Origin: Candidatus Aminicenantes bacterium
Lineage (GTDB): Bacteria; Acidobacteriota; Aminicenantia; Aminicenantales; Aminicenantaceae
Reading direction: 5' to 3'
Assembly (NCBI GenBank): GCA_030603565.1
Contig: JAUVXM010000003.1
Location: forward strand, 1,359-65,358
DNA length: 64,000 nucleotides
Shown here: piece by piece, positions 1-64,000 of the stretch
Position numbering within the stretch: the first letter of the stretch is position 1
Layout of the letters: each line of letters opens with the position of its first letter
Position numbers and translations under genes: made by a program
The notes under the pieces: generated by a model
The model's database searches: none
What the model was told of the DNA's origin: nothing
The model's input: only the letters and a program-made list of their open reading frames with translations

Positions 1-1543
1 TTGACGGGAATTGCTCCAATCCCTGTTCCAGGATTTCCAGGGCTTCTTGTATACGTCCGGTCTCTGAATAGATCCCGGCTAAACGCTTGTAGGCCATATC
101 TATCTTATTATTTTCTGCTAAGATTTTTCGGAGAATGTTGATCGCAACTTCAGTTTTACCCGCTTTATACGTGTTCCAGGCATCCTGGGTTTTGTAATAT
201 ATGGGAAGAAGGACTTTAACATCATCCGCTTTGGTGAATTCTTTGTTGCTTGCCACATGAGAGCCGGAAAGATATCCCAAACTTTGCAGTTTTTCCAAGG
301 CCTTACGGTCAAATTTATATTTTGCTTTTGTATTTTCGGGGGCAGAAAAATCTTTGATAACCCGTTCCAGGGAATCTTTATATATTCTTATTTGGGCCGG
401 CTGAAATAAGTTGATCTTTTCATTAAAATCGGCTTTCAGATCATAAAGCTCATAAATGGGTGAATCAATGAATTTTTCATCTCCTCTAATAAATCCGACC
501 AAAGGCGCCCAGCCCCGGTTATAATAAGGATAAAGGGATTCAAAATAAACCGGTCTTGTTTTTAGTTTCTTGCCTTTCATGGCAGGCAGGAGTGATTCCC
601 CCTGCAGAAATGCAGGTTTTTTTAGTTTTAGGATCTCACAGATGGTTGGAAATATGTCTATATGCGAGACTGTTTGGGTATTAATTCGAGGTTTTAATTC
701 CGGAGCTGAGATAATCAGCGGAATCCATATGGTGGAGTTATAGGCAAAAAAAGCATGGGTTTCTTCCCCGTGATCACCCAAGGATTCACCGTGGTCTCCG
801 GTAAAAATAATTGCGGTATTTTCAATCAGGTTCTGACTCTCCAAGTATTTAAACAATATCCCCATTTCCTGATCGACATATGCTACTTCACCGTTATAAG
901 GAGTTTTGGCGAAGCGTGTTTTAAAGGGCTCCGGGGGATCATAAGGCACATGGGGATCAAAGCAGTGGATCCAGGCGAACCAGGGAGAGGTCTGCCCGCC
1001 TATCCAATCGACAGCATGGTTAATGACTTTTTCAGCTCTTCTTTCCGGGGAATAAAAATTGCCTTCATGCTGGCGCCTGTATTCATCATCATAGGTCGAA
1101 AAACCCTGAGCCAGGCCAAATCTTGAATCCAACGGATAAGCCCCGACAAAGGCTCCGGTAGCGTATCCCTGTTCCGCAAGATATTCCGCTAGAGTCACCA
1201 TTTCCTCCCGGATGATGAAGCTAAAGTTGTCATGCACCCCATGGTAAAGCGGTGTGGTCCCTAATAAAATATTGGCATGTGAAGGTAGAGTCGTAGAGTT
1301 GTGGGCAAAAGCTCGTTTAAATATGGTTCCCCGTGCAGCCAGGGCATCGATATGAGGAGTCTTTAAAAAATCGGGATTGTAGCAGCTCAACCGATCGGCC
1401 CTGAGCGTATCAATGGTAATAAGCAGCAGATTTGTCCCGTTCTTTTTTAAAGCTTTGCCGGGATAATCTGAAGCTACGTAAAAATTCCGGCTAAAAAGAA
1501 AAACAACAAACAAGCACAAGAAGATAGTGAGATTTTTTTTCAT
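1..1543 (-). CDS. Sulfatase-like hydrolase/transferase (alkaline-phosphatase superfamily) with C-terminal TPR repeats; membrane-anchored; C-terminus runs off the window
   Basis: Minus-strand translation from ATG 1543 (GGAG RBS upstream) gives MKKNLTIFLCLFVVFLF... (signal anchor), then LLLITIDTLRADRLSCYNPD, TLPSHANILLGTTP, IIFTGDHGESLGDHGE. The C-terminal part is TPR-like. Paralogue of the gene at 61446..63761. Confidence 0.75.
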   Translation of the reverse strand, partial: MKKNLTIFLCLFVVFLFSRNFYVASDYPGKALKKNGTNLLLITIDTLRADRLSCYNPDFLKTPHIDALAARGTIFKRAFAHNSTTLPSHANILLGTTPLYHGVHDNFSFIIREEMVTLAEYLAEQGYATGAFVGAYPLDSRFGLAQGFSTYDDEYRRQHEGNFYSPERRAEKVINHAVDWIGGQTSPWFAWIHCFDPHVPYDPPEPFKTRFAKTPYNGEVAYVDQEMGILFKYLESQNLIENTAIIFTGDHGESLGDHGEETHAFFAYNSTIWIPLIISAPELKPRINTQTVSHIDIFPTICEILKLKKPAFLQGESLLPAMKGKKLKTRPVYFESLYPYYNRGWAPLVGFIRGDEKFIDSPIYELYDLKADFNEKINLFQPAQIRIYKDSLERVIKDFSAPENTKAKYKFDRKALEKLQSLGYLSGSHVASNKEFTKADDVKVLLPIYYKTQDAWNTYKAGKTEVAINILRKILAENNKIDMAYKRLAGIYSETGRIQEALEILEQGLEQFPS

Positions 1544-1644
1544 CTCCGGCTCCTGTTTTTCCGAAGTTACAAATAAAAATCTCCCCCAACTTCTCCCTCC
1601 ATATAATTAGACGTGTTTAGCGCAGTAATTCTTCCCTTTTTTTA

Positions 1645-1786
1645 CCTGAACTATTCATAAAAGATGTCGATATGTATGATACATCTTTTCAAATCAACAT
1701 TTTACCCTGATTCCTATATAGATTCAATTGACCACTTCGTTTTCGATATAATCTATATTTATAATCGACATTTTTTGCTCTTAATA
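1645..1786. repeat. MITE-like repeat copy: left terminal inverted repeat (TIR) intact, right TIR degenerate
   Basis: cctgaactattcataaaagatgtcgatatgtatgatacatctttt ... ataatcgacatttttt. Shares TIR and internal blocks with copies at 43277, 45524 and 57199. Confidence 0.6.
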
Positions 1787-1945
1787 CGTTTTATACAGGC
1801 CAATTCTATGAAACTCTCTATTTCCTGCTGACTTCTTGTTGACAGTATATGTTTGCTCTGTGTATCATTGTAAATAAAGCAGCTCAATGGGCTGATGTTA
1901 ACCACATTTGAGGGTTTTTCAGATGAAATTCTTTGAGACGAACTT

Positions 1946-3140
1946 ATGGAAAAAGAAGCCAAAGCAAGGATAAGAATCAATGGCCTCCTTCAGCGTGCAG
2001 GGTGGCGGTTTTTTGATAATGAAAACGGCCCGGCAAATATTGCCCTGGAAATAAATGCCAAAATAAAGAAGAAAGTTCTTGACCAGTTTGGTGATGATTT
2101 TGAAAAAACCGTTGACGGATTTGTTGATTATCTCTTGCTTGACAGTAAAGGCTTCCCCTGTGCGGTACTTGAAGCAAAATCCGAAAAATTAGACCCATTG
2201 GTTGGCAAAGAACAAGCCCGCAAGTACGCTAAATCGTTAAATGTTCGCTTTATAATTCTTTCCAATGGAAACCTCCATTATTTTTGGGACTTAGAGCATG
2301 GTAATCCATCCATTATAACCGACTTTCCTTTTTTCTCCCACCGATTTCATACAGATCAAGGGCCGCGGCACACGGAGATATACCTTTCAATATAAAACCA
2401 AAGAGGGCAGCCGCATAGAGGAGTACAGGGACGAAAAGGGAACCTTCAAACTCTTCGATTTCTTTGCCACCTGCGAATATTTTGAGGAGAAATTCAATTA
2501 CGACGAAGTGCTGGAACTGCCACCAACTCAAGCGGGCACAGGTGATGGCAGCGGCATCAGCATTGATGAATTCGAGAGCATCAAACCGGACCCCTTATCG
2601 TCTTATATAGAGTCTCGAGTAGGCTATCATGGAATGAAGATCGACAGGAAATTTTACGATCAATTCGAGGAAACCGTCAAAAAAGATGATACGGTTCGCG
2701 AGCACTATGAGCGCGGTAATATCAAAGCAGCCGAGGAATACATCAGGGACAACCTCTTTGATAAACCTGAAGAATTCTTCAATTTGGAGAAACTGCGAAA
2801 GTCGGTCCAGCTCGATCGCCGGCTCTGGTTGTGGGAGATTATTGAAAAGGCATTTGGAGGCATTGACCGGTTTAAGTCCAAAGATGAACTGCTTGACGAG
2901 GAATTAGATAAATTTGTATCCATTCACAGGCCTGATGCTTCTCATATTTCCCGGATCAGGGATTTTTTCAAAGCTTATATTACGGACAGTGAAATCCGTG
3001 ACATTATAGAGAATAAACAATACAATCGCCTTGCCACCAATCCCAAGGTAACTATTGCCGATCTTAAGGACCTTGAAGAGTGGCGGAATATAATACCTGA
3101 ATATGTAAAGGACTATGTTTCTCTAAACACATTTTTGTAA
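1946..3140 (+). pseudogene. hsdR: Type I restriction enzyme R subunit (hsdR) remnant: HSDR_N nuclease domain joined by an internal deletion and frameshift to helicase motif VI plus C-terminal domain; motor core missing
   Basis: ORF 1946..2395 is an HSDR_N / PD-(D/E)xK domain (VDYLLLDSKGFPCAVLEAKSEK). The frame switches near 2320 to ...DFIQIKGRGTRR (SF2 motif VI, QxxGRxxR) with no DEAD-box or motifs I-V before it. The 2508..3140 ORF resembles an R-subunit C-terminal region. About 600 aa of ATPase core are absent. Confidence 0.7.
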
Positions 3141-3180
3141 AATATAGAAAATATCTGTATGTGATAAATGAGGATAACTG

Positions 3181-3755
3181 ATGGATAAAAAAGGTGTTAT
3201 GATTCCTGTTGAGAGAATTAAGCAGTTGATTGTGTTCATCCGCGGTCAGAAAGTTATGTTGGATCGGGATCTTGCAGAACTTTATGGCATAGAAACAAAG
3301 GTTTTGAAGCAAGCAGTACGGAGAAACATAAAACGTTTCCCTGACGATTTTATGTTTGAGTTAACGAAAGAAGAATTTGAAAATTGGAGGTCACAATTTG
3401 TGACCTCCAATAGGGACAAGATGGGTTTAAGATATAAACCTATGGCTTTCACCGAGCAAGGTGTAGCCATTCTTTCAAGCGTTTTGAGAAGTGAGAGGGC
3501 AATAGAAGTCAACATTGCCATAATGCTGCCTTCGTGCAACTCCGCGAAATGCTGGCTTCTAACGTGGAGCTTGCCAGTAAGCTGAAACAAATGGAAAAGA
3601 AATATGATGAACAGTTTAAGATCGTCTTTGAAGCTATTCGCCAACTTATGACGCCGCCAGAGAAGCCACGCAAGAAGATTGGGTTTGTGGTAAAGGAAAA
3701 GCAAGCTGCCTATGGCCGTCGAGGCATAAAACGCAAAAAGGCTGACCATGCTTGA
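3181..3755 (+). pseudogene. ORF6N-domain DNA-binding protein disrupted by a 1-nt frameshift near 3520
   Basis: N-terminal part [53 protein letters not shown] is the ORF6N signature. The reading ...AIM breaks, and the +1 frame continues (R)[35 protein letters not shown] (ORF 3534..3755). One missing base near gccataatgc-tgcc restores a single ORF. Confidence 0.65.
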
Positions 3756-6285
3756 TAACGGAACAAAAAAGCGGATAGATTCCGCGCGTGACATCCTTGT
3801 GGGTAAGGTTCCCGACCCAAAATCACAGGTAGAACAGATAACCATCGCCATGATCTACAAGTTCATGGACGACATGGACAATCAAACCGAAGAACTCGGA
3901 GGCAAGGCCACCTTTTTTGCGGGCGAATTCAAACAATACGCCTGGAGCCGCCTGCTGGACCGCAAATTCAGCGGTCACCAACGTCTTCTCCTTTATGCTG
4001 AGGGCATAGAGAAGATGAATATAAACGAAAACATCCCCCAGCTTTTCAGGGATATTTTTAAAGGAACGTTTCTTCCTTACAGGGACCCGGAAACACTAAA
4101 TCTCTTTCTGAAGGAGATAAACGGCTTTGCCTATGACCACAGCGAACGCCTGGGGGATGCTTTTGAGTATTTGCTTTCCGTTCTGAGCAGTCAGGGCGAT
4201 GCGGGGCAGTTTCGCACCCCACGTTATATCATTGATTTCATAGTTGAAATTGTAAATCCAGCCAAAGAGGACACTGTTCTTGATCCTGCATGCGGCACTG
4301 CCGGATTCCTGATCTCATCATACAAACACATCCTTCGCCAAAACACCAACCTGTCTACGTGCGGGCACGCACAGGCAGGAGACCACCCCGGCGACCTCCT
4401 GACCACCGATGATAAAGGCAGGCTTATGACCAATTTCTGCGGCTATGATATCTCCCCTGACATGGTGCGTCTGTCCCTGGTCAACATGTATCTGCACAGT
4501 TTTGCCAATCCATCAATTTATGAATACGATACACTTACCAGTGAAGACCGCTGGGACGAGCGTTATGATGTGATCATGGCCAATCCGCCATTTATGTCGC
4601 CCAAAGGGGGCATCCGGCCCCATTCCCGTTTCAGCATAAAGGCCAAACGGAGCGAAGTTCTTTTTGTGGACTACATCGCCGAACACCTCAATGTTCACGG
4701 CAGGGCCGGCGTCATTGTTCCTGAAGGGATCATCTTCCAGTCCCAGAATGCCTATAAGAATCTGCGCAGAATGTTGATTGATGAAGGCTACTTGTATGCG
4801 GTTATCTCCCTGCCTGCCGGGGTCTTTCAGCCATATTCGGGCGTAAAAACCAGCATCTTGATCATGGATAAAACCCTGGCAAAGAAGACCACTGAAATTC
4901 TTTTCGTAAAAATAGCAAACGACGGCTTTGACCTCGGAGCACAGCGTCGCCCCATTGAAAAGAACGACCTGCCCCAGGCCCTTGAGGTTGTCAAGGGCTG
5001 GAAGCAGGCAATCGGCGAAGGTAAAGGCTTTGAGTTTAACGAGGACGACAAGACAATCGCGCATACTGTCAGAAAAGAGAAAATTGCCGAGTCTGGCGAT
5101 TACAACCTCTCCGGGGACAGGTATAAAGAGGTTATGAGTTACGCCAATGTCAAGTGGCCGATGGTGGAGTTGGGGGATAAAAGCCTCTTTCAAATTGAAT
5201 CAGGCGGCACTCCAAGTTCCAACAAATCAGAATATTGGGATGGCGATATTAGATGGATAACATTGGTTGATTTACCCAAAGAAAATTTTATAACTTATAT
5301 TTCTGATACCAAAAGAAAGATTACAGAATTGGGATTAAGCAATTCATCTGCAAAGCTTCTGCCCAATAAAACTGTTTTGGTGTCGTCTCGTGCTACTATA
5401 GGCAGAATTGCTATTTCCCAAACAGAACTTGCGACAAATCAGGGATTCAAGAATGTAATCATTAAAGATTTCAGCAAGGTTAATGAAAAATATTTAGCGT
5501 GCATGCTTATGCGATTAGTTCCACAGATGGAGCAAATGGGAACTGGTGGCACATACAAAGAGATATCAAGAGCAAGCTTTTCAACTCTACGTATCCCCCT
5601 CCCACCCCTGGAAGTTCAGGAGAAGATTGTCGCGGAACTGGACGGTTATCAGGAAATCATTGATGGCGCAAAACAGATTGTCGAAAACTACAAACCCACA
5701 ATCAAAATCGACCCCGACTGGCCGTTGGTGGGGTTGGGGGAGGTGTGTGATATTAAGTCAGGCGGAACACCAAAAAAAGATGTTGATGACTATTGGGAAA
5801 ATGGTGAAATTCCTTGGCTTGGCTCTGGAGTCTGCAAAGATAATATTGTTTCTGAAAGTTCAGATTTTATAACTGAAACTGGTTTTAATAACTCCTCAGC
5901 TAAGAAATTGACCCCAAAAACTACATTAATCGCATTAGTTGGTGCTACGATAGGAAAAACAGCATTTCTTACTTTTGAAGCAACTACAAACCAAAATATT
6001 GCAGGCCTATATCCATTGAATACCAATGAATTACTTCCCGAGTTTCTATTTTATATTTCGCAAAGCCTATATTCAGAATTTATTAGTTTGGGGTCTGGAA
6101 AATTTAGAATGGCAAATCTAAGTTTCATAAGGGGATTGAAAATTCCCCTCCCACCCCTAAAAACTCAGGAAAAAATCGTTGCTGAAATCGAATCTGAGCG
6201 TGAGCTTGTGGAGGCGAATAAGAGGTTGATCGAGATTTTTGAGAAAAAGATAAAGGACAAAATCGGTGAAATCTGGGGGCAATAA
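3748..6285 (+). CDS. Fused type I RM methyltransferase-specificity protein (HsdM gamma-class N6-adenine methyltransferase domain plus HsdS with two target-recognition domains) in one 845-aa polypeptide
   Basis: [11 protein letters not shown] (motif X), [12 protein letters not shown] (motif I), IMANPPF (motif IV NPPF). From about aa 470 there are two target-recognition domains, each ending in the HsdS conserved repeat [17 protein letters not shown] / [17 protein letters not shown]. Start ATG overlaps the upstream ORF6N stop (ATGCTTGA). Confidence 0.85.
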
Positions 6286-6297
6286 TAAGGAGCATTC

Positions 6298-6660
6298 ATG
6301 AGTGAAAATGGAGTTATTCCAGGTGATCAGATTAAAAGCATTATCTTCCTGATACGCGGTCAAAAGGTCATGTTAAGCCCTCACCTGGCGGAGCTGTATA
6401 ATATTGAACCGCGCGTTCTGGTTCAGGCAGTAAAGCGAAATATCGAGAGATTCCCAGAGGATTTCATGTTTCAGTTGACAGACGATGAGTTTTTAAACTT
6501 GAAATCACAAATTGTGATTTCAAGTTGGGGTGGCTCTCGCAGGGCAAAACCCTATGCCTTCACTGAACAGGGTGTTGCGATGCTTCCATTGGGTTTTATA
6601 GTAAAGGAAAAGAAGGCTGCCTATGGCAAAAAAGAGGGCAGAGGAAAAGAAAAACCATGA
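6298..6660 (+). CDS. ORF6N-domain protein, shortened paralogue (central coiled-coil segment deleted)
   Basis: [57 protein letters not shown] then directly [16 protein letters not shown]. Same N- and C-terminal blocks as 3181..3755 but about 50 aa shorter. Overlaps the radC start. Confidence 0.55.
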
Positions 6661-7319
6661 AAACCATTAAAGACATGCCCGAACACAGCCGGCCCCGTGA
6701 GAAGCTGCGGGAAAAAGGCGCGTCTGCTCTGACCGACAAGGAACTGGTAGCCGCCATCCTTGGCCGTGGCATTGAAGGCGTGGATATTGTTACAATGTCC
6801 AGGAACGTCGCACGGCTGATACGAAAACATAAAGAGAACCTTTCTGTTGAGCATCTTACGTCTGTGCCGGGGATGGGGCTTGCCAAGGCCGCTCAGATAC
6901 TCTCGGCCTTTGAATTGGCAAGGAGATACCTGCTCAAAGAGACCGTAAAAATCACCAGCGCCAAGGATATCTTGCCCTTGGTTGCCGACATTGCCGATAA
7001 AAAACAAGAATATTTTGTGTGCATATCCTTAAACGGAGCCAACGAGCTCATTGAAAAGCGTATTGTCACCATCGGCCTTGTGAACAGCAGCCAGATTCAT
7101 CCGCGTGAAGTCTTTGCCGATGTCATCGCAGACCGTGCCGCTTCCGTCATCTTTGCCCATAACCATCCATCCGGCGACCCAAAACCAAGCGAAAGCGACG
7201 CAAAAACCCACAGGCAGCTTACAGAAGCCGGAAATATCCTCGGCCTTCGGATTCTCGATCACATAATAGTAACTAAAAAAGGATACTTCAGCTTCCAGGA
7301 AGCCGGATTGATTAGTTAA
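6657..7319 (+). CDS. radC: RadC-like JAB-domain protein
   Basis: N-terminal helix-hairpin-helix region ([10 protein letters not shown]..), JAB metal motif [27 protein letters not shown]. Confidence 0.85.
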
Positions 7320-7476
7320 CGGAAAAAACAAAAGAACAATACAAGGACAAACTCAAACTTCTGAAAAAGGGCCTCCTACAGGATTTGTTAACCAGCAAAA
7401 TGGAGTTTAGGATTTAAGAGACACTAAGCTTGCTTATAGGGGAAAAAAAGGTTAAAATTATACTAACATAACTGAT

Positions 7477-8115
7477 ATGGCATATCCAATTCCAACTCCA
7501 ATTTATCACCTTACTCACATCGATAACTTGACCTCTATTATTCAGTCAGGAGGCTGCTTATCTTTTAACCAGATGCAAAATCAGGGGATTGGTCACATTG
7601 ATATTGCATACGAAACCATTCAAGCCCGCCGTGTACAAACATCAGTTCCATACGGTCCTGGAGGATGTTTACACGACTACGTGCCCTTTTTTTTTGCTCC
7701 ACGTCCCCCAATGCTCTATGCGATCCACGGAGGGAATGTGGAAGGATATGAACAAGGGCAGATCCCTCTCATTTATCTGGTTACAACAGCTCAAACTGTC
7801 AGCAATAGCAGCAGTGAATGGGTTTTTACAGATGGACATGCAACTATGGCATTTTCCGGATTTTTTGACGATCTAAATGACCTTGATGAGATCGACTGGG
7901 AGGTTATGGAGTCGCGATACTGGAATGATACGCCAACTCTGCCCGACAGAAAGCGCAGACGACAAGCAGAGTTTTTAATTAAAGATTGTTGTCCCTGGGA
8001 ATTGTTTTCAGAAATCGGGGTCATAAACTCACGAATGGGATCAAGGGCGGAAAATATTCTCGAAAAAAACAGACATCAACCAATTGTTCAGATACACGGG
8101 AACTGGTATTATTAG
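7477..8115 (+). CDS. darT: DarT ssDNA thymidine ADP-ribosyltransferase toxin (DUF4433)
   Basis: IYHLTHIDNLTSIIQSGGCLS at the N-terminus and RKRRRQAEFLIKDCCPWELFSEIGV at the C-terminus (catalytic Glu in the AEFL motif). Size 212 aa. Immediately followed by a macrodomain gene. Confidence 0.8.
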   Translation: MAYPIPTPIYHLTHIDNLTSIIQSGGCLSFNQMQNQGIGHIDIAYETIQARRVQTSVPYGPGGCLHDYVPFFFAPRPPMLYAIHGGNVEGYEQGQIPLIYLVTTAQTVSNSSSEWVFTDGHATMAFSGFFDDLNDLDEIDWEVMESRYWNDTPTLPDRKRRRQAEFLIKDCCPWELFSEIGVINSRMGSRAENILEKNRHQPIVQIHGNWYY

Positions 8116-8127
8116 AAGGAGGGAATC

Positions 8128-9195
8128 ATGATTAAGCTTACGCAAGGCAACGTTATCGAAGCCGATGTGGAAGCCCTTGTCAATACCGTAAATTGTGTGG
8201 GTATTATGGGCAAGGGTATCGCTCTCCAGTTTAAGCAGGCATTCAGGGATAACTTCCAGGCATACACAAATGCTTGTAGAAAGGAAGAAGTCAAGCCGGG
8301 GCTCATGTTCATCTTCCCTACTCATAGAATGATCAATCCTAAATACATCATTAATTTCCCAACAAAGCGGCACTGGAAGGAAAAATCTAAGCTCGAATAC
8401 ATTGAGCAAGGACTAAACAGTTTGGTCAAGGAAGTCCGCCGGTTAAGAATCAAGGCTATTGCCATACCTCCTTTGGGTTGTGGCTACGGTGGGTTGAAAT
8501 GGCCAGTGGTCCGTAATCTAATCGAAACCTCATTCGATCAATTGCCCGATGTCCAGGTGCTCCTTTTCGAACCTGGAAGAACACCCGAGGCTGAATCAAT
8601 GCCTATAGATTTCACAAAACCATCATTAACGCGTGCCAGGGCTCTTCTCATTAAGCTCCTTGAGCAGTATGCCATACCAGGTTACCGGTTGAGCCTGCTG
8701 GAAATCCAGAAGCTTGCATATTTCCTTCAGGTTGCGGGTGAACCTCTTCGTTTGGAGTATGTCAAACAGAAGTATGGACCTTATGCTGAAAATCTTAATT
8801 TCGTGCTGCAACTATTGGAAGGGCATTACATTCGGGGATATGGGGACCGCAGTGTCAGGGCATCTATCCGCCTTCTCAATAGTGCCGGTGAGGAGGCCAG
8901 TAGGTTTTTGGCAGATAATCAAGAAGCCTTCCAACGCCTCGAGAGAGTGGGGCAACTAATTGAGGGTTTTGAAACGCCCTATGGTATGGAGCTCTTATCA
9001 TCCGTGCATTGGGTTGCAGTGGCCGATGACAAACCAGCTCAAACCGTGGATCAGGCCGTGAATCAGATTTTTGCCTGGAATGCCCACAAAAAAAAGACTT
9101 TCAAAGCCAGTCATGTCCACAAGGCATGGCAGCGTCTTGTTGAGCAAAGCTGGTTGCCAATTTTTTCATCGACCCTTTCTAATCCTTCGCATTGA
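8128..9195 (+). CDS. darG: DarG antitoxin: N-terminal TARG1-like macrodomain (ADP-ribosyl-DNA hydrolase) plus C-terminal DarT-binding domain
   Basis: EADVEALVNTVNCVGIMGKGIALQFKQAF macrodomain signature. 355 aa. RBS AGGAGGG 6 nt upstream; 12 nt downstream of darT. Confidence 0.75.
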   Translation: MIKLTQGNVIEADVEALVNTVNCVGIMGKGIALQFKQAFRDNFQAYTNACRKEEVKPGLMFIFPTHRMINPKYIINFPTKRHWKEKSKLEYIEQGLNSLVKEVRRLRIKAIAIPPLGCGYGGLKWPVVRNLIETSFDQLPDVQVLLFEPGRTPEAESMPIDFTKPSLTRARALLIKLLEQYAIPGYRLSLLEIQKLAYFLQVAGEPLRLEYVKQKYGPYAENLNFVLQLLEGHYIRGYGDRSVRASIRLLNSAGEEASRFLADNQEAFQRLERVGQLIEGFETPYGMELLSSVHWVAVADDKPAQTVDQAVNQIFAWNAHKKKTFKASHVHKAWQRLVEQSWLPIFSSTLSNPSH

Positions 9196-9225
9196 ATATT
9201 AAAATTCGAAGTCCTAGATCAGCGA

Positions 9226-10485
9226 TTAATGGGGGTGTGATTTAAGGTGCGGGAGGCAAGAGATGCCAAAGGGCATGACCAGGACTTTGGCATCTTTACC
9301 CTGAGCCTTAAGCGCTTCTGAGAGGGCTTTTTGGGGGGAGTCAAAACACCGGAAAAATAAATTCTTTGTTACCTCCTGCGGGAGGTCAGAGACTAAGTAA
9401 ATCCTATACTCAAGCTGTATCTTTGCCATCTGGGAGGCGATGTGGCGGCCCTGGATAAATTTATGTTTTAATTCATCCACCAGTTCATCAAGCGAAAGAT
9501 TCTCTGACAGAGCGCGGGACAAATTTTCCTCACCAATACCTTCTTTACAGCAGGCAACAGTCAGGATTATCCCGCCTTTTTTGACTGCAGGTAAAGCATT
9601 CTGCATAGCTTTGTGTGCCTGGTAGAGATTTATATCTTTAGGAAAACCTCCGGGAGAAGTAATGACAACATCAGCCGGTTCGTTAATCTGCAGCCTGAAT
9701 ATCCGGTCGATATATTCTACTCCTGCCCGGTGCGCAGCAGTCACATTACCAGCCACCACTTTTATTATCTCCTTTTGGGGATTTAATACTGCATTGACCA
9801 TAAAATCCACCCCAACCATAGCAGCTATCTCTTCCAGCTCTTCCCGCAGGGGATTGCCTTTAAGCACACCGGCTTTAGCACCTGGATGAAGAAACAGGCT
9901 GTGATTGGATTCAATGGTAGTCCGGCTGCATACACCGGGAGCCAAAGCTTTGGCACCCCCACTGTATCCGGCAAAATAATGGAATTCAAGATTTCCGGTT
10001 GCTATGACAAAATCAGCCTCAAGGACTTTTCTAAACACTTCTGCTTTCGTCCCCCTGCTTGTGACTCCGACTTGCTCACAATCCTCTAGATCATGTTCAA
10101 TAGACTTGATCCTCTCATATATCTTTTTGCCTACAAGGTCTTTTTTTTCTTCCTCAGTCTGTTTTCTGTGTACTCCCAGGCCGAATACTATTTTTACCTG
10201 ATTGTCATCTATGCCGGCAGTTTTTATCTCTTCTAAAATAGGAGGCAGTAAAACCTTCGAAGGAGCAGGCCGGGTAATATCGCTGACAAGAATCACAATC
10301 CGGTCATCAGGGGAAACAAGCTCTTTAAGCCGCTTGCTCTTAACAGGTTCAGCCAGGGCCCGCCTTACTTCAGCAGCCGGGTCGTCAACGCCGGCTTTAT
10401 CCTCAGGTTTTATCATCCCCAGGAAATTGGAGTTAGGAATATCAAGAGAGACTATTTTTTTTCCGTAATGTAAATCGATTTTCAT
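9226..10485 (-). CDS. LarA-family nickel-pincer-cofactor-dependent racemase/epimerase (lactate racemase-like, DUF2088)
   Basis: 419 aa; VILVSDITRP.., GLGVHR, HYFAGYSGGAKALAPG...ESNHS blocks typical of LarA homologues. Confidence 0.7.
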   Translation of the reverse strand: MKIDLHYGKKIVSLDIPNSNFLGMIKPEDKAGVDDPAAEVRRALAEPVKSKRLKELVSPDDRIVILVSDITRPAPSKVLLPPILEEIKTAGIDDNQVKIVFGLGVHRKQTEEEKKDLVGKKIYERIKSIEHDLEDCEQVGVTSRGTKAEVFRKVLEADFVIATGNLEFHYFAGYSGGAKALAPGVCSRTTIESNHSLFLHPGAKAGVLKGNPLREELEEIAAMVGVDFMVNAVLNPQKEIIKVVAGNVTAAHRAGVEYIDRIFRLQINEPADVVITSPGGFPKDINLYQAHKAMQNALPAVKKGGIILTVACCKEGIGEENLSRALSENLSLDELVDELKHKFIQGRHIASQMAKIQLEYRIYLVSDLPQEVTKNLFFRCFDSPQKALSEALKAQGKDAKVLVMPFGISCLPHLKSHPH

Positions 10486-10500
10486 CTATTTTTCCGACCC

Positions 10501-10535
10501 GTGAATAATTCAAGTCCGCCTGAACTATTCATAAA
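10501..10535. repeat. Solo TIR palindrome of the MITE family (right end and left end abutting)
   Basis: gtgaataattcaag tccg cctgaactattcataaaaa; lies between vapC and larA. Confidence 0.5.
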
Positions 10536-10924
10536 AATTGAAGTTTTAGCCTAATATTTTTATTGATCAGTTTAAAATGTGAATCTGCTGTAACTATAGT
10601 CAAATCATAATAAATAGCATGTGCAGCAATAATTAAATCTGTTAAAGGAATTGTATAACCTTTTTTTCTTAATCTGAATCCAATCTGGGATGTCTGTGCA
10701 AATATATTTTTATCAGTTTTTAGATGTTTAAAACCTTCAAAATTATTTTTGAGAAAGGAGAATTCTTTTTTATTAACTGCCCCAATAAGAAGCTCACTCA
10801 AAATAATACCATTATAATAGATTTTGTCTTCTTCAATTAAAGGCAGAAGAAAATCATTAACTGCTTTGTTCTTGCCTTTAAAAAAATCAATCCAAATTGT
10901 ACTGTCAATAATAAATTTACTCAT
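10529..10924 (-). CDS. vapC: PIN-domain toxin VapC
   Basis: 131 aa; IIDSTIWIDFF (N-terminal acidic residue), TIVTADSHF. Overlaps the upstream antitoxin by 8 nt. Confidence 0.75.
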   Translation of the reverse strand: MSKFIIDSTIWIDFFKGKNKAVNDFLLPLIEEDKIYYNGIILSELLIGAVNKKEFSFLKNNFEGFKHLKTDKNIFAQTSQIGFRLRKKGYTIPLTDLIIAAHAIYYDLTIVTADSHFKLINKNIRLKLQFL

Positions 10925-11132
10925 TCAATTCTTCTTCCCTTAATTTCAAAATATCTACTTTCAAATCCAATTTCCCACATGACTCTTTGATTTTTTCACG
11001 TTTTAATTTCCTGACAAAATCAGAAAGGGCTAGTTCAATAATCTTTGTCTTGTTTGCGATACCTGACAGCTTTAGTGATTCTGAGATTAAATCATCATTT
11101 ATATTAAGTGTAGTTCTCATCTGCACCTCCAA
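10917..11132 (-). CDS. vapB: VapB-type antitoxin
   Basis: 71 aa; MRTTLNINDDLISESLKL...IIELAL. Translationally coupled to vapC. Confidence 0.6.
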   Translation of the reverse strand: MEVQMRTTLNINDDLISESLKLSGIANKTKIIELALSDFVRKLKREKIKESCGKLDLKVDILKLREEELNE

Positions 11133-11232
11133 TGCATATAATAGATACAGATAACAAAACTGTCAAGCAATAAAACATACCTCTAAGCATTCGATGCGGT
11201 TATAATGGTGAAGGAAGAGTTTCTGCTTTACT

Positions 11233-12441
11233 TTGACATCTGAACTTTCATATGATATTACGGCTCATATGGAATCTATTTCTGCCAAGCGCCTCCCCTA
11301 TTCAAAAATCCGGGTGATGTTTGATGCTGCTAAAAAACTGGAAAAACAGGGCAGAGATATCATCCATCTAGAGATCGGCCGGCCTGACTTTAACACACCC
11401 CAGCACATCGTAGAAGCAGCTATCGAGGCTTTAAAGGCAGGAAAGCACCACTACTCGGCCAATGCCGGCATAATCGAACTGCGGGAAGCAGTAGCTGAAA
11501 AATACGCATCTGAATATAAACTGAATTTCTCTCCAGAGTCTGAGATCGTGATCACAAACGGAGTGGCAGAAGGAGTCTTCCTGGTAATAAATGCCCTGCT
11601 TGATCCGGGAGACCAGGTTCTAATCCCTAATCCACGCTGGGTCAATTACGAACCGGATGCCTACACAAACTTTGTTGAACCAATAAGTTATACTCTGTTT
11701 GAGGAAAAAAACTTCCAGCCTGATCCTGAGGAGGTGGAGGAAAAAATCACCCCCCGGACAAAAATGTTGATTTTAGCCAGCCCCTCCAATCCTACCGGGG
11801 GGGTCACAAGTAAAAAAATTCTTGAACAGATTGCTGCGTTGGCTGAAAAACATAACCTCATAGTAGTAAGCGACGAGATCTACGAAAAGATCATCTATCC
11901 TCCCGCTGAACACATCTGTGCTGCATCCTTAGAGGGTATGCAAGAACGAACAATAGTGCTGAACGGATTCTCTAAATTTTACTCGATGACAGGCTGGCGG
12001 TTGGGATATGCTGTGGGCCCGCAAAAATTAATTGACCCGCTATTACGTTACCACCAATACATGATAACCTCGACCAACACTTTTGCCCAATGGGGTGCGG
12101 TGACAGCGCTTAAAGGAGACCAGAATCCGTCTCTTATAATGCGGGACAAATTCCAAAAACGGCGGGATTTTATCCACACTGCGGTCAATGAAATTCCCGG
12201 GTTTTGCTCTACCCTGCCGGCCGGAGCTTTTTATCTCTTCCCCTCTGTCAAAGAAACGGGGCAAAAAGGAATTCAGGTCGCAGAGATGTTACTTGAAAAA
12301 GCCGGAGTAGCAACAGTCGCTGGTGAGTATTTCGGTATAAAAGGAGCCGGGCACATCCGGATATCCTATGCCAATTCTATGGAAAACCTTAAAACTGCGG
12401 TTAAGAAAATTAAAGCTGTTATGATAAGCAGTGAACAGTAA
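11233..12441 (+). CDS. Class I/II PLP-dependent aminotransferase (aspartate/aromatic aminotransferase family)
   Basis: GFSKFYSMTGWRLGY (PLP lysine), NPTGG, PNPRW. True start may be the internal ATG at about 11269. Confidence 0.85.
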   Translation: MTSELSYDITAHMESISAKRLPYSKIRVMFDAAKKLEKQGRDIIHLEIGRPDFNTPQHIVEAAIEALKAGKHHYSANAGIIELREAVAEKYASEYKLNFSPESEIVITNGVAEGVFLVINALLDPGDQVLIPNPRWVNYEPDAYTNFVEPISYTLFEEKNFQPDPEEVEEKITPRTKMLILASPSNPTGGVTSKKILEQIAALAEKHNLIVVSDEIYEKIIYPPAEHICAASLEGMQERTIVLNGFSKFYSMTGWRLGYAVGPQKLIDPLLRYHQYMITSTNTFAQWGAVTALKGDQNPSLIMRDKFQKRRDFIHTAVNEIPGFCSTLPAGAFYLFPSVKETGQKGIQVAEMLLEKAGVATVAGEYFGIKGAGHIRISYANSMENLKTAVKKIKAVMISSEQ

Positions 12442-12614
12442 ATGGTAAATAGTAAATGGTAAATAAAACCAGGAGAAGCAGGGCTATAAAAGCTAATCGT
12501 CATTCCGGTGAGTTTAAGCATCGTCATTCCGGCGGAAGCCGGAAACCAGGATAAATAGTAAATGGTAAATAGATAATGGTTACCCTAAAAAATTCATAAA
12601 TCGCGGAGGTATTG

Positions 12615-15404
12615 ATGCAAAAAAATAATACTATATCTTTAAGATTTTCAGCTCTGCTGCTTTTATTTATTTTATTGATAACATCTCCTCTTCCGGCCCA
12701 GAACCGAATCACAAGCCCCAAAGAACATTTCGGACACAACATCGGTGCTGACTATTTTCTGGCCACTTATACTCAGATGACAGAGTACTGGAAAAAACTC
12801 GCTTCAGAGTCCGACCGGATGATCCTTGAGGATATTGGCATAACTGAAGAAGGCCGAACCATAGTCATGGCTATTATTACTTCACCTGACAATCATAAAA
12901 ACCTTGACGGTTATCAAAAAATATCAAAAAAAATGGCTCTGGCAGAAGGGATCAAAGATAGCGAGGCCCGAACATTAGCCGCAGAAGGCAAAGCCGTAGT
13001 CTGGATCGATGGCGGCCTGCATGCTACCGAAGTCGTAGGTGCCCAGCAGGAAATCGAACTGGTCTATCAGATGGTCAGCCGCAATGACACCGAAACCCTG
13101 CGCATCCTTGACAATGTCATCCTTCTGGCAACAATCACCAATCCGGATGGCATGGACCTTGTCAGTAAATGGTATATGCGGGAATCCGACCCTGCTAAAC
13201 GCTCTTACAGGGGACTTCCCCGCTTGTATCAAAAATACATCGGGCACGACAATAACCGCGACTTCTATATGGTAACCCAAAAAGAATCTGAAGCTGTCTG
13301 CAGGGTCCTGTACAAGCAGTGGTTTCCCCAGATCATATACAACCACCATCAGAGCGGCCCCTCAGGGTGTGTGCTTTTTGCCCCGCCTTTCCGGGAACCA
13401 CACAGCTATAATTTCGACCCCCTCTTAATTCTGGGAGTCACGACCGTAGGTAATGCCATGCACAGCCGCTTTGCTGCAGAGGGGAAACCCGGTGCTGCTA
13501 TGCGGGATATCGCCGGTTACCAGACCTGGTGGAATGGGTGTCTGCGCTGTACTCCCTATTTCCACAACATGATCGGCATCCTTACGGAGATGATCGGCAA
13601 TCCCACCCCCATGGAAATCCCATTTATCCCTGACAGACATCTGCCAAGCGGAGATTACCCATTTCCTATCGCTCCCCAAAAATGGCACTTCCGCCAATCC
13701 ATAGAATACTCTATGACAGCAGACCGGGCCATTCTTGATCTGGCTGCCAAGTTACGGGAAAATTTCCTTTTCAATATTTACCGCATGGGGAAAAATTCAA
13801 TCGAATACGGAAGCAGCGATCACTGGACTATAGACCCAAGCCGCATCAAAGCGGTTGAGGAAGCCATAAACAAAAACAAGCCCACAATGACAGGCTCTGG
13901 CCGCTCCCAGGGATACCCTCCCGAATACTATCACAAGGTCCTCCACAACCCGGAAGCCCGTGACCCCAGGGGATATATCCTGCCATCTGACCAGGATGAT
14001 TTCCTGACTGCAGGAAAATTCGTAAACACTCTAATCAAGAATGGAATTACAGTATTACAAGCAACCGCTTCTTTTAAAACCGGAGACAAAACCTATCCGC
14101 AGGGCTCTTACATAATTAAAACCGCCCAGGCTTTTCGGCCCCACATCCTGGATATGTTGGAACCTCAATATTACCCGGATAAACCATCCTCATCCGGAGT
14201 AACTCCCAGACCTCCCTATGACAGCGCAGGCTACACCCTGGCCTTTCAGATGGGAGTAGAATTTGACCGTATCCTGGAAGGATTCGACGGCCCTTTCGAA
14301 AAAATCGAAGGGCTTGTCCAACCTTCTCCCGGCAGAATATACGGCATAGGAAAAGCCGGTTTTTTGCTGTCCCACAAAACAAATGATTCCTTTATTGCTG
14401 TAAACCGTCTGCTTAAAAGCGGAGAAAAAGTGTTCTGGCTTCAGAACCCCCTTAAAATAAGCAACAGGTTATTTTCCGCAGGCGCCATATATATCCCGGC
14501 CGCCGCCTCTACAGCAGCAAAGGTCCGTGAACTAGCTGCTGAACTCGGGTTGAATTTTTTTGCCATGGATAAAAAGCCAACCGGGACTGCTTTAGCTTTA
14601 AAGCCGACCAGGATCGGATTGTGGGACCGCTACGGTGGCTCTATGTCCTCCGGCTGGGTACGCTGGATCCTGGAAAAATTCGACTTCAACTTCGAAGTAG
14701 TCTTCCCTCAGACACTCGATGCGGGTAACCTTAAAGAGCAATTCGATGTCCTCATCTTTGTGGGCGGCGCCATTCCCTCAAAAGAAGGTTCTTCCTCCCA
14801 GCGCTCCTGGAGACGTTCCAGCCCTGACCCTGAAACCATACCGGCTGAATTCAGGCAAATGCTGGGTTCTGTCACCGCAGAAAAGACAATCCCCCAACTG
14901 CGCAAATTCCTCAGGCAAGGAGGCACTGTCCTTACTCTCGGAAGTTCCAACAATCTCGCATCCCACCTCGAACTCCCGCTCGTTGACCCTCTTACCGAAA
15001 AAAATGCTGATGGAAAATCAACTCCCCTGCCGTCAGATAAATTTCTCATTCCCGGTTCAATACTTCAGGTACGAGTTAATAATAACCATCCGCTGGCCTA
15101 CGGCATGCCGGAAAAGGCAGATGTCTATTTTAACCGAAGCCCTGTATTTGACCTGCTGCCGGAAGCATCATTTGAAAAAATCAGCCCGGTTGCTTGGTTT
15201 GATACCGACACCCCCCTGCGCAGCGGTTTAGGCAGAGGGCAGCACTATCTCAAAGGCACTACTGCAGTCATCGCAGCTGAAGTAGGAAAAGGCAAACTTT
15301 TTTTACTCGGCCCGGAAATCACCTTCCGCGCCCAACCGCACGGAAATTTTAAGTTTCTGTTTAATGGAATATATTACGGAGGAGCGAAATTAACAGAATT
15401 TTAA
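12615..15404 (+). CDS. Secreted M14-family zinc carboxypeptidase with large C-terminal extension
   Basis: Signal peptide; HATEVVG, TNPDGMD, NHHQSG motifs. GGAGG RBS upstream of ATG 12615. Confidence 0.8.
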   Translation: MQKNNTISLRFSALLLLFILLITSPLPAQNRITSPKEHFGHNIGADYFLATYTQMTEYWKKLASESDRMILEDIGITEEGRTIVMAIITSPDNHKNLDGYQKISKKMALAEGIKDSEARTLAAEGKAVVWIDGGLHATEVVGAQQEIELVYQMVSRNDTETLRILDNVILLATITNPDGMDLVSKWYMRESDPAKRSYRGLPRLYQKYIGHDNNRDFYMVTQKESEAVCRVLYKQWFPQIIYNHHQSGPSGCVLFAPPFREPHSYNFDPLLILGVTTVGNAMHSRFAAEGKPGAAMRDIAGYQTWWNGCLRCTPYFHNMIGILTEMIGNPTPMEIPFIPDRHLPSGDYPFPIAPQKWHFRQSIEYSMTADRAILDLAAKLRENFLFNIYRMGKNSIEYGSSDHWTIDPSRIKAVEEAINKNKPTMTGSGRSQGYPPEYYHKVLHNPEARDPRGYILPSDQDDFLTAGKFVNTLIKNGITVLQATASFKTGDKTYPQGSYIIKTAQAFRPHILDMLEPQYYPDKPSSSGVTPRPPYDSAGYTLAFQMGVEFDRILEGFDGPFEKIEGLVQPSPGRIYGIGKAGFLLSHKTNDSFIAVNRLLKSGEKVFWLQNPLKISNRLFSAGAIYIPAAASTAAKVRELAAELGLNFFAMDKKPTGTALALKPTRIGLWDRYGGSMSSGWVRWILEKFDFNFEVVFPQTLDAGNLKEQFDVLIFVGGAIPSKEGSSSQRSWRRSSPDPETIPAEFRQMLGSVTAEKTIPQLRKFLRQGGTVLTLGSSNNLASHLELPLVDPLTEKNADGKSTPLPSDKFLIPGSILQVRVNNNHPLAYGMPEKADVYFNRSPVFDLLPEASFEKISPVAWFDTDTPLRSGLGRGQHYLKGTTAVIAAEVGKGKLFLLGPEITFRAQPHGNFKFLFNGIYYGGAKLTEF

Positions 15405-15473
15405 AGGGGTGGTTTAAACAGCAAAAATGTCGATTATAAATATAGATTACATCAAAAACAAAAGGAGGTTATT

Positions 15474-18014
15474 ATGATATTAAAATCTAAAACAAAATTA
15501 TTCGGGAAAATATCTCTTCTGCTGTTTATTTTGGTTATCTGTACAACCATAGTTCCAGCAGAGCAGGAAAATCAGTTTAAGGAAGCTTACCTTAAACCGC
15601 CGGCATCCGTACAAGATTTACTCACCCGGGATAGGCATTACGATACTTTAAACAACCTAAGCCCTGATGGGACTCATTTTTTAATACCCATAAACTCCCA
15701 ATTTTCCTCTCTCAAACTAATGACCCAAAAAACCTACAGATTGGGCATGCTGGAGATCTGCCCGGATGTAAACCGGGAATGGCGGCTTTCAACCTATGGG
15801 ACAAAAAAGCTTAAGATCTATTCTTTAAGCCAAAGGAGAAGCTGGAATATCGGGCTTCCTGAAAATATCTTTGTAAGTGACATGACCTGGTCTCAGGATG
15901 GAAAAAAGATCGCCTTTCTGGCCCATTTTCCCAAGGGAAGCCAGGCATGGACTGCAGATGTCCAAAGCGGTAAAGCTAAAGCCTTGCACAAAGCCTTTGT
16001 AATGGCCACTTTGACAGGCCGCAGCCGTTGGGGGAGCTCCTCTTCAGCTTCACAGATGCTGCAGTGGACACCCCAAGGGACAGTTATAACCCTTCTTGTT
16101 CCGGACAACAGAGGCCCGGAACCAAAAAAGAGCCCTATTCCGGACTCTCCCATCATCCGCCACACACGCAAGAAAGATTCCCCGACATCTACTTACCCTT
16201 TTCTTATGAGGACATCTCATGACAAAAAGCTTTTTAAATATTATACCTACGCCCAGCTGGCAGAGTTTGCTCCGGGAAAATCTCCCCGGAAAATAGGCGA
16301 ACCAGCCATGTATATGAGTATCTCCTTAAGTCCAAACGGAAAATATATTCTTGTAGAAAAAATTGTTGAGCCGTTTTCCTATATCGTAAGTTACAGCAGC
16401 TTTCCCCGCGAACTTCAAGTAATGGATCTGAGCGGAAACATCCTGTCAACTGTCAGGAAAACCCCGCTTCGGGAAGCAGAGGCAGGGAATGGAAGAGACA
16501 GGTCTCAAGCTGATCTTCCCCGGAATGTCACCTGGAGACCTGACGGAAAAGGTCTGTCATTCCTCTGGAAAGAGCAAAAAGAAAAAGACAAGGAAGACGA
16601 TGAGGAAGAAGAAGAAAGTAATGCCAGTGAAAGAAAAGACAGATTGATGCTGCTGGCTCCACCCTTTTCTATGGATGAAACAACTACCCTTATCACCAGT
16701 AAAAAAAGCTTCAGCAGCATCTCATATGCCCCCAATGGCCGCTATGTTTTCACTAAGCTCAGCGGAAGAGGCGAAGACGGGCAGACCGGGACTGATCTGG
16801 CCGCTTTTGACCTTAGTCAAACTCCTCCCATAAAAACCATACTGCTTAAAGATATGGAAACCAAAGACCCGCTTAAATTTCCCGGAGATATCATAACTCA
16901 ATCCACAGGCAATGGAGTTGACTTTGCTCTCCTTTCCAGTGATGGAAAATCTATCTATCTCGAAGGCCGGGGGTATAAAGAAAATTTCAAGCCCCAGCCT
17001 TTTATCGACAGAATAGAGATCTCTACCGGCAAAAAAGAAAGGACCTTTGAGGGCGCAAAAGATTTCTACGAACGTCCGCTGGTTCCGCTTGACAATGATC
17101 TAAAGCGTATTATTATCAGCCGGGAATCCAAAACTGCTTTTCCCAACAGCTATCTATGGGAAAAAGACGGAACAGGAGAGAAGCTAACAAATAATAAGAC
17201 CCCTTACCCGGAATTAAAGGCCAGTAAAAGAATCGATTTTGAGTTTACCCGCAGAGACGGTCTTGAGATCCAGGGCCGCATCTCACTTCCCCCGGGTTAT
17301 GAGAAGGGAACCCGGGTTCCCGCTGTCTTCTGGACATATCCAAGCGAATATAAATCATTCAAAGATTATAAGCATTCTACCATACGAGGAGACAATCACA
17401 ATGCTTTCCAGCGCTTCAGCACCCGGAATGCATCGGATATATGGCTGACACAAGGATATGCAGTAGTTGTACCGGATATTCCTATTATCGGAAAGGGGAA
17501 CACTTACAACAACAATTTCATCGCTCATTTGGTTGACTCGATGTATGCCGCCATCCGCAAAGTCGGTAATCTCGGTTATGTTGATGTCGATCGTCTCGGC
17601 CACGGCGGCCACAGTTACGGTGCCTTTTCCACTGCGAATATTCTGGCGCACTCCCCCTTCTTTAAAGCCGGAATTGCCGGTGACGGAGCATACAACCGGA
17701 CTCTTACTCCCATGACTTTTCAGCGGGAACGGCGTTTCATCTGGGAAGCCCAGGACATATACCTGGAAATGTCCCCCTTCTTCCAGGCAGACCACATCGA
17801 TACTCCGCTTCTCATGTACCATGGAGCTGTAGATAACAACACCGGCACCTTCCTGATACAATCCGAGCGCATGATCCAGGCGCTGACCGGATTGGGAAAA
17901 AACGCCGTACTCTACATATATCCTTTTGAATCCCATGGCCCCCGCTGTAAAGAGACCTATATGGATATGTGGGCCCGCTGGCTGGAATTCTTCGACACTT
18001 ATGTTAAAAAATAA
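15474..18014 (+). CDS. Secreted S9-family serine peptidase (prolyl oligopeptidase / acylaminoacyl-peptidase-like; beta-propeller plus alpha/beta hydrolase domain)
   Basis: Signal peptide; GHGGHSYGAF (GxSxG) with downstream D and H blocks (MYHGAVDNNTG, FESHGP); acidic insert KEDDEEEEES. Confidence 0.8.
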   Translation: MILKSKTKLFGKISLLLFILVICTTIVPAEQENQFKEAYLKPPASVQDLLTRDRHYDTLNNLSPDGTHFLIPINSQFSSLKLMTQKTYRLGMLEICPDVNREWRLSTYGTKKLKIYSLSQRRSWNIGLPENIFVSDMTWSQDGKKIAFLAHFPKGSQAWTADVQSGKAKALHKAFVMATLTGRSRWGSSSSASQMLQWTPQGTVITLLVPDNRGPEPKKSPIPDSPIIRHTRKKDSPTSTYPFLMRTSHDKKLFKYYTYAQLAEFAPGKSPRKIGEPAMYMSISLSPNGKYILVEKIVEPFSYIVSYSSFPRELQVMDLSGNILSTVRKTPLREAEAGNGRDRSQADLPRNVTWRPDGKGLSFLWKEQKEKDKEDDEEEEESNASERKDRLMLLAPPFSMDETTTLITSKKSFSSISYAPNGRYVFTKLSGRGEDGQTGTDLAAFDLSQTPPIKTILLKDMETKDPLKFPGDIITQSTGNGVDFALLSSDGKSIYLEGRGYKENFKPQPFIDRIEISTGKKERTFEGAKDFYERPLVPLDNDLKRIIISRESKTAFPNSYLWEKDGTGEKLTNNKTPYPELKASKRIDFEFTRRDGLEIQGRISLPPGYEKGTRVPAVFWTYPSEYKSFKDYKHSTIRGDNHNAFQRFSTRNASDIWLTQGYAVVVPDIPIIGKGNTYNNNFIAHLVDSMYAAIRKVGNLGYVDVDRLGHGGHSYGAFSTANILAHSPFFKAGIAGDGAYNRTLTPMTFQRERRFIWEAQDIYLEMSPFFQADHIDTPLLMYHGAVDNNTGTFLIQSERMIQALTGLGKNAVLYIYPFESHGPRCKETYMDMWARWLEFFDTYVKK

Positions 18015-18322
18015 GATTCCAAAGAGAATGGCAATTTAAGCGACGATATAACGTCTGTAGAGATCAATCACAGCTACAAGATAGACAAACCTATGCTTCA
18101 AACGGATGAAGGATAACAGCAAATTTCATGCAAATAAAGCAATCAGTAAATAAAAACCAGGTACTTATGAAGACAAAGGAATGATTGGTTGGAAATGATC
18201 AAATTGTAATAATTTATTGACATTATATATATATATTTATATATTTATAAAACTACCGATAAAAAGGAAGGCTTTGTAAATACACCTTCCCGGAAAATTA
18301 TATTTATTTCGGAGGTCTTGAG

Positions 18323-19690
18323 ATGCTTTTAGGTCTATCCATGATAAAAGGACTCATCTGTTTGGCCTTGATACCGAGCTTATTCCTCTCCCTTTCGGCG
18401 AAAAATACCCCGGATATAACTAATCTTGAGGAGCAAGTAAGATGGCTTAAGGAAAACGGTGTTTCCATTCGGACGGTGGCTCCAGATGATGAAGATTTTG
18501 CCGACCTTATGCCATTGGTGGATAAAATCGGTTCGTCCCGGCTAGTTCTTCTGGGCGAGCAAAGTCATGGCGACGGAACAACCTTTCTGATGAAATGTCG
18601 CTTGGTTCGCTTTCTCCATCAGGTCATGGGCTTTGATGTGTTAGCCTGGGAATCGGGACTATATGATTGCCGCCGGATGGAATCGGCGCTACACAGCGAT
18701 GTGCCCCTTGATATGGCGATCACGAAAGGAGTTTTTCCCATTTGGGGGATGAGCGATCAGGTCCGCCCTGTTTTCGCTTATGCCCGTTCCACTTATGGAA
18801 CCCCCCGTCCTCTTGAAATGGCTGGCTATGATTGTCAATTTTCTTCCCCAATGACCGTGACCTCGTTTGCGAAAGAGCTCACAGCTTTTTTAGAACGACC
18901 GGGAGAGAAGTGGATCTCTTCGGAGATGTTTTCAGGTTTAAAAAAAGCTGTCGATTTCCAGCAACTTGCAAAAATGACACCCGAAGAGCGCCGCGAAAAT
19001 CAGCAGGTCATCAAAAAAGTTGGCGACTTAATCGTAGCTTCGAAGCCAGTCCTACAAAAGGCACACAGTCAACGGGAGATAGCTTTCTGGGAACGTGTAT
19101 TAAAAAATTTTCAGGTATTTTATACACTGCTTGAGAACATGAGCAAAGGCAAAGACAGGAAGGTCTCAGATAATAACCCTCGGGATGAAGCCATGGCCGA
19201 GATCCTTATCTGGCTGGCGAATGACATCTACCCAGATCGCAAGATCATCGTCTGGGCTGCAAGCTTTCACAACATTCGCAACATAGAGAAAATTAATCTC
19301 GGTGATTCCCGCTTGGACTATGCAGGGGTCGTGACCATGGGGCAACGCATCTATGAAAGATTGGCGGATGACACCTATTCCATAGCCTTTACCGCATATC
19401 AAGGGGAGTCCGGAAATGTCAACCACAAAGAAACCTACGACATCGGCAAGGCTTCAGAGGGAAGCCTGGAGGATCTTATTCATCTAACCGGGAAAGAATT
19501 CCTTTTTGTGGATTTCATGCAGCCGCGTCTGAATCCGACTCACTGGCTTTGTCGTCCCATAACTGCACGTCCCCTCGGTTACACCCCAATGAAGACGGTA
19601 TGGCCTGAGCATTTTGATGCCATGATCTTCACTGAAAACATGATCCCAAGCACAAGGATTAAGAATAAGGACTTGAAAAAAGAGGAATGA
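18323..19690 (+). CDS. Erythromycin esterase family protein (Ere-like), secreted
   Basis: SSRLVLLGEQSHGDG, IIVWAASFHN blocks; signal peptide. GGAGG RBS. Confidence 0.75.
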   Translation: MLLGLSMIKGLICLALIPSLFLSLSAKNTPDITNLEEQVRWLKENGVSIRTVAPDDEDFADLMPLVDKIGSSRLVLLGEQSHGDGTTFLMKCRLVRFLHQVMGFDVLAWESGLYDCRRMESALHSDVPLDMAITKGVFPIWGMSDQVRPVFAYARSTYGTPRPLEMAGYDCQFSSPMTVTSFAKELTAFLERPGEKWISSEMFSGLKKAVDFQQLAKMTPEERRENQQVIKKVGDLIVASKPVLQKAHSQREIAFWERVLKNFQVFYTLLENMSKGKDRKVSDNNPRDEAMAEILIWLANDIYPDRKIIVWAASFHNIRNIEKINLGDSRLDYAGVVTMGQRIYERLADDTYSIAFTAYQGESGNVNHKETYDIGKASEGSLEDLIHLTGKEFLFVDFMQPRLNPTHWLCRPITARPLGYTPMKTVWPEHFDAMIFTENMIPSTRIKNKDLKKEE

Positions 19691-19729
19691 GCGGGTACTT
19701 TCCAGCTGTTTAATATATGTTAGCCGCCT

Positions 19730-20314
19730 TTGCCAAACAGTAAAGAGAAAGAACAGCCGATGTTAAATTTTACAATCGAGACTCTCAATCTATCACGCCA
19801 ATATGGAAAACTTACCGCTGTTGACAATCTAAACCTGAAAGTCCCTTTCTCGAGTGTGTACGGCTTCTTGGGGCCAAACGGCGCAGGCAAGACTACCACG
19901 ATTCGCATGTTGCTTGGCCTTATTCGCCCCACACAAGGTCAAGTGCAATTGTTCGAGACACCTCTTGAGAATAATCCAATCACACTTCTAGGGCGTATGG
20001 GCGCATTGGTCGAGTCGCCATCGCTCTATCCGCACTTGACGGGATATGAGAATTTGGAAGTCACGCGAAGGCTCACCAGAGCAAAACGCGAACAGATCAC
20101 GCGTGTGCTATCCATTGTGAAGATGGAACAGGATGCTCATCGCCGCGTCCGTGAATACTCACATGGGATGCGCCAACGTTTGGCTTTGGCGCTTGCATTG
20201 CTCAGCGAGCCGGAACTGCTCATTTTGGATGAGCCCACGAACGGGCTTGATCCCTCTGGCATCCGCGAAATGCGGGAGTGTAAAAGGCAAGGACTTTTAC
20301 ATACCTTGCGGTAA
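19730..20314 (+). pseudogene. ABC transporter ATP-binding protein, truncated after Walker B/D-loop
   Basis: GPNGAGKTT (Walker A), YSHGMRQRLALA (signature), LLILDEPTNGLD (Walker B/D-loop), then premature stop at 194 aa with no H-loop or C-terminal domain. No permease partner follows; a repeat solo-TIR and an AT-rich tract lie downstream. Confidence 0.6.
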
Positions 20315-20407
20315 GGATAAATACATAAGTCGAACGAAAACAAAGTTTTCAAAGTGTTTCCCCAAAAATCAAAGGAACATACTGAAAATACAGAAATTAA
20401 ATTAAAC

Positions 20408-20434
20408 ATCGACATTTTTTATGAATAGTTCAGG
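20408..20434. repeat. Solo right TIR of the MITE family
   Basis: atcgacattttttatgaatagttcagg. Confidence 0.55.
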
Positions 20435-20537
20435 TTAATAGGAACACCCATTATATTTCTGTTTACCATTGGCATTGCATCTCAACTTTCCCTTTCCAGC
20501 ACTTCCTGCTAGAATAAAATCTCATCGCTTCGCTCCG

Positions 20538-20605
20538 GCGAGGGGGTGGGATTTTGCACCGGAATCAGGTGGGACTTTCCCTCCGGAATGGGTGGGTATT
20601 TTGTA
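20538..20605. repeat. Iteron-like tandem array, about 2.7 x 23 bp (GGTGGGAYTTTSCMYCGGAATSA)
   Basis: ggtgggattttgcaccggaatca / ggtgggactttccctccggaatg / ggtgggtattttgtattg in a roughly 600-bp AT-rich intergenic tract. Confidence 0.4.
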
Positions 20606-21010
20606 TTGTATGAAGCTTTTTATAAAAAAATGAGAGTTTTAATCAGGGAAAAAGAAAAAGCTCTGCGAATTATCCAAACAGCAACAAATTATGAAACAGG
20701 TTTTTATGCTATTTGCGAAAATAGATTAGTATGTATTGCGGGAATATTAATATAAACACTAAAGATAGTGACGTAATAAATCTATCTAAATTCGAATATT
20801 TTGTCTGTTTTCTGTCCGGAAATAATTTTGTCATTTTTCCTGGAAAAACATGGCTGCATGATTCCAATCTGCAATCACATTTTGCACAAAATGAATAAAT
20901 TATCAGCGAAGTAAATATTAGAATTATCGCAATATATAGCACAGCACTTATTAATGAAAACTTTGCAATCGAAAATAATCCAATACAAATTGTAACCATG
21001 AAAAAAGAAA

Positions 21011-21038
21011 TTGACAATTTTGTTTTTCATGGTATACT
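21011..21038 (+). promoter_or_regulatory. Sigma-70-like promoter for the AAA ATPase gene
   Basis: TTGACA - 16 nt - TATACT, ending about 5 nt before the ORF. Confidence 0.4.
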
Positions 21039-21044
21039 TTAGGT

Positions 21045-22202
21045 GTGATTAAAAGAAAAAAATACATAAGGTTAATAAAAAGGGCGCTTGAACGAAGCCG
21101 GGCTGTGGCGCTTTTAGGCCCTCGCCAATGTGGAAAGACCACCTTGGCTCAAGAGTTGGTCGATATTCATTCCCCAAATTATTTTGATCTGGAAGATCAA
21201 AGTAGTCTGATCGCTCTGGCTAATCCCAAGAGTGTTCTTGAACCTTTGAAGGGTTTGGTTGTTATAGATGAGGTTCAGCAATGCCCCGAACTCTTTCCTG
21301 TTTTGCGCGTCCTTTTAGACCGAAAACCCCTGCCTGCAAAATTTCTAATTCTTGGAAGTGCATCACCGGACCTCCTACGACAGTCGTCAGAATCCCTTGC
21401 AGGACGATTGGAATTGATTGAAATGGGCGGGTTTGATCTAGCGGAAATCGGGCAGAATAAAGATTCCTTGCTTTGGTTGCGCGGCGGATTCCCGTTATCA
21501 TTTTTATCTAAGAATGATAAGGATAGCTTTGCCTGGAGAAAAAGTTTTATTAAGGCATTTCTTGAGAGGGATTTACGGGAACAGGGAATTGACCTGCCGT
21601 CTGTGACTCTGCATCGTTTTTGGGCCATGCTTGCCAACAGTCATGGCCAGATTTGGAATGCGGCACCGATTGCCTCTTCATTAGGGATATCGGAACCCAC
21701 GGTCAGAAAATATATGGATATTTTTACAGGTGTATTTATGGTGCGTCAACTTCAGCCTTGGTACGCAAATATCAAGAAGCGTCAGGTCAAATCTCCAAAG
21801 GTTTATATTCGTGATACAGGAATATTGAATTCATTTTTGGAATTGAGGTCTGAAGCTGAAATTTTGCGTCATCCTTCCTCCGGAGCGTCTTGGGAAGGAT
21901 TTGTCATCGAACAATTGATTCGCTCCCTTGAACTGGACTATGTCTATTTCTGGGCGACGCATCAGGGAGCGGAGATCGATCTTGTTTTCTCAAAAGGCGG
22001 AAGAATGTTCGGCATTGAGATCAAACGGGCGGACGCGCCGTCCATGACGCCCTCCATGCGCATTGCACTTGACGATTTGAAGCTAGAACACATCGTCGTC
22101 GTTTATCCTGGGAAGAAGTGTTACTCGCTTCATAAGAAAATTGAAGTCGTTTCTTTGGATGAAATTTTGGGCGGGATGAACCATATATTTGGAAAAGGAT
22201 AA
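21045..22202 (+). CDS. AAA-family ATPase (AAA_14 plus DUF4143 type)
   Basis: LLGPRQCGKTT (Walker A), VVIDEVQ (Walker B); C-terminal DUF4143-like region. Confidence 0.75.
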   Translation: MIKRKKYIRLIKRALERSRAVALLGPRQCGKTTLAQELVDIHSPNYFDLEDQSSLIALANPKSVLEPLKGLVVIDEVQQCPELFPVLRVLLDRKPLPAKFLILGSASPDLLRQSSESLAGRLELIEMGGFDLAEIGQNKDSLLWLRGGFPLSFLSKNDKDSFAWRKSFIKAFLERDLREQGIDLPSVTLHRFWAMLANSHGQIWNAAPIASSLGISEPTVRKYMDIFTGVFMVRQLQPWYANIKKRQVKSPKVYIRDTGILNSFLELRSEAEILRHPSSGASWEGFVIEQLIRSLELDYVYFWATHQGAEIDLVFSKGGRMFGIEIKRADAPSMTPSMRIALDDLKLEHIVVVYPGKKCYSLHKKIEVVSLDEILGGMNHIFGKG

Positions 22203-22964
22203 AAACAGTCAAATGCAAATTTTGAACCTGTGACTTATATCGTGTGTAAAAGGTACAAAAAAAAGAAAAGGAAGTTTAGAAGGCATAACAATCGGATGCT
22301 GCCGACAGTCATAAGAACACGGATTCATGCAATATCCGCAGCTGAGCCTCAACGTTATACTTCAACTAATATATCCAGCAATAAAGCCGAAATAATTTGT
22401 AAATAAAAGGTGATTGGTCATCTTTAAAGGGGACAGGTGCTTTAAAGAAGAGCACCAGTCCCCAGAATGACTGCAAAGCAACTCCTCCCGGATTCTATAT
22501 GTCAACTCTCCCCCCCAAATCACAAGTCAACATTTTTATTCACTTTTCGTATACATATATATATAGTGAAAAAGAAAAAAAGCCCCCTAATCAGAGTCAG
22601 GCTGCTTAATTCTCTGCTCCGGGTTTCGGTGCGGGAAGCAAGGGCCGCCCGTTCTGATCCGGTAAAATCTCTGCGGTATGAGTAGCTAACAAACCATTTC
22701 CATAAAATTAAAGCCGGCTCACTTGAGCTGTTTATCCTTAGAATCGGATTGATTCCGGTTCTGGCCGCTTGGATCTGGGGCAGCACAGTATCGGACAATT
22801 GGTTTTTGTAATGAAAGAGGGAGATGTTTTTACTGAATTTCTTCGTTGAAGGAAATCCTTAGAAATGTGTCAAAATGAAATCATTGCTTGACAATAATTT
22901 CTATATTTTATATATATGGTTATATATATATTTAATTTAATTATTATACACATTGGAGTAGCTT

Positions 22965-23960
22965 TTGACCGATACTAAAATTATAAACGACAAGCTGACA
23001 AAAATTCCCTGCCTGCGTCTGGCAAACCGCCCGACTCCCATTGAGACCTGTCCTTTTCTCAAAGCCTGTCTTCAATCCTCCCCCAACATTTACATAAAGC
23101 GGGATGACTATATCGGATACCTGGTCGGAGGAAATAAAGTTCGCAAACTGGAATATATGATGGCGGACGCTGTGGAGCAGAAGACAACTGCCGTATTGAC
23201 AGTGGGTTCGGTACAGTCAAATCATGCCCGCACCACAGCCATGGTCGCCCGGAGATTCGGCCTGAAATGTGAATTAATCCTCAACGGCGACCCCCCCGAT
23301 CCCCCTTGCGGGAACTATCTGATCAACAGGAAGCTTGAAATTCCCATCCACCTTATACCGTCCCGGGAGGACCGCTGCCAAAAGATGGAATCCGTAGCCG
23401 CCCGAATGGAGTCAGAAGGAGAAAAAGTCTACCGTATTCCGCTGGGAGCATCGGACAGCCTGGGCACTCTTGGATTCGTCACAGCATTCGCGGAACTTCT
23501 GACGCAGGAAGCCGAGTTGGGGATCCGCTTCGATCACATCATCATCTCCAGTTCTTCCGGAGGAACCCAGGCCGGACTCGAGATCGGCAAACGCCTGTTC
23601 AATCGTCCGGAAATGGATATCATCGGGATCAGCCCCGATGACCCCAGTCAGAGCATAAAACAGACGATCATTGAAATAGGCCTTCCTGTTCTCAAAGATT
23701 TCGGATCCTCGCTGGGAATCTTGGAAAAAGAGATAGAAGTCGATGAGAATTTCATCGGAGAAGGGTATGGATCGCCCACACAAGCTTCATTGGAAGCCAC
23801 TAAGATGCTTAATCAACTGGAGGGCATCCTGCTCGATCCTGTCTATACAGCCAAGGCCGCAGCGGCGCTGCTGGCCTTTGTTCGAGCCCGCCGCTTCAAA
23901 CCAGATGGAAATGTACTTTTCTGGCATACCGGAGGCTTGATCAGCCTTTTTTGTCTCTAA
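22965..23960 (+). CDS. PLP-dependent D-cysteine desulfhydrase / ACC deaminase family protein
   Basis: GGNKVRKLEY (PLP-lysine motif of the ACC deaminase/DcyD family), SSSSGGTQAGL glycine-rich loop; TTG start with GGAG RBS. Confidence 0.75.
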   Translation: MTDTKIINDKLTKIPCLRLANRPTPIETCPFLKACLQSSPNIYIKRDDYIGYLVGGNKVRKLEYMMADAVEQKTTAVLTVGSVQSNHARTTAMVARRFGLKCELILNGDPPDPPCGNYLINRKLEIPIHLIPSREDRCQKMESVAARMESEGEKVYRIPLGASDSLGTLGFVTAFAELLTQEAELGIRFDHIIISSSSGGTQAGLEIGKRLFNRPEMDIIGISPDDPSQSIKQTIIEIGLPVLKDFGSSLGILEKEIEVDENFIGEGYGSPTQASLEATKMLNQLEGILLDPVYTAKAAAALLAFVRARRFKPDGNVLFWHTGGLISLFCL

Positions 23961-24245
23961 CCGGCTCTCAACCGTTATATCTATCTCAGCTTGCGCCAAA
24001 TACCATCCCACCGAACCTTCAGGCGCTTCACCCACCTTGTGTTCGATCAGGGCTCCGTTCTGCTCGCTTTCAGGATCCATCAGGCGAGCCTGGAATCCTC
24101 CCCGGTTGAAAGCAAAACCTAAGCTGTAATACTTATCACCAAGCAGATCCTTGAGATACGCTCCCATGGCCTTATATCCCGGCCCCCAACCGGCATTGGA
24201 AATATGCCCGTTATGCGCCCATACAAGGAGCCTGATAGATCCCAT
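23960..24245 (-). pseudogene. C-terminal fragment of a second erythromycin-esterase-family gene
   Basis: IRLLVWAHNGHISNAGW...YYSLGFAFNRGGFQA aligns with the C-terminal third of the intact Ere-like gene (IIVWAASFHNIRN...YSIAFTAYQGESG). No N-terminal two-thirds is present. The ORF-track extension below 23960 overlaps dcyD and is not homologous. Confidence 0.55.
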
Positions 24246-24333
24246 TGATCTTGAAAGCCAGATCTTTGGCCAAGGAGATTTCGAATCTTACATTGACGGC
24301 GTCTGAACAGGGACGTTTGAGGCCCAGCTCGAC

Positions 24334-24669
24334 ATGAGCCGGCCCGAATTCAAACAGATAATCCGACTGGCATCTGAATATAGAACTGTTCTGACACCTA
24401 CTGCGGTGGTTTTAGAGCCGATCGACCCATCACAGTGCAAGATGGATGAACAGAAATCTTATTTTACACCCGAGGCCTGGGCAGTGGTGGAGAAACGTCT
24501 GGCCAAACCACTATTCCCAAATGCGGCTGAGATAATGCGCAACTGCCGGGAATTCATTCACCAAGCCTGGCAGGCGGGCTGTATCCTGACAACCGGCACA
24601 GACCAGGTAGGATTTACCCTTCTGCCCGGCTACAGTATTTGGCGTGAAATGGAGATTTTTTATGAATAA
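24334..24669 (+). pseudogene. Internal fragment of an amidohydrolase-family gene
   Basis: GCILTTGTDQVGFTLLPGYSIWREMEIFYE matches the amidohydrolase ..GTD... PGxSLHxELELL block. Too short (111 aa) and lacks the N-terminal metal-binding HxH. Confidence 0.45.
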
Positions 24670-24744
24670 TCCAGGCTGCTCAGGGACTGACTTAATCTCA
24701 GGGAGAATCCATAATATGGACAAACCGGTAAATTTTACGGAATA

Positions 24745-24774
24745 ATTGATATTTTGGAATAACTTTTGTTATAA
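24745..24774 (+). promoter_or_regulatory. Sigma-70-like promoter upstream of the GntR gene
   Basis: TTGATA - 18 nt - TATAAT. Confidence 0.35.
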
Positions 24775-24804
24775 TATAAATTTATAAACGTCAGGGTTGC
24801 AAAA

Positions 24805-25785
24805 ATGATTAATTGGTTTATCGAAAAAGAAAACAAGATACCACTTTACCTTCAGCTTAAGGATCTGATCAAATATTACATTTCAACAGGTGTGCTCAAG
24901 GATCATCAGCAGCTACCAGGTGTCAATGAACTGGCTCGCCAACTTGACATAAACTTTGACACCGTCCGAAAAGCTTACAAAGAGCTCGAAAAAGAGTATC
25001 TGGTGACGATGAAAAGGGGCACCGGCACCTTTGTCAATCTGAGCGAATCCAGCCTTCCGGACATCACTCCGGAAACTCATTACGAGCTGGACCCGCTGGA
25101 GTCCGCCAGAATCCTGATCCGCCGGATGCTGAGACAGGGAATGACACTGCCGGCAATTGAAAAACTTGTTCAAAAAGCGATCACCGAAGTATCCTGGGAC
25201 GAAGAACGGCAGTATCTCATCTTTACCGAATGTAATATGCTTCAAGTTAAAGAGATATCAGCCATTCTGGAAGAGTACCTGAGCCTCAAGGTCCGGCCGG
25301 TCCTGCTGACAGATCTGAAGAAAGCGCTGACTTCGCTGCCAAAATCTAAGGGGAAACTGCTGGCAATCATTACAACCGGTTTCCATGTCAATGAGGTTCA
25401 AGGCCTACTGGGTAACCAAGCCGTCGATGTGCATGTATTGGTTACCAATATGTCTCCGGAAACTAGGCGTTTATTGGAGGATTACCGGGAAAATGCTCAT
25501 TTCGGATTTATCTGCCGGGATCAGAAGTCGATACCTTTCTACACAGACCTGCTAAAATCCGAACTCGGGCGGGATATAAAGTTTTCCTCCAGTACTCTGG
25601 CGGATAATTCCAAGATGCGATCGGTTATCGAAAAAGCGGATGCGCTGCTGGTGACTCCTCCTGTGTTTAAGGCCGTAAGTAGCCAGGCTCCGGATAACAA
25701 ACCTGTTTATAATGTTCTTGATCGAGTCGATCCCATGTCTCTCAGACTGTTGAAAGACAACATATTTCACATAAACCGCAGCTAA
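24805..25785 (+). CDS. GntR-family transcriptional regulator with uncharacterised C-terminal domain
   Basis: N-terminal winged HTH: PLYLQLKDLIKYYISTGVLKDHQQLPGVNELARQLDINFDTVRKAYKELEKEYLV..RGTGTFV. Confidence 0.75.
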   Translation: MINWFIEKENKIPLYLQLKDLIKYYISTGVLKDHQQLPGVNELARQLDINFDTVRKAYKELEKEYLVTMKRGTGTFVNLSESSLPDITPETHYELDPLESARILIRRMLRQGMTLPAIEKLVQKAITEVSWDEERQYLIFTECNMLQVKEISAILEEYLSLKVRPVLLTDLKKALTSLPKSKGKLLAIITTGFHVNEVQGLLGNQAVDVHVLVTNMSPETRRLLEDYRENAHFGFICRDQKSIPFYTDLLKSELGRDIKFSSSTLADNSKMRSVIEKADALLVTPPVFKAVSSQAPDNKPVYNVLDRVDPMSLRLLKDNIFHINRS

Positions 25786-25890
25786 AGAGACCGTCAGCCC
25801 TAACAGGACATCGCCGGGCAAGGGAGCTCAACATCATCCGATAATAATTGGGGGACCACATAATTAAAGGATATCTCTCCCAGGAATCCA

Positions 25891-26583
25891 TCAATTTTTT
25901 GTTAAAAGCAGAGCTTTGCCATTGAATATATTATTAAATTCACCTTCGGAAATACAGATTTTTCCATTTACCAGAACATAAGCGACGCCGGTGCTGTACT
26001 GGTGCGGTTTCAGGAAAGTCGCATTATCCCGGACAGTGTTCCGATCGAATATCGCTATATCAGCCTTATATCCTTCGAGAAGCAGTCCTCTTTTCCGCAG
26101 CCTCAGCAGCTGAGCCGGAAGGGAGGTCATCTTACGGATTGCCGCTTCCAAGGACATAAGCTTTTCTTCCCGGACGTATTTTCGCAGCACCCGGGTAAAC
26201 GAACCATAATTGCGGGGATGTGTCCCTCCCCGTCCAAATGGGATCGCTCCGCCGTCAGATGAGAGGTATTGATCCTGATGCCGGATTCACGTCCGATCGT
26301 GATAGTCTCTGCGACCGCTTCCCCTAGTTTTTCCTCTTCACTGCGCATATGGCTGGAGTAGATGCCGCCGTATGGTCCCAAAACCTGCCAACTGCACTGC
26401 GTTGGTGCCGATCCCCTGCTCATTCCAGAGTTCTGCGATCTCGGCAATATTAAGCAGCCCATAACCGCAGTTCCCCGTGACAACCGTGGTCACACCCTGG
26501 GATAAATAATTGACGATTTTACCTTCCGCGTTTATGATCCGGGCAGCCGAATATCCGGACAAGTCACCGATCTTTACAATCAA
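25891..26583 (-). pseudogene. N-acyl-D-amino-acid deacylase (D-aminoacylase, amidohydrolase family) split into three frames
   Basis: Frame A (26338..26583): GVTTVVTGNCG. Frame B (26127..26483): HMRSEEEKLGEAVAETITIGRESGIRINTSHL. Frame C (25891..26190): SLEAAIRKMTSLPAQLL..GYKADIAIFD. All are D-aminoacylase blocks in N-to-C order but in three different frames. Confidence 0.65.
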
Positions 26584-27143
26584 ATCGCCTCAAAACCGAG
26601 CTTGGTCAAACCGGTCAGATTCGGGACCAGAGAACCTCCGGCGAAGGCATTGCTGTAATGATGGTTAAATTGACAGATCCGCAGTCCCAGCTCATAAAAA
26701 ACATCCATCATTTCCAGGTCCTCGGAAATGGATTCCAGGCTTTGAAATTGCAGGAAAACAGCGATCTTCCCGTTCTTGTAGGCTTGCTTTATCTGGCTGC
26801 CCCGGGTAGCAAGAAAGAGTCCATCCTGGTTATCCCTTAATAATCGATTGGCTTTAACGATCGACTTCAGAGTAGGAACAAGACTGCGGATAAATTTCCC
26901 ATCCACGATATCACCAGCGGAAACATCCCAAATTAAACCGCTTAAGCCGGATTTCGCAAGGTCGCCTTTACGGGCGCCAAAAAAAGTCAGCCCATCAAAA
27001 TACAGGGGATGGGGAGGCTCTGCATTCCTGGCCGCTGAAAACCTCGATCCATTCAACATTAAGGCCGCCCCAGCTGCAGCTTTGGCGCTTCCGAATATAA
27101 ACTCTCTTCGTTTCATATTCTTTTTCTCCTTAAATTTAAGCAT
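26580..27143 (-). pseudogene. N-terminal fragment of a TAT-secreted membrane-dipeptidase (peptidase M19)-like gene, abutting the D-aminoacylase pseudogene
   Basis: MKRREFIFGSAKAAAGAAL (twin-arginine signal); LGLRICQFNHHYSN resembles the M19 GVRxLTLTHN block; only about 150 mature residues. Its stop overlaps the next reading frame by 4 nt. Confidence 0.45.
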
Positions 27144-27307
27144 TTCCGCCGGATTTTTTGCCCGGATATAAATATATTACAGCTTGACAAATTCCAGCCT
27201 CCTGATAATATGATTATATATATAACCATATGTTTAAGTAAATGATACAGTCATCATTAAAAAAATTCAAGTGTTAAAACGGCCCTAGGGGCTAAAGGAG
27301 GCATTTT

Positions 27308-28528
27308 ATGCAAAAAAATCCAGCGAAAAAACCTATTCCGACTTTACTACTTTTTATCAGCCTGGTCTTATCCTGCGTTTATGTCAATGCTGGAACAGAA
27401 ACGCCCAAAGAATTCCAACAGATCATGACAAAATTTAAAACCTTTTATGAAAAATCTTTAAAAAAACACAGTATTGTCGGCAGTTCCTTTATGTTTATTT
27501 ATGACAACCGAGTCCTGGCCCGGGAGGATTACGGGCTGGCCAATAAGGAACTTGACCGCCCGGTTGACAAAGACACCATCTTTCACTGGGCTTCAATAAC
27601 AAAAACCTTTTGCGGCATCGCTATAATGCAGCTGCGTGACCGGGGACTTTTAAAGTTGGATGATCCTATCATCAAGTACATCCCTGAACTCAGAAATGTC
27701 CACAATCCCTTCGGGAACATGAGTGAGATCACTATAAGGCATCTGATGAGCCACAGTTCCGGATTCCGGGGCTCATCCTGGCCCTGGAAAAGCAAGGCCT
27801 GGCACCCGCATGAACCTTTGCATTGGGAGCAACTGGTCGCCATGATCCCTTATACTGAGATCCATTTCAAACCGGGCAGCAAGTGGAGTTACTCCAATCC
27901 CGGCATAATTTTTCTGGGCAGAGTGGTGGAACTGCTAACCACCGATGACTGGGAAGTCTATATCGATAAAAACATTTTTAAGCCTCTCAAAATGTACCAC
28001 AGCTATTTCGACACTACCCCTTATTATCTGATGAAAGATAAAAGCCAAAGCTACTGGATCCGGAAAGGAAAGCTTGTCCCCGCAATCCCTGATGTCAATA
28101 CCGGCATCACTGTTGCAAACGGCGGCTTGAAATGCCCTTTTGATGACTTTTTTAAATACATCAATTTTCTTATGGGAGACGCAACCAAAACTGATATTTA
28201 TGACCAGGTACTAAAAAGATCCTCTCTGGAAGAAATGTTCCAGGCTCAGATCGAAATCGCCCGGTTCGAGGCTGATTTCCCAGGAGAAAACCGCCGGGAT
28301 TCAATGGGCCTGACATTCTTTCTTGAGGACAACTACAATATGAGTTTTGTCTGTCACAGCGGCGGGCAAAACGCTTACGTGACCCATTTTTATCTTAATA
28401 CCAAGGACCGTACGGCCTATGTGGTGGGATTCAATACAACAGGACGTGACAAGGAACAAAGCACCCGTGTTCTGGACCGGGAGATAAAAGAATTCCTTTT
28501 CCGGAACGTCTTCCCTCTTTTTAATTAA
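27308..28528 (+). CDS. Secreted serine hydrolase of the beta-lactamase/PBP4-like family
   Basis: Signal peptide; HWASITKTF (SxxK active-site motif); AAAGGAGG RBS. Confidence 0.8.
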   Translation: MQKNPAKKPIPTLLLFISLVLSCVYVNAGTETPKEFQQIMTKFKTFYEKSLKKHSIVGSSFMFIYDNRVLAREDYGLANKELDRPVDKDTIFHWASITKTFCGIAIMQLRDRGLLKLDDPIIKYIPELRNVHNPFGNMSEITIRHLMSHSSGFRGSSWPWKSKAWHPHEPLHWEQLVAMIPYTEIHFKPGSKWSYSNPGIIFLGRVVELLTTDDWEVYIDKNIFKPLKMYHSYFDTTPYYLMKDKSQSYWIRKGKLVPAIPDVNTGITVANGGLKCPFDDFFKYINFLMGDATKTDIYDQVLKRSSLEEMFQAQIEIARFEADFPGENRRDSMGLTFFLEDNYNMSFVCHSGGQNAYVTHFYLNTKDRTAYVVGFNTTGRDKEQSTRVLDREIKEFLFRNVFPLFN

Positions 28529-28546
28529 TCGAATAATCTTCTAAGG

Positions 28547-28586
28547 AAAAAAAGGCGGCTTTAAACGAAGCCGCCTTTTTTTATGT
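28547..28586. terminator. Bidirectional rho-independent terminator
   Basis: aaaaaaaGGCGGCTTtaaacgAAGCCGCCttttttt between convergent genes. Confidence 0.6.
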
Positions 28587-28596
28587 AGATAAGAAT

Positions 28597-30350
28597 TTAG
28601 AAAACAATTCGACATCCCAGCATAGCGATCCGAGGTGCTTGGATGCCCATAACCTGGTCGAGTTCATAATAAGGATTGCCGACCTGAGAATACAAGCTGG
28701 TAGTCCCATTAAGATTCAGCACATTGTAAACTTCTGCAAAAAAGCTCAACTTTACCTGCTTGATATTGAAATCTTTGGCGATACGCACGTCCCAATAATG
28801 AGTAAAAGGCGTCCGGCGCTTATCGGGGGCCTCCGCTGGAAAACTGGTCATGCCTTGATTGAGACGCGTCTGAAAATAATAACCATAGGGATAACCCGAT
28901 CTGCCATTATAGGCCGTGCTAAGGACAAAACCTAGAGGCGCCATATAGATTCCCTGGAACTTTATGACATGGGCGTGGTCTCCGCTTAAAAGTCCATAGT
29001 TGTTGATGGTGTAATTGGGATCGTTCCAGGGTCCGGTTGCCTTCATACTGCTCGATGTGCTGGTGGTACCTTTAAGCTGACTGTATGTGTAGCTCAGGCG
29101 AAACTGAAAGTTGTGCGACATGCGTTTTGTGAGCTCAAAAATTAGCGCCCGGTATGATCTTTCTGCGCGGGGATCATTATTATAGTAGTCTACCGGATCC
29201 GGAGAGTTCATGTTCCAGTTGTAAACAGTCATGGCTTCTCCGGTCAGCGGGTTGGTCACCTGGATCGGATTATACCATTCTTCAGTACGAGCACTGTCTA
29301 TGATAGTGATAAAGTCTTTGAACTGCCGGTCGACAAAATTCAGCTTGATCAAAAAATCTTTACCGATGTTACGCTCGACCGAGACAAACACCTCGTTCAC
29401 ATAGGGTCGCTTCAAATCTGAATCGATTTCAAAAGCATAGGGGGACGAAGAGAACAGCGGATAAAACTGTCCCGGGCCCAATATGTAGTACATGTTCATA
29501 GTAGAGCTATTGGGATTGAGTCCATAGAACCAGGTCCACATCATGGTGGCATAACGTGAAAAACTCAATTTTATCCCGGATTTTCCATCACCGAAGGGAT
29601 CGATCCCCAGGGCGATCCGCGGTTCAAGGGTTTTCCAATCAGCGATGGGCAGTTTGATTGTCTGCTGGTGTTGAGGCGGAGTATAAGCATCGATATAGTT
29701 AAAACGAAATCCAATGTTAAGATTGATGAAACGATTGATTCGCCCAGGAATCCTGTGCGAAAACAGCGAACTGATTATAGGGATCAACATTGGTGTCCAT
29801 CTCCGGAGGATCGAAACTGATGGACATATAAGGAACTCCGTTCATAGTGTAATACATGCCCATCCCGTATTCATCCGGGAAATAATTAGCGGCATTACGA
29901 GACTCTCCGCGCTCATATTCGATCCCGGCCTTCAGTTCATGGTCGCCTGCCATATCATCGATAAAACGGGTGATATTGACTTTAGCCTGCCAGCGGAGCC
30001 GTTCCTGTAAACAGTCATTGCTACTGCCCGGATCGGTCTCATCCACAACCGTCCCGGCCATGATAAAGATACCCTGATGTAAACTCTACCGGTTCACCGC
30101 TGCGAATCAATTCCTTCTGTGCGGGAAGGTTATCTATGTTATCCTCAAGATAAAGCCACTCCAAATGAACCCGGCCCTTGATCTGTTTTAATTTTCTGAC
30201 ATGGATAATCCCTTCTTCGCCGCCGGTCACAGGTTGCTGTGCGGATGCAGGAAAGAAAAATCCGAAGCCGAGCAAAATAAATATAAAAAAACCGCAGCGG
30301 AAAAACAACTTCTGTTGATACTTTTCATCTGCATATGACATTTCCTGCAT
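28597..30350 (-). pseudogene. Oar-like TonB-dependent outer-membrane barrel gene, frameshifted into three pieces and internally deleted
   Basis: Pieces 30039..30350 (signal peptide plus N-domain), 29717..30061 and 28597..29790 (barrel C-terminus ending ...RIVF). Paralogues 32499..35564 and 35839..38853 are about 1020-1040 aa, whereas this locus spans only about 580 codons. Confidence 0.6.
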
Positions 30351-30567
30351 AAATATTATAAGTCAGTCATTTCCTTATGTCCAGCAACGGTGATTACATT
30401 TTTCCCTTTTTCGGAAACGAACATGAAATTTAAAAACCAATCACTCGGTAACTGGCAACGATACGCACAGCTTATGATTTAACGGCAGGTGGTTCTTACG
30501 CCAGACGCGATGAATTTGAGGATGTCCCGGAATCCCTCTATAACTCGTTATTTGTGGGCTCACTTAA

Positions 30568-30582
30568 CCTGAATAATTCACG
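30568..30582. repeat. Solo TIR-end motif of the MITE family
   Basis: cctgaataattcacg. Confidence 0.35.
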
Positions 30583-30706
30583 CAGCAGGAGTGTGCCCTG
30601 CAGAAGTAACTTTTTGTGCACCTAAGCAATACCACAATATATTTAGTGGATAAGTTTATGTATTTGACAATCAATCATGGCAGTGTTAAGGTTTTTTTCA
30701 CAGATC

Positions 30707-32122
30707 ATGGAAACATACGGCTGGCTTTCGATCCTAACTCCGGTCCTAGCGATTTTTATGGCTATCAGGACCAAACAGGTCTATATATCTTTAACCCTGG
30801 GGATTTGGCTGGGCTGGACCATTATCCACGGCGGCAATCCTCTAACCGGGTTTATCCAGACCGTCAATGTTCTGGTCGCTGTATTCGAGGATGCTGACAA
30901 TACCCGGGTAATTCTGTTCAGTGCTATGATCGGCGCCATTATAACTCTCACCCAATACTCCGGCGGGATGCAGGGTTTTGTCGACTGGATCACCGGTAAA
31001 GGGCTGGTCAAAACCCGCAAGTCAGCCGGGCTGCTGGCCTGGTTCCTGGGCGTCATAATATTTATTGAATCCAGTATCTGTGTCCTGGTGGCCGGTGCTG
31101 TTTCCCGGCCTATATTTGATAAACTGAAGATCTCACGCGAGAAGCTCAGCTATATCCTGGATTCGACCTCGGCCCCAAAATGCATCATCATTCCCCTTAA
31201 TGCATGGGGAGCCTTTATCCTGAGCCTCCTGGCATCCCAGGGGATAGATAATCCCATCCGGGTTTTTGTCGCCTCCATTCCATTTAACTTTTACGCCTTC
31301 CTGGCTCTGGGCCTGGTGCTTTTCGTCGTATTGACAGGGAAAGATTTCGGTCCCATGAAAAAAGCGGAAAAGCGGGTTTGGGAAGAAGGAAAGCTGCTGC
31401 GCGACGGAGCCGAACCATTGGTCGCGGATGAAGTTGTCAAAGTCAAAGCAAAAGCTGGAATACCGCACCGGGCGATCAACATGATCCTGCCGGTGGGCAT
31501 CATGGTTGTAACGATGCCGGTTGTGCTGATGATTACCGGCCGGGGGAATCTGATGAAAGGCTCAGGCTCAATTTCCGTACTCTGGGCTGTGATCTGCGGA
31601 GTGGGTGTCGCAGCCGTTGCTTACCGTCTGCAGGGCATAATGAAAACCAAAGAGATCATGGATTACTTTATGAAAGGGGTAGGCGGTCTGGTTCCGCTGG
31701 CTAGTTTAATGATCCTGGCATTTGCCATCGGAGACACCTGTGAAGCGCTCGGGACCGGTCCCTTTGTTGCCCAGGCGGCTAAATCCACTCTCCCGTCCGG
31801 AATTATTCCTGCTGTCCTGTTTCTTATCTCCAGCTTCATCGCCTTTTCGACCGGTACCTCCTGGGGCACATTTGCCATTATGATCCCCATAGCCGTTCCA
31901 ATGATCAATGTTATTGGACTACATCCTGGCTTGATGATCGCGTCCGTATTGGGGGGAGGCGTATTTGGAGATCACTGCTCACCTATATCAGACACCACTA
32001 TCATTTCATCAATGGCCTCTGCTACCGATCACATCGATCATGTACGCACCCAGCTCCCGTATGCCCTTGCAGCCGGGGTAGCAGCTTTACTATTATTTCT
32101 TATTTTTGGATTTATACTCTGA
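30707..32122 (+). CDS. NhaC-family Na+/H+ antiporter
   Basis: Multi-pass membrane protein, about 470 aa, with NhaC-like hydrophobic blocks; likely start METYGW at 30707 (ORF-track start 30677). Confidence 0.75.
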   Translation: METYGWLSILTPVLAIFMAIRTKQVYISLTLGIWLGWTIIHGGNPLTGFIQTVNVLVAVFEDADNTRVILFSAMIGAIITLTQYSGGMQGFVDWITGKGLVKTRKSAGLLAWFLGVIIFIESSICVLVAGAVSRPIFDKLKISREKLSYILDSTSAPKCIIIPLNAWGAFILSLLASQGIDNPIRVFVASIPFNFYAFLALGLVLFVVLTGKDFGPMKKAEKRVWEEGKLLRDGAEPLVADEVVKVKAKAGIPHRAINMILPVGIMVVTMPVVLMITGRGNLMKGSGSISVLWAVICGVGVAAVAYRLQGIMKTKEIMDYFMKGVGGLVPLASLMILAFAIGDTCEALGTGPFVAQAAKSTLPSGIIPAVLFLISSFIAFSTGTSWGTFAIMIPIAVPMINVIGLHPGLMIASVLGGGVFGDHCSPISDTTIISSMASATDHIDHVRTQLPYALAAGVAALLLFLIFGFIL

Positions 32123-32142
32123 ATATAAAACATAAAAAGGCC

Positions 32143-32206
32143 GGGTATGTCCGGATTGGGAAAAAACGCCTTACTCTATATATATCCTTTTGAATCCCAT
32201 AAGCAC
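32143..32206. repeat. About 62-bp relic duplicating the 3' end of the S9 peptidase gene (17884..17945)
   Basis: ccggattgggaaaaaacgccttactctatatatatccttttgaatcccataagcaccgctgt versus ccggattgggaaaaaacgccgtactctacatatatccttttgaatcccatggcccccgctgt. Confidence 0.55.
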
Positions 32207-32498
32207 CGCTGTTTGTAATTATTAACCGGGCCAAGGAAGGGAGTCCAAAGGGGAAGAAGAAAATCCATAATTTTGGATTTTTTCATAATAATTAAATATT
32301 GTCAGCTCTCTATATTATTGAGTCTACTGCGGTTATATAAAAGCTTGACATTGGCACATTTTTTGCGGTATCTTTAAAATAAGATTCAAGAAAAGAGCAT
32401 AAAAAAACACTTATGGAATTAAAAAACAGGGGGTGATGCACCCGAGTAATTATCAAGGGAAACTTAATACCACAAAAAATTAAAACTAAGGAGGGAAG

Positions 32499-35400
32499 AT
32501 GAAGATTAAAATTTTCAAAGTTTTTTTGATCCTGTTTCTGGCTTTCGGGCTAACATCAGTCAGCTTAGCCCAGGGAAGACAGACAGGATTAATAAGCGGA
32601 ACAATCCTTGACTCTGAAGGAAACGGTCTCCCCGGAGCAACCATAACTCTCACAGGGACCAAATTACTAGGACACAGGTCTTATATGACCACAGACTCAG
32701 GAAAATTCCGTTTTCCGGCTCTTTCTCCCGGTTCCGGTTATGAACTTAGGGTAGAAATGCCGGGATTTAATACTCACGTGAGAAAAGGCCTTATAGTAAG
32801 TATCGGGAGCACTACTGAAGTCAATATTGAAATGGAAATGTCTGCGGTCGAAGAAGAGATCACGGTTACGGCCGAATCACCTGTTGTGGATGTAAAAACT
32901 TCTAAATCCAGTATCAATTACACCTCGGATTTTATTGCAAGTATCCCCATGAACCGCGACCTCTACGACATCCAGAACTCTATCCCCGGCGCTATTTCTG
33001 AAGGCAGGGCTTACCGGCGGACCTCATCCATCCTGGGGGGAACTGTAAGAAGTACTCTCTATGCCCTGGACGGAGTTCCTATGAACGACCCAGCCACTTT
33101 TTACTCCATGGCAAACATCAATGTCGATGTTTATGAAGAGATCGAGTTCGGAGTGGGTGCTTTACCAGCCGAAGTCGGCCAAACCGACTCTGTATATGTA
33201 AACATCGTTACCAAAAGCGGCGGAAATAAATTTTCCGGCGGAGTCACTACCTATTACACAGGCTCCAGCTTTGCTGAAAATCTTTTCACCGATGAAGAGA
33301 TCGAAGCCCTGGATGTTGACGACCCGCAGAGTTTCAGTGATTACAAAGATCTATCCTTAAACTTCGGCGGCCCGCTCATCAAAGACCGTCTCTGGTTTTT
33401 CCTGAACGCCCGGCGCCTGATCTGGGAAAAAGTAAACCAGTATACCCCGGAAAAACGGATGGAAGAGCTGGGCATCAGCAGCCCTCACTATGACCTGGAG
33501 CACGAGGAATGGCTGGGCTTCGGCAAACTGACATTCCAGTTCACAGACAAGATCCGCTATATGGGCATGCTGCATTACAACCACCTCTATGAGCCCATCT
33601 ATACCAATCGGGTAGGCTCCAGTTATTCATGGGATTACACCGGTGTCTGGAACCATGAGAACACCTACACCACCACTCACCAGCTCAACTGGGTCTTTGA
33701 CCAGAACACTTTCCTGGATATCCGCGGCACCTATATCAACCGTTATTTCCCCATCAATGTCCAGCCAGGGCTTGAGGGGAATTACACCTATTATGACAGG
33801 GCTGAGAGGGTCTACTGGGGACGCACCTCTTATGATGACGAATATGTGCGTAAAAAAATGCTGGGCTCAGCCTCAATGACCCACTTCAAAGACGATTTTT
33901 TAGGTGCAAGCCATGAATTCAAAGCAGGAGTGGAGGTCGAACAGACCGAATACCACAGAGACTGGTTCCGCGAAAACCCATATTATTCCTACTGGCGTGA
34001 TTGGGCAGGAGGAAATCCCTATTACTATTCCACCTCAGGAAAAAGGGGACGTTTAAGAATCCGCTACTGTCCGCCTGAAAAAGGGATGTGGGATGTGGTC
34101 GACAATACCCGCCGCTACTCCGCCTTTGCCCAGGACAGCCTTTCAACCGGCAAGCTGGCTGTTAATGTCGGCCTTCGCTTAGACCACTCCTTCCAATTCG
34201 AACCGGAACAGACCCGCCCCCAGCTTCGTTATGATCACTCACCGGAGCTTCAAAATCCAGCCTTAGCGACTAATGAGCTTTTAGAAGCACTGATTGACCA
34301 GTACCATAATGAGATTGGGCCGATCTCTCCCTTTGACGCTTTGACCACCCCTTACAAAAAAATCGTTACATTTACTACTCTTTCTCCCCGTATCGGCTTT
34401 GTGTACGACCTTTTCGGCAACGGCAAAACCGCCCTGAAACTCCACTTTTCCCGCTATTACGAACCGGTCTGGTCAGCTAAATACAATGGAGCACAGATCT
34501 TTGGGGCTGGCTCTGTCAGCTATTACTGGTACGATTACAATGGCAACAAATTAATGGACCTTCCCCCAGATGATGGGTACACTCTCCCCAGCACACCCGA
34601 ACAGGATCCCAACTACGAGTATTATAAGAGTGACCTTAAACCTCCCTATATGCACGAATATATGGCGGGGATCGAACATGAACTAGTAAAAAACTTCAGG
34701 GTAGGACTGCAATTTGTCGTAAAGCAGAATAAAAATATCGTTGAAGATATTGATGTTAATAACGGCTACGACGCCACAGCCACAGATGAAAACGGCCTCA
34801 TCTGGCTTCCATATGACGTTATCGATCCCGGCTGGGACGGTGAATTCGGCACCTCTGACGATGAACCCCTTACTATTTACGGACTTAGGGAAGACCGGCC
34901 CGTAAAGACCTGGATGGGAACAAATCCCCCGGAAGCAGAGCGAAAATACTGGGCAGCTATCCTTACTTTTGATAAGCGGATGTCAAACAGTAAATGGACA
35001 CTTAAAGGGTCAATCCTCTACAGCTCGTTTAAAGGAAACGCCTCCGCTCAATACGGTGCTACCGAAGGCGAATCCTCCATGTTCGACAATCCCAATACTC
35101 TGATAAACTCCTACGGTCCGCTTTACTTTGACCGCCCGTTGCAGATCAAGATCATGGGTTCTGTTATCCTACCCTACGATTTCATACTCAGCGGTTATTT
35201 CCAACACCGTTCCGGAAGTGCCTGGAACAGAACTCTTGAGCGGGTCTATTTCCCCTCTAGCATGGATGTGTATGAAAGTTATGTCAGTGTAAATGCCGAA
35301 CCGCTTGGTTCCCGCAGAAATCACCCCTATACAAATATTGACCTTAGAGTCGAAAAAAGCATTCTTTTCGGTGGTATCGGTAAACTTAACCTCTATGTCG

Positions 35401-35564
35401 ATATATTCAACCTTGCAGGTCGCAGCGGAGTAAACCTCTATGAGAATCCCAATGGCAGGCTCAAATATTACAATCTTGACTACACACTCTACAGCCTCTA
35501 CGGTACCGTATCCAGTATCTATGGAGTACGTTCCTTTAGAATCGGAGCCAGATTCAGCTTCTAA
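32499..35564 (+). CDS. Oar-like TonB-dependent receptor family outer-membrane protein (carboxypeptidase-regulatory-like N-domain plus beta-barrel)
   Basis: Signal peptide, GTILDSEGNGLPGATITLTG (CarboxypepD_reg-like), 1021 aa, C-terminal aromatic residue (..RFSF). Confidence 0.8.
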   Translation: MKIKIFKVFLILFLAFGLTSVSLAQGRQTGLISGTILDSEGNGLPGATITLTGTKLLGHRSYMTTDSGKFRFPALSPGSGYELRVEMPGFNTHVRKGLIVSIGSTTEVNIEMEMSAVEEEITVTAESPVVDVKTSKSSINYTSDFIASIPMNRDLYDIQNSIPGAISEGRAYRRTSSILGGTVRSTLYALDGVPMNDPATFYSMANINVDVYEEIEFGVGALPAEVGQTDSVYVNIVTKSGGNKFSGGVTTYYTGSSFAENLFTDEEIEALDVDDPQSFSDYKDLSLNFGGPLIKDRLWFFLNARRLIWEKVNQYTPEKRMEELGISSPHYDLEHEEWLGFGKLTFQFTDKIRYMGMLHYNHLYEPIYTNRVGSSYSWDYTGVWNHENTYTTTHQLNWVFDQNTFLDIRGTYINRYFPINVQPGLEGNYTYYDRAERVYWGRTSYDDEYVRKKMLGSASMTHFKDDFLGASHEFKAGVEVEQTEYHRDWFRENPYYSYWRDWAGGNPYYYSTSGKRGRLRIRYCPPEKGMWDVVDNTRRYSAFAQDSLSTGKLAVNVGLRLDHSFQFEPEQTRPQLRYDHSPELQNPALATNELLEALIDQYHNEIGPISPFDALTTPYKKIVTFTTLSPRIGFVYDLFGNGKTALKLHFSRYYEPVWSAKYNGAQIFGAGSVSYYWYDYNGNKLMDLPPDDGYTLPSTPEQDPNYEYYKSDLKPPYMHEYMAGIEHELVKNFRVGLQFVVKQNKNIVEDIDVNNGYDATATDENGLIWLPYDVIDPGWDGEFGTSDDEPLTIYGLREDRPVKTWMGTNPPEAERKYWAAILTFDKRMSNSKWTLKGSILYSSFKGNASAQYGATEGESSMFDNPNTLINSYGPLYFDRPLQIKIMGSVILPYDFILSGYFQHRSGSAWNRTLERVYFPSSMDVYESYVSVNAEPLGSRRNHPYTNIDLRVEKSILFGGIGKLNLYVDIFNLAGRSGVNLYENPNGRLKYYNLDYTLYSLYGTVSSIYGVRSFRIGARFSF

Positions 35565-35578
35565 CTATTAATCAGAAA

Positions 35579-35612
35579 AGAGGGGAGGCGAGAATGCCTC
35601 CCCTTTTTTTTT
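35579..35612 (+). terminator. Rho-independent terminator
   Basis: AGGGGAGGCgagaatGCCTCCCCTttttttttt. Confidence 0.6.
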
Positions 35613-35838
35613 AATTAAATTTTCAGGAGTTACCCCCCTATTAATAACTTATAATAAACCCAATTAGAAAACCATTTTCTCCGGATTAGCTATAAAAATA
35701 ATACTGTATCCGAGCGGATTATTGCTTATTGCACTTAAACTTAGAAAAAAAGGGGAACTTCAGATAATTAAATTAAATTACATATTATCAGGCAGTGCTA
35801 AAAATGTTATTATAGGCGGGATAGAAAAGGAGTTGAAA

Positions 35839-38800
35839 TTGCTAAAAGACCTAAAAAAAATACAAATCGTCACTATATTGATCTTTATTTCAACGGTTTT
35901 CCTCAATGCCCAGGTCAAATCGACCGGTTCCGTATCCGGAAAAGTCATTGATACAGAAGCCAAAGCTCTCGCCAATGTAAGTGTTACTATCAAAGGGCCT
36001 GCTCTGCAGGTGCAGTTATTCGTAGCCACTGAACAGGACGGCATCTTTAGGTTCCCCCAACTCCCGCCTGGAAAAGGATACACACTTCACATAGAACTTC
36101 CTGGATATAAGACGGATATCCGGAAAGGATTCGATATCGAAGCAGGAAAAAAAATATTTCAAACCATTACAATGGAAACCAGCTCTACAGGGGAAAAAGT
36201 TATATCACCCGCGCATAACCCTTCTCTAAATTTAAGGACATCAAAAACTTCTCTTAATTTTTCAAAAGATCTGATCCGCAATATCCCCATGTCACGTGAC
36301 CTGCATGAAATCATAAAGGCAATCCCTGGTTCAGTATCTGACGAAAAAAACCTTAACCGCACTTCCAGTATCTCTGGCGGCACCTTATCAGGCAATCAAT
36401 ACTATTTAGAGGGAATATCTTTCAACGACCCGATCACTATGTGTCCCATAACCAATATCAATATAGATGTTTACGAAGAAGTGTTGATGGGAATCGCAGG
36501 CCATCAAGCTGATACTGAAATAGCAGATGGGGGTTATATCAATATCATAGCCAAGTCCGGCGGAAACGACTTTCAAGGTAATACCTTATTTGAATATTTT
36601 AACCAGGACATGCAGAAAAGTCTTTTAAGTAAAGAGGAGCTGGAAGCAGTCGCTTTGGAAAAACCTGCCGGCATAAACTCACAAAAAGACCTGTCACTTT
36701 CCTTGGGAGGAGCATTTTGGAAAGGCTTGGCTTGGTATTTCCTAAATGCCCGCTATTTTAACTGGACCCGGGATTTTAACCACATTAACTGGGATCAAAC
36801 TCAGGCAACTGACGAAAAATACATGGAAATAGATGAAGCCCCCCATTCCGAGTACAATCTCTTTGGAAAATTGACAACTAACCCGATGCAGAAGCTCCGC
36901 ATTACTGCTACTTATAACCTGACTTCTATCTCTGAAAATTTTTATGCCGACCAAATAGAAAATTATCTTGACAGCTCCGCTGTTAGCAAACGGCGTAACG
37001 AAATGAGCCATTTAGTAATAGGAAATGTCTATTATGTTATGCAGAAAAATTTTTTCTTGGATGCTCGGGTTGGATACATCTACCGCATGTTACCTCTTCG
37101 TTACGGTGAGAATGCCTTAGCCGGAGAACCACGCTTATATGACAGATATTATGATGTTTACACAAATAACCCACCCTATCAAGATATCCGGACCCAGCAA
37201 AGAATCAACCCAGGTATGACCGGTTCCTTTTTTGCCGATAATATCCTAGGGAGCAGCCATGAATTGAGGTTCGGGGCCGAATATGAGTGGAATGAGAACA
37301 GGTCGAACTTTTGGAGAGAAAACCCCTTTTATATTCATTATTACCGAGGCAATATCTATGCCTACCCTGACTCAAAAACTTCCAATCGAACCCAGCTTTA
37401 TGCCTATACCTGCGGACCGGCAGAAGGAGCATCTATTCAGAAAACCGTAAAATCCCGTATCAGCATTTTTGCCCAGGATAACCTTACGATCGGCGGACGC
37501 CTGACTTTTAATCTGGGATTTCGAGCTAATTACAGCAGCGGAAATTTTCCTGGACAAATGCAATACGCATCCGCTGATACATATGGGATCTTCGACATCC
37601 TCCCCGGATTAGGCTTACAATATAAAGGTTTCTCTACCCAAGCGATCAATGCTTTAAACTGGATAAACATATCTCCCCGTATCGGGTTTGCTTTTGACAT
37701 TTTAAATGACGGCAAAACCCTTATCAAAGGCTCTTTCGCCCGCAACTTTGAATACCTTATGCCCAGTCATTTCAATCAAGTAAACTCAGTATCCCCCCGC
37801 TTGAGTTCCTGGTATTGGACGGATATAAATTACGACCAGATTCCGGACGTTAATGATTCCTATACAGCGCTTTACCTTGCTGATGACCCTGAAGCATATA
37901 GCCTGGCAGATAAACTGGATACCAAGGCCTCGGCTCCTTTTACTGACGAATACACCCTGGGTATTGAAAGAGAAATAGCGCGTGATATCAGGGCCGGGAT
38001 AACCTTCATCTATAAACACAAACAGAATATATTAGCAGGTGTCAATGATTATGGATATGGCGCAGACGAAGCCTGGAAAGGATACAGCCCTGACAGCCCC
38101 TTATGGGAAAAGTTTGAATTCATGGATCCGGGTGAAGACGGTCTTTTTGGTACTAATGACGACTATTCCGCTTTTTGCTATGCTGAATTAGCCGAATCAC
38201 CCGGCAGCCGGCACCTTTATTTTACTAACCTGGAAACAGGTTTCCGTAAATATACCGCCCTCCAGTTTGTACTCAATAAACGAATGTCCCATAACTGGCA
38301 GTTGCTGACTTCGATCATCTGGAGCAAGACCTGGGGTAATATTGGAAACACAATGACTTACAACACTCCTAATGACTTACTATATCCAGAAGGCCGGTTG
38401 GATTACGACCGACCGCTTAATATAAAAATCCAGAGTTCTGTTATCCTTCCTTATGACTTTGTCTTAAGCGCCTATTTTAATCACCGCTCCGGCTCACCTT
38501 GGAACAGGACAGTGACAGTCTATATCCCGGAAGACCCAAAATATTGGGACCCAGGAGCATGCTACACAATCCCAACTGAAGAAAAAGGCGCCAGGAGAAC
38601 TCCAGCGTTAACCTATTTAGACCTTAGAATCGAGAAAAGCTTCGCTCTGGGCAAAGCTACATCTATAAGTGGATATATCGACATATTGAATGCTTTGGGA
38701 AAAAACGGCTATCAGGTTGTCTCAAACTCAGGCGGCTTCCTTGACTACCGGGACCCCGATAATCCGACCTATGAAAGGTATGTGGATTGCAGCAATATTT

Positions 38801-38853
38801 ACGGCCCTTACACAAGCAGAATCATCAAGTTCGGCCTGAGCTTTAATTTTTAA
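35839..38853 (+). CDS. Oar-like TonB-dependent receptor family outer-membrane protein, second tandem paralogue
   Basis: Likely TTG start 35839 (AAGGAG 6 nt upstream) giving signal peptide MLKDLKKIQIVTILIFISTVFLNAQ (ORF-track start 35722). GSVSGKVIDTEAKALANVSVTIKG N-domain; ends ..LSFNF. Confidence 0.75.
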   Translation: MLKDLKKIQIVTILIFISTVFLNAQVKSTGSVSGKVIDTEAKALANVSVTIKGPALQVQLFVATEQDGIFRFPQLPPGKGYTLHIELPGYKTDIRKGFDIEAGKKIFQTITMETSSTGEKVISPAHNPSLNLRTSKTSLNFSKDLIRNIPMSRDLHEIIKAIPGSVSDEKNLNRTSSISGGTLSGNQYYLEGISFNDPITMCPITNINIDVYEEVLMGIAGHQADTEIADGGYINIIAKSGGNDFQGNTLFEYFNQDMQKSLLSKEELEAVALEKPAGINSQKDLSLSLGGAFWKGLAWYFLNARYFNWTRDFNHINWDQTQATDEKYMEIDEAPHSEYNLFGKLTTNPMQKLRITATYNLTSISENFYADQIENYLDSSAVSKRRNEMSHLVIGNVYYVMQKNFFLDARVGYIYRMLPLRYGENALAGEPRLYDRYYDVYTNNPPYQDIRTQQRINPGMTGSFFADNILGSSHELRFGAEYEWNENRSNFWRENPFYIHYYRGNIYAYPDSKTSNRTQLYAYTCGPAEGASIQKTVKSRISIFAQDNLTIGGRLTFNLGFRANYSSGNFPGQMQYASADTYGIFDILPGLGLQYKGFSTQAINALNWINISPRIGFAFDILNDGKTLIKGSFARNFEYLMPSHFNQVNSVSPRLSSWYWTDINYDQIPDVNDSYTALYLADDPEAYSLADKLDTKASAPFTDEYTLGIEREIARDIRAGITFIYKHKQNILAGVNDYGYGADEAWKGYSPDSPLWEKFEFMDPGEDGLFGTNDDYSAFCYAELAESPGSRHLYFTNLETGFRKYTALQFVLNKRMSHNWQLLTSIIWSKTWGNIGNTMTYNTPNDLLYPEGRLDYDRPLNIKIQSSVILPYDFVLSAYFNHRSGSPWNRTVTVYIPEDPKYWDPGACYTIPTEEKGARRTPALTYLDLRIEKSFALGKATSISGYIDILNALGKNGYQVVSNSGGFLDYRDPDNPTYERYVDCSNIYGPYTSRIIKFGLSFNF

Positions 38854-39029
38854 TTTATTTTAACCATGTCAAAAAAGATACTCTCAGATGAACTTTATAT
38901 CCACAGGGAATGGACTCTGGACCTTCCCCCCGGCAGTAAATATATCTATTTGAGTGTAACGGATAACAATAAAGGGAAAAGGCTGAGGAAACTTTTAGAA
39001 ATCAGGTAATCGGCTTGAGAGCTGAACTG

Positions 39030-40019
39030 CTATTTTATCATCTCTTCCAGCTTGGGAATCAGGTTGTTTATAGTCGGGGTCAGAGGATCATCCGGAGCAA
39101 GTTCAATAAATTTTTTAAAATTTTCAATCGCCATTTTATAATCGGCCTGATTTAAATACGCATATCCCATCTGCCTGTAAGGGGGAGCCCAGTCGCTTTT
39201 AATCTCTGTGGCTAGAGTGAAATATTCAATACCTTTAGCTGTCTCCCCTTGTTTAAAAAATATCTCACCGATGTTAAATGCTAATGTCTCATCTTTCGGG
39301 AATATGCTAATAGCCTTCTGTAGATATCCTGCCGCTTTTTCCAGCTCTCCTTGTTTAATATAGGTTTCGCCAATACCGGACAGAGCGCGAGCCGCTCCCT
39401 CATCTCCGGCCAGTTCGGGTTTCCCCTCCTTGATCTTATCCAGCATCATGTTGTAGGCAGTAATTGCCTTTTCATATTCGCCAATTTCTTTATAGCAGTT
39501 GCCGATATTAATGTTTACCTGATAGATCTCTGGATTTTTTTCTAAGAACTCTTCAAATTTTAATACAGCCTTAGAATATTCTTTCGCTTCAAAAAGCTTG
39601 TTTCCTTCTTCAAAGAGAGCAATTGCCTCTTCATTTCTAATGTCGGGGACGCCAAAATCCTGGACACTGACATTCTGGAGCGTAAAATCGACTGGTGGAT
39701 TTTTTTTTGAAAACTGACTGACTTTCATCTCATGAAAAACCGTTCCATATCCTTCAAATTCCGCTGAAATACGAAAATAGCCTGTTCCTAAACCGGCAAT
39801 AGCCCAGATGCCTTTCTTGTTTGATTTTGATTCAAACTTGGTTCCATATTCAATATGTTCGGCAATTATCTTCACATCCTTCAAAGGATTTCCGGCAGTG
39901 TCTTTAACCGTACCATAGATCCGGCCCCTTCCCCGTCCCTGTTGGGAAAAAGTCCATGAAGTCATACAGATAATCAATAAAAGCAAAAGACCTGATAATA
40001 GGACATTTTTACTCCTCAC
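39030..40019 (-). CDS. Secreted TPR-repeat protein with N-terminal carboxypeptidase-regulatory-like domain
   Basis: Likely GTG start 40019 with GGAGG RBS; signal peptide; IYGTVKDTAGNPLKDVKI; multiple TPR-like repeats. Confidence 0.65.
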   Translation of the reverse strand: MRSKNVLLSGLLLLLIICMTSWTFSQQGRGRGRIYGTVKDTAGNPLKDVKIIAEHIEYGTKFESKSNKKGIWAIAGLGTGYFRISAEFEGYGTVFHEMKVSQFSKKNPPVDFTLQNVSVQDFGVPDIRNEEAIALFEEGNKLFEAKEYSKAVLKFEEFLEKNPEIYQVNINIGNCYKEIGEYEKAITAYNMMLDKIKEGKPELAGDEGAARALSGIGETYIKQGELEKAAGYLQKAISIFPKDETLAFNIGEIFFKQGETAKGIEYFTLATEIKSDWAPPYRQMGYAYLNQADYKMAIENFKKFIELAPDDPLTPTINNLIPKLEEMIK

Positions 40020-40090
40020 AAAAACCTCCAATAATTGTAGTGCTATGTAATATTTTAATTAATACTCGTTTTCTATTCAAGCTTGAGAGC

Positions 40091-41086
40091 CTATTTAAAC
40101 TCAAATCCCAGAACTTTCCGTACAGTTTTATTTCCAGTCGTGTTTTTTAGGGTGGCAAATATTTTATTCCGCCCCTTGCAGAGGAGTTCAACATTTTTTT
40201 CAATAACAAACGGGAGCTCGATCTTGTATTTTATCCCTTTACTTTCCTGCAGCTCCTCCTCTGTAGTTTTCACTTCATACGATTCTTCGTACTCCCAGAT
40301 CTTCTTCTTATCTGTATCCCTTACTTCAAGATAGAGCTCAAGCACTGTTGCCATCTCTCCGTCTTTTTCCTTAAGCCACAGGTGGGAAAAAGGCACTTCT
40401 ATAAATATAATACCCTCCACTCTTTCCCCCCCTACCAGACCGGCTTTGACCTTCCAGTTAAAATTGAAAAATCCTTCCTGGCCTTGAATGGTCTGTTGGG
40501 CCTGACTTTGGGCCTTGCTTAATTGGTGCATATACATAAGATTCGTAGTACGAAGCTGAGTCAGGTTATAGGTCACCAGTCTATAATGTCCGGAACAAGA
40601 GGAATCAACAAATACAACAGGAAAGTTTCCATAATACCAGGTCTCACTGCAATTATAACTTGGATTATTTGTTATCCGGTCCATAGGAGGCCCAAACAGA
40701 ACGTAGATGCGCCCCCGATCAGTAAGCCAACCCGGCCTTCCTTCGCCTATGAAGAGTTCATTCGCCCTTTCAATCCGGTTGTAATATTCCATTTTAAACT
40801 CATTTTCTTCTGTCTGAGGATCCGGGTCGCGCCGGGCCCAGAATTCCTGTTTAAACTCTTCTTTTTCAGCAGCCGGAAGTTCAAGAAACATCTTCCGTTC
40901 TTTAGAGGTAATAATATACCTGACCTTGTCTAACCATTCCGAATTTTCAGGATCCAGCTTTTGCTCCAGGCTGTAATAATGGCAGGAAATCGATAAGATC
41001 AGAAGGAGGCAAAATAGCATCATCAGTCCCGGGATAACCAGCCCCCTTTCCCGAATATATCTATTTGAAAGCAAAAGATGCATCAT
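40091..41086 (-). CDS. GWxTD-domain protein
   Basis: RPGWLTDRGRIYVLFGPP motif; membrane anchor; 4-nt overlap with the upstream gene. Confidence 0.7.
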   Translation of the reverse strand: MMHLLLSNRYIRERGLVIPGLMMLFCLLLILSISCHYYSLEQKLDPENSEWLDKVRYIITSKERKMFLELPAAEKEEFKQEFWARRDPDPQTEENEFKMEYYNRIERANELFIGEGRPGWLTDRGRIYVLFGPPMDRITNNPSYNCSETWYYGNFPVVFVDSSCSGHYRLVTYNLTQLRTTNLMYMHQLSKAQSQAQQTIQGQEGFFNFNWKVKAGLVGGERVEGIIFIEVPFSHLWLKEKDGEMATVLELYLEVRDTDKKKIWEYEESYEVKTTEEELQESKGIKYKIELPFVIEKNVELLCKGRNKIFATLKNTTGNKTVRKVLGFEFK

Positions 41087-43143
41087 TTTTTCTCCTTTAA
41101 AGCTTCCACATTTTTTTTTATTTTAGGCTGGTCTACATTGATCTCAAGCGATTTCATCCAGGCAGTCAATGCCTCCGACATATCCCCCAACTGAAAATAG
41201 CATTCACCGATCGCATTAAGGCAGTTGGTGTTGAGGCCGTGATGGTTCATGGCTTTTTCAAATATCTCAATGGCTTGAGCTAACTCGCTCCGGTACTGAT
41301 AAGCTCTACCCAGGATAAAATATATTTCGAATTTTGGAGGTTCATCCAGGTTTACAAATGGAAGCAAGACAGCTGGAACTTCATCATAGTTTTTTTTCTC
41401 CATATAAACACGAACCAGATTCAGGGCAAATTCAGCATTTTCCGGATTTTTATGGAAAGCGGCCTCCAGTTTGGCCTCAGCAGCTTCAATCTGTCCGGTA
41501 TTAAACAACTGAGAACCAAGGACAAAAGAATAAACCGGGTTTTCAGTTTCGGACAACAGTTTGCTGTAAATCCAGGGACGGGCTATACTTTCCATATAAG
41601 TGACATCAAATTCATCGCTCTCAAAAAGCTTTTCCTGGCTATCCACAATGAGAGAAACCCGGACCCGGTAGTGGGCTGGGGAAAAATTTTTAAGCGAAAA
41701 CTTCTCTACAAAATCCGGAATATTCCTATATTCACTTATCTTTCTGTAAAGACTAAAAAAATCTTCTCCGTCACGGTAAAAATTATATTTTATCACTGCC
41801 TTCTCTTTTTCATCCAGGCTTAGGCCATGAATCTGATACGCCAGCACTATATCATCCTTTCTAAGAAACACACGGTTTGCCTGAAAATACATCTGATAGC
41901 TTCCTGCCTGAAAAGGCCGCAGACGGTTGTTGGCTGGAATATTCCAGTTCATATGGTACCCTAAGAGCAGAGAAGTCATCTGGATCCGATCTTCTTCTCC
42001 GGGAATAAGGAGGGTTCGGTCAAGAGAAGTAAATTCTTTAGATATCTCATTTTTAACCAGTACGGATAAGCGAAATTTGCCTGGAATCAAAGGAAACATA
42101 TCCCGGATACTTAAAGGCCGGCTGCTTACCTTTTTCATTTGTTCCTCTTTAAATTCCAAATGGATAGTCTTATCGAACTGATACACTGTTTTGCCCTCTA
42201 TCGTGGAAACGGTCCCATTTAATTTTAAGGTTGTGTAAAACTTGTCCTGGTACTGGTTTACAGATAGCCTTTCCGGTTCTATGGCGTAATGAACAAAATA
42301 TATTCCCGAAGGATCCTTCAATACCTTTACCAGAGAATCGCAGTCCATATAATTCGCTGTATATTCCACCTCGACCAGGTCCTTATATTCCAGGAATTTC
42401 CTGGCATATCTATCCTCTATTGCTCTAACAGGCGTGGATTCAACCCGGTTTACTAATATATCTGAAGACATGGTAGGCCGGCCGATCCCATCCGAACGAT
42501 CTCCCGGGATCAAAGTCATAGCATAACCAGAAAGCTCGGGTTCAAATTCACGCAACTGGCTATAAGCAGCCATGTAATCCATAGGATCTCCAAGGTAAGA
42601 TGTCAATAGGGCCTGCGGCCCGTCTCCGAGCGGACTATACAATTCATATTCACCCAGACCGCCTTCCTGATAAAATACCAGATTAAACCCGGGGGGAAGC
42701 CCTTTATCAGTCAGCCCCTGGTAAAACCAGACCACTGTCGGATAAACCTGAGTTTTACCCTCAAACCTCTGTATGTCATTTGGAGCGCCAAGAATGATGT
42801 AGATCCTGCCGCGGTCGGTTTTCCAGCCTTTTTTTGGGAGAGCGCGTCCAAAAAATTGATTTGCATAATTTATCCGGCGGTAATGCTCGGTTTTGAACTC
42901 GTTCTCCGGAGTGCTGAGGGTAGGGTCGCGATGTTTCCAGAAGGCTTTAATAAACATATCCCTTTCGCGATCTGTTTTAAGCTGTAAAAAAATCTCATTT
43001 TCCACCGGTGCTATAATATACACGACTTCCTCTTCAAGCCACTTTTTATGATGTTTGGGAAGGTCACCTACTCCAGCTGAAGCATTATATACAAAGGAAA
43101 ATAATACAGCGGCTAATAAATATAATATGAGTCTATTCCTCAC
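41083..43143 (-). CDS. GWxTD-domain protein with C-terminal TPR repeats
   Basis: KKGWKTDRGRIYIILGAP; signal peptide; TPR-like C-terminus (..AYQYRSELAQAIEIFEKA..). Confidence 0.7.
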   Translation of the reverse strand: MRNRLILYLLAAVLFSFVYNASAGVGDLPKHHKKWLEEEVVYIIAPVENEIFLQLKTDRERDMFIKAFWKHRDPTLSTPENEFKTEHYRRINYANQFFGRALPKKGWKTDRGRIYIILGAPNDIQRFEGKTQVYPTVVWFYQGLTDKGLPPGFNLVFYQEGGLGEYELYSPLGDGPQALLTSYLGDPMDYMAAYSQLREFEPELSGYAMTLIPGDRSDGIGRPTMSSDILVNRVESTPVRAIEDRYARKFLEYKDLVEVEYTANYMDCDSLVKVLKDPSGIYFVHYAIEPERLSVNQYQDKFYTTLKLNGTVSTIEGKTVYQFDKTIHLEFKEEQMKKVSSRPLSIRDMFPLIPGKFRLSVLVKNEISKEFTSLDRTLLIPGEEDRIQMTSLLLGYHMNWNIPANNRLRPFQAGSYQMYFQANRVFLRKDDIVLAYQIHGLSLDEKEKAVIKYNFYRDGEDFFSLYRKISEYRNIPDFVEKFSLKNFSPAHYRVRVSLIVDSQEKLFESDEFDVTYMESIARPWIYSKLLSETENPVYSFVLGSQLFNTGQIEAAEAKLEAAFHKNPENAEFALNLVRVYMEKKNYDEVPAVLLPFVNLDEPPKFEIYFILGRAYQYRSELAQAIEIFEKAMNHHGLNTNCLNAIGECYFQLGDMSEALTAWMKSLEINVDQPKIKKNVEALKEKK

Positions 43144-43165
43144 TTAAAACTCCTCTCAATCCTGA

Positions 43166-43224
43166 ACTATTCATAAAAAATGTCAATATGTATGATACCT
43201 CTTTTGTGTATAATCCAGGTCCTC
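43166..43224. repeat. Internally deleted MITE derivative (both ends, about 60 bp)
   Basis: cctgaactattcataaaaaatgtcaatatgtatgatacctcttttgtgtataatccagg, followed by another left-TIR fragment cctgcactattcat. Confidence 0.55.
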
Positions 43225-43276
43225 CTGCACTATTCATATTTTTATTATAACATTCTGCCTTTCAACTAACAACTAA

Positions 43277-43409
43277 CCTGAACTATTCATAAAAAATACC
43301 GATGAATGCTACATCTTTATTAATAAGTATTCTACTCTGATTGATACGTGAATTCTTTTTACCTTTTCGTTCACGATGTAATTTATATTAATAATCGACA
43401 TTTTTTACC
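43277..43409. repeat. MITE-like repeat copy
   Basis: cctgaactattcataaaaaataccgat...ttttcgttcacgatgtaatttatattaataatcgacatttttta. Confidence 0.6.
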
Positions 43410-43513
43410 TTTCAGGCAAGCCGATCTTACCGCATCTACTTTGTTGCAGCGCATTCGCAGTGAAGGACCACAGCTTCATCCCCTGCGCCTCGTATCTGCA
43501 GCAACCTCGACTC

Positions 43514-43558
43514 GTGAATAATCCAGTTTAACCTGAACTATTCATAAAAAATACCGAT
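43514..43558. repeat. Solo TIR palindrome of the MITE family
   Basis: gtgaataatccag tttaa cctgaactattcataaaaaataccgat. Confidence 0.5.
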
Positions 43559-43747
43559 ATTCATGTTGATTAGATTCATTGTTAAAGCCGGTTAATAGAA
43601 AATGGTAAATGGCAAGACAATTCAAGTCTCCCCGCATCGCAAGCTCCCGATCTATTTCATCGTAAAAAGTAATATTTTTGATATAATATTTACAATATAT
43701 TTTCTTTGGAAGGCATATTTGCGTATGAAATAACCGCAAGGATTATA

Positions 43748-43835
43748 TGGTGCGGAAGGTGGGAGTCGAACCCACACAGCCTTTTGGGCCATAAACTCCT
43801 GAGGCTTACGCGTCTACCAGTTCCGCCACTTCCGC
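43748..43835 (-). tRNA. tRNA-Leu (anticodon CAG), type II with long variable arm
   Basis: Minus-strand GCGGAAGTGGCGGAACTGGTAGACGCGTAAGCCTCAGGAGTTTATGGCCCAAAAGGCTGTGTGGGTTCGACTCCCACCTTCCGCACCA: 7-bp acceptor stem, anticodon loop CT-CAG-GA, long variable arm, GTTCGACTC T-loop, encoded CCA. Confidence 0.85.
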
Positions 43836-43901
43836 ACACCTTTCTTTCTGTCACAATCTCTGAAAAAATATTATAGCTGTTATCCTCTTGCTTTTCAACT
43901 C

Positions 43902-43944
43902 GTGAATAACTCAGGCTAGCCTGAAATATTCATAAAAATTACCG
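43902..43944. repeat. Solo TIR palindrome of the MITE family
   Basis: gtgaataactcagg ctag cctgaaatattcataaaaattaccg. Confidence 0.5.
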
Positions 43945-44376
43945 GTGATAAAATAAGCAGGAGTTCCCCCTAAATTTCCGCTCATTTTCATTTAAATATA
44001 TGCTTTTCATTTTTTTATCAAATAATAGGAAGAAACCCATTTTTTGCTAAAAAAGCAGTAAAAAGAATCAGGTTAGATTGATAAAGAAAACCGTGAGCAA
44101 GGATGAGCGGGCATGGTTCTTCTCCTTTAAGGAGAAGAGAGCGAAGACTGTATCCGAGCGGATTTTCCTAGCTGGGGAAAATCCGCGTGTTTTCGGATCA
44201 ACTGAACTGATTCTTGCTTAAGGCTCAAAAGCTTAGAAAAAATAGAGGAACTGCTGGAGTCCCCTGCTTGACAAATTCAGATTTCTACTTATTATAATAG
44301 AGTCAATTGTCTAATTCTTTCCAAAACAAATATGTTCTTTTATATATCCATTTACCCAAATTTTTAAGGAGGTCAA

Positions 44377-45522
44377 ATGAAACTTCTGAGCCAGGAACAA
44401 ATCGAAACTCTGGCAAAATTTAAATGTAAGGATTTATTTACCACTTCTTTTTTTCTCGACACCAGTAAAAACAGGCTGACAAAAAAAGAAATCCAACTGT
44501 CTTTAAAAAACCTTCTGTTTAACAGCAGGAAAAAGCTTAAAGAGATGTCGCTATCCAAAGCCAAAAAAGAATCTTTGGTACAGGATCTGGAAAAAATTGA
44601 GAAATACTGTCAGCAAAATCTTTCCGGGTCAAACTTCGTGGGCCTGGCTATTTTTTCTGGCAGTGAATGCGATCTGTGGAAGGTTTTTAACTTGGTTAAA
44701 TCCCCCAGAAATATGATTATTTTTGACCATAATCCCTATATCCGACCGCTATCAGCGATCCTGACTGAATACCATCGTATTTGTGTGCTGACTTTCGACC
44801 GAAAGGAAGCCAGATGGTATAATATTTATATGGGAGAGATCTTTGAACTGGGATCTCTTCAGAGTGATGTCCCCAGCCGCATTAAAGAAGGAGGCTGGCA
44901 AGGATACAGATCAAAACGCATTGAAAGACATATGACTTCGCGCCTCCGTGATTTTTTTAAGAAAACCGCCAAGGAAACATTCACTCTAATGAAAAAACAC
45001 AATTTTGAGTGGCTCTTTCTTGGATGTAAAGACGAATACTATGCAGAGTTGGAGCCATTACTTCATCCCTACCTAAAAGAAAAAATAAAAGCACGCATCA
45101 AAGCAAATCCCGGAGATTCAGCAAATATAATTCTCCAGAAAACTTTAAAGATAAAAGATAAATTAAAAAAGCAAGAAAAAGAAAAAATCGTACAAAATTT
45201 CATCTCTGAACATGAAAAAGACGGACTGGCTGTCTCCGGGCTGGAAAACACTCTAAGCAAACTAAACCGGGGTGGAGTTCAAACCCTTCTAGTAACACGC
45301 CATTTCTCCCAACCGGGAAAATTTTGCCCTAAATGCCACTTCCTGTTCACCAATAAATCCGAATGTCCATCCTGCAGGGTAAAAACCAAACCCTTAATAG
45401 ACGTTATTGATGAAGCCGTAGAAGCAGCTTTGAACTCAAGCAGTGATGTGAAACATATAAATCCGCCTTCCCCCCTGGACAAATACGGCGGCATCGGAGC
45501 ATTTCTGCGTTATAAGATATAA
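44377..45522 (+). CDS. Bacterial eRF1/Pelota-like (baeRF-type) protein with GGWQ loop and C-terminal zinc ribbon
   Basis: Central-domain block ICVLTFDRKEARWY followed by VPSRIKEGGWQGYRSKRIERHMTSRLRDFFKKTAKE, which parallels eRF1 KKHGRGGQSALRFARLR..RHNYVRKVAE. C-terminal CPKCHFLF...CPSC. RBS AAGGAGG. Promoter-like TTGACA..TATAAT at about 44268. Confidence 0.6.
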   Translation: MKLLSQEQIETLAKFKCKDLFTTSFFLDTSKNRLTKKEIQLSLKNLLFNSRKKLKEMSLSKAKKESLVQDLEKIEKYCQQNLSGSNFVGLAIFSGSECDLWKVFNLVKSPRNMIIFDHNPYIRPLSAILTEYHRICVLTFDRKEARWYNIYMGEIFELGSLQSDVPSRIKEGGWQGYRSKRIERHMTSRLRDFFKKTAKETFTLMKKHNFEWLFLGCKDEYYAELEPLLHPYLKEKIKARIKANPGDSANIILQKTLKIKDKLKKQEKEKIVQNFISEHEKDGLAVSGLENTLSKLNRGGVQTLLVTRHFSQPGKFCPKCHFLFTNKSECPSCRVKTKPLIDVIDEAVEAALNSSSDVKHINPPSPLDKYGGIGAFLRYKI

Positions 45523-45523
45523 A

Positions 45524-45668
45524 TTTGAACTATTCATAAAAACTGTCGATATTTATGATACTTCTTTCTAATTCAATATTTTACATTAATCTCTAGGTAT
45601 AAACTATTGGTCTTTTCGTTCACAGTGTAATCTCTATTTTAATCGACATTTTTTATGAATAATCCAGG
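45524..45668. repeat. MITE-like repeat copy filling the gap between convergent stops of the eRF1-like gene and the RND pump
   Basis: tttgaactattcataaaaactgtcgatatttatgatac...ttttcgttcacagtgtaatctctattttaatcgacattttttatgaataatccagg, then an extra partial end tgcataatccag. Confidence 0.65.
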
Positions 45669-45681
45669 TGCATAATCCAGT

Positions 45682-48600
45682 CTAGATTTTCTTCGTCTTA
45701 AACGACACTTTGTCAAAAAGGCTGTAAAGTATCGGGATGACAAAGAGGGTAAAAATGGTAGTAGCTATAAGGCCTCCGATCACAGTGATAGCCATAGGCG
45801 CACGCATCTCTGCGCCTGCAGAAGTGCTCACAGCCATGGGAACCATTCCCATAATAGTCGTCAGGGCTGTAATCAGTACCGGACGCAGACGAACAGTGCA
45901 GGCCTGCAGTATCGCTTCTTTTATCTCGATTCCCTTCCTCTTTAATTGATTGATATAGTCCACCATAACAATTCCATTATTAACAGCAATTCCTCCCAGC
46001 ATAACAAATCCTATCATCGTAACAAGACTTATCGGCCATCCCGATATAAGTAATGCTAATGCCACCCCGATAAGCGACAAGGGAATTGTAAACATTATAA
46101 CAAACGGATGCTTAAACGATTCGAACTGAGAAGCCATGATCATATAGACAAAAAGAACTGCAAGCGCAAAAACTCCGATCATTATAATAAAAGCTTTCTG
46201 CATCTCTTCATACTGTCCGCCATACTCGATAAAATAACCTATGGGAAGGGTTTTCTCCATTGGGGCTGTTCTCTTGATAATATCACTCATAACACTACCC
46301 AGGTCACGCCCTGCGATATTGGCAGTCACACTGACAAGACGGGCCTGATTTTCTCTGGTTATCTGAATCGGCCCTTCGCCCTTTGAGATTTCAGCAACCT
46401 GATCCAAACGTATCATAGTGTTGGCAGGAGTTACTATAGGGATATTCCGGATATTATCTATATTATCCCGGTATTTTTTCTGAAATCGCACTCGCACATC
46501 AATTTCTTCGTTTTCTTCCCGGTAACGGGTTGCAATTTTACCCAATGATGCGACTTGGACTGCATTTGCGACCTGGCCTACTGTCAAGCCAAATCGGGAA
46601 GACTTCTCCCTGTCAATACTGATCTGATATTCAGGTTTTCCTTCGGCAAACGTGTGAGTAACATCTCTAAGGCCTTCAACATCCCGGATCCTATCCCTTA
46701 TATTATCTGCAATTTCCTTTAACTGCTCAATATCCTTGCCAAAAACTTTTATCTCGATCGGGGCTTGAGTTCCACCCATCATTACCTGGCTCATATCCAG
46801 GGCCTCAAACTTTACATCTTTGAGTTTTGGTAATTTATGACGGATCTTCTCCAGAATCTCAAGATCTGATAGCGACCTTTCATCCTGGGGAACAAGACCT
46901 ACCCACAAAATTCCTTCATGCGGCCCTGAAGGGTTAAAGCCGGAAGCAGTATCCTGGGCATTCTCTTCGGCTTGGGAGCCGGCTTGGGCAGAGACAATCT
47001 TTACTGTCGGCTCATTGAACATAACTTCTTCAGCCATGGAAAGTACCCGGTTAGTTTCTTCAAGAGAGGTGCCGACCGGCATTTTCAATTTAATCAGAAG
47101 CATGTCCCTGTCTGTAGTCGGCATAAATTCTGTTCCGATAAAAGGAAACAATCCAAAGGAAAGCAGGAAGAGGACAACAGCTGCGGTCAAGACCAGGCCT
47201 CTCCGCTTCAGGGCTTTGAGTAAGGCCCGGCGGTAAAAATTCCGGGCTTTTTCAAAACGTATTTTTCTTGGTTTATCACTATTCCCCCCATGCCTATTAT
47301 CGACTTTAAATAACAGAGAGGCGACCAGAGGAATAACTGTTAAGGCTACTAATAGAGAAGCGGTCAAAGAAAATGCGATCGCCAGGGCCAGGCTCCGGGT
47401 CATCTTTCCGGTTATGCCGGAAGCGAACATCATGGGGAAAAAGACAGCAATTGTGGTCAAAGTGGATGCTGTGATAGCCATTCCTACTTCAGATGCGCCT
47501 TTTTTGGCAGCTTCTATGCGATTTTTTCCCTCTTCAAGGTGGCGGAATATATTTTCAATTACCACAACCGCATTATCGACCAGCATCCCTATACCTAAAG
47601 CCAGTCCTCCCAAGGTAAGCAGATTAAGAGTATAGCCGGCAACATAAAAAGCAATAAAGGTGGTTATGACTGAAAGGGGGATAGCCAAACCGATGGTTAT
47701 AGTCGGACGCCAATTGCGCAGAAAGATGAAAATAAACAGGATAGCCAGAATACCTCCGACCAGGGCATTATTTCCGGTCTTGCGGATGACTTGCTGAATC
47801 ATATCAGACTGATCCATGGCAATAAAAAATTTCACATCAGAGGGTAGGGTCTCTTTAATCTTTGCCAGTTCCTTTTTAACCGCTTTAGTAGTTATAACAG
47901 TATTGGCCCCGGAACGCTTGCTGATGATCATGTAAACACCATTCTCTCCCTGGATGCGGGCAACATAGCGTGACTCCTTCATAGTATCTTTGACGTCAGC
48001 TACATCTTTTAGATATATGGGCTGGCCTGTCTGGGTGGCTCCTACTACTGTATTTCGGATATCATCCAAATTTTTAAACTCACCCAGTGTACGCACTAAC
48101 AGCTCTGAATGTCTTTCAACTATGTATCCTGCCGGTAGATTTATGTTCTCAGCTCTAAGTGCCATAATGATCCGATCCGGAGAAAGCATCCGGGACTCAA
48201 GCGCGGCCTTATCAATATCGACCAGGATCTCCCTGACATCGGTTGAAAATACCTGGGCTGCTGCTACTCCGTCTATTCTTTCAAGCCTCATAGCGACTTC
48301 ATCTTTTATCAATTCCATCAACTCATATGTTGGCATATCAGACGTGATCCCCCAAAAAATAATAGGCATCTGGGAGATATTGAATTTCACAACCAGAGGT
48401 TCTGCAGCATCTTCAGGAAGATAGCCGCTGTAAAGGCCGATCTGATCGCGCACATCCTGGCCGGCAAAATCCAAGTTAGTTCCCCACTCAAATTCCACCA
48501 TAATCATAGAGAGCCCTTCAGATGTGATAGAATCGACTTTTTTAACCCCGGAAACAGAGTTCACTACCTGTTCTAGGGGACGGGTAATGGTATTTTCTAT

Positions 48601-48774
48601 ATCTTTAGAAGAAGCGCCGCTGTAAGTAGTGATAACAGAGACGGTAGGAAACTCAAGATCTGGGAAAAAGTCCAAGCCCAACCGCATAAAAGAAAGAATA
48701 CCCAGAACCACCAGGATCATAGCAAACATGATAGTGGTGACTTTTCTATTAACGGAAAATTCCGGTATTTTCAT
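45682..48774 (-). CDS. RND-family efflux transporter (AcrB/HAE1-like)
   Basis: 1030 aa, 12-TM RND architecture, conserved N-terminal block FFPDLEFPTVSVITTYSGAS. Confidence 0.9.
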   Translation of the reverse strand: MKIPEFSVNRKVTTIMFAMILVVLGILSFMRLGLDFFPDLEFPTVSVITTYSGASSKDIENTITRPLEQVVNSVSGVKKVDSITSEGLSMIMVEFEWGTNLDFAGQDVRDQIGLYSGYLPEDAAEPLVVKFNISQMPIIFWGITSDMPTYELMELIKDEVAMRLERIDGVAAAQVFSTDVREILVDIDKAALESRMLSPDRIIMALRAENINLPAGYIVERHSELLVRTLGEFKNLDDIRNTVVGATQTGQPIYLKDVADVKDTMKESRYVARIQGENGVYMIISKRSGANTVITTKAVKKELAKIKETLPSDVKFFIAMDQSDMIQQVIRKTGNNALVGGILAILFIFIFLRNWRPTITIGLAIPLSVITTFIAFYVAGYTLNLLTLGGLALGIGMLVDNAVVVIENIFRHLEEGKNRIEAAKKGASEVGMAITASTLTTIAVFFPMMFASGITGKMTRSLALAIAFSLTASLLVALTVIPLVASLLFKVDNRHGGNSDKPRKIRFEKARNFYRRALLKALKRRGLVLTAAVVLFLLSFGLFPFIGTEFMPTTDRDMLLIKLKMPVGTSLEETNRVLSMAEEVMFNEPTVKIVSAQAGSQAEENAQDTASGFNPSGPHEGILWVGLVPQDERSLSDLEILEKIRHKLPKLKDVKFEALDMSQVMMGGTQAPIEIKVFGKDIEQLKEIADNIRDRIRDVEGLRDVTHTFAEGKPEYQISIDREKSSRFGLTVGQVANAVQVASLGKIATRYREENEEIDVRVRFQKKYRDNIDNIRNIPIVTPANTMIRLDQVAEISKGEGPIQITRENQARLVSVTANIAGRDLGSVMSDIIKRTAPMEKTLPIGYFIEYGGQYEEMQKAFIIMIGVFALAVLFVYMIMASQFESFKHPFVIMFTIPLSLIGVALALLISGWPISLVTMIGFVMLGGIAVNNGIVMVDYINQLKRKGIEIKEAILQACTVRLRPVLITALTTIMGMVPMAVSTSAGAEMRAPMAITVIGGLIATTIFTLFVIPILYSLFDKVSFKTKKI

Positions 48775-49880
48775 TATTTAACCTCTTTTACCTCTAATTC
48801 TGCTCCGTTTTCAAGACCGTAATTCCCTTCAACTACCACAAGGTCTCCTTCCTCAAGTCCCTGCAAAATTTCCACAAGATCGGTATTCTGCAATCCAATC
48901 TTGATCTCTCTCTTCACAGCTTTGTTCCCTTTTGCTAAAAAGACATGACTGTTCTTAAGCACTGCTTTTTGGGGAATTACAAGGGAATCTTCATGAGTGC
49001 TGACTTCCAGCACAACTTCTCCAAAAGTATTCGGACGTAAAAGCAAATCAGGATTCTTAACTCGTACTTCCACTTTAAATTTCTTCGTCATAGGATCTGC
49101 TGCCAAATTCACAACAGTAACCTCTCCAGGGAAGGTCTTATCTGAAAATGCACTGACTTTAAGCCAGGCGGCCTGACCTTTTTTTATGCGGACAATATCC
49201 TGATAAGATACATCTACCTCGATCTTAACCTGGGAAAAATCCATAAGAGTAACTACTCCACTGCTAGGCGAATACCCCCCCATCATAGGATTAATAACAT
49301 CTCCAACATCAGCATTTTTTGAAGCGATCACCCCGCTGAAAGGAGCTTTCATAAGAGAAACATTCAGACTATGTTTTGCTAAATTAACTGCTGCTCCGGC
49401 TTGCTGGAGCTGGGCGTCAGCTAAGTCAAAAGCAAGCTTTACTTTCTCATACTGCTGATCGGAAACGGCATTTTCCTGTTTCAACCGCTCCATCCGCTCC
49501 ATATTACGGGAAGCATCATTATAACTTGCCTCAGCTACGGCCAGGGCTGCTTGAGCCTGTTCCAATTGAAGGCGAATAGGTCGTGTGTCCAGTTCTGCCA
49601 GGAGCTTACCTTTTCTTACCCTGTCTCCGCTCTCAACGTATATCTTAGTGATCTTACCTCCTACTTCTGGAGTGATGACAATTTTATTCTGGGCTTCGAT
49701 CAAGCCTGTATAAAAAAGTTTTTCTGATATCTTCTGTCTTTTTACCTTAAAAACTTTAACTTGGGCGGCCCCAAAGCTTTCTTCTGCAATTGTTTCTTCA
49801 TCTTTTTGAGCTTTACAGGAGAAAAAAGAAACAGCAACCAATATTATTATAATAATTACCCCTAGCCGTCTTTTATTCAT
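48774..49880 (-). CDS. RND efflux periplasmic adaptor (membrane-fusion protein, HlyD family)
   Basis: 368 aa; lipoprotein-like N-terminus; coiled-coil plus beta-barrel blocks; 1-nt overlap with the pump gene. Confidence 0.85.
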   Translation of the reverse strand: MNKRRLGVIIIIILVAVSFFSCKAQKDEETIAEESFGAAQVKVFKVKRQKISEKLFYTGLIEAQNKIVITPEVGGKITKIYVESGDRVRKGKLLAELDTRPIRLQLEQAQAALAVAEASYNDASRNMERMERLKQENAVSDQQYEKVKLAFDLADAQLQQAGAAVNLAKHSLNVSLMKAPFSGVIASKNADVGDVINPMMGGYSPSSGVVTLMDFSQVKIEVDVSYQDIVRIKKGQAAWLKVSAFSDKTFPGEVTVVNLAADPMTKKFKVEVRVKNPDLLLRPNTFGEVVLEVSTHEDSLVIPQKAVLKNSHVFLAKGNKAVKREIKIGLQNTDLVEILQGLEEGDLVVVEGNYGLENGAELEVKEVK

Positions 49881-49910
49881 TTATATCCTCCATATCATCC
49901 TATTAATAAT

Positions 49911-51233
49911 TCATCCCACACCCATAGCCTTATCCAATTCTGCAAGAGCAACCTCATAATCATACAGTGCCTGCGAATAATTGGTTTTCGCTTGGGTTAA
50001 AGCTGACTGAGCCTGATTATAATCAAGCATTGTGATCAGGCCTTCTTTAAAATTTAAATCCGCAATCCTCAGACTTTCCTCAGCCTGCTCCACATTTTTT
50101 TCCTGAGAGAGAAGAGATTCTTTGGCTTCATTGATTTTTAATATTGCCTGTCTGACTTCAAATTTCAGCATATCAACAAATCCCTTCCGGTTAAATTCAA
50201 GCTCCTTTATAGCGGCTTTAGCCTGTCCTACCCTGGCCCCTGTGGCAAATCCATTGAATATGGGAATAGACAGGGTTAGATTCATCTGATAAAAATTCGA
50301 CCAAGTGTCCTTATTGAAATTTAATTTATCCGCCCAGTAATTGTACTGGCCTGAAATAGCTACGGAAGGAAGTCCGGCAGCACGTGCCATTTTCAAACCT
50401 TCGCCGGCAATTCTTTTCTGGAAGCCAAGCTGTTTGAGCTCTGGCCGGTTCTTCATAGCTTTAACCAGACAGACATCAAGCTCGGGTTCTACTGCTTCGT
50501 AAGTCAATTTTCCCTGGACTTCTATCTCTTTTTTCTGATCCATTCCCAATATCGTCTTTAGATTAAGCTTCATGATCTTTAAATTATTCCTGGCTTTGAT
50601 CAACTGAGGCTTTAAATTGGCCAGTTGAACTTCAGACCTTAAAAGGTCAAACTGAGAGGCCATGCCGACTTCATGCTGGATCTTGATATTGTTGTGGAGT
50701 TTTTCAGCTAAAGCAACAGCCTCTTCCGAAACCTTAACAAATTCTTCCGCCAGCAAAATCCCATAAAATATTTTTTTGGTATTGAAAACAGTAGTATGCC
50801 GGGATTGCCGGACAGCTTCCTTAGCAGCATCAACATTGTAATTTGCCTGTTTAAATCCAGAAATCAACCGCCCTCCTGTAAAAAGAGGTACAGACAAAGA
50901 CATGGTAAATTGATAATCCCGGGTAAAATCGATCTCGACTCTCTGGGGAGGTTGTCCGGGGATCATGGAAGGAAACTCCAATTCCATAGCTTTTTCATCC
51001 AATGTGTATAATCCCTGCGCATTAAGTGCGGGCAAGAAACCGGAAACAGCTTCTCTTACTCCTGATTTAGCAGCATCCACTTTTTTCTGAGAGGCCAGGT
51101 GATAAGGATTCTGTTGCAGGGCTATATTAAGACTGTCTTCCAAAGTCAGTATCCTTTTTTCCTGGGAAAAGGAAAAACTTACGGCAAATAGAAGCACAAA
51201 AAGGATTAAACAGTATTTTTTTGTATTCTTCAT
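49911..51233 (-). CDS. TolC-family outer-membrane efflux protein
   Basis: 440 aa; signal peptide; duplicated OEP repeats (LTLEDSLNIALQQNP..). Confidence 0.85.
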   Translation of the reverse strand: MKNTKKYCLILFVLLFAVSFSFSQEKRILTLEDSLNIALQQNPYHLASQKKVDAAKSGVREAVSGFLPALNAQGLYTLDEKAMELEFPSMIPGQPPQRVEIDFTRDYQFTMSLSVPLFTGGRLISGFKQANYNVDAAKEAVRQSRHTTVFNTKKIFYGILLAEEFVKVSEEAVALAEKLHNNIKIQHEVGMASQFDLLRSEVQLANLKPQLIKARNNLKIMKLNLKTILGMDQKKEIEVQGKLTYEAVEPELDVCLVKAMKNRPELKQLGFQKRIAGEGLKMARAAGLPSVAISGQYNYWADKLNFNKDTWSNFYQMNLTLSIPIFNGFATGARVGQAKAAIKELEFNRKGFVDMLKFEVRQAILKINEAKESLLSQEKNVEQAEESLRIADLNFKEGLITMLDYNQAQSALTQAKTNYSQALYDYEVALAELDKAMGVG

Positions 51234-51253
51234 ATATAAACTCCTTAATTAAT

Positions 51254-51295
51254 CTGAACTATTCATAAAAAATATCGACTCGGGAATAATCCAGG
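51254..51295. repeat. Minimal MITE (both TIRs, about 42 bp) between tetR and tolC
   Basis: ctgaactattcataaaaaatatcgactcgggaataatccagg. Confidence 0.5.
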
Positions 51296-51967
51296 TTAAT
51301 CTTTCGTTTTCTTAAGGCCATTTAGGAAAAAGCTATAAACAAGTTCCGTGCTTTGCTCGATCGAATATTCTTTCTCATGCAATGGTCCCTTGAAATTGAA
51401 ACCGCGCAGCATAGCGCCTAAAATCAAGCAGGCTTCTCTGGCATCGACTTCTCGGAATTCTCCGGAATCTATTCCCTCCTGGATGATCTTACACATTGCT
51501 TCAAAGATATCTTTGATTATTTTCAGGTAATCATCTGGAATATGTTGTTTTGAATCTATTGGCATAACATGATTATCAATATCCATACCTAAAATCTGCT
51601 TCATGGAGGACCTTTCCATCAGAAATATCCGGGCGATATTTTTCTTGCTTCGAAAATATGAGAGAATAAAATGAATTATTTCTTCTACCCTCTCTGCCGC
51701 GCTTTGGTTTTTCTTACTTATTCTCAATAAATTCTCGCGTGCTTCCAGAAACGAATCCATTACTATCTCTGAGAAAAGGTCGCTTTTACTGTTAAAATAC
51801 CGATAAATAGTGGCTTTTGAAAATTGAGCCTCATCTGAAATATCATCAACAGTAGCCTGGCTATAACCTTTCTGGCTGAACACTTCCTCAGCCGCTTCCA
51901 GGATAAATTTCTTATTTTCTCTTTTTCGCTGCAATTTTCTTTCAGCTCTTAAATCATTTTTTTTCAT
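51296..51967 (-). CDS. TetR/AcrR-family transcriptional repressor
   Basis: HTH QATVDDISDEAQFSKATIYRYFNSKSDLF; first gene of the efflux operon. Confidence 0.85.
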   Translation of the reverse strand: MKKNDLRAERKLQRKRENKKFILEAAEEVFSQKGYSQATVDDISDEAQFSKATIYRYFNSKSDLFSEIVMDSFLEARENLLRISKKNQSAAERVEEIIHFILSYFRSKKNIARIFLMERSSMKQILGMDIDNHVMPIDSKQHIPDDYLKIIKDIFEAMCKIIQEGIDSGEFREVDAREACLILGAMLRGFNFKGPLHEKEYSIEQSTELVYSFFLNGLKKTKD

Positions 51968-51980
51968 TGCTCTAGCCTAA

Positions 51981-52018
51981 TGGTTTAATTATTAAACTAT
52001 ATAGTTTAATTTTAAAAC
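51981..52018. promoter_or_regulatory. Probable TetR operator: perfect 18-bp palindrome inside a longer imperfect one
   Basis: TTAAACTATATAGTTTAA (51992..52009), flanked by gtttaatta / ttttaaaac, 25 bp upstream of the tetR start. Confidence 0.5.
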
Positions 52019-52158
52019 TGTAGGGTCACAATAGCATACTCTCCAGTCTCTGTCAACCGCTTCCAGCCAGAATTTCATCTTGTCATTTACTATTTATTAT
52101 TTTCTAAGTATCATTCGCAGCGACATTTTTATATTGGCGATCAATCAGGGAGGATAAA

Positions 52159-52497
52159 ATGGGAGATGAACTTAAAAAATATAATGAATTTCGAGAAAAG
52201 ATGAATAAACACATATTAAACTCCGGCAACCTTGAGCTGAAGCGTTTTTTCGCTCTTGATAAAAATGCCTACAAAGACGGTGCCCTGCCAGCTTCTACAA
52301 AAGAGCTTTTAGGCCTGGCTGCATCCATAGTGCTAAGGTGCAATGATTGCATCGCCTATCATCTTACCCGGTGTGTTGAACTGGGTTTTTCAGATGAACA
52401 GCTTTATGAAGCTTTTAATGTGGCCCTGGTAGTCGGAGGCTCAATAGTAATTCCCAACTTACGTAAGGCTTTTGTAACATTGGAAGAGCTAACGTGA
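52159..52497 (+). CDS. Carboxymuconolactone decarboxylase / AhpD-like family protein
   Basis: 112 aa; CNDCIAYH (CxxC..H AhpD-core motif). Confidence 0.7.
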   Translation: MGDELKKYNEFREKMNKHILNSGNLELKRFFALDKNAYKDGALPASTKELLGLAASIVLRCNDCIAYHLTRCVELGFSDEQLYEAFNVALVVGGSIVIPNLRKAFVTLEELT

Positions 52498-52524
52498 ATA
52501 ACTCAGGTACTCTGAATTATTCAT
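52494..52524. repeat. Solo TIR palindrome of the MITE family, overlapping the AhpD-like stop codon
   Basis: gtgaataactcagg tact ctgaattattcat. Confidence 0.5.
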
Positions 52525-52536
52525 AATAATAAGGAA

Positions 52537-53127
52537 TTAGAGGGCAATTTTATCAGGAATGACCATACCGCCGGAGACAAGCAGCTTTAAACCCTGTTCA
52601 ACAGAAAAATTCGCATCAATTACTTCATTTTTTTTGACAAACAGCACAAATCCGGTCGTGGGCAGCGGTGTGGACGGCACAAAAACAGAATAGTATTCTT
52701 CTCCTTCAGTCCCTGAGGTAGTTCCAGTTACAAACGACAAAGTCCACAATCCTTTCCTGGGGTATTGAATAAATACAGCTTTTTTGAAATTACTCCTTTC
52801 TTTGATTGAAAAGGCTTGGAATATCCCTTTTGTTGTTGAATAGACTACTTTTATTATCGGCAGTCGAAGGATAATCATGTCAAGCAGCTTAATGGATTTC
52901 CTTCCTACTAAATTCGCAGTTAACAGCCCAATCAAGTAAACAGCAAGCACAGTAAATAAAATCCCAAGGCCAGGGAAATACCATTCCACATGCTCCTTAA
53001 GATAGGGTCCAACAAGGCCATCAAAAACATTAAAAATCCAGCGTAAAACGAGGGCTGTAAGACCAATAGGCCCCAAAATCAGCAGACCAGCCAGAAATCT
53101 GTTTCGAATACTAGACCAAATTTTCAA
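52537..53127 (-). CDS. DUF502-family membrane protein
   Basis: 196 aa; N-terminal TM pair plus conserved C-terminal domain typical of DUF502. Confidence 0.65.
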   Translation of the reverse strand: MKIWSSIRNRFLAGLLILGPIGLTALVLRWIFNVFDGLVGPYLKEHVEWYFPGLGILFTVLAVYLIGLLTANLVGRKSIKLLDMIILRLPIIKVVYSTTKGIFQAFSIKERSNFKKAVFIQYPRKGLWTLSFVTGTTSGTEGEEYYSVFVPSTPLPTTGFVLFVKKNEVIDANFSVEQGLKLLVSGGMVIPDKIAL

Positions 53128-53151
53128 TTTTCCTCCATATTAATAGATTAT

Positions 53152-54054
53152 TTATGCACGGGGGTGATATTTATTATATACCTGACACAATCTTTTCCGG
53201 CTGACCTGCGTATATATCTGGGTTGTAGTTATTTGACTGTGTCCCAGCATAAGCTGAATCGAGCGAAGGTCTGCCCCTCTTTCCAGCATGTGTGTAGCAA
53301 AAGAATGACGCAGCATATGAGGGCTGATCTTCTTGTCCAACCCAGCCTTTAAGGCATAGCCTTTAAGAAGTTTCCAAAATCCCTGCCGGGTAAAACACCC
53401 TCCTCTTAATGTTAAAAACACAAAATCATTTTGCTTTTTGACATACTGCCGGCGTGCTTCTTTAAGGTATGTTTTTATCGCTGAAGAAGCTGAGTTTCCC
53501 ATTGGGACAACTCTCTCCTTGCCCCCTTTCCCGCGACAGATAAGGAAACTATCATCAAGGTTAAGGTCCTTTAATTTCAATTTTACCAGCTCAGATACAC
53601 GTAAACCTGTAGCATAGAGTAATTCAAGCATCGCTTTATCCCTGATACCGCGGATATCTTCATCTCCAGGCTGGTTTAAAAGACGCTCCACTTCTTTTAT
53701 TTTTAAAAACTTTGGCAGTTTGAACCATATTTTTGGTGAACTGAGATTAGCCGCAGGATCCTTTTTAATTACTCCGTCCAGGATTAAAAATCTGAAGAAT
53801 GCTTTTAAAGAAGAAATCAGCCGGGCCAAGGAACGGGAAGAAAGACCTGCCCTGCTCTGTTGATGAATGAATTTGATCAGATCATTTTCGTCGACTTTAT
53901 TCCAGGTGATCTTTTCTTTTTGAAAAAACAGAAAGAATTTATTTAAGTCATGGGAATAGGCCCGAATAGTATTGGAGGAAAGACCCTTTTCCACGGAAAG
54001 AAACTCAAGGAAAACCCGCAGAATGCCCTCGGGAGATGAGAGAAGGTTGCTCAT
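53152..54054 (-). CDS. xerD: Tyrosine recombinase XerD/XerC
   Basis: C-terminus HMLRHSFATHMLERGADLRSIQLMLGHSQITTTQIYTQVSRKRLCQVYNKYHPRA is near-collinear with E. coli XerD (RHSFATHLL..GADLR..Q.LLGHS..STTQIYTHV). N-terminal phage-integrase SAM-like domain. Confidence 0.85.
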   Translation of the reverse strand: MSNLLSSPEGILRVFLEFLSVEKGLSSNTIRAYSHDLNKFFLFFQKEKITWNKVDENDLIKFIHQQSRAGLSSRSLARLISSLKAFFRFLILDGVIKKDPAANLSSPKIWFKLPKFLKIKEVERLLNQPGDEDIRGIRDKAMLELLYATGLRVSELVKLKLKDLNLDDSFLICRGKGGKERVVPMGNSASSAIKTYLKEARRQYVKKQNDFVFLTLRGGCFTRQGFWKLLKGYALKAGLDKKISPHMLRHSFATHMLERGADLRSIQLMLGHSQITTTQIYTQVSRKRLCQVYNKYHPRA

Positions 54055-54695
54055 CTGATATAAGGATTAGATTCTTTTTCTTGTCCCACTGTAGTAGCAG
54101 GACCATGCCCGGGTAATACCAGGGTTTCATCGGGCAGGGTCAAGATCTTTTTTCTAATCGAATTTACTAACTTTTCCCATGAGCCACCGGGAAGATCGCT
54201 ACGGCCCACCCCGCCGCAAAAAAGCGTATCCCCGGAAAAAAGCACTGTATCGGTTAAAAAGCTTACACTACCCGGAGAATGACCGGGAGTGTGAATAACC
54301 TCCAACTTTGACTCTCCGATATCTATTATGTCTCCTTCATTAATAAATTTATCCGGCGCGGGAGAAGCTTTAGAACCCAAAAGCAAAGCCAATCCCGACT
54401 GTAAAGCGCTTTTTAGCATCTTTTCGTCGGCTTTATGAATATAAAGCGGGACTCCAAACTTATCTTTTATACCTTTATTCGCCCCGATGTGGTCTATATG
54501 CCCATGAGTATTTAACAACACAACCGGCTTCAGGCCTTTATCATCAATAATCCGGATAATTTTTTCAGGATCAGCACCCGGGTCTATTACCGCACATTTT
54601 CGGGAGTCTTCACAAAATGCCAGGTAACAATTTGTCTCTAATGCACCCACAACAATATTTTCATATTTCATAACATTTAATTTTATTATTATCAT
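54051..54695 (-). CDS. MBL-fold metallo-hydrolase (glyoxalase II-like)
   Basis: LNTHGHIDHIG (HxHxDH), 214 aa; 4-nt overlap with xerD. Confidence 0.8.
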   Translation of the reverse strand: MIIIKLNVMKYENIVVGALETNCYLAFCEDSRKCAVIDPGADPEKIIRIIDDKGLKPVVLLNTHGHIDHIGANKGIKDKFGVPLYIHKADEKMLKSALQSGLALLLGSKASPAPDKFINEGDIIDIGESKLEVIHTPGHSPGSVSFLTDTVLFSGDTLFCGGVGRSDLPGGSWEKLVNSIRKKILTLPDETLVLPGHGPATTVGQEKESNPYIR

Positions 54696-54800
54696 ATCCC
54701 TGAGTCAAGGTTTGGGGACTCCAGAGTCTTGCTATGTGGATTGAAACGACCCAAGATGCTATGATAAAAGGGTAATTTCCCGTAGAAAGGATTCTTATTA

Positions 54801-56807
54801 ATGGCAACCCTTGTTAAAAAGCAAAAGCTCAAAAGTATAAGACATCATTTTTTTATCATTATACTTTCCATAGCCATCGGTGCTCTTGCCGGACTCGGCG
54901 CCTATGGAGTCAGTAAATTTATCGGCTTAATTCAAAGTATCTCCTGGAAAGGAGTGAAAGATTTCCTGGAAATAAAGCAATATGTTTCTTCTCTTTATAT
55001 ATTGCTGATCCCCGCCATTGGAGGTCTATTAGTAGGACCCATTATTTTCAAAGGAGCTAGAGAAGCAAAAGGACACGGTGTTCCGGAAGTTATGGAGGCA
55101 GTGTTTTTAAAGGGAGGAGTTATTAGGAAAAGAGTTGCCTTTATTAAGGCACTTGCCTCGTCTATAACCATTGGAACCGGAGGGTCAGTTGGCCGGGAAG
55201 GACCGATTGTACAAATAGGATCTTCTATTGCATCAAGTATAGGCCAATTTTTTAAAGTAAAAGAAAGCGAATTAAAGGTGCTTGTCGGCGCTGGAGCTGC
55301 TGCTGGGATTTCTGCTACTTTTAATGCACCCATTGCCGGAGCCCTCTTTGCAACTGAAATAATCCTGGGAAATTTTGCCATCACTTCCTTTGCCCCAATA
55401 ATCGTGGCTTCTGTTATGGGAAATTTAGTTTTCATCAGCATTGAAGGGGCCAAGCCAATTTTTTCCGTTCCGGTTTATTCTTTAAATTCAGGTTGGGAGC
55501 TAATTTTTTATTTGATCCTCGGAATCGTTTGTGGAATTGTGGGTATCCTATTCATCAAAATCCTCTACTATTTTGAAAAAAAATGGATGGACCTGAAACT
55601 TAACGAAATGATAAAACCTTTTTTCGGGGGAATAATCATTGGGGCAATCGCAATCTTCTACCCCCACATAATGGGTTCAGGTTATACAGCCATAGACTTG
55701 GCTTTAAAAGGGAATTTAGTATTGTGGACTGCCTTGCTTCTGATCCTGATTAAAATATTTGCTACTTCGACTTCGCTTTCTTCCGGAGGCTCAGGGGGAA
55801 TTTTTGCTCCTTCTCTATTTATGGGTGCTTATACCGGCTTCATAGTGGGGAGCCTGTTTAATTACTTATTCCCTTCATTAGGAATCACACCAGGTGCATA
55901 TGCTCTTGTGGGTATGGGGGGAGTAGTGTCTGCCGCAATTCACGGTCCTTTAACTGCTATAATAATAATTTTTGAACTTACCGGGGATTATAACATCATA
56001 CTACCGCTTATGATCACCTGTATAATCGCTTCACTTCTATCTGAAGTATTTAACGAATACTCAATATACACATTGAAGTTGAAATTAAAAGGGATACTTT
56101 TTAAACAGGGAATAGAAGTAAATATATTAAAAAGGATTAAGGTTTCAGACATAATAAAGTCAGATTTTGCCGTAGTTAATAAAAACACTCCTTTAAAAAA
56201 CCTGATAAGAAAGGTTATGGAAAAAAATATAAATATTTTTCACGTCATTGATGAAGCAAATAAATATGTAGGCATTATTACTCTTTCCAATCTAAAAATT
56301 GCTATAGGAGAGAAGGATATTTTTGAAGGATTTTTATTAGTCGAGGACATTTATGAGCCTATTGAGGCAATTTCAGAGCAGGATTCTCTGGAAAAAGCTA
56401 TGGCTGTTTTTGGCAGGAATGATGTAAATGAACTCCCAGTACTGAAAAACGGAGAGATAATCGGCGTAGTGAAAAGGACAGACTTAATCGAAACCTACAA
56501 CCAAGAAATTAAGAAAATCGAGGCAAAAAGTTCATTTCTTGCTAAAATTAAATTTTCTGAAAATACGGATGTTAAAAAGATTTCTGATGAATATTTTTTA
56601 AAAGATCTACCTGCGCCCTCCTTTTGCTGGGGGAAGACCTTAAAAGAGCTAAATTTGCGAGCTGAATATGGTGTCGAACTCCTAAACGTAAAACAAAAAA
56701 GTCCTCTTGTAACCGTCACCTTACCCTATGGAAATTTTAAGATTAAGAAGGGAGATACTCTTATGGTAGCTGGAAGCCTGGAAAGAATTAAAAATTTTGA
56801 GGAGTAA
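54801..56807 (+). CDS. ClC-family chloride channel / H+-Cl- antiporter with C-terminal CBS pair and TrkA-C-like domain
   Basis: GSVGREGP, GIFAPS selectivity-filter motifs; CBS-like segments about aa 440-560; 668 aa. Confidence 0.85.
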   Translation: MATLVKKQKLKSIRHHFFIIILSIAIGALAGLGAYGVSKFIGLIQSISWKGVKDFLEIKQYVSSLYILLIPAIGGLLVGPIIFKGAREAKGHGVPEVMEAVFLKGGVIRKRVAFIKALASSITIGTGGSVGREGPIVQIGSSIASSIGQFFKVKESELKVLVGAGAAAGISATFNAPIAGALFATEIILGNFAITSFAPIIVASVMGNLVFISIEGAKPIFSVPVYSLNSGWELIFYLILGIVCGIVGILFIKILYYFEKKWMDLKLNEMIKPFFGGIIIGAIAIFYPHIMGSGYTAIDLALKGNLVLWTALLLILIKIFATSTSLSSGGSGGIFAPSLFMGAYTGFIVGSLFNYLFPSLGITPGAYALVGMGGVVSAAIHGPLTAIIIIFELTGDYNIILPLMITCIIASLLSEVFNEYSIYTLKLKLKGILFKQGIEVNILKRIKVSDIIKSDFAVVNKNTPLKNLIRKVMEKNINIFHVIDEANKYVGIITLSNLKIAIGEKDIFEGFLLVEDIYEPIEAISEQDSLEKAMAVFGRNDVNELPVLKNGEIIGVVKRTDLIETYNQEIKKIEAKSSFLAKIKFSENTDVKKISDEYFLKDLPAPSFCWGKTLKELNLRAEYGVELLNVKQKSPLVTVTLPYGNFKIKKGDTLMVAGSLERIKNFEE

Positions 56808-56837
56808 GAAACTAATTTTTCCCGGAATAAGCGACAA

Positions 56838-57173
56838 TCAGTCCAATCCCGATTTTTTATAAAACTCTTTGATCCTTTCTTCCAATTCTTTTGCCTTTTG
56901 GATGCTCGATTCCTCTTTCAGGCTGGATTTTAATTTTTTCAGTTCTTTTTCTACTTGTTTGATCTTATTAACGGAGTCGTTGACATCAAAAGTTGCGGCT
57001 ATGCCGGTTGTTCCGGCCATACGCTCAGCTCTTATAATCTCGCCGGCAGCACTATCAAATTCAGCTTTTAAATTCTTTACTGCTTTTTCTTCATCGCTCA
57101 ACGGAGTATATAAATTCGTGTAAGCAAAATAGCCGATAACCGCCAGGATTAAAATAATAATCAATGCTTTCAT
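56838..57173 (-). CDS. Small secreted/coiled-coil hypothetical protein
   Basis: 111 aa; N-terminal hydrophobic segment; lysine/glutamate-rich coiled-coil. No recognisable family. Confidence 0.4.
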   Translation of the reverse strand: MKALIIILILAVIGYFAYTNLYTPLSDEEKAVKNLKAEFDSAAGEIIRAERMAGTTGIAATFDVNDSVNKIKQVEKELKKLKSSLKEESSIQKAKELEERIKEFYKKSGLD

Positions 57174-57194
57174 TTTAAATTCCCATATTTTTAA

Positions 57195-57347
57195 TTAACC
57201 TAAACTATTCATAAAAAATGTCGATTACAAATAAAGATTATATTTTGAACGAAATGATAAATTGAGTTACTGTAGAAATCAATGTAACATAGTGATAAAA
57301 AAAGATGTATCATACATATCGACATTTTTTATGAATAGTTTAGGTTA
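57195..57347. repeat. Best-preserved MITE copy: perfect 29-bp TIRs flanked by TTAA on both sides
   Basis: TTAA-aacctaaactattcataaaaaatgtcgat ... atcgacattttttatgaatagtttaggtt-TTAA, about 90-bp core. Confidence 0.7.
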
Positions 57348-57433
57348 AAGATATTTTACTATATAATAAATAAATTACAAAGCCAAAAAAATATAATCAA
57401 AACAATATGTCTAAAAATCTTTAGCAACTTCAA

Positions 57434-58243
57434 ATGGAAATAAGAAAAAAAGTCGGATTCATCCTCGGCCCTCTGCTTTTTTTCCTAATATATTTCGCTC
57501 CCATACTTTCTGAAAATCCCAGAGCCCATGACCTTTTGGCCGTATTTCTCCTGGTAGTTGTATGGTGGGTGACTGAATGTATTCCGATTCCTGTAACGGC
57601 ACTCTTAATCCCCGTTTTTATAACAATACTTAAAATTTCAACTGTAAAAGAGGCATTAACCCCATTTGCCAATCCCATAATACTGCTCTTTCTGGGCAGC
57701 TTTATCTTGGCCAGGGCCATGTATGTCCATGGAATCGACCTTAAACTTGCCTATTCAGTACTCTCATTAAAATCCATCCGGAATAAACCAATCCGGATAT
57801 TATTTGCCTTAGGGCTAACATCAATGTTTCTGTCGATGTGGATAAGTAACACTGCCACCACTGCCATGATGTATCCTATCGCCCTGGGAGTACTATCAAC
57901 ATTTCACCAGGACAAAAAGAAAACAAGGGAACTGTCTTTTGGAGTAGTACTGCTCCTAACCCTTGCTTATGCAGCCTCCATCGGCGGAATTGGCACCCCT
58001 ATCATAATTGCCATTACTCAGGCTGTGGGTATTAATCCGCTGCCGCCGGTACTGGGCAGTGCTATAGGCTGCAGCTTTGCATTTATGCTGCCGGTGGCGA
58101 CGCCTCCTAATGCTATAATTTACGGATCCGGCCTCATCAAACTCCCCCAGATGATGAAAGCCGGCTTCTGGCTAAATATAGCCGGCATTCTGATTATCTG
58201 GCTTAGCATTACTTTTCTTGCCCCCTTACTCGGATTGATCTGA
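57434..58243 (+). CDS. DASS/SLC13-like anion permease, unusually short (269 aa; possibly internally deleted)
   Basis: VVVWWVTECIPIPVTALLIPVF (N-terminal hairpin block), one SNTATTAMM motif, C-terminal PPNAIIYGSG. Canonical members have two SNT motifs and are more than 440 aa. Confidence 0.45.
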   Translation: MEIRKKVGFILGPLLFFLIYFAPILSENPRAHDLLAVFLLVVVWWVTECIPIPVTALLIPVFITILKISTVKEALTPFANPIILLFLGSFILARAMYVHGIDLKLAYSVLSLKSIRNKPIRILFALGLTSMFLSMWISNTATTAMMYPIALGVLSTFHQDKKKTRELSFGVVLLLTLAYAASIGGIGTPIIIAITQAVGINPLPPVLGSAIGCSFAFMLPVATPPNAIIYGSGLIKLPQMMKAGFWLNIAGILIIWLSITFLAPLLGLI

Positions 58244-58264
58244 ACTATTAATAAAAAATGTCGG
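58240..58264. repeat. Solo left TIR of the MITE family overlapping the permease stop codon
   Basis: ctgaactattaataaaaaatgtcgg. Confidence 0.5.
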
Positions 58265-58306
58265 AAATAATAAAAAGAAGAACAAATCAAAGATCAGGAG
58301 GAAATC

Positions 58307-59419
58307 ATGAATTTTATTAGTTATCGCCGGTTTTATTCGATTCTTATTGGAGTTATTTTCTTGTCATTTATTTTGACGCCATGCTTATCATTCGGGCGGC
58401 AGCCCGGTCAGAATCAGGACAGCGAGGAATTGAAACTGTTAAAGAGGGGATTCGAAAATCTTCAGCACCGTTTGGATGTCGTGGAAAAACTTATCGACGA
58501 TGTGCTTTGGTTTCACAGAGTTGGGGATGTCTGCCATGTGGACAAGGTGCGCATTATCGGACCTCCCAATCCTCATGTAAAAAATCCCACGGCCATGGGC
58601 GCAAAAAATCCGATCAAGTTTTACAGCTACATCTTCATCCCTAAAAACATTGACCGCAGCAAAAAGTATCCCCTCCTGGTTTTTCCTCATGGAGGTGTGC
58701 ATGGGGATTTCACAACCTACTACACGCACATAATCCGGGAACTCATGGCCCAACACTACATCGTGATTGCCCCAGAATACCGGGGGAGTACGGGCTACGG
58801 CCGCTCCATTTATGAACTCATCGATTATGGCGGATTGGAGGTCGAAGACAACCATTGGGCGCGCAATTACATGATCGAAAACTATGTTTTTGTGGATAAG
58901 AACCATGTCGGGATAATCGGCTGGAGCCACGGTGGTTTGATCGCTCTGATGAACATTTTCGACCATCCCAAGGATTACCAAGTGGCCTTTGCAGGAGTTC
59001 CGGTCAGTGACATCATCTCACGTATGGGATATGCCTCAGATAGCTACAGGGACCTGTATTCGGCTGATTATCATATTGGCAAGACCGCCCGCCAAGATGT
59101 ACAGGAATACCGCCGCCGCTCCCCTGCCTACAATGTTCACAAATTCCAGAACACCCCTTTGCTCATCCACACCAACACCAATGACGAGGATGTGAATGTC
59201 CTTGAAGTGGAGCATCTTATCAAAGCCCTCAAAGCAGAAGGTAAAAAATTCGAATACGAGATTTTCCAGGATGCTCCCGGAGGACACAGCTTCGATCGGA
59301 TGGACCTGATGCTGGCAAAAAAAATTCGGATCAAGGTCTACAAGTTCCTTGCGAAATACCTGAATCCGGAAAATCCGATCGAATCCATTGATGCCTTGAT
59401 GAAAGCAGGCTATAGGTGA
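58307..59419 (+). CDS. Secreted alpha/beta-hydrolase (S9 prolyl-oligopeptidase catalytic-domain-like / dienelactone-hydrolase fold)
   Basis: Signal peptide; GIIGWSHGG (GxSxG); downstream D and H (NTNDED, GGHSF). Confidence 0.75.
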   Translation: MNFISYRRFYSILIGVIFLSFILTPCLSFGRQPGQNQDSEELKLLKRGFENLQHRLDVVEKLIDDVLWFHRVGDVCHVDKVRIIGPPNPHVKNPTAMGAKNPIKFYSYIFIPKNIDRSKKYPLLVFPHGGVHGDFTTYYTHIIRELMAQHYIVIAPEYRGSTGYGRSIYELIDYGGLEVEDNHWARNYMIENYVFVDKNHVGIIGWSHGGLIALMNIFDHPKDYQVAFAGVPVSDIISRMGYASDSYRDLYSADYHIGKTARQDVQEYRRRSPAYNVHKFQNTPLLIHTNTNDEDVNVLEVEHLIKALKAEGKKFEYEIFQDAPGGHSFDRMDLMLAKKIRIKVYKFLAKYLNPENPIESIDALMKAGYR

Positions 59420-59679
59420 TAGAATAAAATGCGGATCAATGATTGGCTTTTTTTCGCTACTATTTCAGAGCCGAAAGTAAAAAAAAGAACGGAAAGCGTT
59501 CCTTTTGAAGAAGCCCGATGATCTTCTGAAAGAGTTGGAGCAGAAATGGTCTGCATCAGCAGACGAAAGAATTGACCTTGTCAATTACACCAATTTGCTT
59601 CTCCAAAACGCCAAGGAAATAAAAACAAGAAAAAGATCATGCCTTTTTGTAATCTTGGGATTAGCCTTGGTTGATCGTG

Positions 59680-60141
59680 TTAATCCAGGAGAAGATACTG
59701 ATCGATATGTTCTTGAATGCTTTTCGCACACTTTTTATACATTTCCAAGCCTTGAGTGAAAGGATCCTTAATGTCCCATAAAACCATCCTGTCCCCAAGC
59801 TGCGAGAAGTTAAGTTTAAGGAATTCAAATACATATGAATCCAGAGGGATAATCCAGTCGAACCGGACTATATCTAAATCAATAATATTCCTGGTCCGGT
59901 GGGAGGAAATATCGACCTCATAAAATTCCTGCATTACAGCTATGGCCTCAGCCTGGGCTCCTTCAAATGCAGAAACCATTCCGGCGCTTTCTATGACAAC
60001 TTTTTTACCTACTTTTTTCTTAGCCAGCCCTTCGGCCATGGGACTTCTGCAGGTATTACCATAGCATACAAAAAGTATACTTTGAGTATCTTTAAAAAAT
60101 ATTGTTTTATTCATTACGTATTCGCCAAATAATTCTAACAT
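59680..60141 (-). CDS. Low-molecular-weight protein-tyrosine phosphatase / ArsC-like (CX5R P-loop)
   Basis: ILFVCYGNTCRSPMAEG; probable true start MNKTIFF at about 60112. Confidence 0.75.
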   Translation of the reverse strand: MLELFGEYVMNKTIFFKDTQSILFVCYGNTCRSPMAEGLAKKKVGKKVVIESAGMVSAFEGAQAEAIAVMQEFYEVDISSHRTRNIIDLDIVRFDWIIPLDSYVFEFLKLNFSQLGDRMVLWDIKDPFTQGLEMYKKCAKSIQEHIDQYLLLD

Positions 60142-60322
60142 AATAATAGGAATAAAGCCTCAAGCTTATTAAATTTAATATATGATTATTTATCAATTAT
60201 TTTAGATAAAAGGTTGACATTTTTTAACTTATTAAATATATTTAATATCATTATCAACGAAAGGTCATTATAAAGTGGAAAAATCCTCTTCAAGATTTCT
60301 ATAATATACAAAGGATTAAGCA

Positions 60323-61435
60323 ATGAAAATAGATATTTTTGAGCTGGAAAGATTTCAATCCCTCTGGGAAAATACCGTCAAATACAATCTAACCGATAGT
60401 GGCGTCCACCCCTTTAGGATCAATGAACTGTTGAGTAAAGATGAAATTGAAAAACTGTTATCCCTTCAGATAGGTTACGGCCAGACAAACGGCTCTATTG
60501 AACTGCGGGATACTATAAGTAAGCTTTACCGCAAAGCAGACATTGACAACATCCTGGTCACAAACGGCACAGCTGAGGCAAACTTTATTTCTATGTGGAC
60601 AATGATAGAACCGGGGGATGAGATTCTAATAATGCTTCCCAATTATCTGCAAATCTGGGGAATTGCCCGGTCTTTTGGCGCAAAAGTAAAGCCATATCAC
60701 CTTAAAGAAGAACTTGATTGGAAGCCTGACTTTGATGAAATAAACCAACTGGTATCATCCAAAACAAAAATGATCGTGATCTGTAATCCTAACAATCCTA
60801 CAGGTGCTGTCCTAAGTAATGAAGCTATGAAGGAATTTATAAATATCGCTGAAAAAAATGACACTTGGATCCTTACCGATGAGATCTACCGCGGTTCAGA
60901 ACTTAATGGAAAAGAAACAGAATCTTTCTGGAATAGTTATGACAAAGTTATTGTTACATGCGGGCTGGCAAAATCATATGCACTCCAAGGACTTAGGATC
61001 GGCTGGATGACCGGGCCAAAAAAAAATATTGAGAAAGGCTGGGCTTACCACGATTACACAACAATCGCTTCCAATATAATCAGTAATTATATTGCTGCCT
61101 TGGCTTTAAAGCCTAAGCTGAGACAAAAAATCCTCAACCGCAACCGCTCAAGGTTAAACGAAAACCTTGCCTATTTGACGGAATGGTTAAAACCTCATAA
61201 GGATCTGTTTACCCTCACTCCCCCAAAGGCAGGCGGGATGGCCTTTATCCGCTACAATATGAAGATAAATTCAACCGATCTGGCTAACAAACTCCGGGAA
61301 GAAAAAAGTGTGTTGATAGTTCCTGGAGATCAATTTGGGATGGACCATTTTATCCGCCTCGGTATCGGGACAGAAAAGGAATGCTTTCTATCCGGACTGA
61401 ACCTTATGGAAGAAACCCTTAAAGAAATACTATAA
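60323..61435 (+). CDS. Class I/II PLP-dependent aminotransferase
   Basis: CGLAKSYALQGLRIGW (PLP lysine), NPNNPTG; 370 aa. Confidence 0.8.
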   Translation: MKIDIFELERFQSLWENTVKYNLTDSGVHPFRINELLSKDEIEKLLSLQIGYGQTNGSIELRDTISKLYRKADIDNILVTNGTAEANFISMWTMIEPGDEILIMLPNYLQIWGIARSFGAKVKPYHLKEELDWKPDFDEINQLVSSKTKMIVICNPNNPTGAVLSNEAMKEFINIAEKNDTWILTDEIYRGSELNGKETESFWNSYDKVIVTCGLAKSYALQGLRIGWMTGPKKNIEKGWAYHDYTTIASNIISNYIAALALKPKLRQKILNRNRSRLNENLAYLTEWLKPHKDLFTLTPPKAGGMAFIRYNMKINSTDLANKLREEKSVLIVPGDQFGMDHFIRLGIGTEKECFLSGLNLMEETLKEIL

Positions 61436-61445
61436 CCAAAAGGGA

Positions 61446-63761
61446 TTATCTTATTTTAACAGCCTCGTTGGCTGCTTTGCCTTTGCGGACATATTCAGCT
61501 GATTTAGCATAGTCACCCAGCCGGTTATACAGGTCTGCCAGAAGGAAATACCCGAGAGGCAAGTCTTCCTTCTTGGGTTGGAGTTCTATCCCCTTTTCAA
61601 TCAGGGAAACTGCCTCCTTATATTTCTCCCCGCGGTTAAGAAAAATTCTGGCAAGATAAAAATAACTGAGTGGAAAATTAGGATTGATCTCAATCGTTTT
61701 CTCAAGATAAACCTGTTCTTCGGCCCCTCTTTCGCTTATACGATATAACCTGGAAATGTTGAAAGCCGCCCGAAAATTGTGCGGGATATATTCCAACTCC
61801 TGCTTATAAGCTTTGATCGCTTCTTCCATATCTCCTTTGGCCTCCCTTAGCTGGGCATAATTATAATTCACATTCCGGAGCCGGGGGTTGATCTCCATGG
61901 CTTTTTGAAGCAATTCCTCCGCTTCGTCCAGCTTCTCCTGGGTCACATATATTCCCCCAAGGGCATTGCAAGCTGAAACAGACTGTGGATTTAACTTTAA
62001 GCACTTTTTATAGTAAAAAACGGCATTTTCATAGTCTTTAAGAAAATTAAATATGTTTCCTTGCACAAAATAAACCTGGGAGTCAGGCGAAAGGATCTCA
62101 AGTTTATTCAAAACAAATTTTTTAGCCTTCTCCAGCTCGTTCAGCCGGATATAGGCATTGGCAATATTGATTACAGTAAAAGTGTCATCCGGCTTTTTAT
62201 CCAATACCTGAAAATAACTCTCTAAAGCTTCTTCGTTCTTACCCCATTTAGTATATAAATTTCCCAGAGAAGAATATGCATCAACGATATCCGGATCCTG
62301 GGCAATAATGTTCTTTATCATTTCTACAGCTTGTTCGTACTCCTCCTGTAAGCCGAGTTCCCTGGCATGCCCGAGTTGATTGAAGATATTGATCTTATCC
62401 TTAGGGTCGCTTAGCTGCCGCCAGGAGACAGATGTAGAATCAGCAAATGACCCGATATATCCGAGGGCAGCAAGCTTTTCCCGGCTTTCCTCATCCATAT
62501 GGCTGTAATCAAGCTCATATGCCCCTCGGCTTGATTCATCAATGAAAGATTCAATTTGCGCCACCATCCGGCGGGCTTCAGCCGCCTGGGAGTCGATAAT
62601 ATTTCGTTCTTCATCCGGATCGCTTTGTAGGTCATAAAGCTCAAGCTCAGGCGCCAGGATCAGTTTATATCTTTCATCCTGAAGGCTTTTAAGCTCGCTC
62701 CAGCCATAATGGAACCGCGGATAAAAGGTTTCGCTGTAAGCAATACTCTCCCATTCCTTTATATCCTTAAAAAAAAGCGGCTGGAGGCTTTTGCCCTGTA
62801 CCTGAGAAGGGGCCTGAATCCCTGCCAGGTCAAGAATGGTTGGCATAACATCCACCAGCGACACGGGCCGGGCCCTGCTTATTCCGTGCAGCTTCTCAAA
62901 GGGAGTAACAAAAATAAGCGGAACATGCACCCCTTCCTGGTAAATAAAAAATCCATGGGATTGTTCCTGGTGCTCTCCCAGACTTTCCCCATGGTCAGAG
63001 GCAAATACCAAAACTGTATTTTCAACCAGGTCATTCTCTTCTAAAAATTGCCACAAGCGGGCCAGCTGAGAATCGGTATAGGCAATCTCTCCGATATAAG
63101 GATGGTTGGGATATTTTTCCATGTAAGGCTCCGGAGGTTCATAAGGGGTATGAGGGTCATACAAATGGATCCAGGTGAAAAATTTATCCTGTTTATGTTC
63201 CTCCAGCCAGGGGAGCACTTCATCAATAATCTCGTTTCCCGGGCGCTGAACATTCCCTAAAGAAACCGTTTTATATTTACTTAAATCAAAGCTGTCAAAA
63301 TAATGGTCAAAACCCTGATCCAGACCCCATTTTGAATCCAATACATAGGCTGCCACATAAGCAGACGTCTTATAACCATTCTGCTTCATCAGTTCGGCCA
63401 GAGTAGTCATCTCTTGAGGAACCAGAAATCCGCCGTTATCACGGACTCCATGAAAGGTCGGGTAAGTCCCTGTCAAAAGCGAGGTATGGGAGGGCAAAGT
63501 CAAAGTAGCTGTAGAAATGCATTTTTCAAATTTAACTCCCCGGCGTGCAAACATATCCATGGTCGGAGTGCTGATTCCGGAAAATCCATAACACCCGACC
63601 CGGTCAGCCCGCAGGGTGTCTACAGTGATAAGGATGTAGTTTAAATCCTCAGCTTGATCCAGGGGTGATATACCGTCTTTTCGAACAAACAGAAAATAGC
63701 CCCCTACAGCTAAAATCAAGACAAAAAACAGGCTAAAAATCAATATCGCTTTTTTATTCAT
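61446..63761 (-). CDS. Sulfatase-like hydrolase/transferase (alkaline-phosphatase superfamily) with C-terminal TPR repeats; membrane-anchored
   Basis: TM anchor, ILITVDTLRADRVGCYG, TLTLPSHTSLLTG (Thr in place of the formylglycine Cys/Ser), VFASDHGESLGEH; C-terminal roughly 350 aa TPR. Paralogue of the window-start gene. Confidence 0.8.
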   Translation of the reverse strand: MNKKAILIFSLFFVLILAVGGYFLFVRKDGISPLDQAEDLNYILITVDTLRADRVGCYGFSGISTPTMDMFARRGVKFEKCISTATLTLPSHTSLLTGTYPTFHGVRDNGGFLVPQEMTTLAELMKQNGYKTSAYVAAYVLDSKWGLDQGFDHYFDSFDLSKYKTVSLGNVQRPGNEIIDEVLPWLEEHKQDKFFTWIHLYDPHTPYEPPEPYMEKYPNHPYIGEIAYTDSQLARLWQFLEENDLVENTVLVFASDHGESLGEHQEQSHGFFIYQEGVHVPLIFVTPFEKLHGISRARPVSLVDVMPTILDLAGIQAPSQVQGKSLQPLFFKDIKEWESIAYSETFYPRFHYGWSELKSLQDERYKLILAPELELYDLQSDPDEERNIIDSQAAEARRMVAQIESFIDESSRGAYELDYSHMDEESREKLAALGYIGSFADSTSVSWRQLSDPKDKINIFNQLGHARELGLQEEYEQAVEMIKNIIAQDPDIVDAYSSLGNLYTKWGKNEEALESYFQVLDKKPDDTFTVINIANAYIRLNELEKAKKFVLNKLEILSPDSQVYFVQGNIFNFLKDYENAVFYYKKCLKLNPQSVSACNALGGIYVTQEKLDEAEELLQKAMEINPRLRNVNYNYAQLREAKGDMEEAIKAYKQELEYIPHNFRAAFNISRLYRISERGAEEQVYLEKTIEINPNFPLSYFYLARIFLNRGEKYKEAVSLIEKGIELQPKKEDLPLGYFLLADLYNRLGDYAKSAEYVRKGKAANEAVKIR

Positions 63762-64000
63762 TTCTATTAGATATTAACACAAATTATGATAGATGTTAAG
63801 TCTTTGTAGAACCGGCAATCTCCCCTGCTTTCCCCCGCTAAATAAAACAATATCCCTTAGAAGGCCAATTTTAAGAGCAAATGAGCCTTTTAAGCCGAAA
63901 TATTAGGCGTTATTTGAAGTATATCTAATATTATCAACAAGATAGCACAGCCAAGGTGCCTTTCCGCTTTCCTCTTCTTTCTTATATAAGCTGCCCTTTC

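Follow-up and report, generated by a model that had tools for sequence, protein, structure and literature searches.

The intergenic repeats of the window (i.e. the whole stretch of 64,000 nucleotides analysed here) very probably belong to a MITE family of the class Aminicenantia (candidate phylum OP8, Acidobacteriota), a non-autonomous family that would be mobilised in trans by a DDE-type enzyme. The copies are small and non-coding (largest ORFs ≤57 aa), carry terminal inverted repeats (TIRs), exhibit a target-site duplication and are dispersed in large numbers with insertion polymorphism between species. Such an element is of an ordinary selfish kind, but the hairpin of its longer form has retained its base-pairing on one strand only.

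Anatomy and forms of the element

The TIRs are 27 bp long and consist of two parts, an outer part CCTGRAYTATTCAY and an inner part AAAAAATGYCGAT, enclosing an AT-rich and poorly conserved body of ~92 nt. The short form is 146 bp long, as in the copy at 57199 (145 bp at 45524), in agreement with the predicted size of ~145 bp, but a long form of ~252 bp had been missed. The long form, represented in the window by a 251-bp copy (i.e. 43277-43527), is the most frequent form in other species and contains a 105-nt GC-rich hairpin and a 3-bp mini-hairpin between the inner and outer right repeats. The order of the parts is near-invariant (i.e. outer, inner, ~92 nt, inner, optional hairpin, outer). Conservation of the TIRs is close to 2 bits, and that of the body is weak at roughly 0.2-1.5 bits. 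An exact match to the left repeat was the retrieval criterion for loci from other genomes and inflates left-repeat conservation in these loci; the argument from repeat conservation is based on right ends and window copies. The 27-bp TIRs are perfect in the 57199 copy and are conserved across ~27 assemblies.

Copies and remnants in the window

Searches of the window with the 27-nt terminus CCTGAACTATTCATAAAAAATGTCGAT produced 10 matches at ≤3 mismatches as compared to 0.00 expected from shuffles, and a 17-nt core produced 15 matches as compared to 0.19. The outer 14-mer (≤1 mismatch) was present at 21 sites, all 21 of which were located between genes in a window with a coding share of ~86%. These counts bear out both the dispersed repeat and the exclusively intergenic location of the original prediction. 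Near full-length copies were detected by nhmmer at 1643-1788, 43274-43419, 45522-45668 and 57200-57347 with E-values of 1e-36 to 1e-39. The copies, remnants and associated features are as follows.

1645..1776, plus strand: copy with body; left TIR complete with 1 mismatch, inner right repeat ATCGACATTTTTT present, outer right repeat missing; nhmmer 1643-1788, E = 9e-40
10501..10537, unstranded: back-to-back junction of right-end remnant GTGAATAATTCAAG, TCCG and left-end remnant CCTGAACTATTCATAAAAAT; between convergent lactate racemase and PIN protein genes
15411..15465, minus strand: fragment with inner repeat and right part of the body, without outer repeat; directly upstream of the RBS of gene 15474; nhmmer model positions 93-147, E = 5e-7
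20335..20437, minus strand: partial copy of ~100 nt; perfect 27-nt TIR at 20408-20434, then TTAA
24649..24675, plus strand: solo right end ATGGAGATTTTTTATGAATAATCCAGG
30568..30581, unstranded: isolated outer 14-mer CCTGAATAATTCAC with TTAA before it; the weakest site
43161..43219, plus strand: 59-bp mini-copy of left TIR, 18 nt of body and outer right repeat, then TCCT
43224-43237: further solo outer motif, after the TCCT behind the mini-copy 43161..43219
43277..43527, plus strand: long form of 251 bp with left TIR, body, inner right repeat, GC-rich hairpin module and outer right repeat GTGAATAATCCAG; flanks CTAA / TTAA
43407..43513, minus strand: GC-rich hairpin module of the long form; pairing conserved on the window minus strand; nhmmer E = 1.4e-30, covariation
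43532..43567, plus strand: solo left end; abuts the long form across TTAA; downstream of tRNA-Leu(CAG)
43748-43835, minus strand: tRNA-Leu(CAG), neighbour of the sites 43532..43567 and 43902..43940
43902..43940, unstranded: back-to-back junction of GTGAATAACTCAGG, CTAG and CCTGAAATATTCATAAAAAT; upstream of tRNA-Leu
45524..45681, plus strand: short form of 145 bp (45524-45668) with outer-motif remnant; starts one base past the baeRF gene stop, and the remnant reaches the AcrB gene stop
51253..51295, plus strand: 43-bp mini-element of left TIR fused to right end TCGACTCGGGAATAATCCAGG; TTAA on both sides; between OEP and TetR genes
52494..52524, unstranded: back-to-back junction of GTGAATAACTCAGG, TAC and TCTGAATTATTCAT; overlaps the CMD gene stop
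57199..57344, minus strand: 146-bp short form; both 27-bp TIRs perfect, TTAA duplicated; between divergent genes
58236..58263, plus strand: solo left end; encompasses the TGA that terminates the anion symporter gene

Comparison with the original prediction altered the reading of several sites. The perfect TIRs and flanking TTAA of the 57199 copy were confirmed, the inverted repeat being perfect over 31 nt once the TTAA of either side is counted in. The supposed body copy at 43166 is instead the 59-bp mini-copy; the copy at 43277 has the predicted body but continues to 43527 as a long form, whose GC-rich hairpin module had gone unnoticed. At 1645 the predicted body and left TIR are present but the outer half of the right repeat is missing. 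An end is indeed located at the 'solo site' 20408 but belongs to the ~100-nt partial copy, and the 30568 site retains the outer motif as an isolated 14-mer. The list of sites was incomplete, lacking the pieces at 15411-15465, 24649-24675 and 43224-43237. The predicted '32-bp palindromes' exist and consist of a right end and a left end placed back to back with 3-4 nt between them. A stop codon, or the stretch beside a start codon, is in some cases provided by a copy. A promoter-like site (43898-43870, minus strand) abuts the junction at 43902..43940.

Distribution among Aminicenantes

The family extends beyond the window: the exact 25-nt terminus was found in >103 stretches from at least 27 other Aminicenantes assemblies. 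Body-containing copies are also common elsewhere, with 67 full-length matches among the 139 obtained by nhmmer in Aminicenantes loci. Many terminus matches sit at the ends of contigs, where a dispersed repeat would be expected to fall. Within genomes, the best body identity was 90% and the median 80%. The sample gives no sign of recent transposition, and in some lineages the family may have died out. Viral contigs contained no match to the element, and no paper linking Aminicenantes with inverted repeats was found in the literature. The family accounts for a large part of the intergenic repeat content, and also for contig breaks, in an uncultured and globally distributed lineage of sediments and digesters. 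Knowledge of it would assist assembly, binning and annotation, as stop codons and gene ends overlap copies, and the copies provide markers for comparisons at strain and species level.

Target-site duplication

Identical 4-mers flanked 12 of 46 complete copies as compared to 3.4 expected, a number reached in 0 of 20000 permutations. In a set of 77 units, the left -4 base matched the right +1 base in 54 units (32.2 expected, p < 2e-4) and the left -1 base matched the right +4 base in 42 units (33.7 expected, p = 0.014). A 4-bp target duplication with the consensus YTAR or TTAA is shown statistically by these comparisons. The 18 identical flank pairs of the 77 units comprised seven of TTAA, five of CTAA and one each of CTAG and TTAG, the rest being non-consensus (e.g. 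TGTA/TGTA). The predicted TTAA flanks hold as a 4-bp duplication but the target is YTAR and not strictly TTAA. A 2-bp TA duplication of IS630-like type was rejected, as duplication extends to the outermost of the four flank positions. Spacers in back-to-back junctions were often TYCK or AGAA and not YTAR, which is not predicted by simple tandem insertion into a duplicated target.

Presence, absence and decay of copies

Presence/absence differences between relatives, which had been proposed as a check on mobility, were found in between-species comparisons. A 253-bp copy in locus L052 corresponds to a 12-nt spacer at the same place in L094, a 58-bp copy in L064 is absent in L067, and a copy in L005 is replaced by 49 unrelated nt in L089. 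Two further loci, L108 (20.8 kb of complete genome CP070750.1) and L109 (12 kb), exhibit the gene order of the window from 44.4-58.2 kb and contain zero copies, the window having ~9 sites in this region. All of these pairs are between species with identities of 65-94% and are compatible with differential loss. One orthologous site (i.e. site A in L005, L019 and L089) was unusable for the left repeat, as all three loci were retrieved by the left repeat. No clean empty site was recovered in a near-identical strain, exact-protein look-ups for such strains giving no record; a metagenome scan with the baeRF protein yielded three close relatives, whose site is occupied by another hairpin element or has a rearranged flank, and no clean empty site. 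A full long copy in L015 corresponds to a 27-nt solo end in L072 within flanks of 94% identity, indicating that one or more of the solo ends originated by decay. Solo ends arise through internal deletion.

Search for a mobilising enzyme

Pfam scans of all 49 called genes detected no transposase in the window, as predicted, and none was found in ~740 kb around >200 sites. Neither the window nor the ~740 kb of loci yielded a Y1-transposase gene, a RAYT gene or an autonomous partner whose ends match, and ORF clustering of all loci detected no recurrent transposase family. Candidates for the parent transposase were rejected. The end pair of L005 was considered as a parent element and encloses an ilvE-like gene; all 10 genes that lie between inverted end pairs have housekeeping functions; and the XerC/D-like gene, which is the sole recombinase gene in the window, is syntenic in the element-free loci L108 and L109.

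The hairpin of the long form

The hairpin of the long form is 96.5% paired and exhibits compensatory changes in 23 of 38 pairs. Its alignment contains 103 G·U cells as compared to 10 A·C cells, indicating that pairing has been selected on one strand, and in the outer repeats, too, pairing is preserved on a single strand. The hairpin module is never found alone and is always within the TIR frame. No bias was observed in orientation relative to genes, with 19 same-strand and 14 opposite cases upstream and 24 and 16, respectively, downstream. Conservation of pairing on one strand suggests that a single-stranded molecule of that polarity, whether RNA or ssDNA, is of importance to the element or its host; together with the lack of gene-orientation bias, it points to the element as the level of selection. 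Under an RNA reading of the long form, a transcript would have the polarity CCUGGAUUAUUCAC to hairpin.

A scan of the window at Rfam gathering scores passed only tRNA-Leu, and an E-value scan of 43100-43620 returned a single chance match (E = 7.4). Scans for sigma-70 promoters and intrinsic terminators gave no signal above background within copies. For a terminator, the A-run and T-run would have to be on the other side of the hairpins. It is conceivable, if unlikely, that the fold of the long form (i.e. P1 of the outer repeat, the 105-nt hairpin, the mini-hairpin and P2 of the inner repeat) constitutes a functional single-stranded molecule, which could be an RNA or ssDNA cofactor for its own mobilisation in trans, like the guide or bridge RNAs of some IS families, or a structured RNA co-opted in many untranslated regions. 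A one-strand-paired cargo hairpin of a MITE that is present across many species offers a test case for whether non-autonomous elements carry functional single-stranded structures.

Mobilisation model and alternative explanations

Mobilisation of the MITE would proceed by cut-and-paste insertion into YTAR/TTAA tetranucleotides with duplication of 4 bp, performed in trans by a putative DDE transposase whose gene would be located elsewhere in the genome. As TAA and TAG stops are found inside the target sequence and insertions within genes would be lost, surviving copies would be expected at gene ends and often exactly at stop codons. Copies would decay in place by internal deletion to mini-palindromes and solo ends, and right and left ends that came to lie back to back across ~4 nt would appear as the 32-bp palindromes. 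A plain double-stranded cut-and-paste process gives pairing on one strand no part to play, an observation against the MITE reading.

The original prediction had offered a non-autonomous element or a REP/BIME-like system, of which the former is favoured over the latter by the long TIRs and target duplication, both of them absent from REP elements. A REP/REPIN-like system, in which hairpins are recognised as ssDNA and spread by a domesticated single-copy HUH transposase of RAYT type as for proteobacterial REP/BIME, would fit elements that are strictly intergenic, abundant and mosaic with >200 sites and no adjacent transposase; recognition of one DNA strand would also fit the compensatory changes and the G·U excess (103 vs 10 A·C) in the hairpin. 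REP, BIME and REPIN sequences with their RAYT enzymes likewise form long hairpins and are mobilised by an enzyme encoded away from most copies. This explanation is nevertheless quite improbable, as the flanks contain a 4-bp target duplication, the ends are sequence-conserved inverted repeats of 27 bp and not short imperfect palindromes with a GTAG head, the hairpin module is always in a TIR frame, and no Y1-transposase or RAYT gene is present in the window or the ~740 kb sampled. IS200/IS605 and RAYT-type enzymes are not known to make a target duplication.

A host function, with mobility as the origin only, would have copies or the repeats and hairpin maintained as structured RNA of untranslated regions (e.g. 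a stabiliser, processing site or attenuator) or as a site for a nucleoid or regulatory protein. The repeats have 0-3 mismatches in 27 nt as compared to body identities of 75-81%, also in the window where copies were not selected by the search pattern, and solo ends of ~27-40 nt are far commoner than predicted by random truncation. The 96.5% pairing, 23 covarying pairs and RNA-like polarity of the hairpin would also be accounted for, as would copies that give a stop codon or start-adjacent region. Against these points, the hairpin lacks orientation bias (19/14 upstream, 24/16 downstream), syntenic intergenic regions of L108 and L109 are element-free so that no site is essential, no Rfam family was matched, and the elements show no enrichment of promoter-like or terminator-like sites; a host function is considered improbable. 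The suggestion that the 14-mer palindromes are operators bound by a single regulator of adjacent genes draws on the ~32-bp size of the back-to-back junctions, which is typical for a dimeric regulator. These sites, however, flank unrelated genes in every orientation, often after stops or between convergent genes, most copies have bodies of 146-252 bp and a target duplication, and the sites are absent from orthologous regions of other species; the operator reading has a negligible probability and is already effectively refuted.

Comparison with known systems

The family resembles bacterial MITEs, e.g. the Correia (Neisseria), ERIC/IRU, RUP and Nezha elements, in being non-coding and 100-300 bp long with TIRs of ~25 bp and a short target duplication, in having many intergenic, decayed and nested copies, and in being able to form long hairpins if transcribed. 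It differs from them in its uncultured Aminicenantia host, a lack of sequence similarity, a two-part TIR with cargo modules between the halves, and a GC-rich hairpin cargo with pairing conserved on one strand. Correia elements duplicate TA, in contrast to the 4-bp YTAR duplication of the present family.

The IS5 group generates 4-bp 5'-YTAR-3' duplications and is biased to non-coding DNA (PMC5009759). Both properties are shared by the Aminicenantia family, and from this target signature only we infer a possible kinship with the IS5 group. The ends begin with CCTG here whereas IS5 ends are GG-type, and no transposase gene accompanies the copies in the window or loci. The ends of piggyBac (TTAA then CCC) and of the IS1380 family begin with CC, as do those described here, and TTAA is the commonest target and duplication of the present family. 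IS1380 has been used as the prokaryotic outgroup of piggyBac (PMC10813416), and IS1247 of the IS1380 family has a 5-bp duplication (PMC3281130). The Aminicenantia family differs in its looser target, YTAR, and in the frequent occurrence of duplications other than TTAA.

A dispersed intergenic repeat family

The repeats constitute a new MITE family of a little-studied lineage, and their original reading as an uncharacterised non-autonomous element was supported, with corrections. The 27-nt terminus CCTGAACTATTCATAAAAAATGTCGAT matched the window 10 times at ≤3 mismatches (0.00 expected) and its 17-nt core 15 times (0.19 expected), indicating that the repeat family is real. An HMM built on four copies detected partial copies and solo ends together with four near full-length copies at E-values of 1e-36 to 1e-39:

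1643-1788, near full-length copy
43274-43419, near full-length copy
45522-45668, near full-length copy
57200-57347, near full-length copy

All 21 window occurrences of the outer 14-mer CCTGRAYTATTCAY lay between called genes, in line with the intergenic placement originally noted. Across the window and related loci from other Aminicenantes-type assemblies (numbered with L), 221 of 231 such sites were intergenic, the coding share of this DNA being 86%. The copy at 57199, singled out for its perfect inverted repeat and TTAA, has 31 perfect nt with TTAA included.

Occurrence beyond the window was examined by scanning species-representative genomes with a 25-nt degenerate terminus, which was present in at least 103 stretches from at least ~27 assemblies. 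Nearly all hosts of the listed stretches carried Candidatus Aminicenantes or Aminicenantaceae labels or were TPA bins sharing synteny with them. Many matches fell within a few bases of contig ends, as expected because dispersed repeats break assemblies. No match to the terminus was found in the viral contigs searched. A contig of the Aminicenantes MAG CSMAG_2585 (L097) matches part of the window at 95.7% identity; the sulfatase-TPR-adjacent intergenic region spans ~150 nt in the window (63762-63910) but ~30 nt in that contig (2715-2745), an indel with no relation to the repeat family.

Anatomy and forms

Searches with nhmmer gave 139 family matches, 67 of them full length, with a near-invariant layout of outer repeat (14 nt), inner repeat AAAAAATGYCGAT (13 nt), body (~92 nt), inner repeat, optional GC-rich module and outer repeat. 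Conservation reached ~2 bits per position in the repeats and was weak, at roughly 0.2-1.5 bits, in the body; the internal blocks originally described as shared are therefore specific to a subfamily and not family-wide. The short form is 146 bp. A long form of ~252 bp, the commonest in other species, carries a ~107-nt module between the inner and outer right repeats. The copy at 43277, correctly listed as body-containing, is a long form whose module had gone unrecognised:

43277-43527, long form with GC-rich module

At several loci a second hairpin cargo (GAAATTCAGGTGTGGC...GCCACATCAGAATTTC), unrelated to the GC-rich module, occupied the same TIR frame, and mini-elements of 33-60 bp contained little beyond the two ends. 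A different ~45-nt hairpin, GAAATTCAGGTGTGGCTTGTGCTCGCTTCAGCCACATCAGAATTTC, was seen within this frame (L038, L052 480-571, L104, L106, L028, L031 and L002), in some copies with a further ~170-nt insert. In L104 and L106, close relatives of the window, it lies downstream of baeRF at the site of the window's 146-bp short form.

Target duplication, presence/absence and decay

Identical 4-mers flanked 12 of 46 complete copies as compared to 3.4 expected with shuffled partners, a count reached in 0 of 20000 permutations. Among 77 units the 4-bp diagonal was enriched at every informative position (e.g. left -4 versus right +1, 54 matches against 32.2 expected, p < 2e-4; left -1 versus right +4, 42 against 33.7, p = 0.014). 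The 4-bp target duplication, which the original prediction had proposed looking for, is real. The 18 identical flank pairs were chiefly TTAA, CTAA, CTAG and TTAG; because they also included TGTA, TTTA and ATAA, the flanks represent a true duplication rather than a TTAA at the element's own termini. A 2-bp TA duplication was ruled out by the matching 4-bp diagonal.

Orthologous regions also differed in the presence of copies, all between species. In L052 a 253-bp copy separates two genes, as compared to 12 nt in L094; a 58-bp copy in L064 is missing from L067; and at the site of a copy in L005, L089 has 49 unrelated nt. Unbiased samples came from two loci retrieved through a protein rather than the repeat, i.e. 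L108 (20.8 kb of the complete genome CP070750.1) and L109 (12 kb), which share the gene order of window 44.4-58.2 kb (baeRF, AcrB, MFP, OEP, TetR, CMD, Xer, MBL ... symporter). No family copy was found in either, as compared to ~9 sites in the corresponding part of the window. The CMD-Xer intergenic region of L109 (8045-8190), whose window counterpart is a back-to-back junction, holds another inverted-repeat element with arms of ~30 nt (GGGGTCGCATCTCAACATTCGACATTTTTTTT ...), in which a TCGACATTTTTT motif resembles the inner repeat.

Solo ends can be deletion products, since at one orthologous site, whose flanks are 94% identical, a complete long copy in L015 corresponds to a 27-nt solo end in L072. 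TIR-only remnants of 27-40 nt were much commoner than longer truncations, an excess that could arise from palindrome-stimulated deletion or from constraint on the repeats. Back-to-back junctions, in which 3-6 nt separate a right end from the left end that follows it, were frequent (16, five of them in the window). Their spacers, often TYCK or AGAA instead of YTAR, are not predicted by simple tandem insertion into a duplicated target.

Copies lay 0-30 nt from gene ends and often, as originally noted, exactly at stop codons: the 45524 copy starts one base past the baeRF stop codon, and the solo end at 58236 contains the symporter TGA stop. This placement is explained by target preference, the YTAR target containing TAA or TAG, together with selection against insertion within genes; a regulatory role is not needed to account for it. 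The DASS/SLC13 anion symporter gene itself (57434-58243) encodes 269 aa as compared to 450-470 aa in relatives. It seems to have lost ~190 codons in frame, because the first ~190 and last ~79 residues both align to relatives. An identical 269-aa protein is on record from a 77.8-kb NCBI contig.

A hairpin module conserved on one strand

The one unusual feature of the family is a cargo hairpin conserved on one strand. In an alignment of 25 GC-rich modules from many species, one strand folded at -56.0 kcal/mol with 38 pairs and the other at -25.3 kcal/mol with 28 pairs. Paired cells made up 96.5% on the favoured strand (cell counts 813 Watson-Crick, 103 G·U and 10 A·C), as compared to 86.7% when the same helices were read on the opposite strand. 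Both sides had changed in 23 pairs (≤8 in slid controls), and the observed values were reached in 0 of 500 shuffles for four of five measures and in 1 of 500 for the fifth. G·U recurred at 13 pair positions and A·C at none.

The outer repeats share this polarity, long forms usually having A at position 5 of the left end and G at the right; on the same strand, position 5 is therefore G·U in 24 of 32 copies, and 19 of the 32 have U·G at position 7. Pairing of the inner repeats is near-perfect, with covariation at position 9 (U-A in 23 copies, C-G in 8), and perfect complementarity between the two repeats of one copy was seen in 49 of 94 cases, as compared to 26 with shuffled partners. As a single strand of the favoured polarity, the long form would be predicted to fold into P1, the long hairpin and a 3-bp mini-hairpin, with the body closed by P2. 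The GC-rich module was never found outside the TIR frame, and Rfam yielded no matching family.

Strand-biased mutation in place fails as a cause of the asymmetry, because copies occur in both orientations. Some compensatory changes could come from template-switch correction of quasi-palindromes, which would not produce the G·U polarity. We infer selection on a single-stranded form, either RNA or ssDNA, probably acting at the level of element lineages. The favoured strand showed no significant bias relative to the orientation of neighbouring genes (19 versus 14 and 24 versus 16). Another short repeat, G-rich in sequence (GGTTAGGTTGGGTCGGC, GGGTGGGGCGGGTCGG), was seen in both orientations among L004, L005, L019, L032, L045, L053, L094, L095, L098 and L108 (e.g. 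670-700); it is nested in some hairpin modules and is also intergenic in the element-free CP070750.1.

Candidate mobilising enzymes and age

Pfam scans of all 49 window genes revealed no transposase, as originally noted. The sole recombinase in the window is a XerC/D-like gene (53152-54054) that is syntenic in element-free relatives. The proposed search for a transposase with matching ends yielded no autonomous partner in the window, the related loci or the genes bracketed by inverted ends. A preference for TTAA and CC termini characterise piggyBac and IS1380, and the family resembles both in these features. The family's 4-bp YTAR duplication matches the signature that has been reported for IS5 (PMC5009759). 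The IS5 and piggyBac/IS1380 links are leads. Bodies within one genome were ≤90% identical (median best match 80%), and the sampled copies are therefore old. The family may by now be inactive in some places, which would explain the missing partner.

Neighbouring loci

The 1645 copy adjoins the left edge of an apparent defence island (1946-9195), within which were found:

HSDR_N-domain protein
two ORF6N-domain proteins flanking an 845-aa fused N6-methylase and specificity-domain protein
RadC-like JAB protein
DarT (ssDNA ADP-ribosyltransferase) and macro-domain (DarG-like) pair

The tRNA-Leu(CAG) gene (43748-43835, minus strand) has element ends on both sides (43532-43933), with 384 bp from left TIR to right outer repeat, and so looks like part of a tRNA-carrying element. 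Its presence upstream of baeRF in the element-free locus L107 marks it as a resident gene. The solo outer repeat at 43902 adjoins a strong promoter-like site (TTGAAA, 17 nt, TATAAT). A ~14-nt motif, AATAGTAAATGGTAAATAG, assigned to repeat families D9 and D13, recurs several times upstream of the M14 peptidase gene (12431-12580) and is found once near the tRNA-Leu region (43591-43615). Direct-repeat family D11 is a 65-nt repeat of 89% identity (TG.CCGGATTGGGAAAAAACGCC...), with one copy inside a peptidase S9 gene at its 3' end (17884-17948) and the other just downstream of a Na+/H+ antiporter gene (32148-32212).

Follow-up and report, generated by a model that had tools for sequence, protein, structure and literature searches.

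Positions 1946–9195 of the window, the 64,000-nucleotide stretch of DNA analysed here, very probably hold a chromosomal defence island whose core is a two-gene type I-like restriction-modification (R-M) operon, with DarT/DarG as terminal cargo, ORF6N genes in both intergenic slots, and an hsdR gene that has lost its motor. The 7-kb stretch is a bacterial anti-virus cluster of known kinds, and the main surprise of the region is a conserved palindrome within its ORF6N genes. All eight elements listed by an earlier sequence-only reading are present at or near where it placed them, all on the plus strand, and the inventory is borne out by Pfam, PADLOC, and NCBIfam profile matches. The island lies between a sulfatase-like gene (minus strand, ending at about 1545) and larA (9226–10485, minus strand). 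No integrase-like ORF was seen in 1946–9195, tRNA and Rfam scans of the island returned no RNA genes, and neither a tRNA gene nor a flanking direct repeat was found at its borders.

The synteny comparison proposed in that reading was run against related genomes and recovered an orthologous locus (L088–L091) with the same chromosomal flanks, a sulfatase on one side and LarA, VapBC, an aminotransferase, and an M14 peptidase on the other. Its gene order is hsdR(838)-hsdM~S(815)-ORF6N(106)-radC-darT-darG, and its hsdR is intact, encoding in L088 an 838-aa protein with DEAD, ResIII, and SWI2_SNF2 matches. Upstream of hsdR in the window, the best match to a promoter is a sigma-70-like candidate at 1839–1868 on the plus strand (TTGACA-18-TATCAT, 11/12), which falls in the 1830–1945 segment conserved with L088. 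It is a consensus match only, since such sites are not more numerous in the region than expected by chance.

The hsdR gene of the window consists of two fragments on the plus strand. The N-terminal part (1946–2328) encodes the PD-(D/E)xK nuclease domain, residues 1 to about 128, and its ORF continues out of frame past 2328 to a stop at 2395. This fragment (1946–2395) matches HSDR_N (3.8e-7) and HSDR_N_2 (1.3e-6), both above the Pfam cut-offs, as well as PADLOC REase_I, and its hsdR part shares 96% amino-acid identity with residues 1–128 of L088 HsdR. The C-terminal part (2331–3140) lies in another frame and was delimited by translation, alignments, and tblastn. It begins with helicase motif VI, 'FSPTDFIQIKGRGTRR', and extends to the C-terminus (residues about 567–838), with 88% identity to residues 567–838 of L088 HsdR by tblastn. 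The frame of this fragment opens at 2319/2331 rather than at 2508.

The extent of the deletion was measured against two relatives. Window positions 1830–2328 align to L088 7347–7845 (94% DNA identity) and positions 2331–3143 align to L088 9164–9982 (88.6%). Because these alignments flank exactly that gap, L088 7846–9163 (1318 bp, residues about 129–566 of 838) is missing from the window. The loss takes out the whole motor domain, starting just past the nuclease domain and stopping just short of helicase motif VI, and leaves the two halves in different frames at the 2328/2331 junction. Thus, the combination of nuclease, SF2 motor, and C-terminal assembly domain found in L088 HsdR is not present in the window, and the internal deletion of hsdR claimed earlier is confirmed. 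With the motor deleted and the halves in different frames, this hsdR copy cannot support ATP-driven translocation or cleavage, and the restriction subunit is dead, as had been proposed. No second hsdR occurs within the 64-kb window, and an hsdR elsewhere in the genome, outside the visible 64 kb, could complement HsdM~S in trans. The HsdR of this family bears a distant resemblance to EcoAI, scoring 226 bits with NCBIfam against a cut-off of 550.

It is improbable that the hsdR deletion and the frameshift in the first ORF6N gene are assembly or sequencing errors hiding a complete, active R-M system like that of L088. Such errors are suggested by the origin of the sequence from one public assembly, probably a metagenome-assembled genome, by the fact that single-base indels are common errors, and by the closest hsdR relative (L001), which likewise carries a 1-nt frameshift. 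On the other hand, the junction has no long repeat able to collapse an assembly, its microhomology being limited to a few bases, a 1318-bp loss is atypical for an error, both hsdR halves align cleanly on either side, and other independent hsdR remnants with different junctions occur in public data.

A genuine deletion could also have left a functional product, in which the free nuclease domain or the free C-terminal assembly domain of the motor-less remnant serves as a regulator or partner of HsdM~S. The 272 C-terminal codons contain no internal stop and have a dN/dS of 0.14 against L088, and in-frame N+C proteins of 341–375 aa (P0028, P0110, and P0117), covering 99% of a chimeric N+C query, exist elsewhere, although a query of this kind itself selects for motor-less proteins. 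However, a recent deletion would equally give a low dN/dS, the halves are out of frame in the window, and no evident start codon or ribosome-binding site precedes the C-terminal part there. The three in-frame proteins have been considered as a conserved motor-less HsdR family and this was rejected, since each has a different junction and two of them are in loci from which hsdM~S is entirely gone, resembling ordinary decay. A functional remnant is therefore very improbable, and a dead restriction subunit is the preferred reading.

The modification gene, hsdM~S (3748–6285, plus strand), is a single ORF of 845 aa that fuses an N6-adenine methyltransferase to a specificity protein with two target recognition domains (TRDs), as seen with Pfam, PADLOC, and full-length homologues. 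The M domain runs from 3748 to about 5170, TRD1 from about 5172 to 5595, the central conserved region from 5596 to 5737, and TRD2 from about 5738 to 6140, with the conserved HsdS repeats at 5593–5642 and 6142–6191. The protein matches N6_Mtase (2.5e-54) and PADLOC MTase_I (3.7e-95), and two Methylase_S stretches (residues 468–642 and about 654–828; 5.2e-54) are recognised. Motif I (D179–L188, with DPACGTAGF) and motif IV (N279–F282, NPPF) are at invariant columns. Both the gamma-class HsdM and the two-TRD HsdS of type I R-M systems are thus represented, while M and S are not separate subunits as in the classical R2M2S1 arrangement. With 100% coverage against homologues of 810–870 aa and its catalytic motifs kept, the fused protein is probably intact, in agreement with the sequence-only reading. 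As judged from its family, HsdM~S may still methylate a bipartite adenine motif.

Fusion of M and S is not peculiar to this locus. N6_Mtase and Methylase_S are both present in each of the 120 relatives among the matches listed, and nearly all of these relatives span the full query at about 790–880 aa. The family is found in at least 589 species genomes, and the gene neighbourhoods were examined in 80 GTDB loci, in nearly all of which hsdR is directly upstream of hsdM~S. The fusion is the rule in this two-gene family, hsdR + hsdM~S, which is very large. A keyword literature search for natural HsdM-HsdS fusions gave nothing specific. Engineered fusions have been described as “Type IMS” enzymes, including an EcoKI HsdM-HsdS fusion (PMC3510504) and the S. 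aureus CC398-1 MSfus and M1/2Sfus (PMC6158711), and these methylate and, with a separate HsdR, restrict (PMC3510504, PMC6158711). The hsdR + hsdM~S family is their natural counterpart. Both have HsdM followed by HsdS in one polypeptide, with two TRDs or one, and a separate HsdR. The Type IMS enzymes, in contrast, were built in the laboratory from type IA and staphylococcal systems, while the family is natural and very widespread, and the HsdR partner is destroyed in the window. An architecture that has until now been treated as an engineered intermediate is abundant in nature in this family. The family also poses the question of how a two-TRD fusion recruits a second methyltransferase subunit, which applies to the engineered enzyme as well.

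The radC gene (6657–7319, plus strand) encodes an HhH-type UPF0758_N region and a RadC-like JAB domain (Pfam RadC, 1.7e-39; PF04002, 135 bits; PF20582, 66.6 bits; NF000642 (PRK00024), 199.4 bits with a cut-off of 180), and the H-x-H...S-x-x-D metal motif of the RadC family is present in its translation. PADLOC includes no radC model. The sequence-only reading correctly placed radC in the island, but it is not an independent member. It is the usual gene 3' of hsdM~S in the system's clade, found in this position in L002–L007, L010, L022, L039, L044–L046, L071, L088–L092, L255, and L256. Across unrelated chromosomal contexts and phyla it trails hsdM~S on the same strand, at 24–190 nt or after inserted cargo. 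Defence cargo between hsdM~S and radC, or after radC, includes SIR2-HerA, ABC-3C, SLFN, deaminases, and CBASS. RadC-like JAB genes of mobile elements share the HhH-plus-JAB organisation and a conflict-related context, and nucleic-acid processing rather than ubiquitin-like peptidase activity has been proposed for them (Iyer et al., PMC5512222). The window radC differs from these in standing alone and in being conserved as the 3' gene of an R-M operon of the host. A keyword literature search for RadC with type I R-M gave nothing specific, and what radC contributes is a question that this clade poses.

These observations bear on whether the region is simply five independent defence items side by side, with radC and ORF6N as stand-alone systems or housekeeping genes. 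That ORF6N matches a PADLOC single-gene candidate (PDC-S05) and, in general metagenome and viral loci, usually stands alone among unrelated genes would agree with such an arrangement, as would the passing of the general RadC-family equivalog model by RadC. It is nevertheless unlikely, given that radC comes after hsdM~S, in the same orientation, across many unrelated contexts and phyla. In addition, the radC start overlaps the stop of the second ORF6N gene, which suggests translation from the same transcript, and an ORF6N or related KilA-N domain is found in 10 of the 35 genes scanned in the hsdR/hsdM~S slot. The cargo of this slot varies, with KilA-N (8), PDDEXK_3 (6), 23S_rRNA_IVP (4), and ORF6N (2), plus TIR, Fic, and RloB/AAA_21. 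The operon-based description remains the preferred one.

The island ends with darT (7477–8115, plus strand), encoding a single-stranded DNA ADP-ribosyltransferase toxin, and darG (8128–9195, plus strand), encoding a macrodomain ADP-ribosylglycohydrolase antitoxin with a C-terminal DarT-binding domain. The genes are co-oriented and 12 nt apart, with darT upstream, an arrangement also seen in L088–L092. DarT matches PF14487 (8.6e-68; 228.5 bits, cut-off 22.5) and the NCBIfam equivalog toxin_DarT (NF048013, 263.9 bits, cut-off 150), and aligns with Thermus DarT (PDB 7OMV, 6.3e-55) with the equivalents of Arg51 and Glu160 present; residue 160 is Ala in the crystallised Thermus mutant. DarG matches Macro (1.7e-24), PADLOC DarG (2e-132), and NF048014 (456.9 bits, cut-off 250, residues 2–337), and its alignment with PDB 5M31 (1.2e-52) keeps the Lys80 equivalent (‘FPTKRHW’). 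The earlier suggestion of a DUF4099 domain in DarG found no Pfam match, and the C-terminal domain is instead recognised by NCBIfam, PADLOC, and PDB 7YK3_B (residues 187–336, 6.6e-20). DarT, a two-domain DarG, and the gene order are all as in known pairs of the macrodomain (DarTG2) type, so the pair is probably complete as proposed. The catalytic Arg/Glu and Lys are conserved as in the Thermus (PDB 7OMV, 5M31) and M. tuberculosis (PDB 7YK3, 5M3I) pairs, from which the window differs in genomic context. By analogy with these families, DarT would ADP-ribosylate thymidines in single-stranded DNA, and DarG would reverse the modification and sequester DarT. An infection that disturbs this balance may then stop replication, leading to abortive infection.

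The association of DarTG with type I R-M is already known. The RRDM island of EPEC E2348/69, which protects against phages, consists of RptR, type I HsdM/HsdS/HsdR, DarTG2, and an M48 peptidase (PMC12255303). In both cases a macrodomain-type DarT/DarG pair and a type I R-M operon are physically linked and run in the same direction within a single island. The EPEC island has DarTG between hsdS and hsdR, which are separate genes; its three Hsd subunits are all intact, and RptR is the regulator. In the window, by contrast, one gene encodes both M and S, the deleted hsdR comes first, DarTG is terminal after radC, and neither an RptR nor an M48 gene is annotated in the island. As DarTG next to type I R-M is documented and working in E. 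coli, the island as first described is an ordinary case.

Loss of R with retention of M is common in R-M systems. The sequence-only reading went further and saw the island as possibly in transition from restriction to an orphan methylase plus abortive infection. The direction of this change is not supported, because DarTG coexists with an intact hsdR in the orthologous locus L088–L091. The island is better described as a mosaic. Against L088, dS ranges from 0.03 (darTG) to 0.71 (M domain), with the flanking housekeeping genes at 0.21–0.25, and both TRD segments are unalignable and have been replaced. As both TRDs differ, the HsdM~S target motif probably differs from that of the orthologue. The dN/dS values against L088 are low everywhere, and those of the hsdR fragments (0.12–0.14) fit a recent deletion. 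The sequence comparison fits a mosaic island that recombines, has exchanged its TRDs, and has lost R recently and in this lineage specifically, and it can be speculated that an imported hsdM~S allele with new TRDs favoured this loss. Together, the window and its orthologue give a natural before/after comparison, with intact and deleted hsdR and different TRDs at the same site, which could be used to ask whether specificity swaps drive the loss of restriction.

The two ORF6N genes, encoding KilA-N-like DNA-binding proteins, are both degraded. ORF6N-1 (3181–3755, plus strand), in the hsdR/hsdM~S slot, is split over 3181–3585 and 3534–3755 by a 1-nt deletion at about 3525 relative to its L001 homologue, confirming the frameshift reported earlier. 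The segment around it (3144–3735) has no counterpart in L088 or L092. ORF6N-2 (6298–6660, plus strand), in the hsdM~S/radC slot, is indeed shortened and lacks about 65 residues through an in-frame internal deletion. Its junction, ‘...GVAMLPLG’, is common to the 106-aa L088 copy, with different tails, and the deletion therefore predates the split of the two lineages. ORF6N-2 is absent from L092 and L002, and a 46-aa remnant is found at the same place in L256. The ORF6N domains are well above threshold (5e-36 and 2.8e-32; 123.3 and 111.3 bits, cut-off 27.8), and PDC-S05 is matched at 1.6e-50 and 4.1e-37, but neither window copy is full length; intact relatives with the C-terminal helical part have 168–247 aa (about 170–250 aa for this form). 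The boundaries of the ORF6N insertions show no clear target duplication. A general association of ORF6N genes with R-M was considered and rejected, as this R-M family lies near ORF6N genes in only 5 of 80 metagenome loci and in none of 80 viral loci, where the neighbours are heterogeneous and often housekeeping genes.

Within the coding sequences, perfect palindromes are located at 3383–3411 in ORF6N-1 (14-nt arms, 1-nt centre) and at 6496–6526 in ORF6N-2 (15-nt arms, 1-nt centre). The two share one codon position. A covarying intragenic palindrome of 27–33 bp is a feature of ORF6N genes, with 10.96 of 12 pairs as opposed to 5.34 from synonymous resampling. A keyword literature search found no description of it. 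The palindrome gives a strong, simple, and testable indication that nucleic-acid structure or symmetry is under selection within a coding region, in a poorly understood family that is listed as a phage-defence candidate. A role as a promoter operator was rejected, since the window has no copy besides the two intragenic ones. We tentatively propose, at a little under an even chance, that ORF6N genes are small, self-contained cassettes with a functional palindrome that would let them settle in arbitrary junctions, including both slots of this operon, and, separately, that the operon is a natural, very widespread Type IMS system with radC as a so far unrecognised accessory in one clade. The palindrome could act as an operator to which an ORF6N dimer binds inside the gene that encodes it; alternatively, it could form a hairpin, as RNA or ssDNA, that serves processing, attenuation, or mobility. 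In a G·U test for a sense-strand RNA hairpin, the palindrome mismatches were 38 A·C and 15 G·T, counts that are dominated by one synonymous third position.

The island consists of eight elements in one orientation, bounded upstream by a sulfatase-like gene on the minus strand (ending at ~1545) and downstream by larA (9226–10485, minus strand), and the ORF list and profile searches recovered all eight elements that a sequence-only reading had proposed. They comprise an hsdR N-terminal fragment (1946–2395; HSDR_N, 3.8e-7), an hsdR C-terminal fragment running to 3140, ORF6N-1 (3181–3755; ORF6N, 5e-36), a fused hsdM~S (3748–6285; N6_Mtase, 2.5e-54, and two Methylase_S stretches), ORF6N-2 (6298–6660; ORF6N, 2.8e-32), radC (6657–7319; RadC, 1.7e-39, with UPF0758_N; NCBIfam 199 bits, cut-off 180), darT (7477–8115; DarT, 8.6e-68; NCBIfam equivalog 264 bits, cut-off 150), and darG (8128–9195; Macro, 1.7e-24; PADLOC, 2e-132; NCBIfam 457 bits, cut-off 250). 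The proposed identities of the last two as DarT and a macrodomain DarG are thus matched by strong profile hits. The tRNA and Rfam scans of the island found no tRNA gene and no Rfam family. Overall, the island joins a type I-like R-M system to DarTG, both of already known kinds, with a recent knockout of R; its added interest lies in the family context and in a palindrome within the ORF6N genes. Just past larA, a PIN-domain (VapC-like) and VapB-like pair (10529–11132, minus strand) forms a second toxin–antitoxin module adjoining the island.

The lesion in hsdR has been defined by alignment to two relatives. Translation places the real start of the C-terminal frame near 2319–2331, upstream of the start at 2508, and the opening residues of this frame, FSPTDFIQIKGRGTRR, are helicase motif VI. 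Against L001, which is among the closest hsdR relatives (~85% and 76% DNA identity to the two fragments), window positions 1930–2328 align to 9351–9749 and 2329–3896 to 11067–12667. Against L088, a contig carrying the orthologous locus with an intact hsdR, 1830–2328 align to 7347–7845 (94%) and 2331–3143 to 9164–9982 (88.6%). By comparison with L088, ~1318 bp are absent, corresponding to residues ~129–566 of the 838-aa HsdR, so that the motor is gone to a point immediately ahead of motif VI. The junction shows microhomology of only a few bases, which makes an assembly collapse an unlikely origin of the deletion. A second hsdR was sought in the 64-kb window and none was found. The R subunit encoded by this copy is unable to translocate or cut, and the earlier claim that the restriction arm is dead is upheld by the deleted motor region and by the different frames of the two halves. 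The dN/dS of both fragments against L088 is low (0.12–0.14), in line with a recent deletion.

In L001 the hsdR gene (9367–11884) is broken as well, by a 1-nt frameshift that falls at the Walker A motif between FLFE and LATGTGKT. Several public hsdR relatives (proteins P0010, P0017, P0028, P0108, P0110, and P0117, and loci L253 and L254) likewise have internal motor-domain deletions, which differ from one to another; they were found with a chimeric query selecting for such proteins and therefore give no frequency. The P0017 deletion falls exactly between the protein's two FSPTDF motifs, and hsdM~S is gone from two of the loci. With their different junctions and the loss of hsdM~S, these remnants appear to be plain decay.

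The methyltransferase gene belongs to a widespread two-gene family. Both N6_Mtase and Methylase_S are present in 120 of the 120 listed relatives of the 845-aa HsdM~S, nearly all of which are ~790–880 aa long and cover the full query; single-TRD (target-recognition domain) forms exist as well (P0134, 652 aa). Among GTDB species genomes, the family has at least 589 confirmed matches, drawn from many phyla. The family was seen in loci from GTDB genomes (L008–L087) and in L002–L007, L088–L092, and L255–L257. In nearly all of 80 fetched loci, an hsdR of the 838-aa type lies directly upstream on the same strand. The gap between the two genes is ≤45 nt in ~42 of ~72 measurable loci, while in ~30 the slot is filled by KilA-N (8), PDDEXK_3 (6), 23S_rRNA_IVP (4), ORF6N (2), TIR, Fic, RloB/AAA_21, or other genes. 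Laboratory HsdM–HsdS fusions, whether they carry one TRD or two, work as methyltransferases and restrict together with a separate HsdR, and this architecture has been named "Type IMS" (PMC3510504, PMC6158711). The present family matches the engineered architecture; it is natural and very widespread. Since all listed relatives are fused and laboratory fusions are active, the M–S fusion is the normal state of the family and not decay. A literature search found no description of a natural hsdR plus hsdM~S family, which marks the limit of that search and is not proof of absence.

The undamaged state of the island is seen in L088–L091, contigs from four JGI samples. Their flanks match the window, with the sulfatase on one side and larA, the PIN/VapB pair, an aminotransferase, and an M14 peptidase on the other, and between them lie intact hsdR(838)–hsdM~S(815)–ORF6N(106)–radC(220)–darT(212)–darG(355). 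The window differs from L088 in the hsdR deletion, in an additional 592-bp segment (3144–3735) carrying ORF6N-1, and in both TRD segments (~5172–5595 and ~5738–6140), which are unalignable. HsdM~S would be expected to methylate a bipartite motif different from that of the orthologue.

Divergence from L088 is uneven across the island. The dS is 0.25 for larA and 0.21 for the aminotransferase, 0.14 for the N-terminal and 0.44 for the C-terminal part of hsdR, 0.71 for the M domain, 0.14 for ORF6N-2, 0.63 for radC, and 0.03 for darT and darG, while dN/dS is low throughout (0.06–0.29). Sliding identity is 97–100% over darTG (7340–9140) and 85–93% in the flanks, and the ORF6N-2 core (6341–6540) is 99–100% identical. 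The dS of 0.03 in the DarTG segment against 0.21–0.25 in the flanking housekeeping genes suggests a recent exchange or sweep. This mosaic of dS and identity points to a recombining island in which DarTG predates the loss of R. At sequence level, hsdM~S, radC, darT, and darG are intact, as had been claimed for HsdM~S and DarTG. The first interpretation of the island is thus partly supported: it stands for the dead R and for the intact HsdM~S and DarTG, but not for a directed transition, since DarTG sits beside an intact hsdR in L088. Speculatively, an hsdM~S allele with new TRDs may have been imported with the divergent segment 2331–6140, and its new specificity could have made an active R lethal, favoring its loss. 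The alternative is that R was lost by neutral decay rather than by selection following a TRD swap.

DarT matches Thermus DarT (7OMV, 6.3e-55) with the equivalents of Arg51 and Glu160 kept. DarG aligns with the Thermus macrodomain (5M31, 1.2e-52) and retains the equivalent of Lys80, and its residues 187–336 match the C-terminal domain of M. tuberculosis DarG (7YK3_B, 6.6e-20). Because its DarG has a macrodomain, the pair groups with the DarTG2 type, which modifies thymidine (PMC12255303). In EPEC, a DarTG2 embedded in a type I system forms an active defence island (PMC12255303), so the association of DarTG with type I systems is already known. The window pair may provide abortive-infection-type protection.

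Loci of the clade whose HsdR is closest (at least ~64% identical to the L002 protein) carry radC behind hsdM~S, in the same orientation. The two genes are 24–190 nt apart in L002–L007, L010, L046, L088–L092, and L255, and 1–5 kb of inserted genes separate them in L022, L039, L044, L045, and L071; radC recurs as the 3' gene in L256. The cargo before or after radC includes SIR2-HerA, ABC-3C components, SLFN/AlbA_2, deaminases, TIR, and CBASS, and in the window and its nearest relatives it is DarTG. This recurrent position with varied neighbours argues that radC is the clade-typical 3' gene of the operon and that its surroundings are a cargo site. RadC-type JAB domains have been proposed to act in nucleic-acid processing (PMC5512222).

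Both ORF6N genes are damaged. ORF6N-1 has lost one base near 3525 (ATG-CTGCCTTC versus ATGAGGGCCTTT in L001), which splits the ORF6N domain from the C-terminal helical part, and ORF6N-2 lacks ~65 residues. The ORF6N-2 junction (...GVAMLPLG) is common to the window and L088 copies while the tails differ, so the deletion is older than the divergence of these lineages and the tail has been drifting. L092 and L002 lack ORF6N-2, and L256 keeps a 46-aa remnant of it.

Each gene contains a perfect palindrome, with 14-nt arms in ORF6N-1 (3383–3411) and 15-nt arms in ORF6N-2 (6496–6526). Its codon position is identical in both, the centre being the first base of the codon following the invariant Gln in [LW][RK]SQ[FI]VTS. 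Perfect or near-perfect versions at this fixed position, with arms up to 16 nt, occur in L001, L006, L086, and L093–L252. Among 105 different ORF6N segments taken from metagenomes, IMG/VR, and the R-M loci, Watson–Crick pairing at positions 2–13 from the centre is found in 74–98% of sequences (≥83% except at position 8). The pairs at a given position are of several types, such as AT 64, CG 20, and GC 16 at position 4 and TA 55 and GC 42 at position 11, and amino-acid changes (S..V, S..A, C..G, F..G) are correlated with the pair changes. The mean pairing is 10.96 of 12, compared to 5.34 ± 0.16 in synonymous-codon resampling with each protein kept, and no other centre in the gene exceeds 5.5 pairs. 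The predicted hairpins are stable (about −21 to −25.5 kcal/mol, z −4.7 to −7.5). Symmetry of this kind would suit either a dimer operator or a hairpin, and the mismatch types do not separate the two; an Rfam search with the palindrome gave no family match, and extra copies sought in promoters were not found. Template switching is the mutational process behind quasi-palindrome correction, and such neutral correction is a further alternative origin of the palindrome. None of the literature found under "ORF6N" appears, by titles and abstracts, to concern the palindrome. In the metagenomic loci L097, L114, L116, L132, and L138, diverged ORF6N genes stand in tandem, two or three to a locus, and each has its own version of the palindrome.

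Follow-up and report, generated by a model that had tools for sequence, protein, structure and literature searches.

The reading frame hsdMS, found in a 64-kb stretch of DNA (hereafter, the window), encodes a natural HsdM~HsdS fusion of a kind that forms a widespread clade. The motor of its partner gene hsdR has been lost, and the features of the locus suggest that the fused gene product now most likely acts as a solitary N6-adenine methyltransferase with a bipartite target. The gene appears to have been orphaned recently, since the hsdR motor is removed while every family-invariant residue is kept in the fused gene. In related loci that are intact, the fused protein, judging by gene content, provides modification and target recognition within a two-gene operon, a natural "R + M~S" system of Type I-like kind.

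Architecture of the fused gene

The coordinates of the features discussed here are listed in Table 1. The preliminary description of this DNA had proposed one uninterrupted frame carrying the motifs of a gamma-class m6A methyltransferase, followed by two target-recognition domains (TRDs), each ending in the repeat IPLPPL..QEKIVAE. Every named methyltransferase motif was located in the frame, and both repeats lie where they were predicted, in the helix that follows each of the two TRDs. It had also been reasoned that a lack of Methylase_S domains in the C-terminal half would speak against the fusion; the Pfam search found two stretches of this domain there (E 5.2e-54). PADLOC assigned MTase_I (3.7e-95) and Specificity_I (about 1e-60) to the same protein, and the Pfam and PADLOC scores are far beyond chance. 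No nuclease family was matched by the protein, N-terminus included, in a domain profile search.

Table 1. Features of the hsdMS locus (window positions; aa, residues of the encoded protein)
Feature	Positions	Strand	Basis or remarks
Promoter-like site TTGACA-18-TATCAT	1839..1868	+	11/12 match; some 80 nt before the hsdR start; consensus match only
hsdR pseudogene, whole	1946..3140	+	tblastn with L001 HsdR, DNA alignment to L001
hsdR N-terminal fragment, aa 1-128, PD-(D/E)xK nuclease region	1946..2329	+	tblastn, query 1-128, 87% identity
hsdR deletion junction	2328..2331	+	1318 bp missing relative to the intact L001 gene, frame shifted
hsdR C-terminal fragment, aa 567-838 (about 270 aa)	2331..3140	+	tblastn, query 567-838, 85% identity
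ORF6N-domain gene, split	3181..3755	+	Pfam ORF6N 5e-36, PADLOC PDC-S05
hsdMS, fused methyltransferase-specificity gene	3748..6285	+	single open frame, 845 aa, 2538 nt
HsdM_N-like helical domain, M part, aa 1-132	3748..4143	+	Pfam HsdM_N E 0.0057 (weak), AF2
Gamma-class N6-adenine methyltransferase catalytic domain, aa 133-462	4144..5133	+	Pfam N6_Mtase E 2.5e-54
GQFRTPR, aa 153-159	4204..4224	+	
SAM-binding motif I (10 residues), aa 179-188	4282..4311	+	
Loop (13 residues), aa 201-213	4348..4386	+	30-nt in-frame insertion relative to closest relatives
Catalytic motif IV NPPF, aa 279-282	4582..4593	+	
Fusion junction	5095..5178	+	M-part end (10 residues), 10-residue linker, then TRD1 start WPMVELGD
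TRD1, aa 470-615	5155..5592	+	Pfam Methylase_S 468-642
CR1 (central conserved region)	5593..5688	+	opens with 15 residues, aa 616-630, nt 5593-5637
TRD2, aa 658-798	5719..6141	+	Pfam Methylase_S, PADLOC, DNA comparison
CR2 (distal conserved region)	6142..6285	+	opens with 15 residues, aa 799-813, nt 6142-6186; includes the stop codon
Second ORF6N-domain gene, 120 aa	6298..6660	+	Pfam; about 74 central residues missing relative to intact homologue
radC (JAB-domain) gene	6657..7319	+	Pfam; syntenic with hsdMS in closest loci

The AF2 model of the hsdMS protein (mean pLDDT 83.8) agrees with this layout. Residues 1-132, strongly conserved through the family, are all helices in the model, and the CR helices span aa 621-647 (CR1) and aa 804-843 (CR2). 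In the Foldseek search, HsdM and HsdS structures were each matched separately: the M part matched the HsdM structures 2okc, 5ybb_A and 3lkd with target-normalised TM-scores of 0.68-0.74, and the S part matched 1yf2_A (E 6e-30, target-normalised TM-score 0.67). Sequence and fold searches returned no solved structure of a full two-TRD M~S fusion, only separate chains and the one-TRD protein 7eew, which gives the best PDB sequence match (E 1.2e-13) to the C-terminal portion of the catalytic domain.

The N6_Mtase domain is joined to the TRDs by about 10 residues. The junction, GDYNLSG(D/E)RY followed after about 10 residues by (W/F)P.V.LG, is continuous and of the same length in 50 independent loci. 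The model contains no long helix between the catalytic domain and TRD1, and the M-tail helix is thus missing; alignments to HsdM chains end 44-54 residues before the chain C-termini (3lkd_A at 488 of 542, 7vru_A at 455 of 499). The M~S1/2 fusion in 7eew reportedly has an M-tail helix. The suspicion, voiced in the preliminary description, that a missed stop or frameshift between positions 5100 and 5200 had joined separate hsdM and hsdS genes is dispelled by the conserved junction and by at least 120 full-length homologues. A programmed frameshift releasing free M was rejected as well: no conserved slippery heptamer occurs within -30/+90 nt of the junction, and only isolated matches were seen, in 5 of the 50 loci.

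About 170 columns, including motifs I and IV, are invariant in the family alignment, in which the window protein itself is row 1, and all of them are kept in hsdMS. Compared with three relatives, the M domain has a dN/dS ratio of 0.055-0.07, and it has evolved under purifying selection. Going by conservation alone, we infer that the protein is active.

A search for direct and inverted DNA repeats near hsdMS gave only the hsdS-internal repeats (CR1/CR2 and TRD starts) and a short ORF6N repeat, and a shufflon or a recent duplication at this place was rejected on these grounds.

The clade of natural fusions and its HsdR partner

In the preliminary description, the fusion looked like an oddity, Type I systems normally encoding M and S separately. 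This impression did not hold, since fused proteins are the rule throughout a large clade spread over many phyla. The search for other fusions that had been suggested there yielded at least 120 protein clusters of 800-870 aa with 100% query coverage, full-length M-S architecture and the same short junction. Full-length matches occur in genomes of at least 80 GTDB species from many bacterial phyla, and in the genome search at least 595 candidate stretches were confirmed. In nearly all of the best 150 representatives by M domain, one or two TRDs follow in the same chain. Among 133 N-terminally complete M-domain representatives, 78 have approximately two TRDs, 31 have approximately one, a longer tail occurs in 13, and M-only proteins or fragments account for 9. 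The one-TRD relatives include P0013 and P0014, both 652 aa long and matched at 88-89% identity.

The fusions are of a known but uncharacterised kind. No experimental account of natural full M-S fusions was found in the open-access literature, where the searches turned up only two papers on engineered ones (PMC3510504, PMC6158711); as open-access papers only were covered, this absence is not proof.

Like the hsdS genes of Type I systems, members of the clade exchange TRDs. TRD1 of the window gene shares 86-88% DNA identity with both TRDs of the related locus L001; its dS to L001 is 0.17, whereas that of the M domain is 0.7. The type of TRD2 differs both from TRD1 and from TRD2 of L001. This pattern indicates that TRD swapping between relatives occurs.

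A full-length HsdR homologue (about 838 aa, EcoAI-like) is encoded directly upstream of the fused gene in 73 of 80 related loci, the remaining seven being those without upstream DNA. Intact relatives with their HsdR include L001 and the Thiobacillus denitrificans RG and Bradyrhizobium sp. loci L068 and L017. In about half of the loci with an upstream HsdR, the gap between the two genes is at most 40 nt. Among the NCBIfam models, EcoAI/FtnUII fits the family HsdR best, with a score of 229 bits that stays below the cut-off of 550. An extra M supplied by a nearby gene was considered and rejected: no second hsdM or hsdS gene was found in the 6 kb to each side of the fused gene at the 80 loci, nor in the 64-kb window. 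The upstream gene of intact operons encodes an EcoAI-like HsdR with a PD-(D/E)xK nuclease and an SF2 motor.

Comparison with known restriction-modification systems

The fusion family shares with Type I systems (family IB, EcoAI) a gamma m6A methyltransferase, the order TRD1-CR1-TRD2-CR2 and an HsdR composed of a nuclease and an SF2 motor. Of the features that define classical Type I enzymes, the window protein displays the gamma methyltransferase motifs, two TRDs and two helical regions. Unlike in classical Type I systems, M and S form one chain: instead of separate HsdM and HsdS joined as M2S1 via the tail helix, there is a single ORF without this helix. The window M scores 66 bits with the hsdM equivalog TIGR00497, the cut-off being 243. 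Because the M-tail helix is missing, the four-helix bundle of canonical M2S1 cannot form in the usual way.

Fusions of this general kind have been built in the laboratory. The EcoKI MSFusion is active in vivo both in modification and, together with HsdR, in restriction; the arrangement, an HsdM-HsdS fusion with one or two TRDs next to a separate HsdR, was named Type IMS (Roberts et al. 2012, PMC3510504). The MSfus of S. aureus CC398-1 methylates both strands of its bipartite site (Bower et al. 2018, PMC6158711). In common with these proteins, the natural family has HsdM in frame with a two-TRD HsdS and a separate HsdR. However, the engineered fusions keep the full C-terminal tail helix of HsdM and either depended on an additional M-containing fragment or were co-purified with one, whereas in the natural family TRD1 begins about 10 residues after GDYNLSG(D/E)RY, with neither a tail helix nor an extra hsdM gene. 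Family-wide, the separate HsdR that belongs to the definition of Type IMS is present; the window locus has the single M-S polypeptide without a separate functional HsdR and is a decayed member. The evolutionary intermediate modelled in the laboratory as Type IMS therefore has a natural counterpart, a large multi-phylum clade with an HsdR of its own.

Vibrio vulnificus YJ016 likewise has HsdM and HsdS in one natural polypeptide, M~S1/2, termed a "minimal intact MTase" (Seo et al. 2022, cited in PMC12429846; PDB 7eew). With a single TRD and a single CR helix, this protein dimerises to (M1S1/2)2 and so returns to one M for each TRD, whereas in the window protein one M is combined with two TRDs of different types.

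The single-chain Type IIB/IIG enzymes AloI, CjeI, PpiI and TstI also combine one M with two C-terminal TRDs, a stoichiometry called "a mystery" for AloI/CjeI-type enzymes by Loenen et al. 2014 (PMC3874165). These enzymes have their own N-terminal nuclease and no ATP-dependent motor subunit, whereas the fusion family has an HsdM_N-like N-terminus, with nuclease and motor placed on a separate HsdR. An assignment of hsdMS to Type IIG/IIB was rejected, no nuclease having been matched and the methyltransferase domain giving just weak matches to Eco57I and MmeI_Mtase. The Type ISP enzymes LlaGI and LlaBIII resemble the window protein in their fused Type I-like build with one M per enzyme (PMC3874165), but they are single-chain R~M~S proteins with one TRD, while the fusion family has a separate R and two TRDs. 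Two other assignments were discarded: MADS MAD2/MAD5 (NF047738, 99 bits against a cut-off of 720; NF047740, 26 against 400) and BREX PglX, with just weak matches far below the cut-offs.

The target of the solitary enzyme is predicted to be bipartite and asymmetric, read by two different TRDs that would be spaced by the CR1/CR2 coiled coil. One M could serve two TRDs in either of two ways. The protein may dimerise to (MS)2, with the other protomer contributing the additional M, a model put forward for the engineered fusions; alternatively, it may methylate the adenine on the TRD1 side only.

For the family as a whole, it is tentatively suggested, as a rather doubtful possibility, that R + M~S systems represent a distinct Type I-like branch that is unable to build the canonical R2M2S1 complex and forms an asymmetric R1M1S1 or an (MS)2 assembly instead. 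The argument is the missing M-tail helix together with one M fixed per two TRDs. By analogy with Type ISP, an R1M1S1 complex could methylate one strand of the bipartite site and translocate to one side; an (MS)2 assembly could contain a spare S module. If either arrangement is real, it would also bear on the stoichiometry puzzle of AloI/CjeI. With one M for two TRDs and no M-tail helix, the family may offer a tractable natural model for methylation and cutting by these enzymes.

Loss of the hsdR motor in the window and state of the locus

The preliminary description took hsdR to be deleted. The locus indeed has no functional hsdR, yet the gene is not gone altogether: a pseudogene remains, with an internal out-of-frame deletion of 1318 bp. 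Two blocks of DNA match the L001 locus, window 1930-2328 (L001 1812-2210) and window 2331-3142 (L001 3529-4346). The N-terminal fragment is matched by Pfam HSDR_N and HSDR_N_2 and by the NCBIfam EcoAI/FtnUII R family, and its frame meets a stop at 2395; the C-terminal fragment is open in a different frame. The lost part, aa ~129-566, comprises motifs I-V of the SF2 motor. Since the deletion removes the motor, restriction would have been lost while the fused gene stayed intact. The dN/dS of the hsdR remnants (0.06-0.08) is as low as that of hsdMS, and the deletion is therefore recent. For the same reason, the conservation of hsdMS is no proof of selection for a solitary role.

It is highly improbable that errors of assembly or sequencing gave rise to the fusion, to the deletion or to both. 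The sequence probably comes from a metagenome-assembled or draft genome, its exact protein being on record from one 77.8-kb NCBI contig, and single-base indels like the one in the upstream ORF6N gene are typical of sequencing errors, but the deletion is clean, with good homology on both sides, which is atypical of such errors, and the fusion itself recurs with its junction preserved in the independent loci and full-length homologues described above.

An intact methyltransferase gene without a functional cognate restriction gene at the locus is the arrangement of orphan-type loci. The solitary bipartite methyltransferase proposed in the preliminary description is thus retained as the likeliest present state, with the correction that the orphan condition is secondary and recent and not the function of the fusion. 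The protein would carry out SAM-dependent N6-adenine methylation by itself. The locus may show a Type I-like system soon after it lost restriction, with what is probably an epigenetic (orphan) methylase left over.

It is quite unlikely that the fused protein still works in a restriction system with a paralogous HsdR encoded elsewhere in the genome. The family is nearly always coupled to HsdR, the visible sequence covers 64 kb of the genome, and the Sau1 system of S. aureus provides a precedent for an R gene that serves Type I M/S modules in trans. However, tblastn with the cognate HsdR found no hsdR homology in the 64-kb window beyond the two remnants, R and MS are tightly linked in the family, as the short gaps between them indicate, and the close relatives L084 and L085 also have no hsdR, so that copies without R recur.

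The state of the neighbouring genes raises the question of whether hsdMS is expressed and functional. The upstream ORF6N gene has a 1-nt frameshift near 3525-3530, which splits it into ORFs 3181..3585 and 3534..3755 (compared with the intact 241-aa homologue in L084), and the downstream ORF6N gene has an internal deletion; with both neighbours damaged, the whole locus may be decaying. Besides, the 30-nt insertion in the M domain, which adds 10 residues to a loop, is unique to the window copy and could impair the protein. The low dN/dS would mostly reflect the history before decay. Nevertheless, it is unlikely that the locus is a decaying remnant whose fused gene has become non-functional through the loop insertion, lost expression or dependence on partners. 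The 2538-nt frame is open with all family-invariant residues present, and the insertion preserves the frame; the loop that holds it varies in length within the family and is modelled as disordered (pLDDT <50 at aa 204-211). A candidate promoter is kept, and so is the translational coupling to the upstream gene, the end of which overlaps the hsdMS start by 8 nt.

The fused gene is probably still transcribed from the hsdR promoter. The promoter-like site upstream of hsdR is a possible operon promoter, in a region where the number of such sites is not above that in shuffled controls. A sequence scan gave no terminator-like sites on the + strand before position 7543, and Rfam and tRNA scans gave nothing relevant near the locus. 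As a side observation, the hsdMS locus lies within a defence/toxin-antitoxin island.

Architecture and authenticity of the fused gene

The preliminary description read hsdMS, the fused HsdM~HsdS gene, as one unbroken ORF with two target-recognition domains (TRDs) in its C-terminal half, and both points were confirmed. A Pfam search of the protein placed N6_Mtase at aa 133-462 (E 2.5e-54), followed by Methylase_S in two stretches (E 5.2e-54, the best at 468-642). PADLOC concurs, with a Type I methyltransferase model at 3.7e-95 and Type I specificity subunit models at ~1e-60. On the hsdM equivalog, the methyltransferase part (M) scores just 66 bits vs a cut-off of 243. Every quoted motif was found, and the two 15-residue motifs of the specificity part (S) lie on a 50-nt direct DNA repeat. 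As row 1 of alignment A1, hsdMS carries all of its invariant columns (~170), motifs I and IV included. It stands out only by an in-frame insertion of 30 nt within aa 201-213, in a loop of low model confidence. The insertion lies between methyltransferase motifs I and II, where the model is disordered, and is missing in L001, the locus used as the reference for DNA comparison, and in the related locus L084.

Features of the hsdMS locus and its surroundings (window coordinates unless marked aa)
Feature	Position	Strand	Remark
Candidate promoter	1839-1868		11/12 matches
HsdR residues 1-128	1946-2329	+	tblastn with cognate HsdR, 87% identity
HsdR residues 567-838	2328-3137	+	tblastn with cognate HsdR, 85%; frame differs from N-terminal piece
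ORF6N gene 1, between hsdR and hsdMS	3181-3755	+	1-nt frameshift near 3525-3530
hsdMS	3748..6285	+	single unbroken ORF, 845 codons
GQFRTPR	aa 153-159		present
10-residue motif	aa 179-188		present
In-frame insertion	4348-4386	+	within a 13-residue stretch
NPPF	aa 279-282		present
15-residue motif, first copy	aa 616-630		present
15-residue motif, second copy	aa 799-813		present
50-nt direct repeat	5593-5642 / 6142-6191
TRD1+CR1	5143-5697		L001 6259-6814
TRD2	5719-6141
ORF6N gene 2, after hsdMS	6298-6660	+	~74 central residues missing
radC	6657-7319	+	JAB domain
DarT / DarG-like macro-domain pair	7477-8115 / 8128-9195	+	DarT: Pfam 8.6e-68
VapC (PIN) / VapB	10529-10924 / 10917-11132	-	low-GC stretch
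GWxTD protein	41083-43143
RND efflux	45682-51233

A read-through artefact had been suspected between M and S (about 5100-5200). A search of 5.8 billion protein clusters gave at least 120 homologues; among those listed, nearly all have 800-870 aa, 100% query coverage, 52-80% identity and a Pfam architecture identical to that of hsdMS. Scanning one genome per GTDB species gave at least 595 confirmed stretches, of which the best 80 were analysed as loci. Almost all of these are full-length (query residues 1 to ~845). The 80 loci span Spirochaetota, Planctomycetota, Nitrospirota, Chloroflexota, Pseudomonadota, Bacteroidota, Verrucomicrobiota, Patescibacteria and further phyla, with cultured Bradyrhizobium and Thiobacillus strains among the genomes. 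In the 50 loci in which the junction motif was locatable automatically, TRD1 ((W/F)P.V.LG...) begins without exception ~10 residues past GDYNLSG(D/E)RY. The suspicion was not borne out, and by these comparisons the fusion is not an artefact.

The M domain alone, compared without a profile with 1.84 billion representatives, gave 939 matches at E <= 1e-30. Of the best 150, 133 proteins are complete at the N-terminus, and the tails of these were classified: about two TRDs follow in 78, about one in 31, a longer tail in 13 and a partial TRD in two, the other nine being M-only or fragments. Throughout this M clade, then, M is as a rule fused to S. The long-tailed representatives (~10%, 910-1000 aa) contain, in the three checked (P0239, P0229 and P0157), two Methylase_S stretches and additional sequence beyond the Pfam domains; in P0239 and P0229, ~130-180 residues separate the end of the M-domain match from the first listed Methylase_S stretch.

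The R + M~S family

The closest relative among the matches listed, P0002 (80% identity, three JGI metagenome contigs), is encoded in the order hsdR, a 142-aa GxxExxY/PDDEXK_3 gene, hsdMS, radC, and its 838-aa HsdR has HSDR_N, DEAD/ResIII and SWI2_SNF2 domains. With this HsdR as tblastn query, 73 of the best 80 GTDB loci showed a full-length homologue immediately 5' of the fused gene; in the remaining seven, less than 500 nt of upstream DNA is available. About half of the loci have at most 40 nt between R stop and MS start; the others carry an insert of 370-2100 nt, which in some of them matches a GxxExxY or ORF6N gene. A further gene for an M domain was not found within 6 kb either side of the fused gene in these 80 loci. 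Gene order thus marks the family as a natural two-gene, Type I-like R + M~S system. Such an arrangement was made artificially from EcoKI and named 'Type IMS' (Roberts et al. 2012, PMC3510504); no experimental study of the fused family was found in the searchable literature. The fusion had been presented as a departure from the Type I norm; it is standard in a large family whose members usually act together with an HsdR of their own. The family R protein is most like EcoAI/FtnUII (Type IB; 229 bits vs a cut-off of 550).

Copies without hsdR are found repeatedly among the relatives: around P0014 (88% identity, 652 aa with one TRD) the genes run RadC, ORF6N, M~S1/2 (a fusion with one TRD), RadC, and hsdR is absent. 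In L084 and the related locus L085, the M~S1/2 gene lies between radC copies, with an intact ORF6N gene directly 5' of it. On its 3' side (L084 10249-15831, L085 5068-10650), a 1299-aa nSTAND3-type NTPase and a 470-aa SLFN/AlbA_2 + HATPase_c_4 protein are encoded, again a defence-island context.

Subunit stoichiometry

In M2S1 enzymes, HsdM ends in a tail helix that packs onto the coiled coil of S. The AF2 model of the hsdMS protein (mean pLDDT 83.8, pTM 0.55) shows an N-terminal helical domain, a catalytic domain of Rossmann type, both TRDs and the conserved helical regions CR1 (621-647) and CR2 (804-843). Foldseek matched HsdM chains (2okc, 5ybb_A, 3lkd) and HsdS chains (1yf2, 7vru_C) separately; neither sequence nor Foldseek searches found a solved structure of the full fusion in one chain. 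Since the model has no long helix between catalytic domain and TRD1, alignments stop 44-54 residues short of the C-termini of HsdM chains, and the linker is so short (~10 residues) across the family, we infer that a counterpart of the tail helix is lacking. One M would therefore be tethered to TRD1, and TRD2 would have no M of its own.

The same 1:2 M:TRD ratio occurs in AloI and CjeI, where it was called 'a mystery' (Loenen et al., PMC3874165). One-TRD and two-TRD forms coexist within the M clade. Most likely, a second protomer would supply the second M, so that a protein with two TRDs could methylate both half-sites; alternatively, a monomer would methylate one strand only. No conserved frameshift signal able to release free M was found in the junction region of the 50 loci. 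M-S fusions have precedents, and engineered ones work. In vivo, the EcoKI MSFusion is active in both restriction and modification, but in vitro it depends on added HsdM (PMC3510504). The S. aureus MSfus methylates both strands, a clipped M-containing fragment co-purifies with it, and it may dimerise (PMC6158711). According to PDB entry 7eew, a natural V. vulnificus M~S1/2 protein assembles as (M1S1/2)2.

Decay and TRD exchange at the locus

The preliminary description considered hsdR deleted. No intact hsdR is present in the window, but the gene is not missing outright. At the DNA level, window 1930-2328 corresponds to L001 1812-2210 and window 2331-3142 to L001 3529-4346; the 1318 bp missing between them are not a multiple of three and encode HsdR aa ~129-566, the SF2 motor. 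The N-terminal frame meets a stop at 2395, and the C-terminal one stays open up to 3140. Given two pieces in different frames around this gap, the window hsdR is an internally deleted pseudogene. The orphan methyltransferase proposed earlier thus holds in part: hsdMS is now probably solitary, but such fusions are usually partnered by their own HsdR.

The dN/dS of the hsdR remnants (0.06-0.08) is near that of the M domain (0.055-0.07, vs three relatives), so the deletion is recent relative to the L001 divergence; conservation of hsdMS alone is no proof of selection for a solitary role. The candidate promoter is a consensus-level prediction, and no terminator-like site was found on the + strand between it and 7543. 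At its start, hsdMS shares 8 nt with the ORF6N reading frame that precedes it. The two ORF6N genes bracketing hsdMS, both damaged, are a PADLOC candidate (PDC-S05).

Against L001, TRD1+CR1 has a dS of 0.17 and the adjoining M domain 0.7, and TRD2 has no DNA match in L001. This indicates a recent recombinational exchange of the TRD1+CR1 cassette; relatives thus swap TRDs in the manner of classical hsdS genes. In L001, the TRD1-type domain is present in two copies, so its target should be palindromic; the window enzyme, whose TRD2 differs from that type, should read an asymmetric bipartite site.

A 2.1-kb contig from an Asgard archaeon bin (L014, JAIWHJ010000521.1, labelled Promethearchaeota archaeon) encodes at 1-1660 an M domain 90% identical to that of the window, with ORF6N homology upstream, as also in L032. 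The window gene content is bacterial (RND efflux, GWxTD protein), and together these suggest mis-binning or very recent transfer. Window 1-1945 has no ORF above 123 aa on either strand, no Rfam match at the gathering threshold and GC down to 0.35 (1501-2000); it may be the degraded edge of an island. On the other side, radC follows hsdMS, likewise in L001 (7505-8167), L005, L039, L084 and L085. Just 3' of radC, DarT, an ssDNA thymidine ADP-ribosyltransferase, and its DarG-like partner form a toxin-antitoxin/defence module adjoining the decayed R-M locus, and a VapC/VapB toxin-antitoxin pair lies further on, where GC is 0.27 (10501-11000).

Follow-up and report, generated by a model that had tools for sequence, protein, structure and literature searches.

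The window, by which we mean the whole 64,000-nt stretch of DNA analysed, carries adjacent darT and darG genes at positions 7477-9195, preceded by the genes and gene remnants of a type I restriction-modification (RM) locus. The features are, in order:

1946..3140, + strand: deletion remnant of hsdR (HSDR_N matches, REase_I)
3748..6285, + strand: intact fused hsdM-hsdS gene (type I methyltransferase-specificity), 845 aa (Pfam, PADLOC)
6298..6660, + strand: ORF6N-domain gene, 120 aa (Pfam ORF6N 2.8e-32; PADLOC candidate PDC-S05 4e-37)
6657..7319, + strand: radC-like JAB-domain gene, 220 aa (Pfam RadC 1.7e-39 and UPF0758_N)
7322..7417, + strand: remnant of an hsdS 3' end, EKTKEQYKDKLKLLKKGLLQDLLTSKMEFRI followed by a stop, directly upstream of darT (alignment to the HsdS of contig L008)
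7430..7458, + strand: candidate darTG promoter, TTGCTT-17 nt-TAAAAT (proposed from conservation)
7477..8115, + strand: darT, DNA ADP-ribosyltransferase toxin of the DarT2 subfamily, ATG start, 212 aa
8116..8127, + strand: darT-darG spacer of 12 nt, AAGGAGGGAATC (sequence reading)
8128..9195, + strand: darG, DNA ADP-ribosyl glycohydrolase antitoxin, ATG start, 355 aa
8128..8592, + strand: TARG1-like macrodomain of DarG, residues 1-155 (PDB matches and residue check)
8686..9135, + strand: putative DarT-binding C-terminal domain of DarG, residues 187-336 (match to 7yk3_B)

The ATG at 7477 is the first possible start of darT, since it is preceded by an in-frame TAA at a distance of 9 nt. A gene caller picked an alternative start at M33 in a related contig (L001), which would cost DarT its NAD-binding N-terminus. 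The earlier note on this DNA had recognized a complete DarT/DarG module and suggested profile searches; these bear it out, as both open reading frames are exact and Pfam, PADLOC and NCBIfam models all match both products. The two DarT motifs quoted there, IYHLTHIDNL and RRRQAEFL, occupy residues 9-18 and 160-167. Pfam PF14487 (DarT) matches over its full length (profile positions 1-201 of 201) with 228.5 bits against a cut-off of 22.5 (E = 8.6e-68). The NCBIfam equivalog NF048013 (toxin_DarT) aligns residues 9-212 with model positions 1-204 of 204 at 263.9 bits (E = 9.3e-79), above its curated cut-off of 150 bits, and the PADLOC DarT profile matches at 6e-73. By sequence, DarT matches PDB 7omv (E = 6.3e-55) and is 47% identical to the DarT of Thermus sp. 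2.9 over 204 aligned positions; an exact-sequence look-up returned no record for it.

A confident AlphaFold (AF2) model of DarT (pLDDT 93.0, pTM 0.91) has an ARTD/PARP-like ADP-ribosyltransferase fold and superposes on DarT structures that have been solved. In Foldseek, it fits Thermus DarT (7omy) with a TM score of 0.93, an rmsd of 1.6 Å and E = 6e-28 and M. tuberculosis DarT (7yk3) with a TM score of 0.86; the fit to the guanine-specific DarT1 (8baq) is poor (TM 0.55, 15% identity). The residues H13, T15, N19, R51, H65, M78, H119 and E160, named as catalytic or substrate-positioning in PMC9967889 and PMC5179494, correspond by alignment to H11, T13, N17, R52, H66, M79, H121 and E165 of the window protein, and all of them are kept. 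Among them, H119, M78 and H65 are described as positioning the thymidine and stabilizing the oxocarbenium (PMC9967889). E165 aligns with the position mutated as E160A in 7omv, and R52 with R51. The ADP-ribosyltransferase fold and the catalytic glutamate, whose absence from the 7477..8115 product the earlier note had named as grounds for rejecting the identification, are thus both found. In a comparison of the window DarT with its 120 best homologues, the catalytic Glu is present in 120 and the catalytic Arg in 119 of the 121 sequences.

For DarG, the NCBIfam equivalog NF048014 (antitoxin_DarG) aligns residues 2-337 with model positions 1-338 of 338 at 456.9 bits (E = 4.3e-137; curated cut-off, 250 bits), the PADLOC DarG profile matches the 8128..9195 product at 2e-132, and Pfam Macro matches at E = 1.7e-24. 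Some 18 variable residues extend beyond the end of the family model at the C-terminus. The N-terminal macrodomain matches the solved macrodomains of Thermus aquaticus DarG (5m31, E = 1.2e-52) and M. tuberculosis DarG (5m3i, E = 6.5e-49) at about 50% identity, and human TARG1/OARD1 is a weaker PDB match (E of about 1e-4). This agrees with the TARG1-like macrodomain claimed previously, the quoted stretch of which, LVNTVNCVGIMGKGIALQFK, comprises residues 17-36. N22, K29, the catalytic K80 that was to be looked for, H82, W83, G119 and the G117-G122 loop are all kept; the numbering of N22, K29, K80 and G119 is identical to that of the literature residues, and the roles of the macrodomain residues (catalytic Lys, ADP-ribose binding) are backed by mutants (PMC5179494). 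The C-terminal extension, which had been noted without further assignment, appears to be the domain known to bind DarT: its residues 187-336 align with positions 30-184 of 189 of 7yk3_B, from the M. tuberculosis DarT-DarG complex, at E = 6.6e-20. This domain is described as occluding the DarT active site via ssDNA mimicry (PMC11481870, citing Deep et al. 2023).

The TAG stop codon of darT is followed directly by the 12-nt spacer, which carries a strong Shine-Dalgarno sequence for darG, AAGGAGG, at 8116-8122, 5 nt ahead of the darG ATG; the spacing and strong ribosome-binding site reported earlier are therefore exact. No evident ribosome-binding site precedes darT. Upstream of darT, the window and contigs L001 and L004-L008 share a conserved block, AAGCTTGCxTAxAG...AAGGTTAAAATT, and the sequence farther upstream differs between them; in L001, the promoter-like block is retained directly after an IS insertion. 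A sigma-70 and terminator scan of positions 6200-9400 found neither a consensus sigma-70 site ahead of darT, the 7430..7458 candidate scoring below threshold, nor a terminator after radC or after darG, so that the transcription unit is proposed from conservation only. A search for inverted repeats upstream of darT gave only a weak 11-nt pair across the start codon, which is unconvincing as an operator, an Rfam scan of positions 1-14000 gave no match, and the antisense open reading frames over the darTG region are all of at most 122 aa.

The decayed RM locus of the earlier description was located and traced to a deletion. Two open reading frames represent hsdR, one (1946-2395) for the N-terminal nuclease region and one (2508-3140) for the C-terminal region, and the helicase core is missing: the window lacks the 1,318 nt found at positions 773-2090 of L002 and 4209-5526 of L035. 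The homologue in L002 is intact, with 836 aa and ResIII/DEAD/SWI2_SNF2 matches at residues 188-344, and hsdR is likewise intact, with 838 aa, in L035, L036 and L038; comparison with these sister strains indicates that the decay is strain-specific. The fused hsdM-hsdS gene encodes an N6_Mtase domain (Pfam, 2.5e-54) and two Methylase_S stretches, scored by PADLOC as MTase_I and Specificity_I, and its target-recognition parts have diverged from those of sister strains. The radC-like gene, which also matches the NCBIfam RadC model (199 bits; cut-off, 180), precedes darT and is read in the same direction, with a 4-nt overlap between its start and the ORF6N stop. The hsdS remnant between radC and darT can be aligned to the C-terminal end of the intact HsdS of L008 (...EEQYRDKLKLQKKGLMHDLLTGKVRVRL and stop), which lies immediately 5' of darT in that contig, where the gene order is radC-hsdM-hsdS-darT-darG-hsdR; the hsdS tail is also conserved in L004-L007. 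The darTG pair is thus not merely beside an RM locus but embedded in the descendant of an RM operon, and an association of DarTG with type I RM operons has been published (PMC5179494).

Several systems are indeed clustered here, as implied by the previous designation of the region as a defence island: type I RM (hsdR remnant and intact hsdMS), two ORF6N genes (PDC-S05) and DarTG within about 7.3 kb, with a separately inserted vapBC 1.3 kb downstream. The island is small, consisting of one RM-DarTG cluster plus vapBC flanked by conserved housekeeping genes, and the label is fair but modest. A sulfatase pseudogene suspected at 44-1519 was rejected, the reading frame being intact, on the minus strand and running off the start of the window. 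One ORF6N copy at the locus is frameshifted.

One of the closest characterized modules is the DarTG2 of Thermus aquaticus and Thermus sp. 2.9 (DarT, PDB 7omv-7on0; DarG macrodomain, 5m31/5m3e). Common to both are the order darT-darG, a similar length of DarT (212 and about 210 aa), the catalytic residues (R, H and E in DarT, K80 in DarG) and embedding in a type I RM operon; to the 47% identity of DarT is added one of 50% for the macrodomain. In contrast to Thermus DarT, the window protein has F72 in place of Y71, two 3-residue loop insertions and one single-residue loop insertion, and its RM partner lacks the hsdR core; whereas Thermus is a thermophile, the host here is an uncultured bacterium of sediment type, probably sulfate-reducer-like. 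The DarTG of M. tuberculosis (Rv0059/Rv0060; PDB 7yk3, 5m3i) has a two-domain DarG, as in the window, with a macrodomain of 51% identity, whereas the DarT proteins are only about 28% identical, and the histidines equivalent to H65 and H119, kept in the window DarT, are replaced by S and N in the M. tuberculosis protein. The M. tuberculosis module is not known to lie in an RM operon. DarTG1 (DarT1-NADAR of E. coli C7 and Geobacter lovleyi; PDB 8baq) similarly pairs a distant ARTD-type DNA toxin with an enzymatic antitoxin, but with a single-domain NADAR as the latter and guanine as the target. DarG shares with human TARG1/OARD1 the macrodomain fold family and the catalytic Lys position (K80 = K84 of TARG1), although TARG1, a stand-alone protein of eukaryotes, lacks a DarT-binding C-terminal domain and the sequence similarity is weak.

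According to PMC11543638, a macrodomain antitoxin defines the thymidine-specific DarTG2 and a NADAR antitoxin marks DarTG1. In the window, darT is followed directly by a macrodomain darG in the same orientation, and Pfam, PADLOC and NCBIfam profiles gave no NADAR match in the antitoxin; a DarTG1 identity is ruled out by this and by the values for 8baq given above. The module belongs to the DarTG2 subfamily because its antitoxin is a macrodomain DarG, and thymidine specificity would follow by analogy with characterized homologues.

Both genes are under purifying selection, with dN/dS values of 0.16-0.26 for darT and 0.10-0.15 for darG against five homologues of 77-87% identity. The pair is intact in five near-identical metagenome strains. 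In L001, an IS has replaced radC and darTG is intact. In L002 and L003, the promoter and darT codons 1-104 are deleted and darG is kept, the pattern expected of an active, costly toxin.

Taken together, 7477-9195 very probably represents an intact, functional-looking DarTG2 toxin-antitoxin module, for which characterized homologues suggest enzymatic activity, toxicity and an anti-phage role in the host. DarT would use NAD+ to place ADP-ribose on a thymidine base of ssDNA within a short motif (TNTC in Thermus), thereby blocking replication. The DarG macrodomain, with K80 as catalytic residue, would hydrolyse the thymidine-ADP-ribose bond, and the C-terminal domain would bind DarT and cover its DNA-binding site. 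The two genes are probably co-transcribed with the toxin gene first, and the lack of an evident ribosome-binding site for darT together with the strong one for darG would favour an excess of antitoxin. Phage infection may upset this balance, such that free DarT modifies phage and host ssDNA and the infection is aborted. In the probable ancestral arrangement, darTG separated hsdS from hsdR in a type I RM operon, and the helicase core of hsdR was lost later in the window strain.

Two alternatives concern the toxin itself. That DarT acts on a substrate other than ssDNA thymidine, for example guanosine as with DarT1, or on RNA or protein, is highly improbable: relatives with specificity for guanine (PMC11543638) are known and cytidine specificity is mentioned in PMC12945103, but the window antitoxin is a macrodomain DarG and not NADAR, R51 and H119, which handle the thymidine, have conserved counterparts in R52 and H121, the model reaches TM scores of 0.86-0.93 with DarT2 structures and of 0.55 with DarT1, and the cut-off of the NCBIfam equivalog of thymidine-type DarT is passed. 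The other alternative concerns the H-Y-E triad, of which H11 and E165 are kept and the Tyr is replaced by F72, so that the aromatic ring is retained and the hydroxyl gone. Y71 is described as stacking on the nicotinamide and helping to polarise NAD+ (PMC9967889) and as part of the class-defining H-Y-E motif (PMC11543638). F72 could therefore lower the catalytic efficiency of DarT. In the alternative reading, the toxin is attenuated or effectively inactive and the pair is a relic in the making, in which DarG persists as an orphan antitoxin or as an immunity gene against DarT. Such a course would fit the retention of DarG beside a truncated DarT in L002/L003, L020 and L021 and the S, C or H that a few homologues carry at the Tyr position. 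This alternative is nevertheless very unlikely. The Tyr position holds Y in 91 and F in 25 of the 121 sequences, F ranges over 52-99% identity, and F and Y alternate inside one clade, where a homologue of 82% identity (P0007) has Y. This rules out F72 as a unique catalytic defect and, because Phe is so frequent, points to a tolerated variant. Moreover, Phe preserves the stacking ring, nicotinamide stacking in DarT1 is performed by phenylalanines (PMC11543638), all remaining catalytic residues are intact, darT of the F clade shows the low dN/dS given above, and the deletion of darT in sister lineages suggests a gene worth removing. The hsdR deletion and the frameshifted ORF6N copy indicate that decay is under way, and therefore a very recent, silent inactivation of darTG by regulatory changes may have occurred.

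The remaining alternatives accept a genuine DarTG2 and concern its role. Instead of phage defence, the main role might be that of an addiction or stabilization cassette of the type I RM island, or of a growth or replication regulator as reported for M. tuberculosis, where DarTG-controlled ssDNA ADP-ribosylation is described as coordinating growth and transcription (PMC12170906). We regard this as possible though rather unlikely. In the clade, darTG travels with the hsdS tail and the conserved promoter-like block, and in all sister strains the cluster has the same fixed place in the chromosome, flanked by a sulfatase-like gene and larA, on no recognisable mobile element; a plasmid search for close mobile copies found only DarG matches, of at most 65% identity. 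Against this, both DarTG subfamilies are described as protecting E. coli against phages when removed from their native setting (PMC11543638, PMC11481870), DarTG1 being anti-phage as well as DarTG2, and the island is not stabilized in practice, hsdR, radC and darT each having been lost in some lineage; the roles are, besides, not mutually exclusive. Still more doubtful is the idea of a single functional unit made up of DarTG and type I RM in this clade. It is favoured by the joint inheritance and by the probable ancestral order hsdM-hsdS-darT-darG-hsdR; in the contigs examined, either hsdR (window) or darT (L002/L003) is lost and never both together.

If DarTG and RM did act as one unit, DNA ADP-ribosylation could be in real crosstalk with methylation or restriction, a question posed in 2016; DarTG might serve as backup or addiction partner of the restriction enzyme, and the H-F-E DarT of this clade might tune toxin strength for that role. 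The sister strains offer a natural series, comprising the full RM-DarTG operon, which in the L035 type has the order hsdR-hsdMS-ORF6N-radC-darTG, loss of hsdR, loss of darT and replacement of radC by an IS; with it, a mutual dependence of DarTG and type I RM could be probed. As a textbook DarTG2 module, the pair itself is ordinary and matters little beyond correct annotation, standard curated models already recognising it. A sizeable DarT2 clade with Phe for the textbook Tyr, still under purifying selection, provides a cheap, testable hint on the share of the tyrosine hydroxyl in catalysis or, alternatively, DarT2 variants of naturally reduced activity that could go into DNA-editing tools.

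With regard to host assignment, the two closest contigs have the same sequence and are binned as Aminicenantes and Desulfobacteraceae, respectively, and more distant relatives of the module come from Desulfobacterales or "Deltaproteobacteria" MAGs.

The darT/darG toxin-antitoxin pair was recovered by ORF scan as two genes of the window:

7477..8115, plus strand, darT, 212 aa
8128..9195, plus strand, darG, 355 aa

These positions agree with the earlier note, and the peptide motifs quoted there all lie at the expected residues of the translated ORFs: IYHLTHIDNL spans DarT residues 9-18, RRRQAEFL DarT residues 160-167 and LVNTVNCVGIMGKGIALQFK DarG residues 17-36. Between the TAG stop of darT and the ATG of darG lie 12 nt, AAGGAGGGAATC, with a strong Shine-Dalgarno sequence 5 nt from that ATG, as the described 12-nt gene spacing with a strong RBS had it. 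No obvious ribosome-binding site was read upstream of the darT ATG, and an in-frame TAA 9 nt upstream of this codon makes 7477 the earliest possible darT start. The weak translation signal of darT and the strong signal of darG would fit an excess of antitoxin. A 122-aa antisense ORF (8041-8409, minus strand) crosses the darT/darG junction, with a similar one of 147 aa in L006 and L008, two metagenome contigs with homologous loci; the window ORF probably arises as a side effect of the coding sequence on the opposite strand.

The pair belongs to the well-characterised DarTG2 family and, being recognised by standard curated models, is an ordinary finding. The first protein matches Pfam DarT over its full length (228.5 bits, profile 1-201 of 201), PADLOC DarT (6e-73) and the NCBIfam equivalog toxin_DarT (263.9 bits, cut-off 150); the second contains a Pfam Macro domain and matches PADLOC DarG (2e-132) and the equivalog antitoxin_DarG (456.9 bits, cut-off 250), which covers residues 2-337 of 355. 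Sequence searches against solved structures matched DarT to that of Thermus sp. 2.9 (7omv, E=6.3e-55, 47% identity) and of M. tuberculosis (7yk3_A). The proposed TARG1-like macrodomain of DarG is borne out by matches of its N-terminus to the Thermus aquaticus (5m31, 1.2e-52) and M. tuberculosis (5m3i, 6.5e-49) DarG macrodomains at about 50% identity each, the match to human TARG1/OARD1 being weak (E~1e-4). DarG 187-336 matches 7yk3_B (M. tuberculosis DarG as solved in complex with DarT) at 6.6e-20, and the supposed C-terminal extension therefore corresponds to the known DarT-binding domain. The predicted DarT structure (mean pLDDT 93.0, pTM 0.91) retrieved Thermus DarT 7omy first in a Foldseek comparison with the PDB (TM 0.93, rmsd 1.6 Å), followed by M. 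tuberculosis DarT (TM 0.86) and the fused Thermosipho DarTG (TM 0.80), whereas the guanine-specific DarT1 (8baq) fitted poorly (TM 0.55, 15% identity).

DarT homologues were collected at E<=1e-10 (1,480 proteins), and the window DarT was aligned with 62 of them (63 sequences). According to the literature, H13, T15 and N19 of Thermus DarT bind NAD, R51 polarises NAD+ and takes the proton off thymidine N3, H119 locks thymidine in place, H65, Y71 and M78 are additional active-site residues and E160 is the catalytic glutamate (PMC9967889; PMC5179494). The alignment from the search against solved structures, in which chain numbering equals native numbering plus 1, placed the window equivalents at H11, T13, N17, R52, H66, F72, M79, H121 and E165. 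Absence of the ART fold or of the catalytic Glu from 7477..8115 had been named beforehand as counting against a DarT; the predicted structure and the alignment show fold and residue to be present. In DarG, mutation of N22, K29, G119 and above all K80 impairs or abolishes hydrolysis (PMC5179494); all four are kept at identical numbering, as are H82, W83 and the G117-G122 loop, so that the conserved macrodomain catalytic Lys is present as K80.

Both genes are full length against the family models. Measured against five homologous gene pairs in MAGs classed as Desulfobacterales or 'Deltaproteobacteria' (L004-L008; 77-87% identical at the amino-acid level), dN/dS was 0.16-0.26 for darT and 0.10-0.15 for darG, and both are under purifying selection. 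Intact darTG is found in five near-identical metagenome contigs (L001, L035-L038); relative to the window, DarT has three residue differences in L035 and one in L001, and DarG has six in L035 and none in L001. The gene caller began the L001 DarT at M33 (180 aa), a start that would remove the NAD-binding N-terminus.

Membership of the family, the fold, conserved active sites, operon layout, purifying selection and the genomic context are directly established, and by analogy with characterised systems DarT would attach ADP-ribose to a thymidine within a four-base motif of ssDNA, stalling replication, while the DarG macrodomain would undo the modification through K80. The C-terminal domain of DarG would also occlude the DNA site of DarT, and phage infection would free DarT to modify viral and host DNA, with an abortive-infection outcome. 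An addiction or regulatory role instead of defence is possible, though compatible with a defence role rather than exclusive of it.

The only non-conserved position among the mapped DarT residues is Y71, replaced by Phe (F72). Y71 stacks on nicotinamide and is the Tyr of the H-Y-E triad that defines the class (PMC11543638); a change here could attenuate the toxin. Attenuation is nevertheless unlikely given the purifying selection clade-wide. Among the window protein and its 120 best homologues the position holds Y in 91, F in 25, S in two and C and H in one each. Since the 25 F sequences include homologues at 52-99% identity to the window, and Y also occurs within its close clade (e.g., the homologue P0007 at 82% identity), Phe appears to be a tolerated, recurrent variant and not a lesion. 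The type of antitoxin (a macrodomain protein), the residue conservation and the fold likewise make a base specificity other than thymidine improbable. The subfamilies are told apart by antitoxin, a NADAR domain reversing guanine ADP-ribosylation in DarTG1 and a macrodomain reversing thymidine ADP-ribosylation in DarTG2 (PMC11543638); a DarG of two domains, one of them a macrodomain, the R and H that handle thymidine, and a predicted fold like that of DarT2 place the window pair in DarTG2.

The pair adjoins type I restriction-modification (RM) genes, of which the window holds:

1946-2395, hsdR N-terminal nuclease fragment, deletion remnant
2508-3140, hsdR C-terminal fragment, deletion remnant
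3748-6285, type I methyltransferase-specificity fusion, single 845-aa ORF

The RM locus was correctly described as decayed: hsdR has lost 1,318 nt internally, including the ResIII/DEAD helicase core carried by the intact L002 homologue. As hsdR is intact in the sister strains L002, L035, L036 and L038, this decay is strain-specific. L035-L038, at about 93.5% nucleotide identity to the window, have a common gene order at the same place in the chromosome:

sulfatase-like (-) / hsdR (838 aa) - hsdM/S fusion (815 aa) - ORF6N - radC - darT - darG / larA (-) - vapC - vapB - aminotransferase

An additional ORF6N-domain copy at 3144-3755, without counterpart in the sister strains, appears frameshifted (ORFs 3181-3585 and 3534-3755); PADLOC matches it to PDC-S05, a candidate defence family (1.6e-50). 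The M part of the window fusion is 85-87% identical to the sister strains; both target-recognition segments, at about 5172-5595 and about 5738-6140, fail to align with them, which suggests swapped recognition domains. The vapBC pair (PIN toxin/VapB antitoxin; 10529-11132, minus strand, in a patch of GC 0.29-0.34) is present in L035-L037 and absent from L002, and is therefore a separate small insertion beside larA. Further away, a 194-aa ORF at 19730-20314 matches C-terminal parts of defence-associated ATPase models (PADLOC mad3 2e-22, AriA 6e-13, GajA) and may be a fragment of such a gene.

Other lineages exhibit further decay. In L001, an IS (DDE_Tnp_1_4 transposase, about 595-2245) with terminal inverted repeats around GCTTATCCGATTATTTGGG has replaced window 6467-7415 (the ORF6N 3' part, radC and what is left of hsdS) and stops just short of the conserved block preceding darT. 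In the sister lineage L002/L003, a deletion of 428 nt (window 7360-7787) between two copies of CTCAAACT (window 7352 and 7790; L002 site 6290-6360) has removed the block upstream of darT and the first 104 codons of the gene. There darG is retained; near codon 327 its reading frame shifts, possibly through an assembly error, the coverage being about 7x. L020 and L021 likewise carry a truncated DarT beside a retained DarG, and this loss of toxin with retention of antitoxin is the pattern expected of an active toxin. The H-F-E variant clade and this natural series of RM-DarTG decay states are only mildly interesting; the series offers a means of testing crosstalk between DarTG and type I RM, a long-standing yet unproven idea. 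L002 and L003 have the same sequence and matching alignment blocks to the window, and come from MAGs of one study labelled Candidatus Aminicenantes and Desulfobacteraceae; one or both of these bins are misassigned, and the labels are no guide to the taxonomy of the window.

The 96 nt (7322-7417) that immediately precede the putative promoter region of darT encode EKTKEQYKDKLKLLKKGLLQDLLTSKMEFRI up to a stop, which aligns with the C-terminus of intact HsdS in L008 (radC-hsdM-hsdS-darT-darG-hsdR-ygjP) and is read as a 32-codon remnant of the hsdS 3' end. This tail is kept across the clade even where the remaining hsdS is gone, and together with the block AAGCTTGCxTAxAG...AAGGTTAAAATT it precedes darT in every clade member examined, whatever lies further upstream. 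Within the block, TTGCTT-17-TAAAAT (7430-7458), recognised by eye and not reported by a consensus promoter scan, is a putative darTG promoter. A radC-like JAB gene closely precedes darT in the window (6657-7319) and lies upstream of hsdM in L008 (2692-3429), which hints at a recurrent association with the RM-DarTG cluster. In the related MAG contig L006, a TOTE conflict-system primase-helicase (4649-7093; AEP-TOTE 5e-101) lies directly upstream of darTG, so that the module is found in differing defence neighbourhoods in different genomes.
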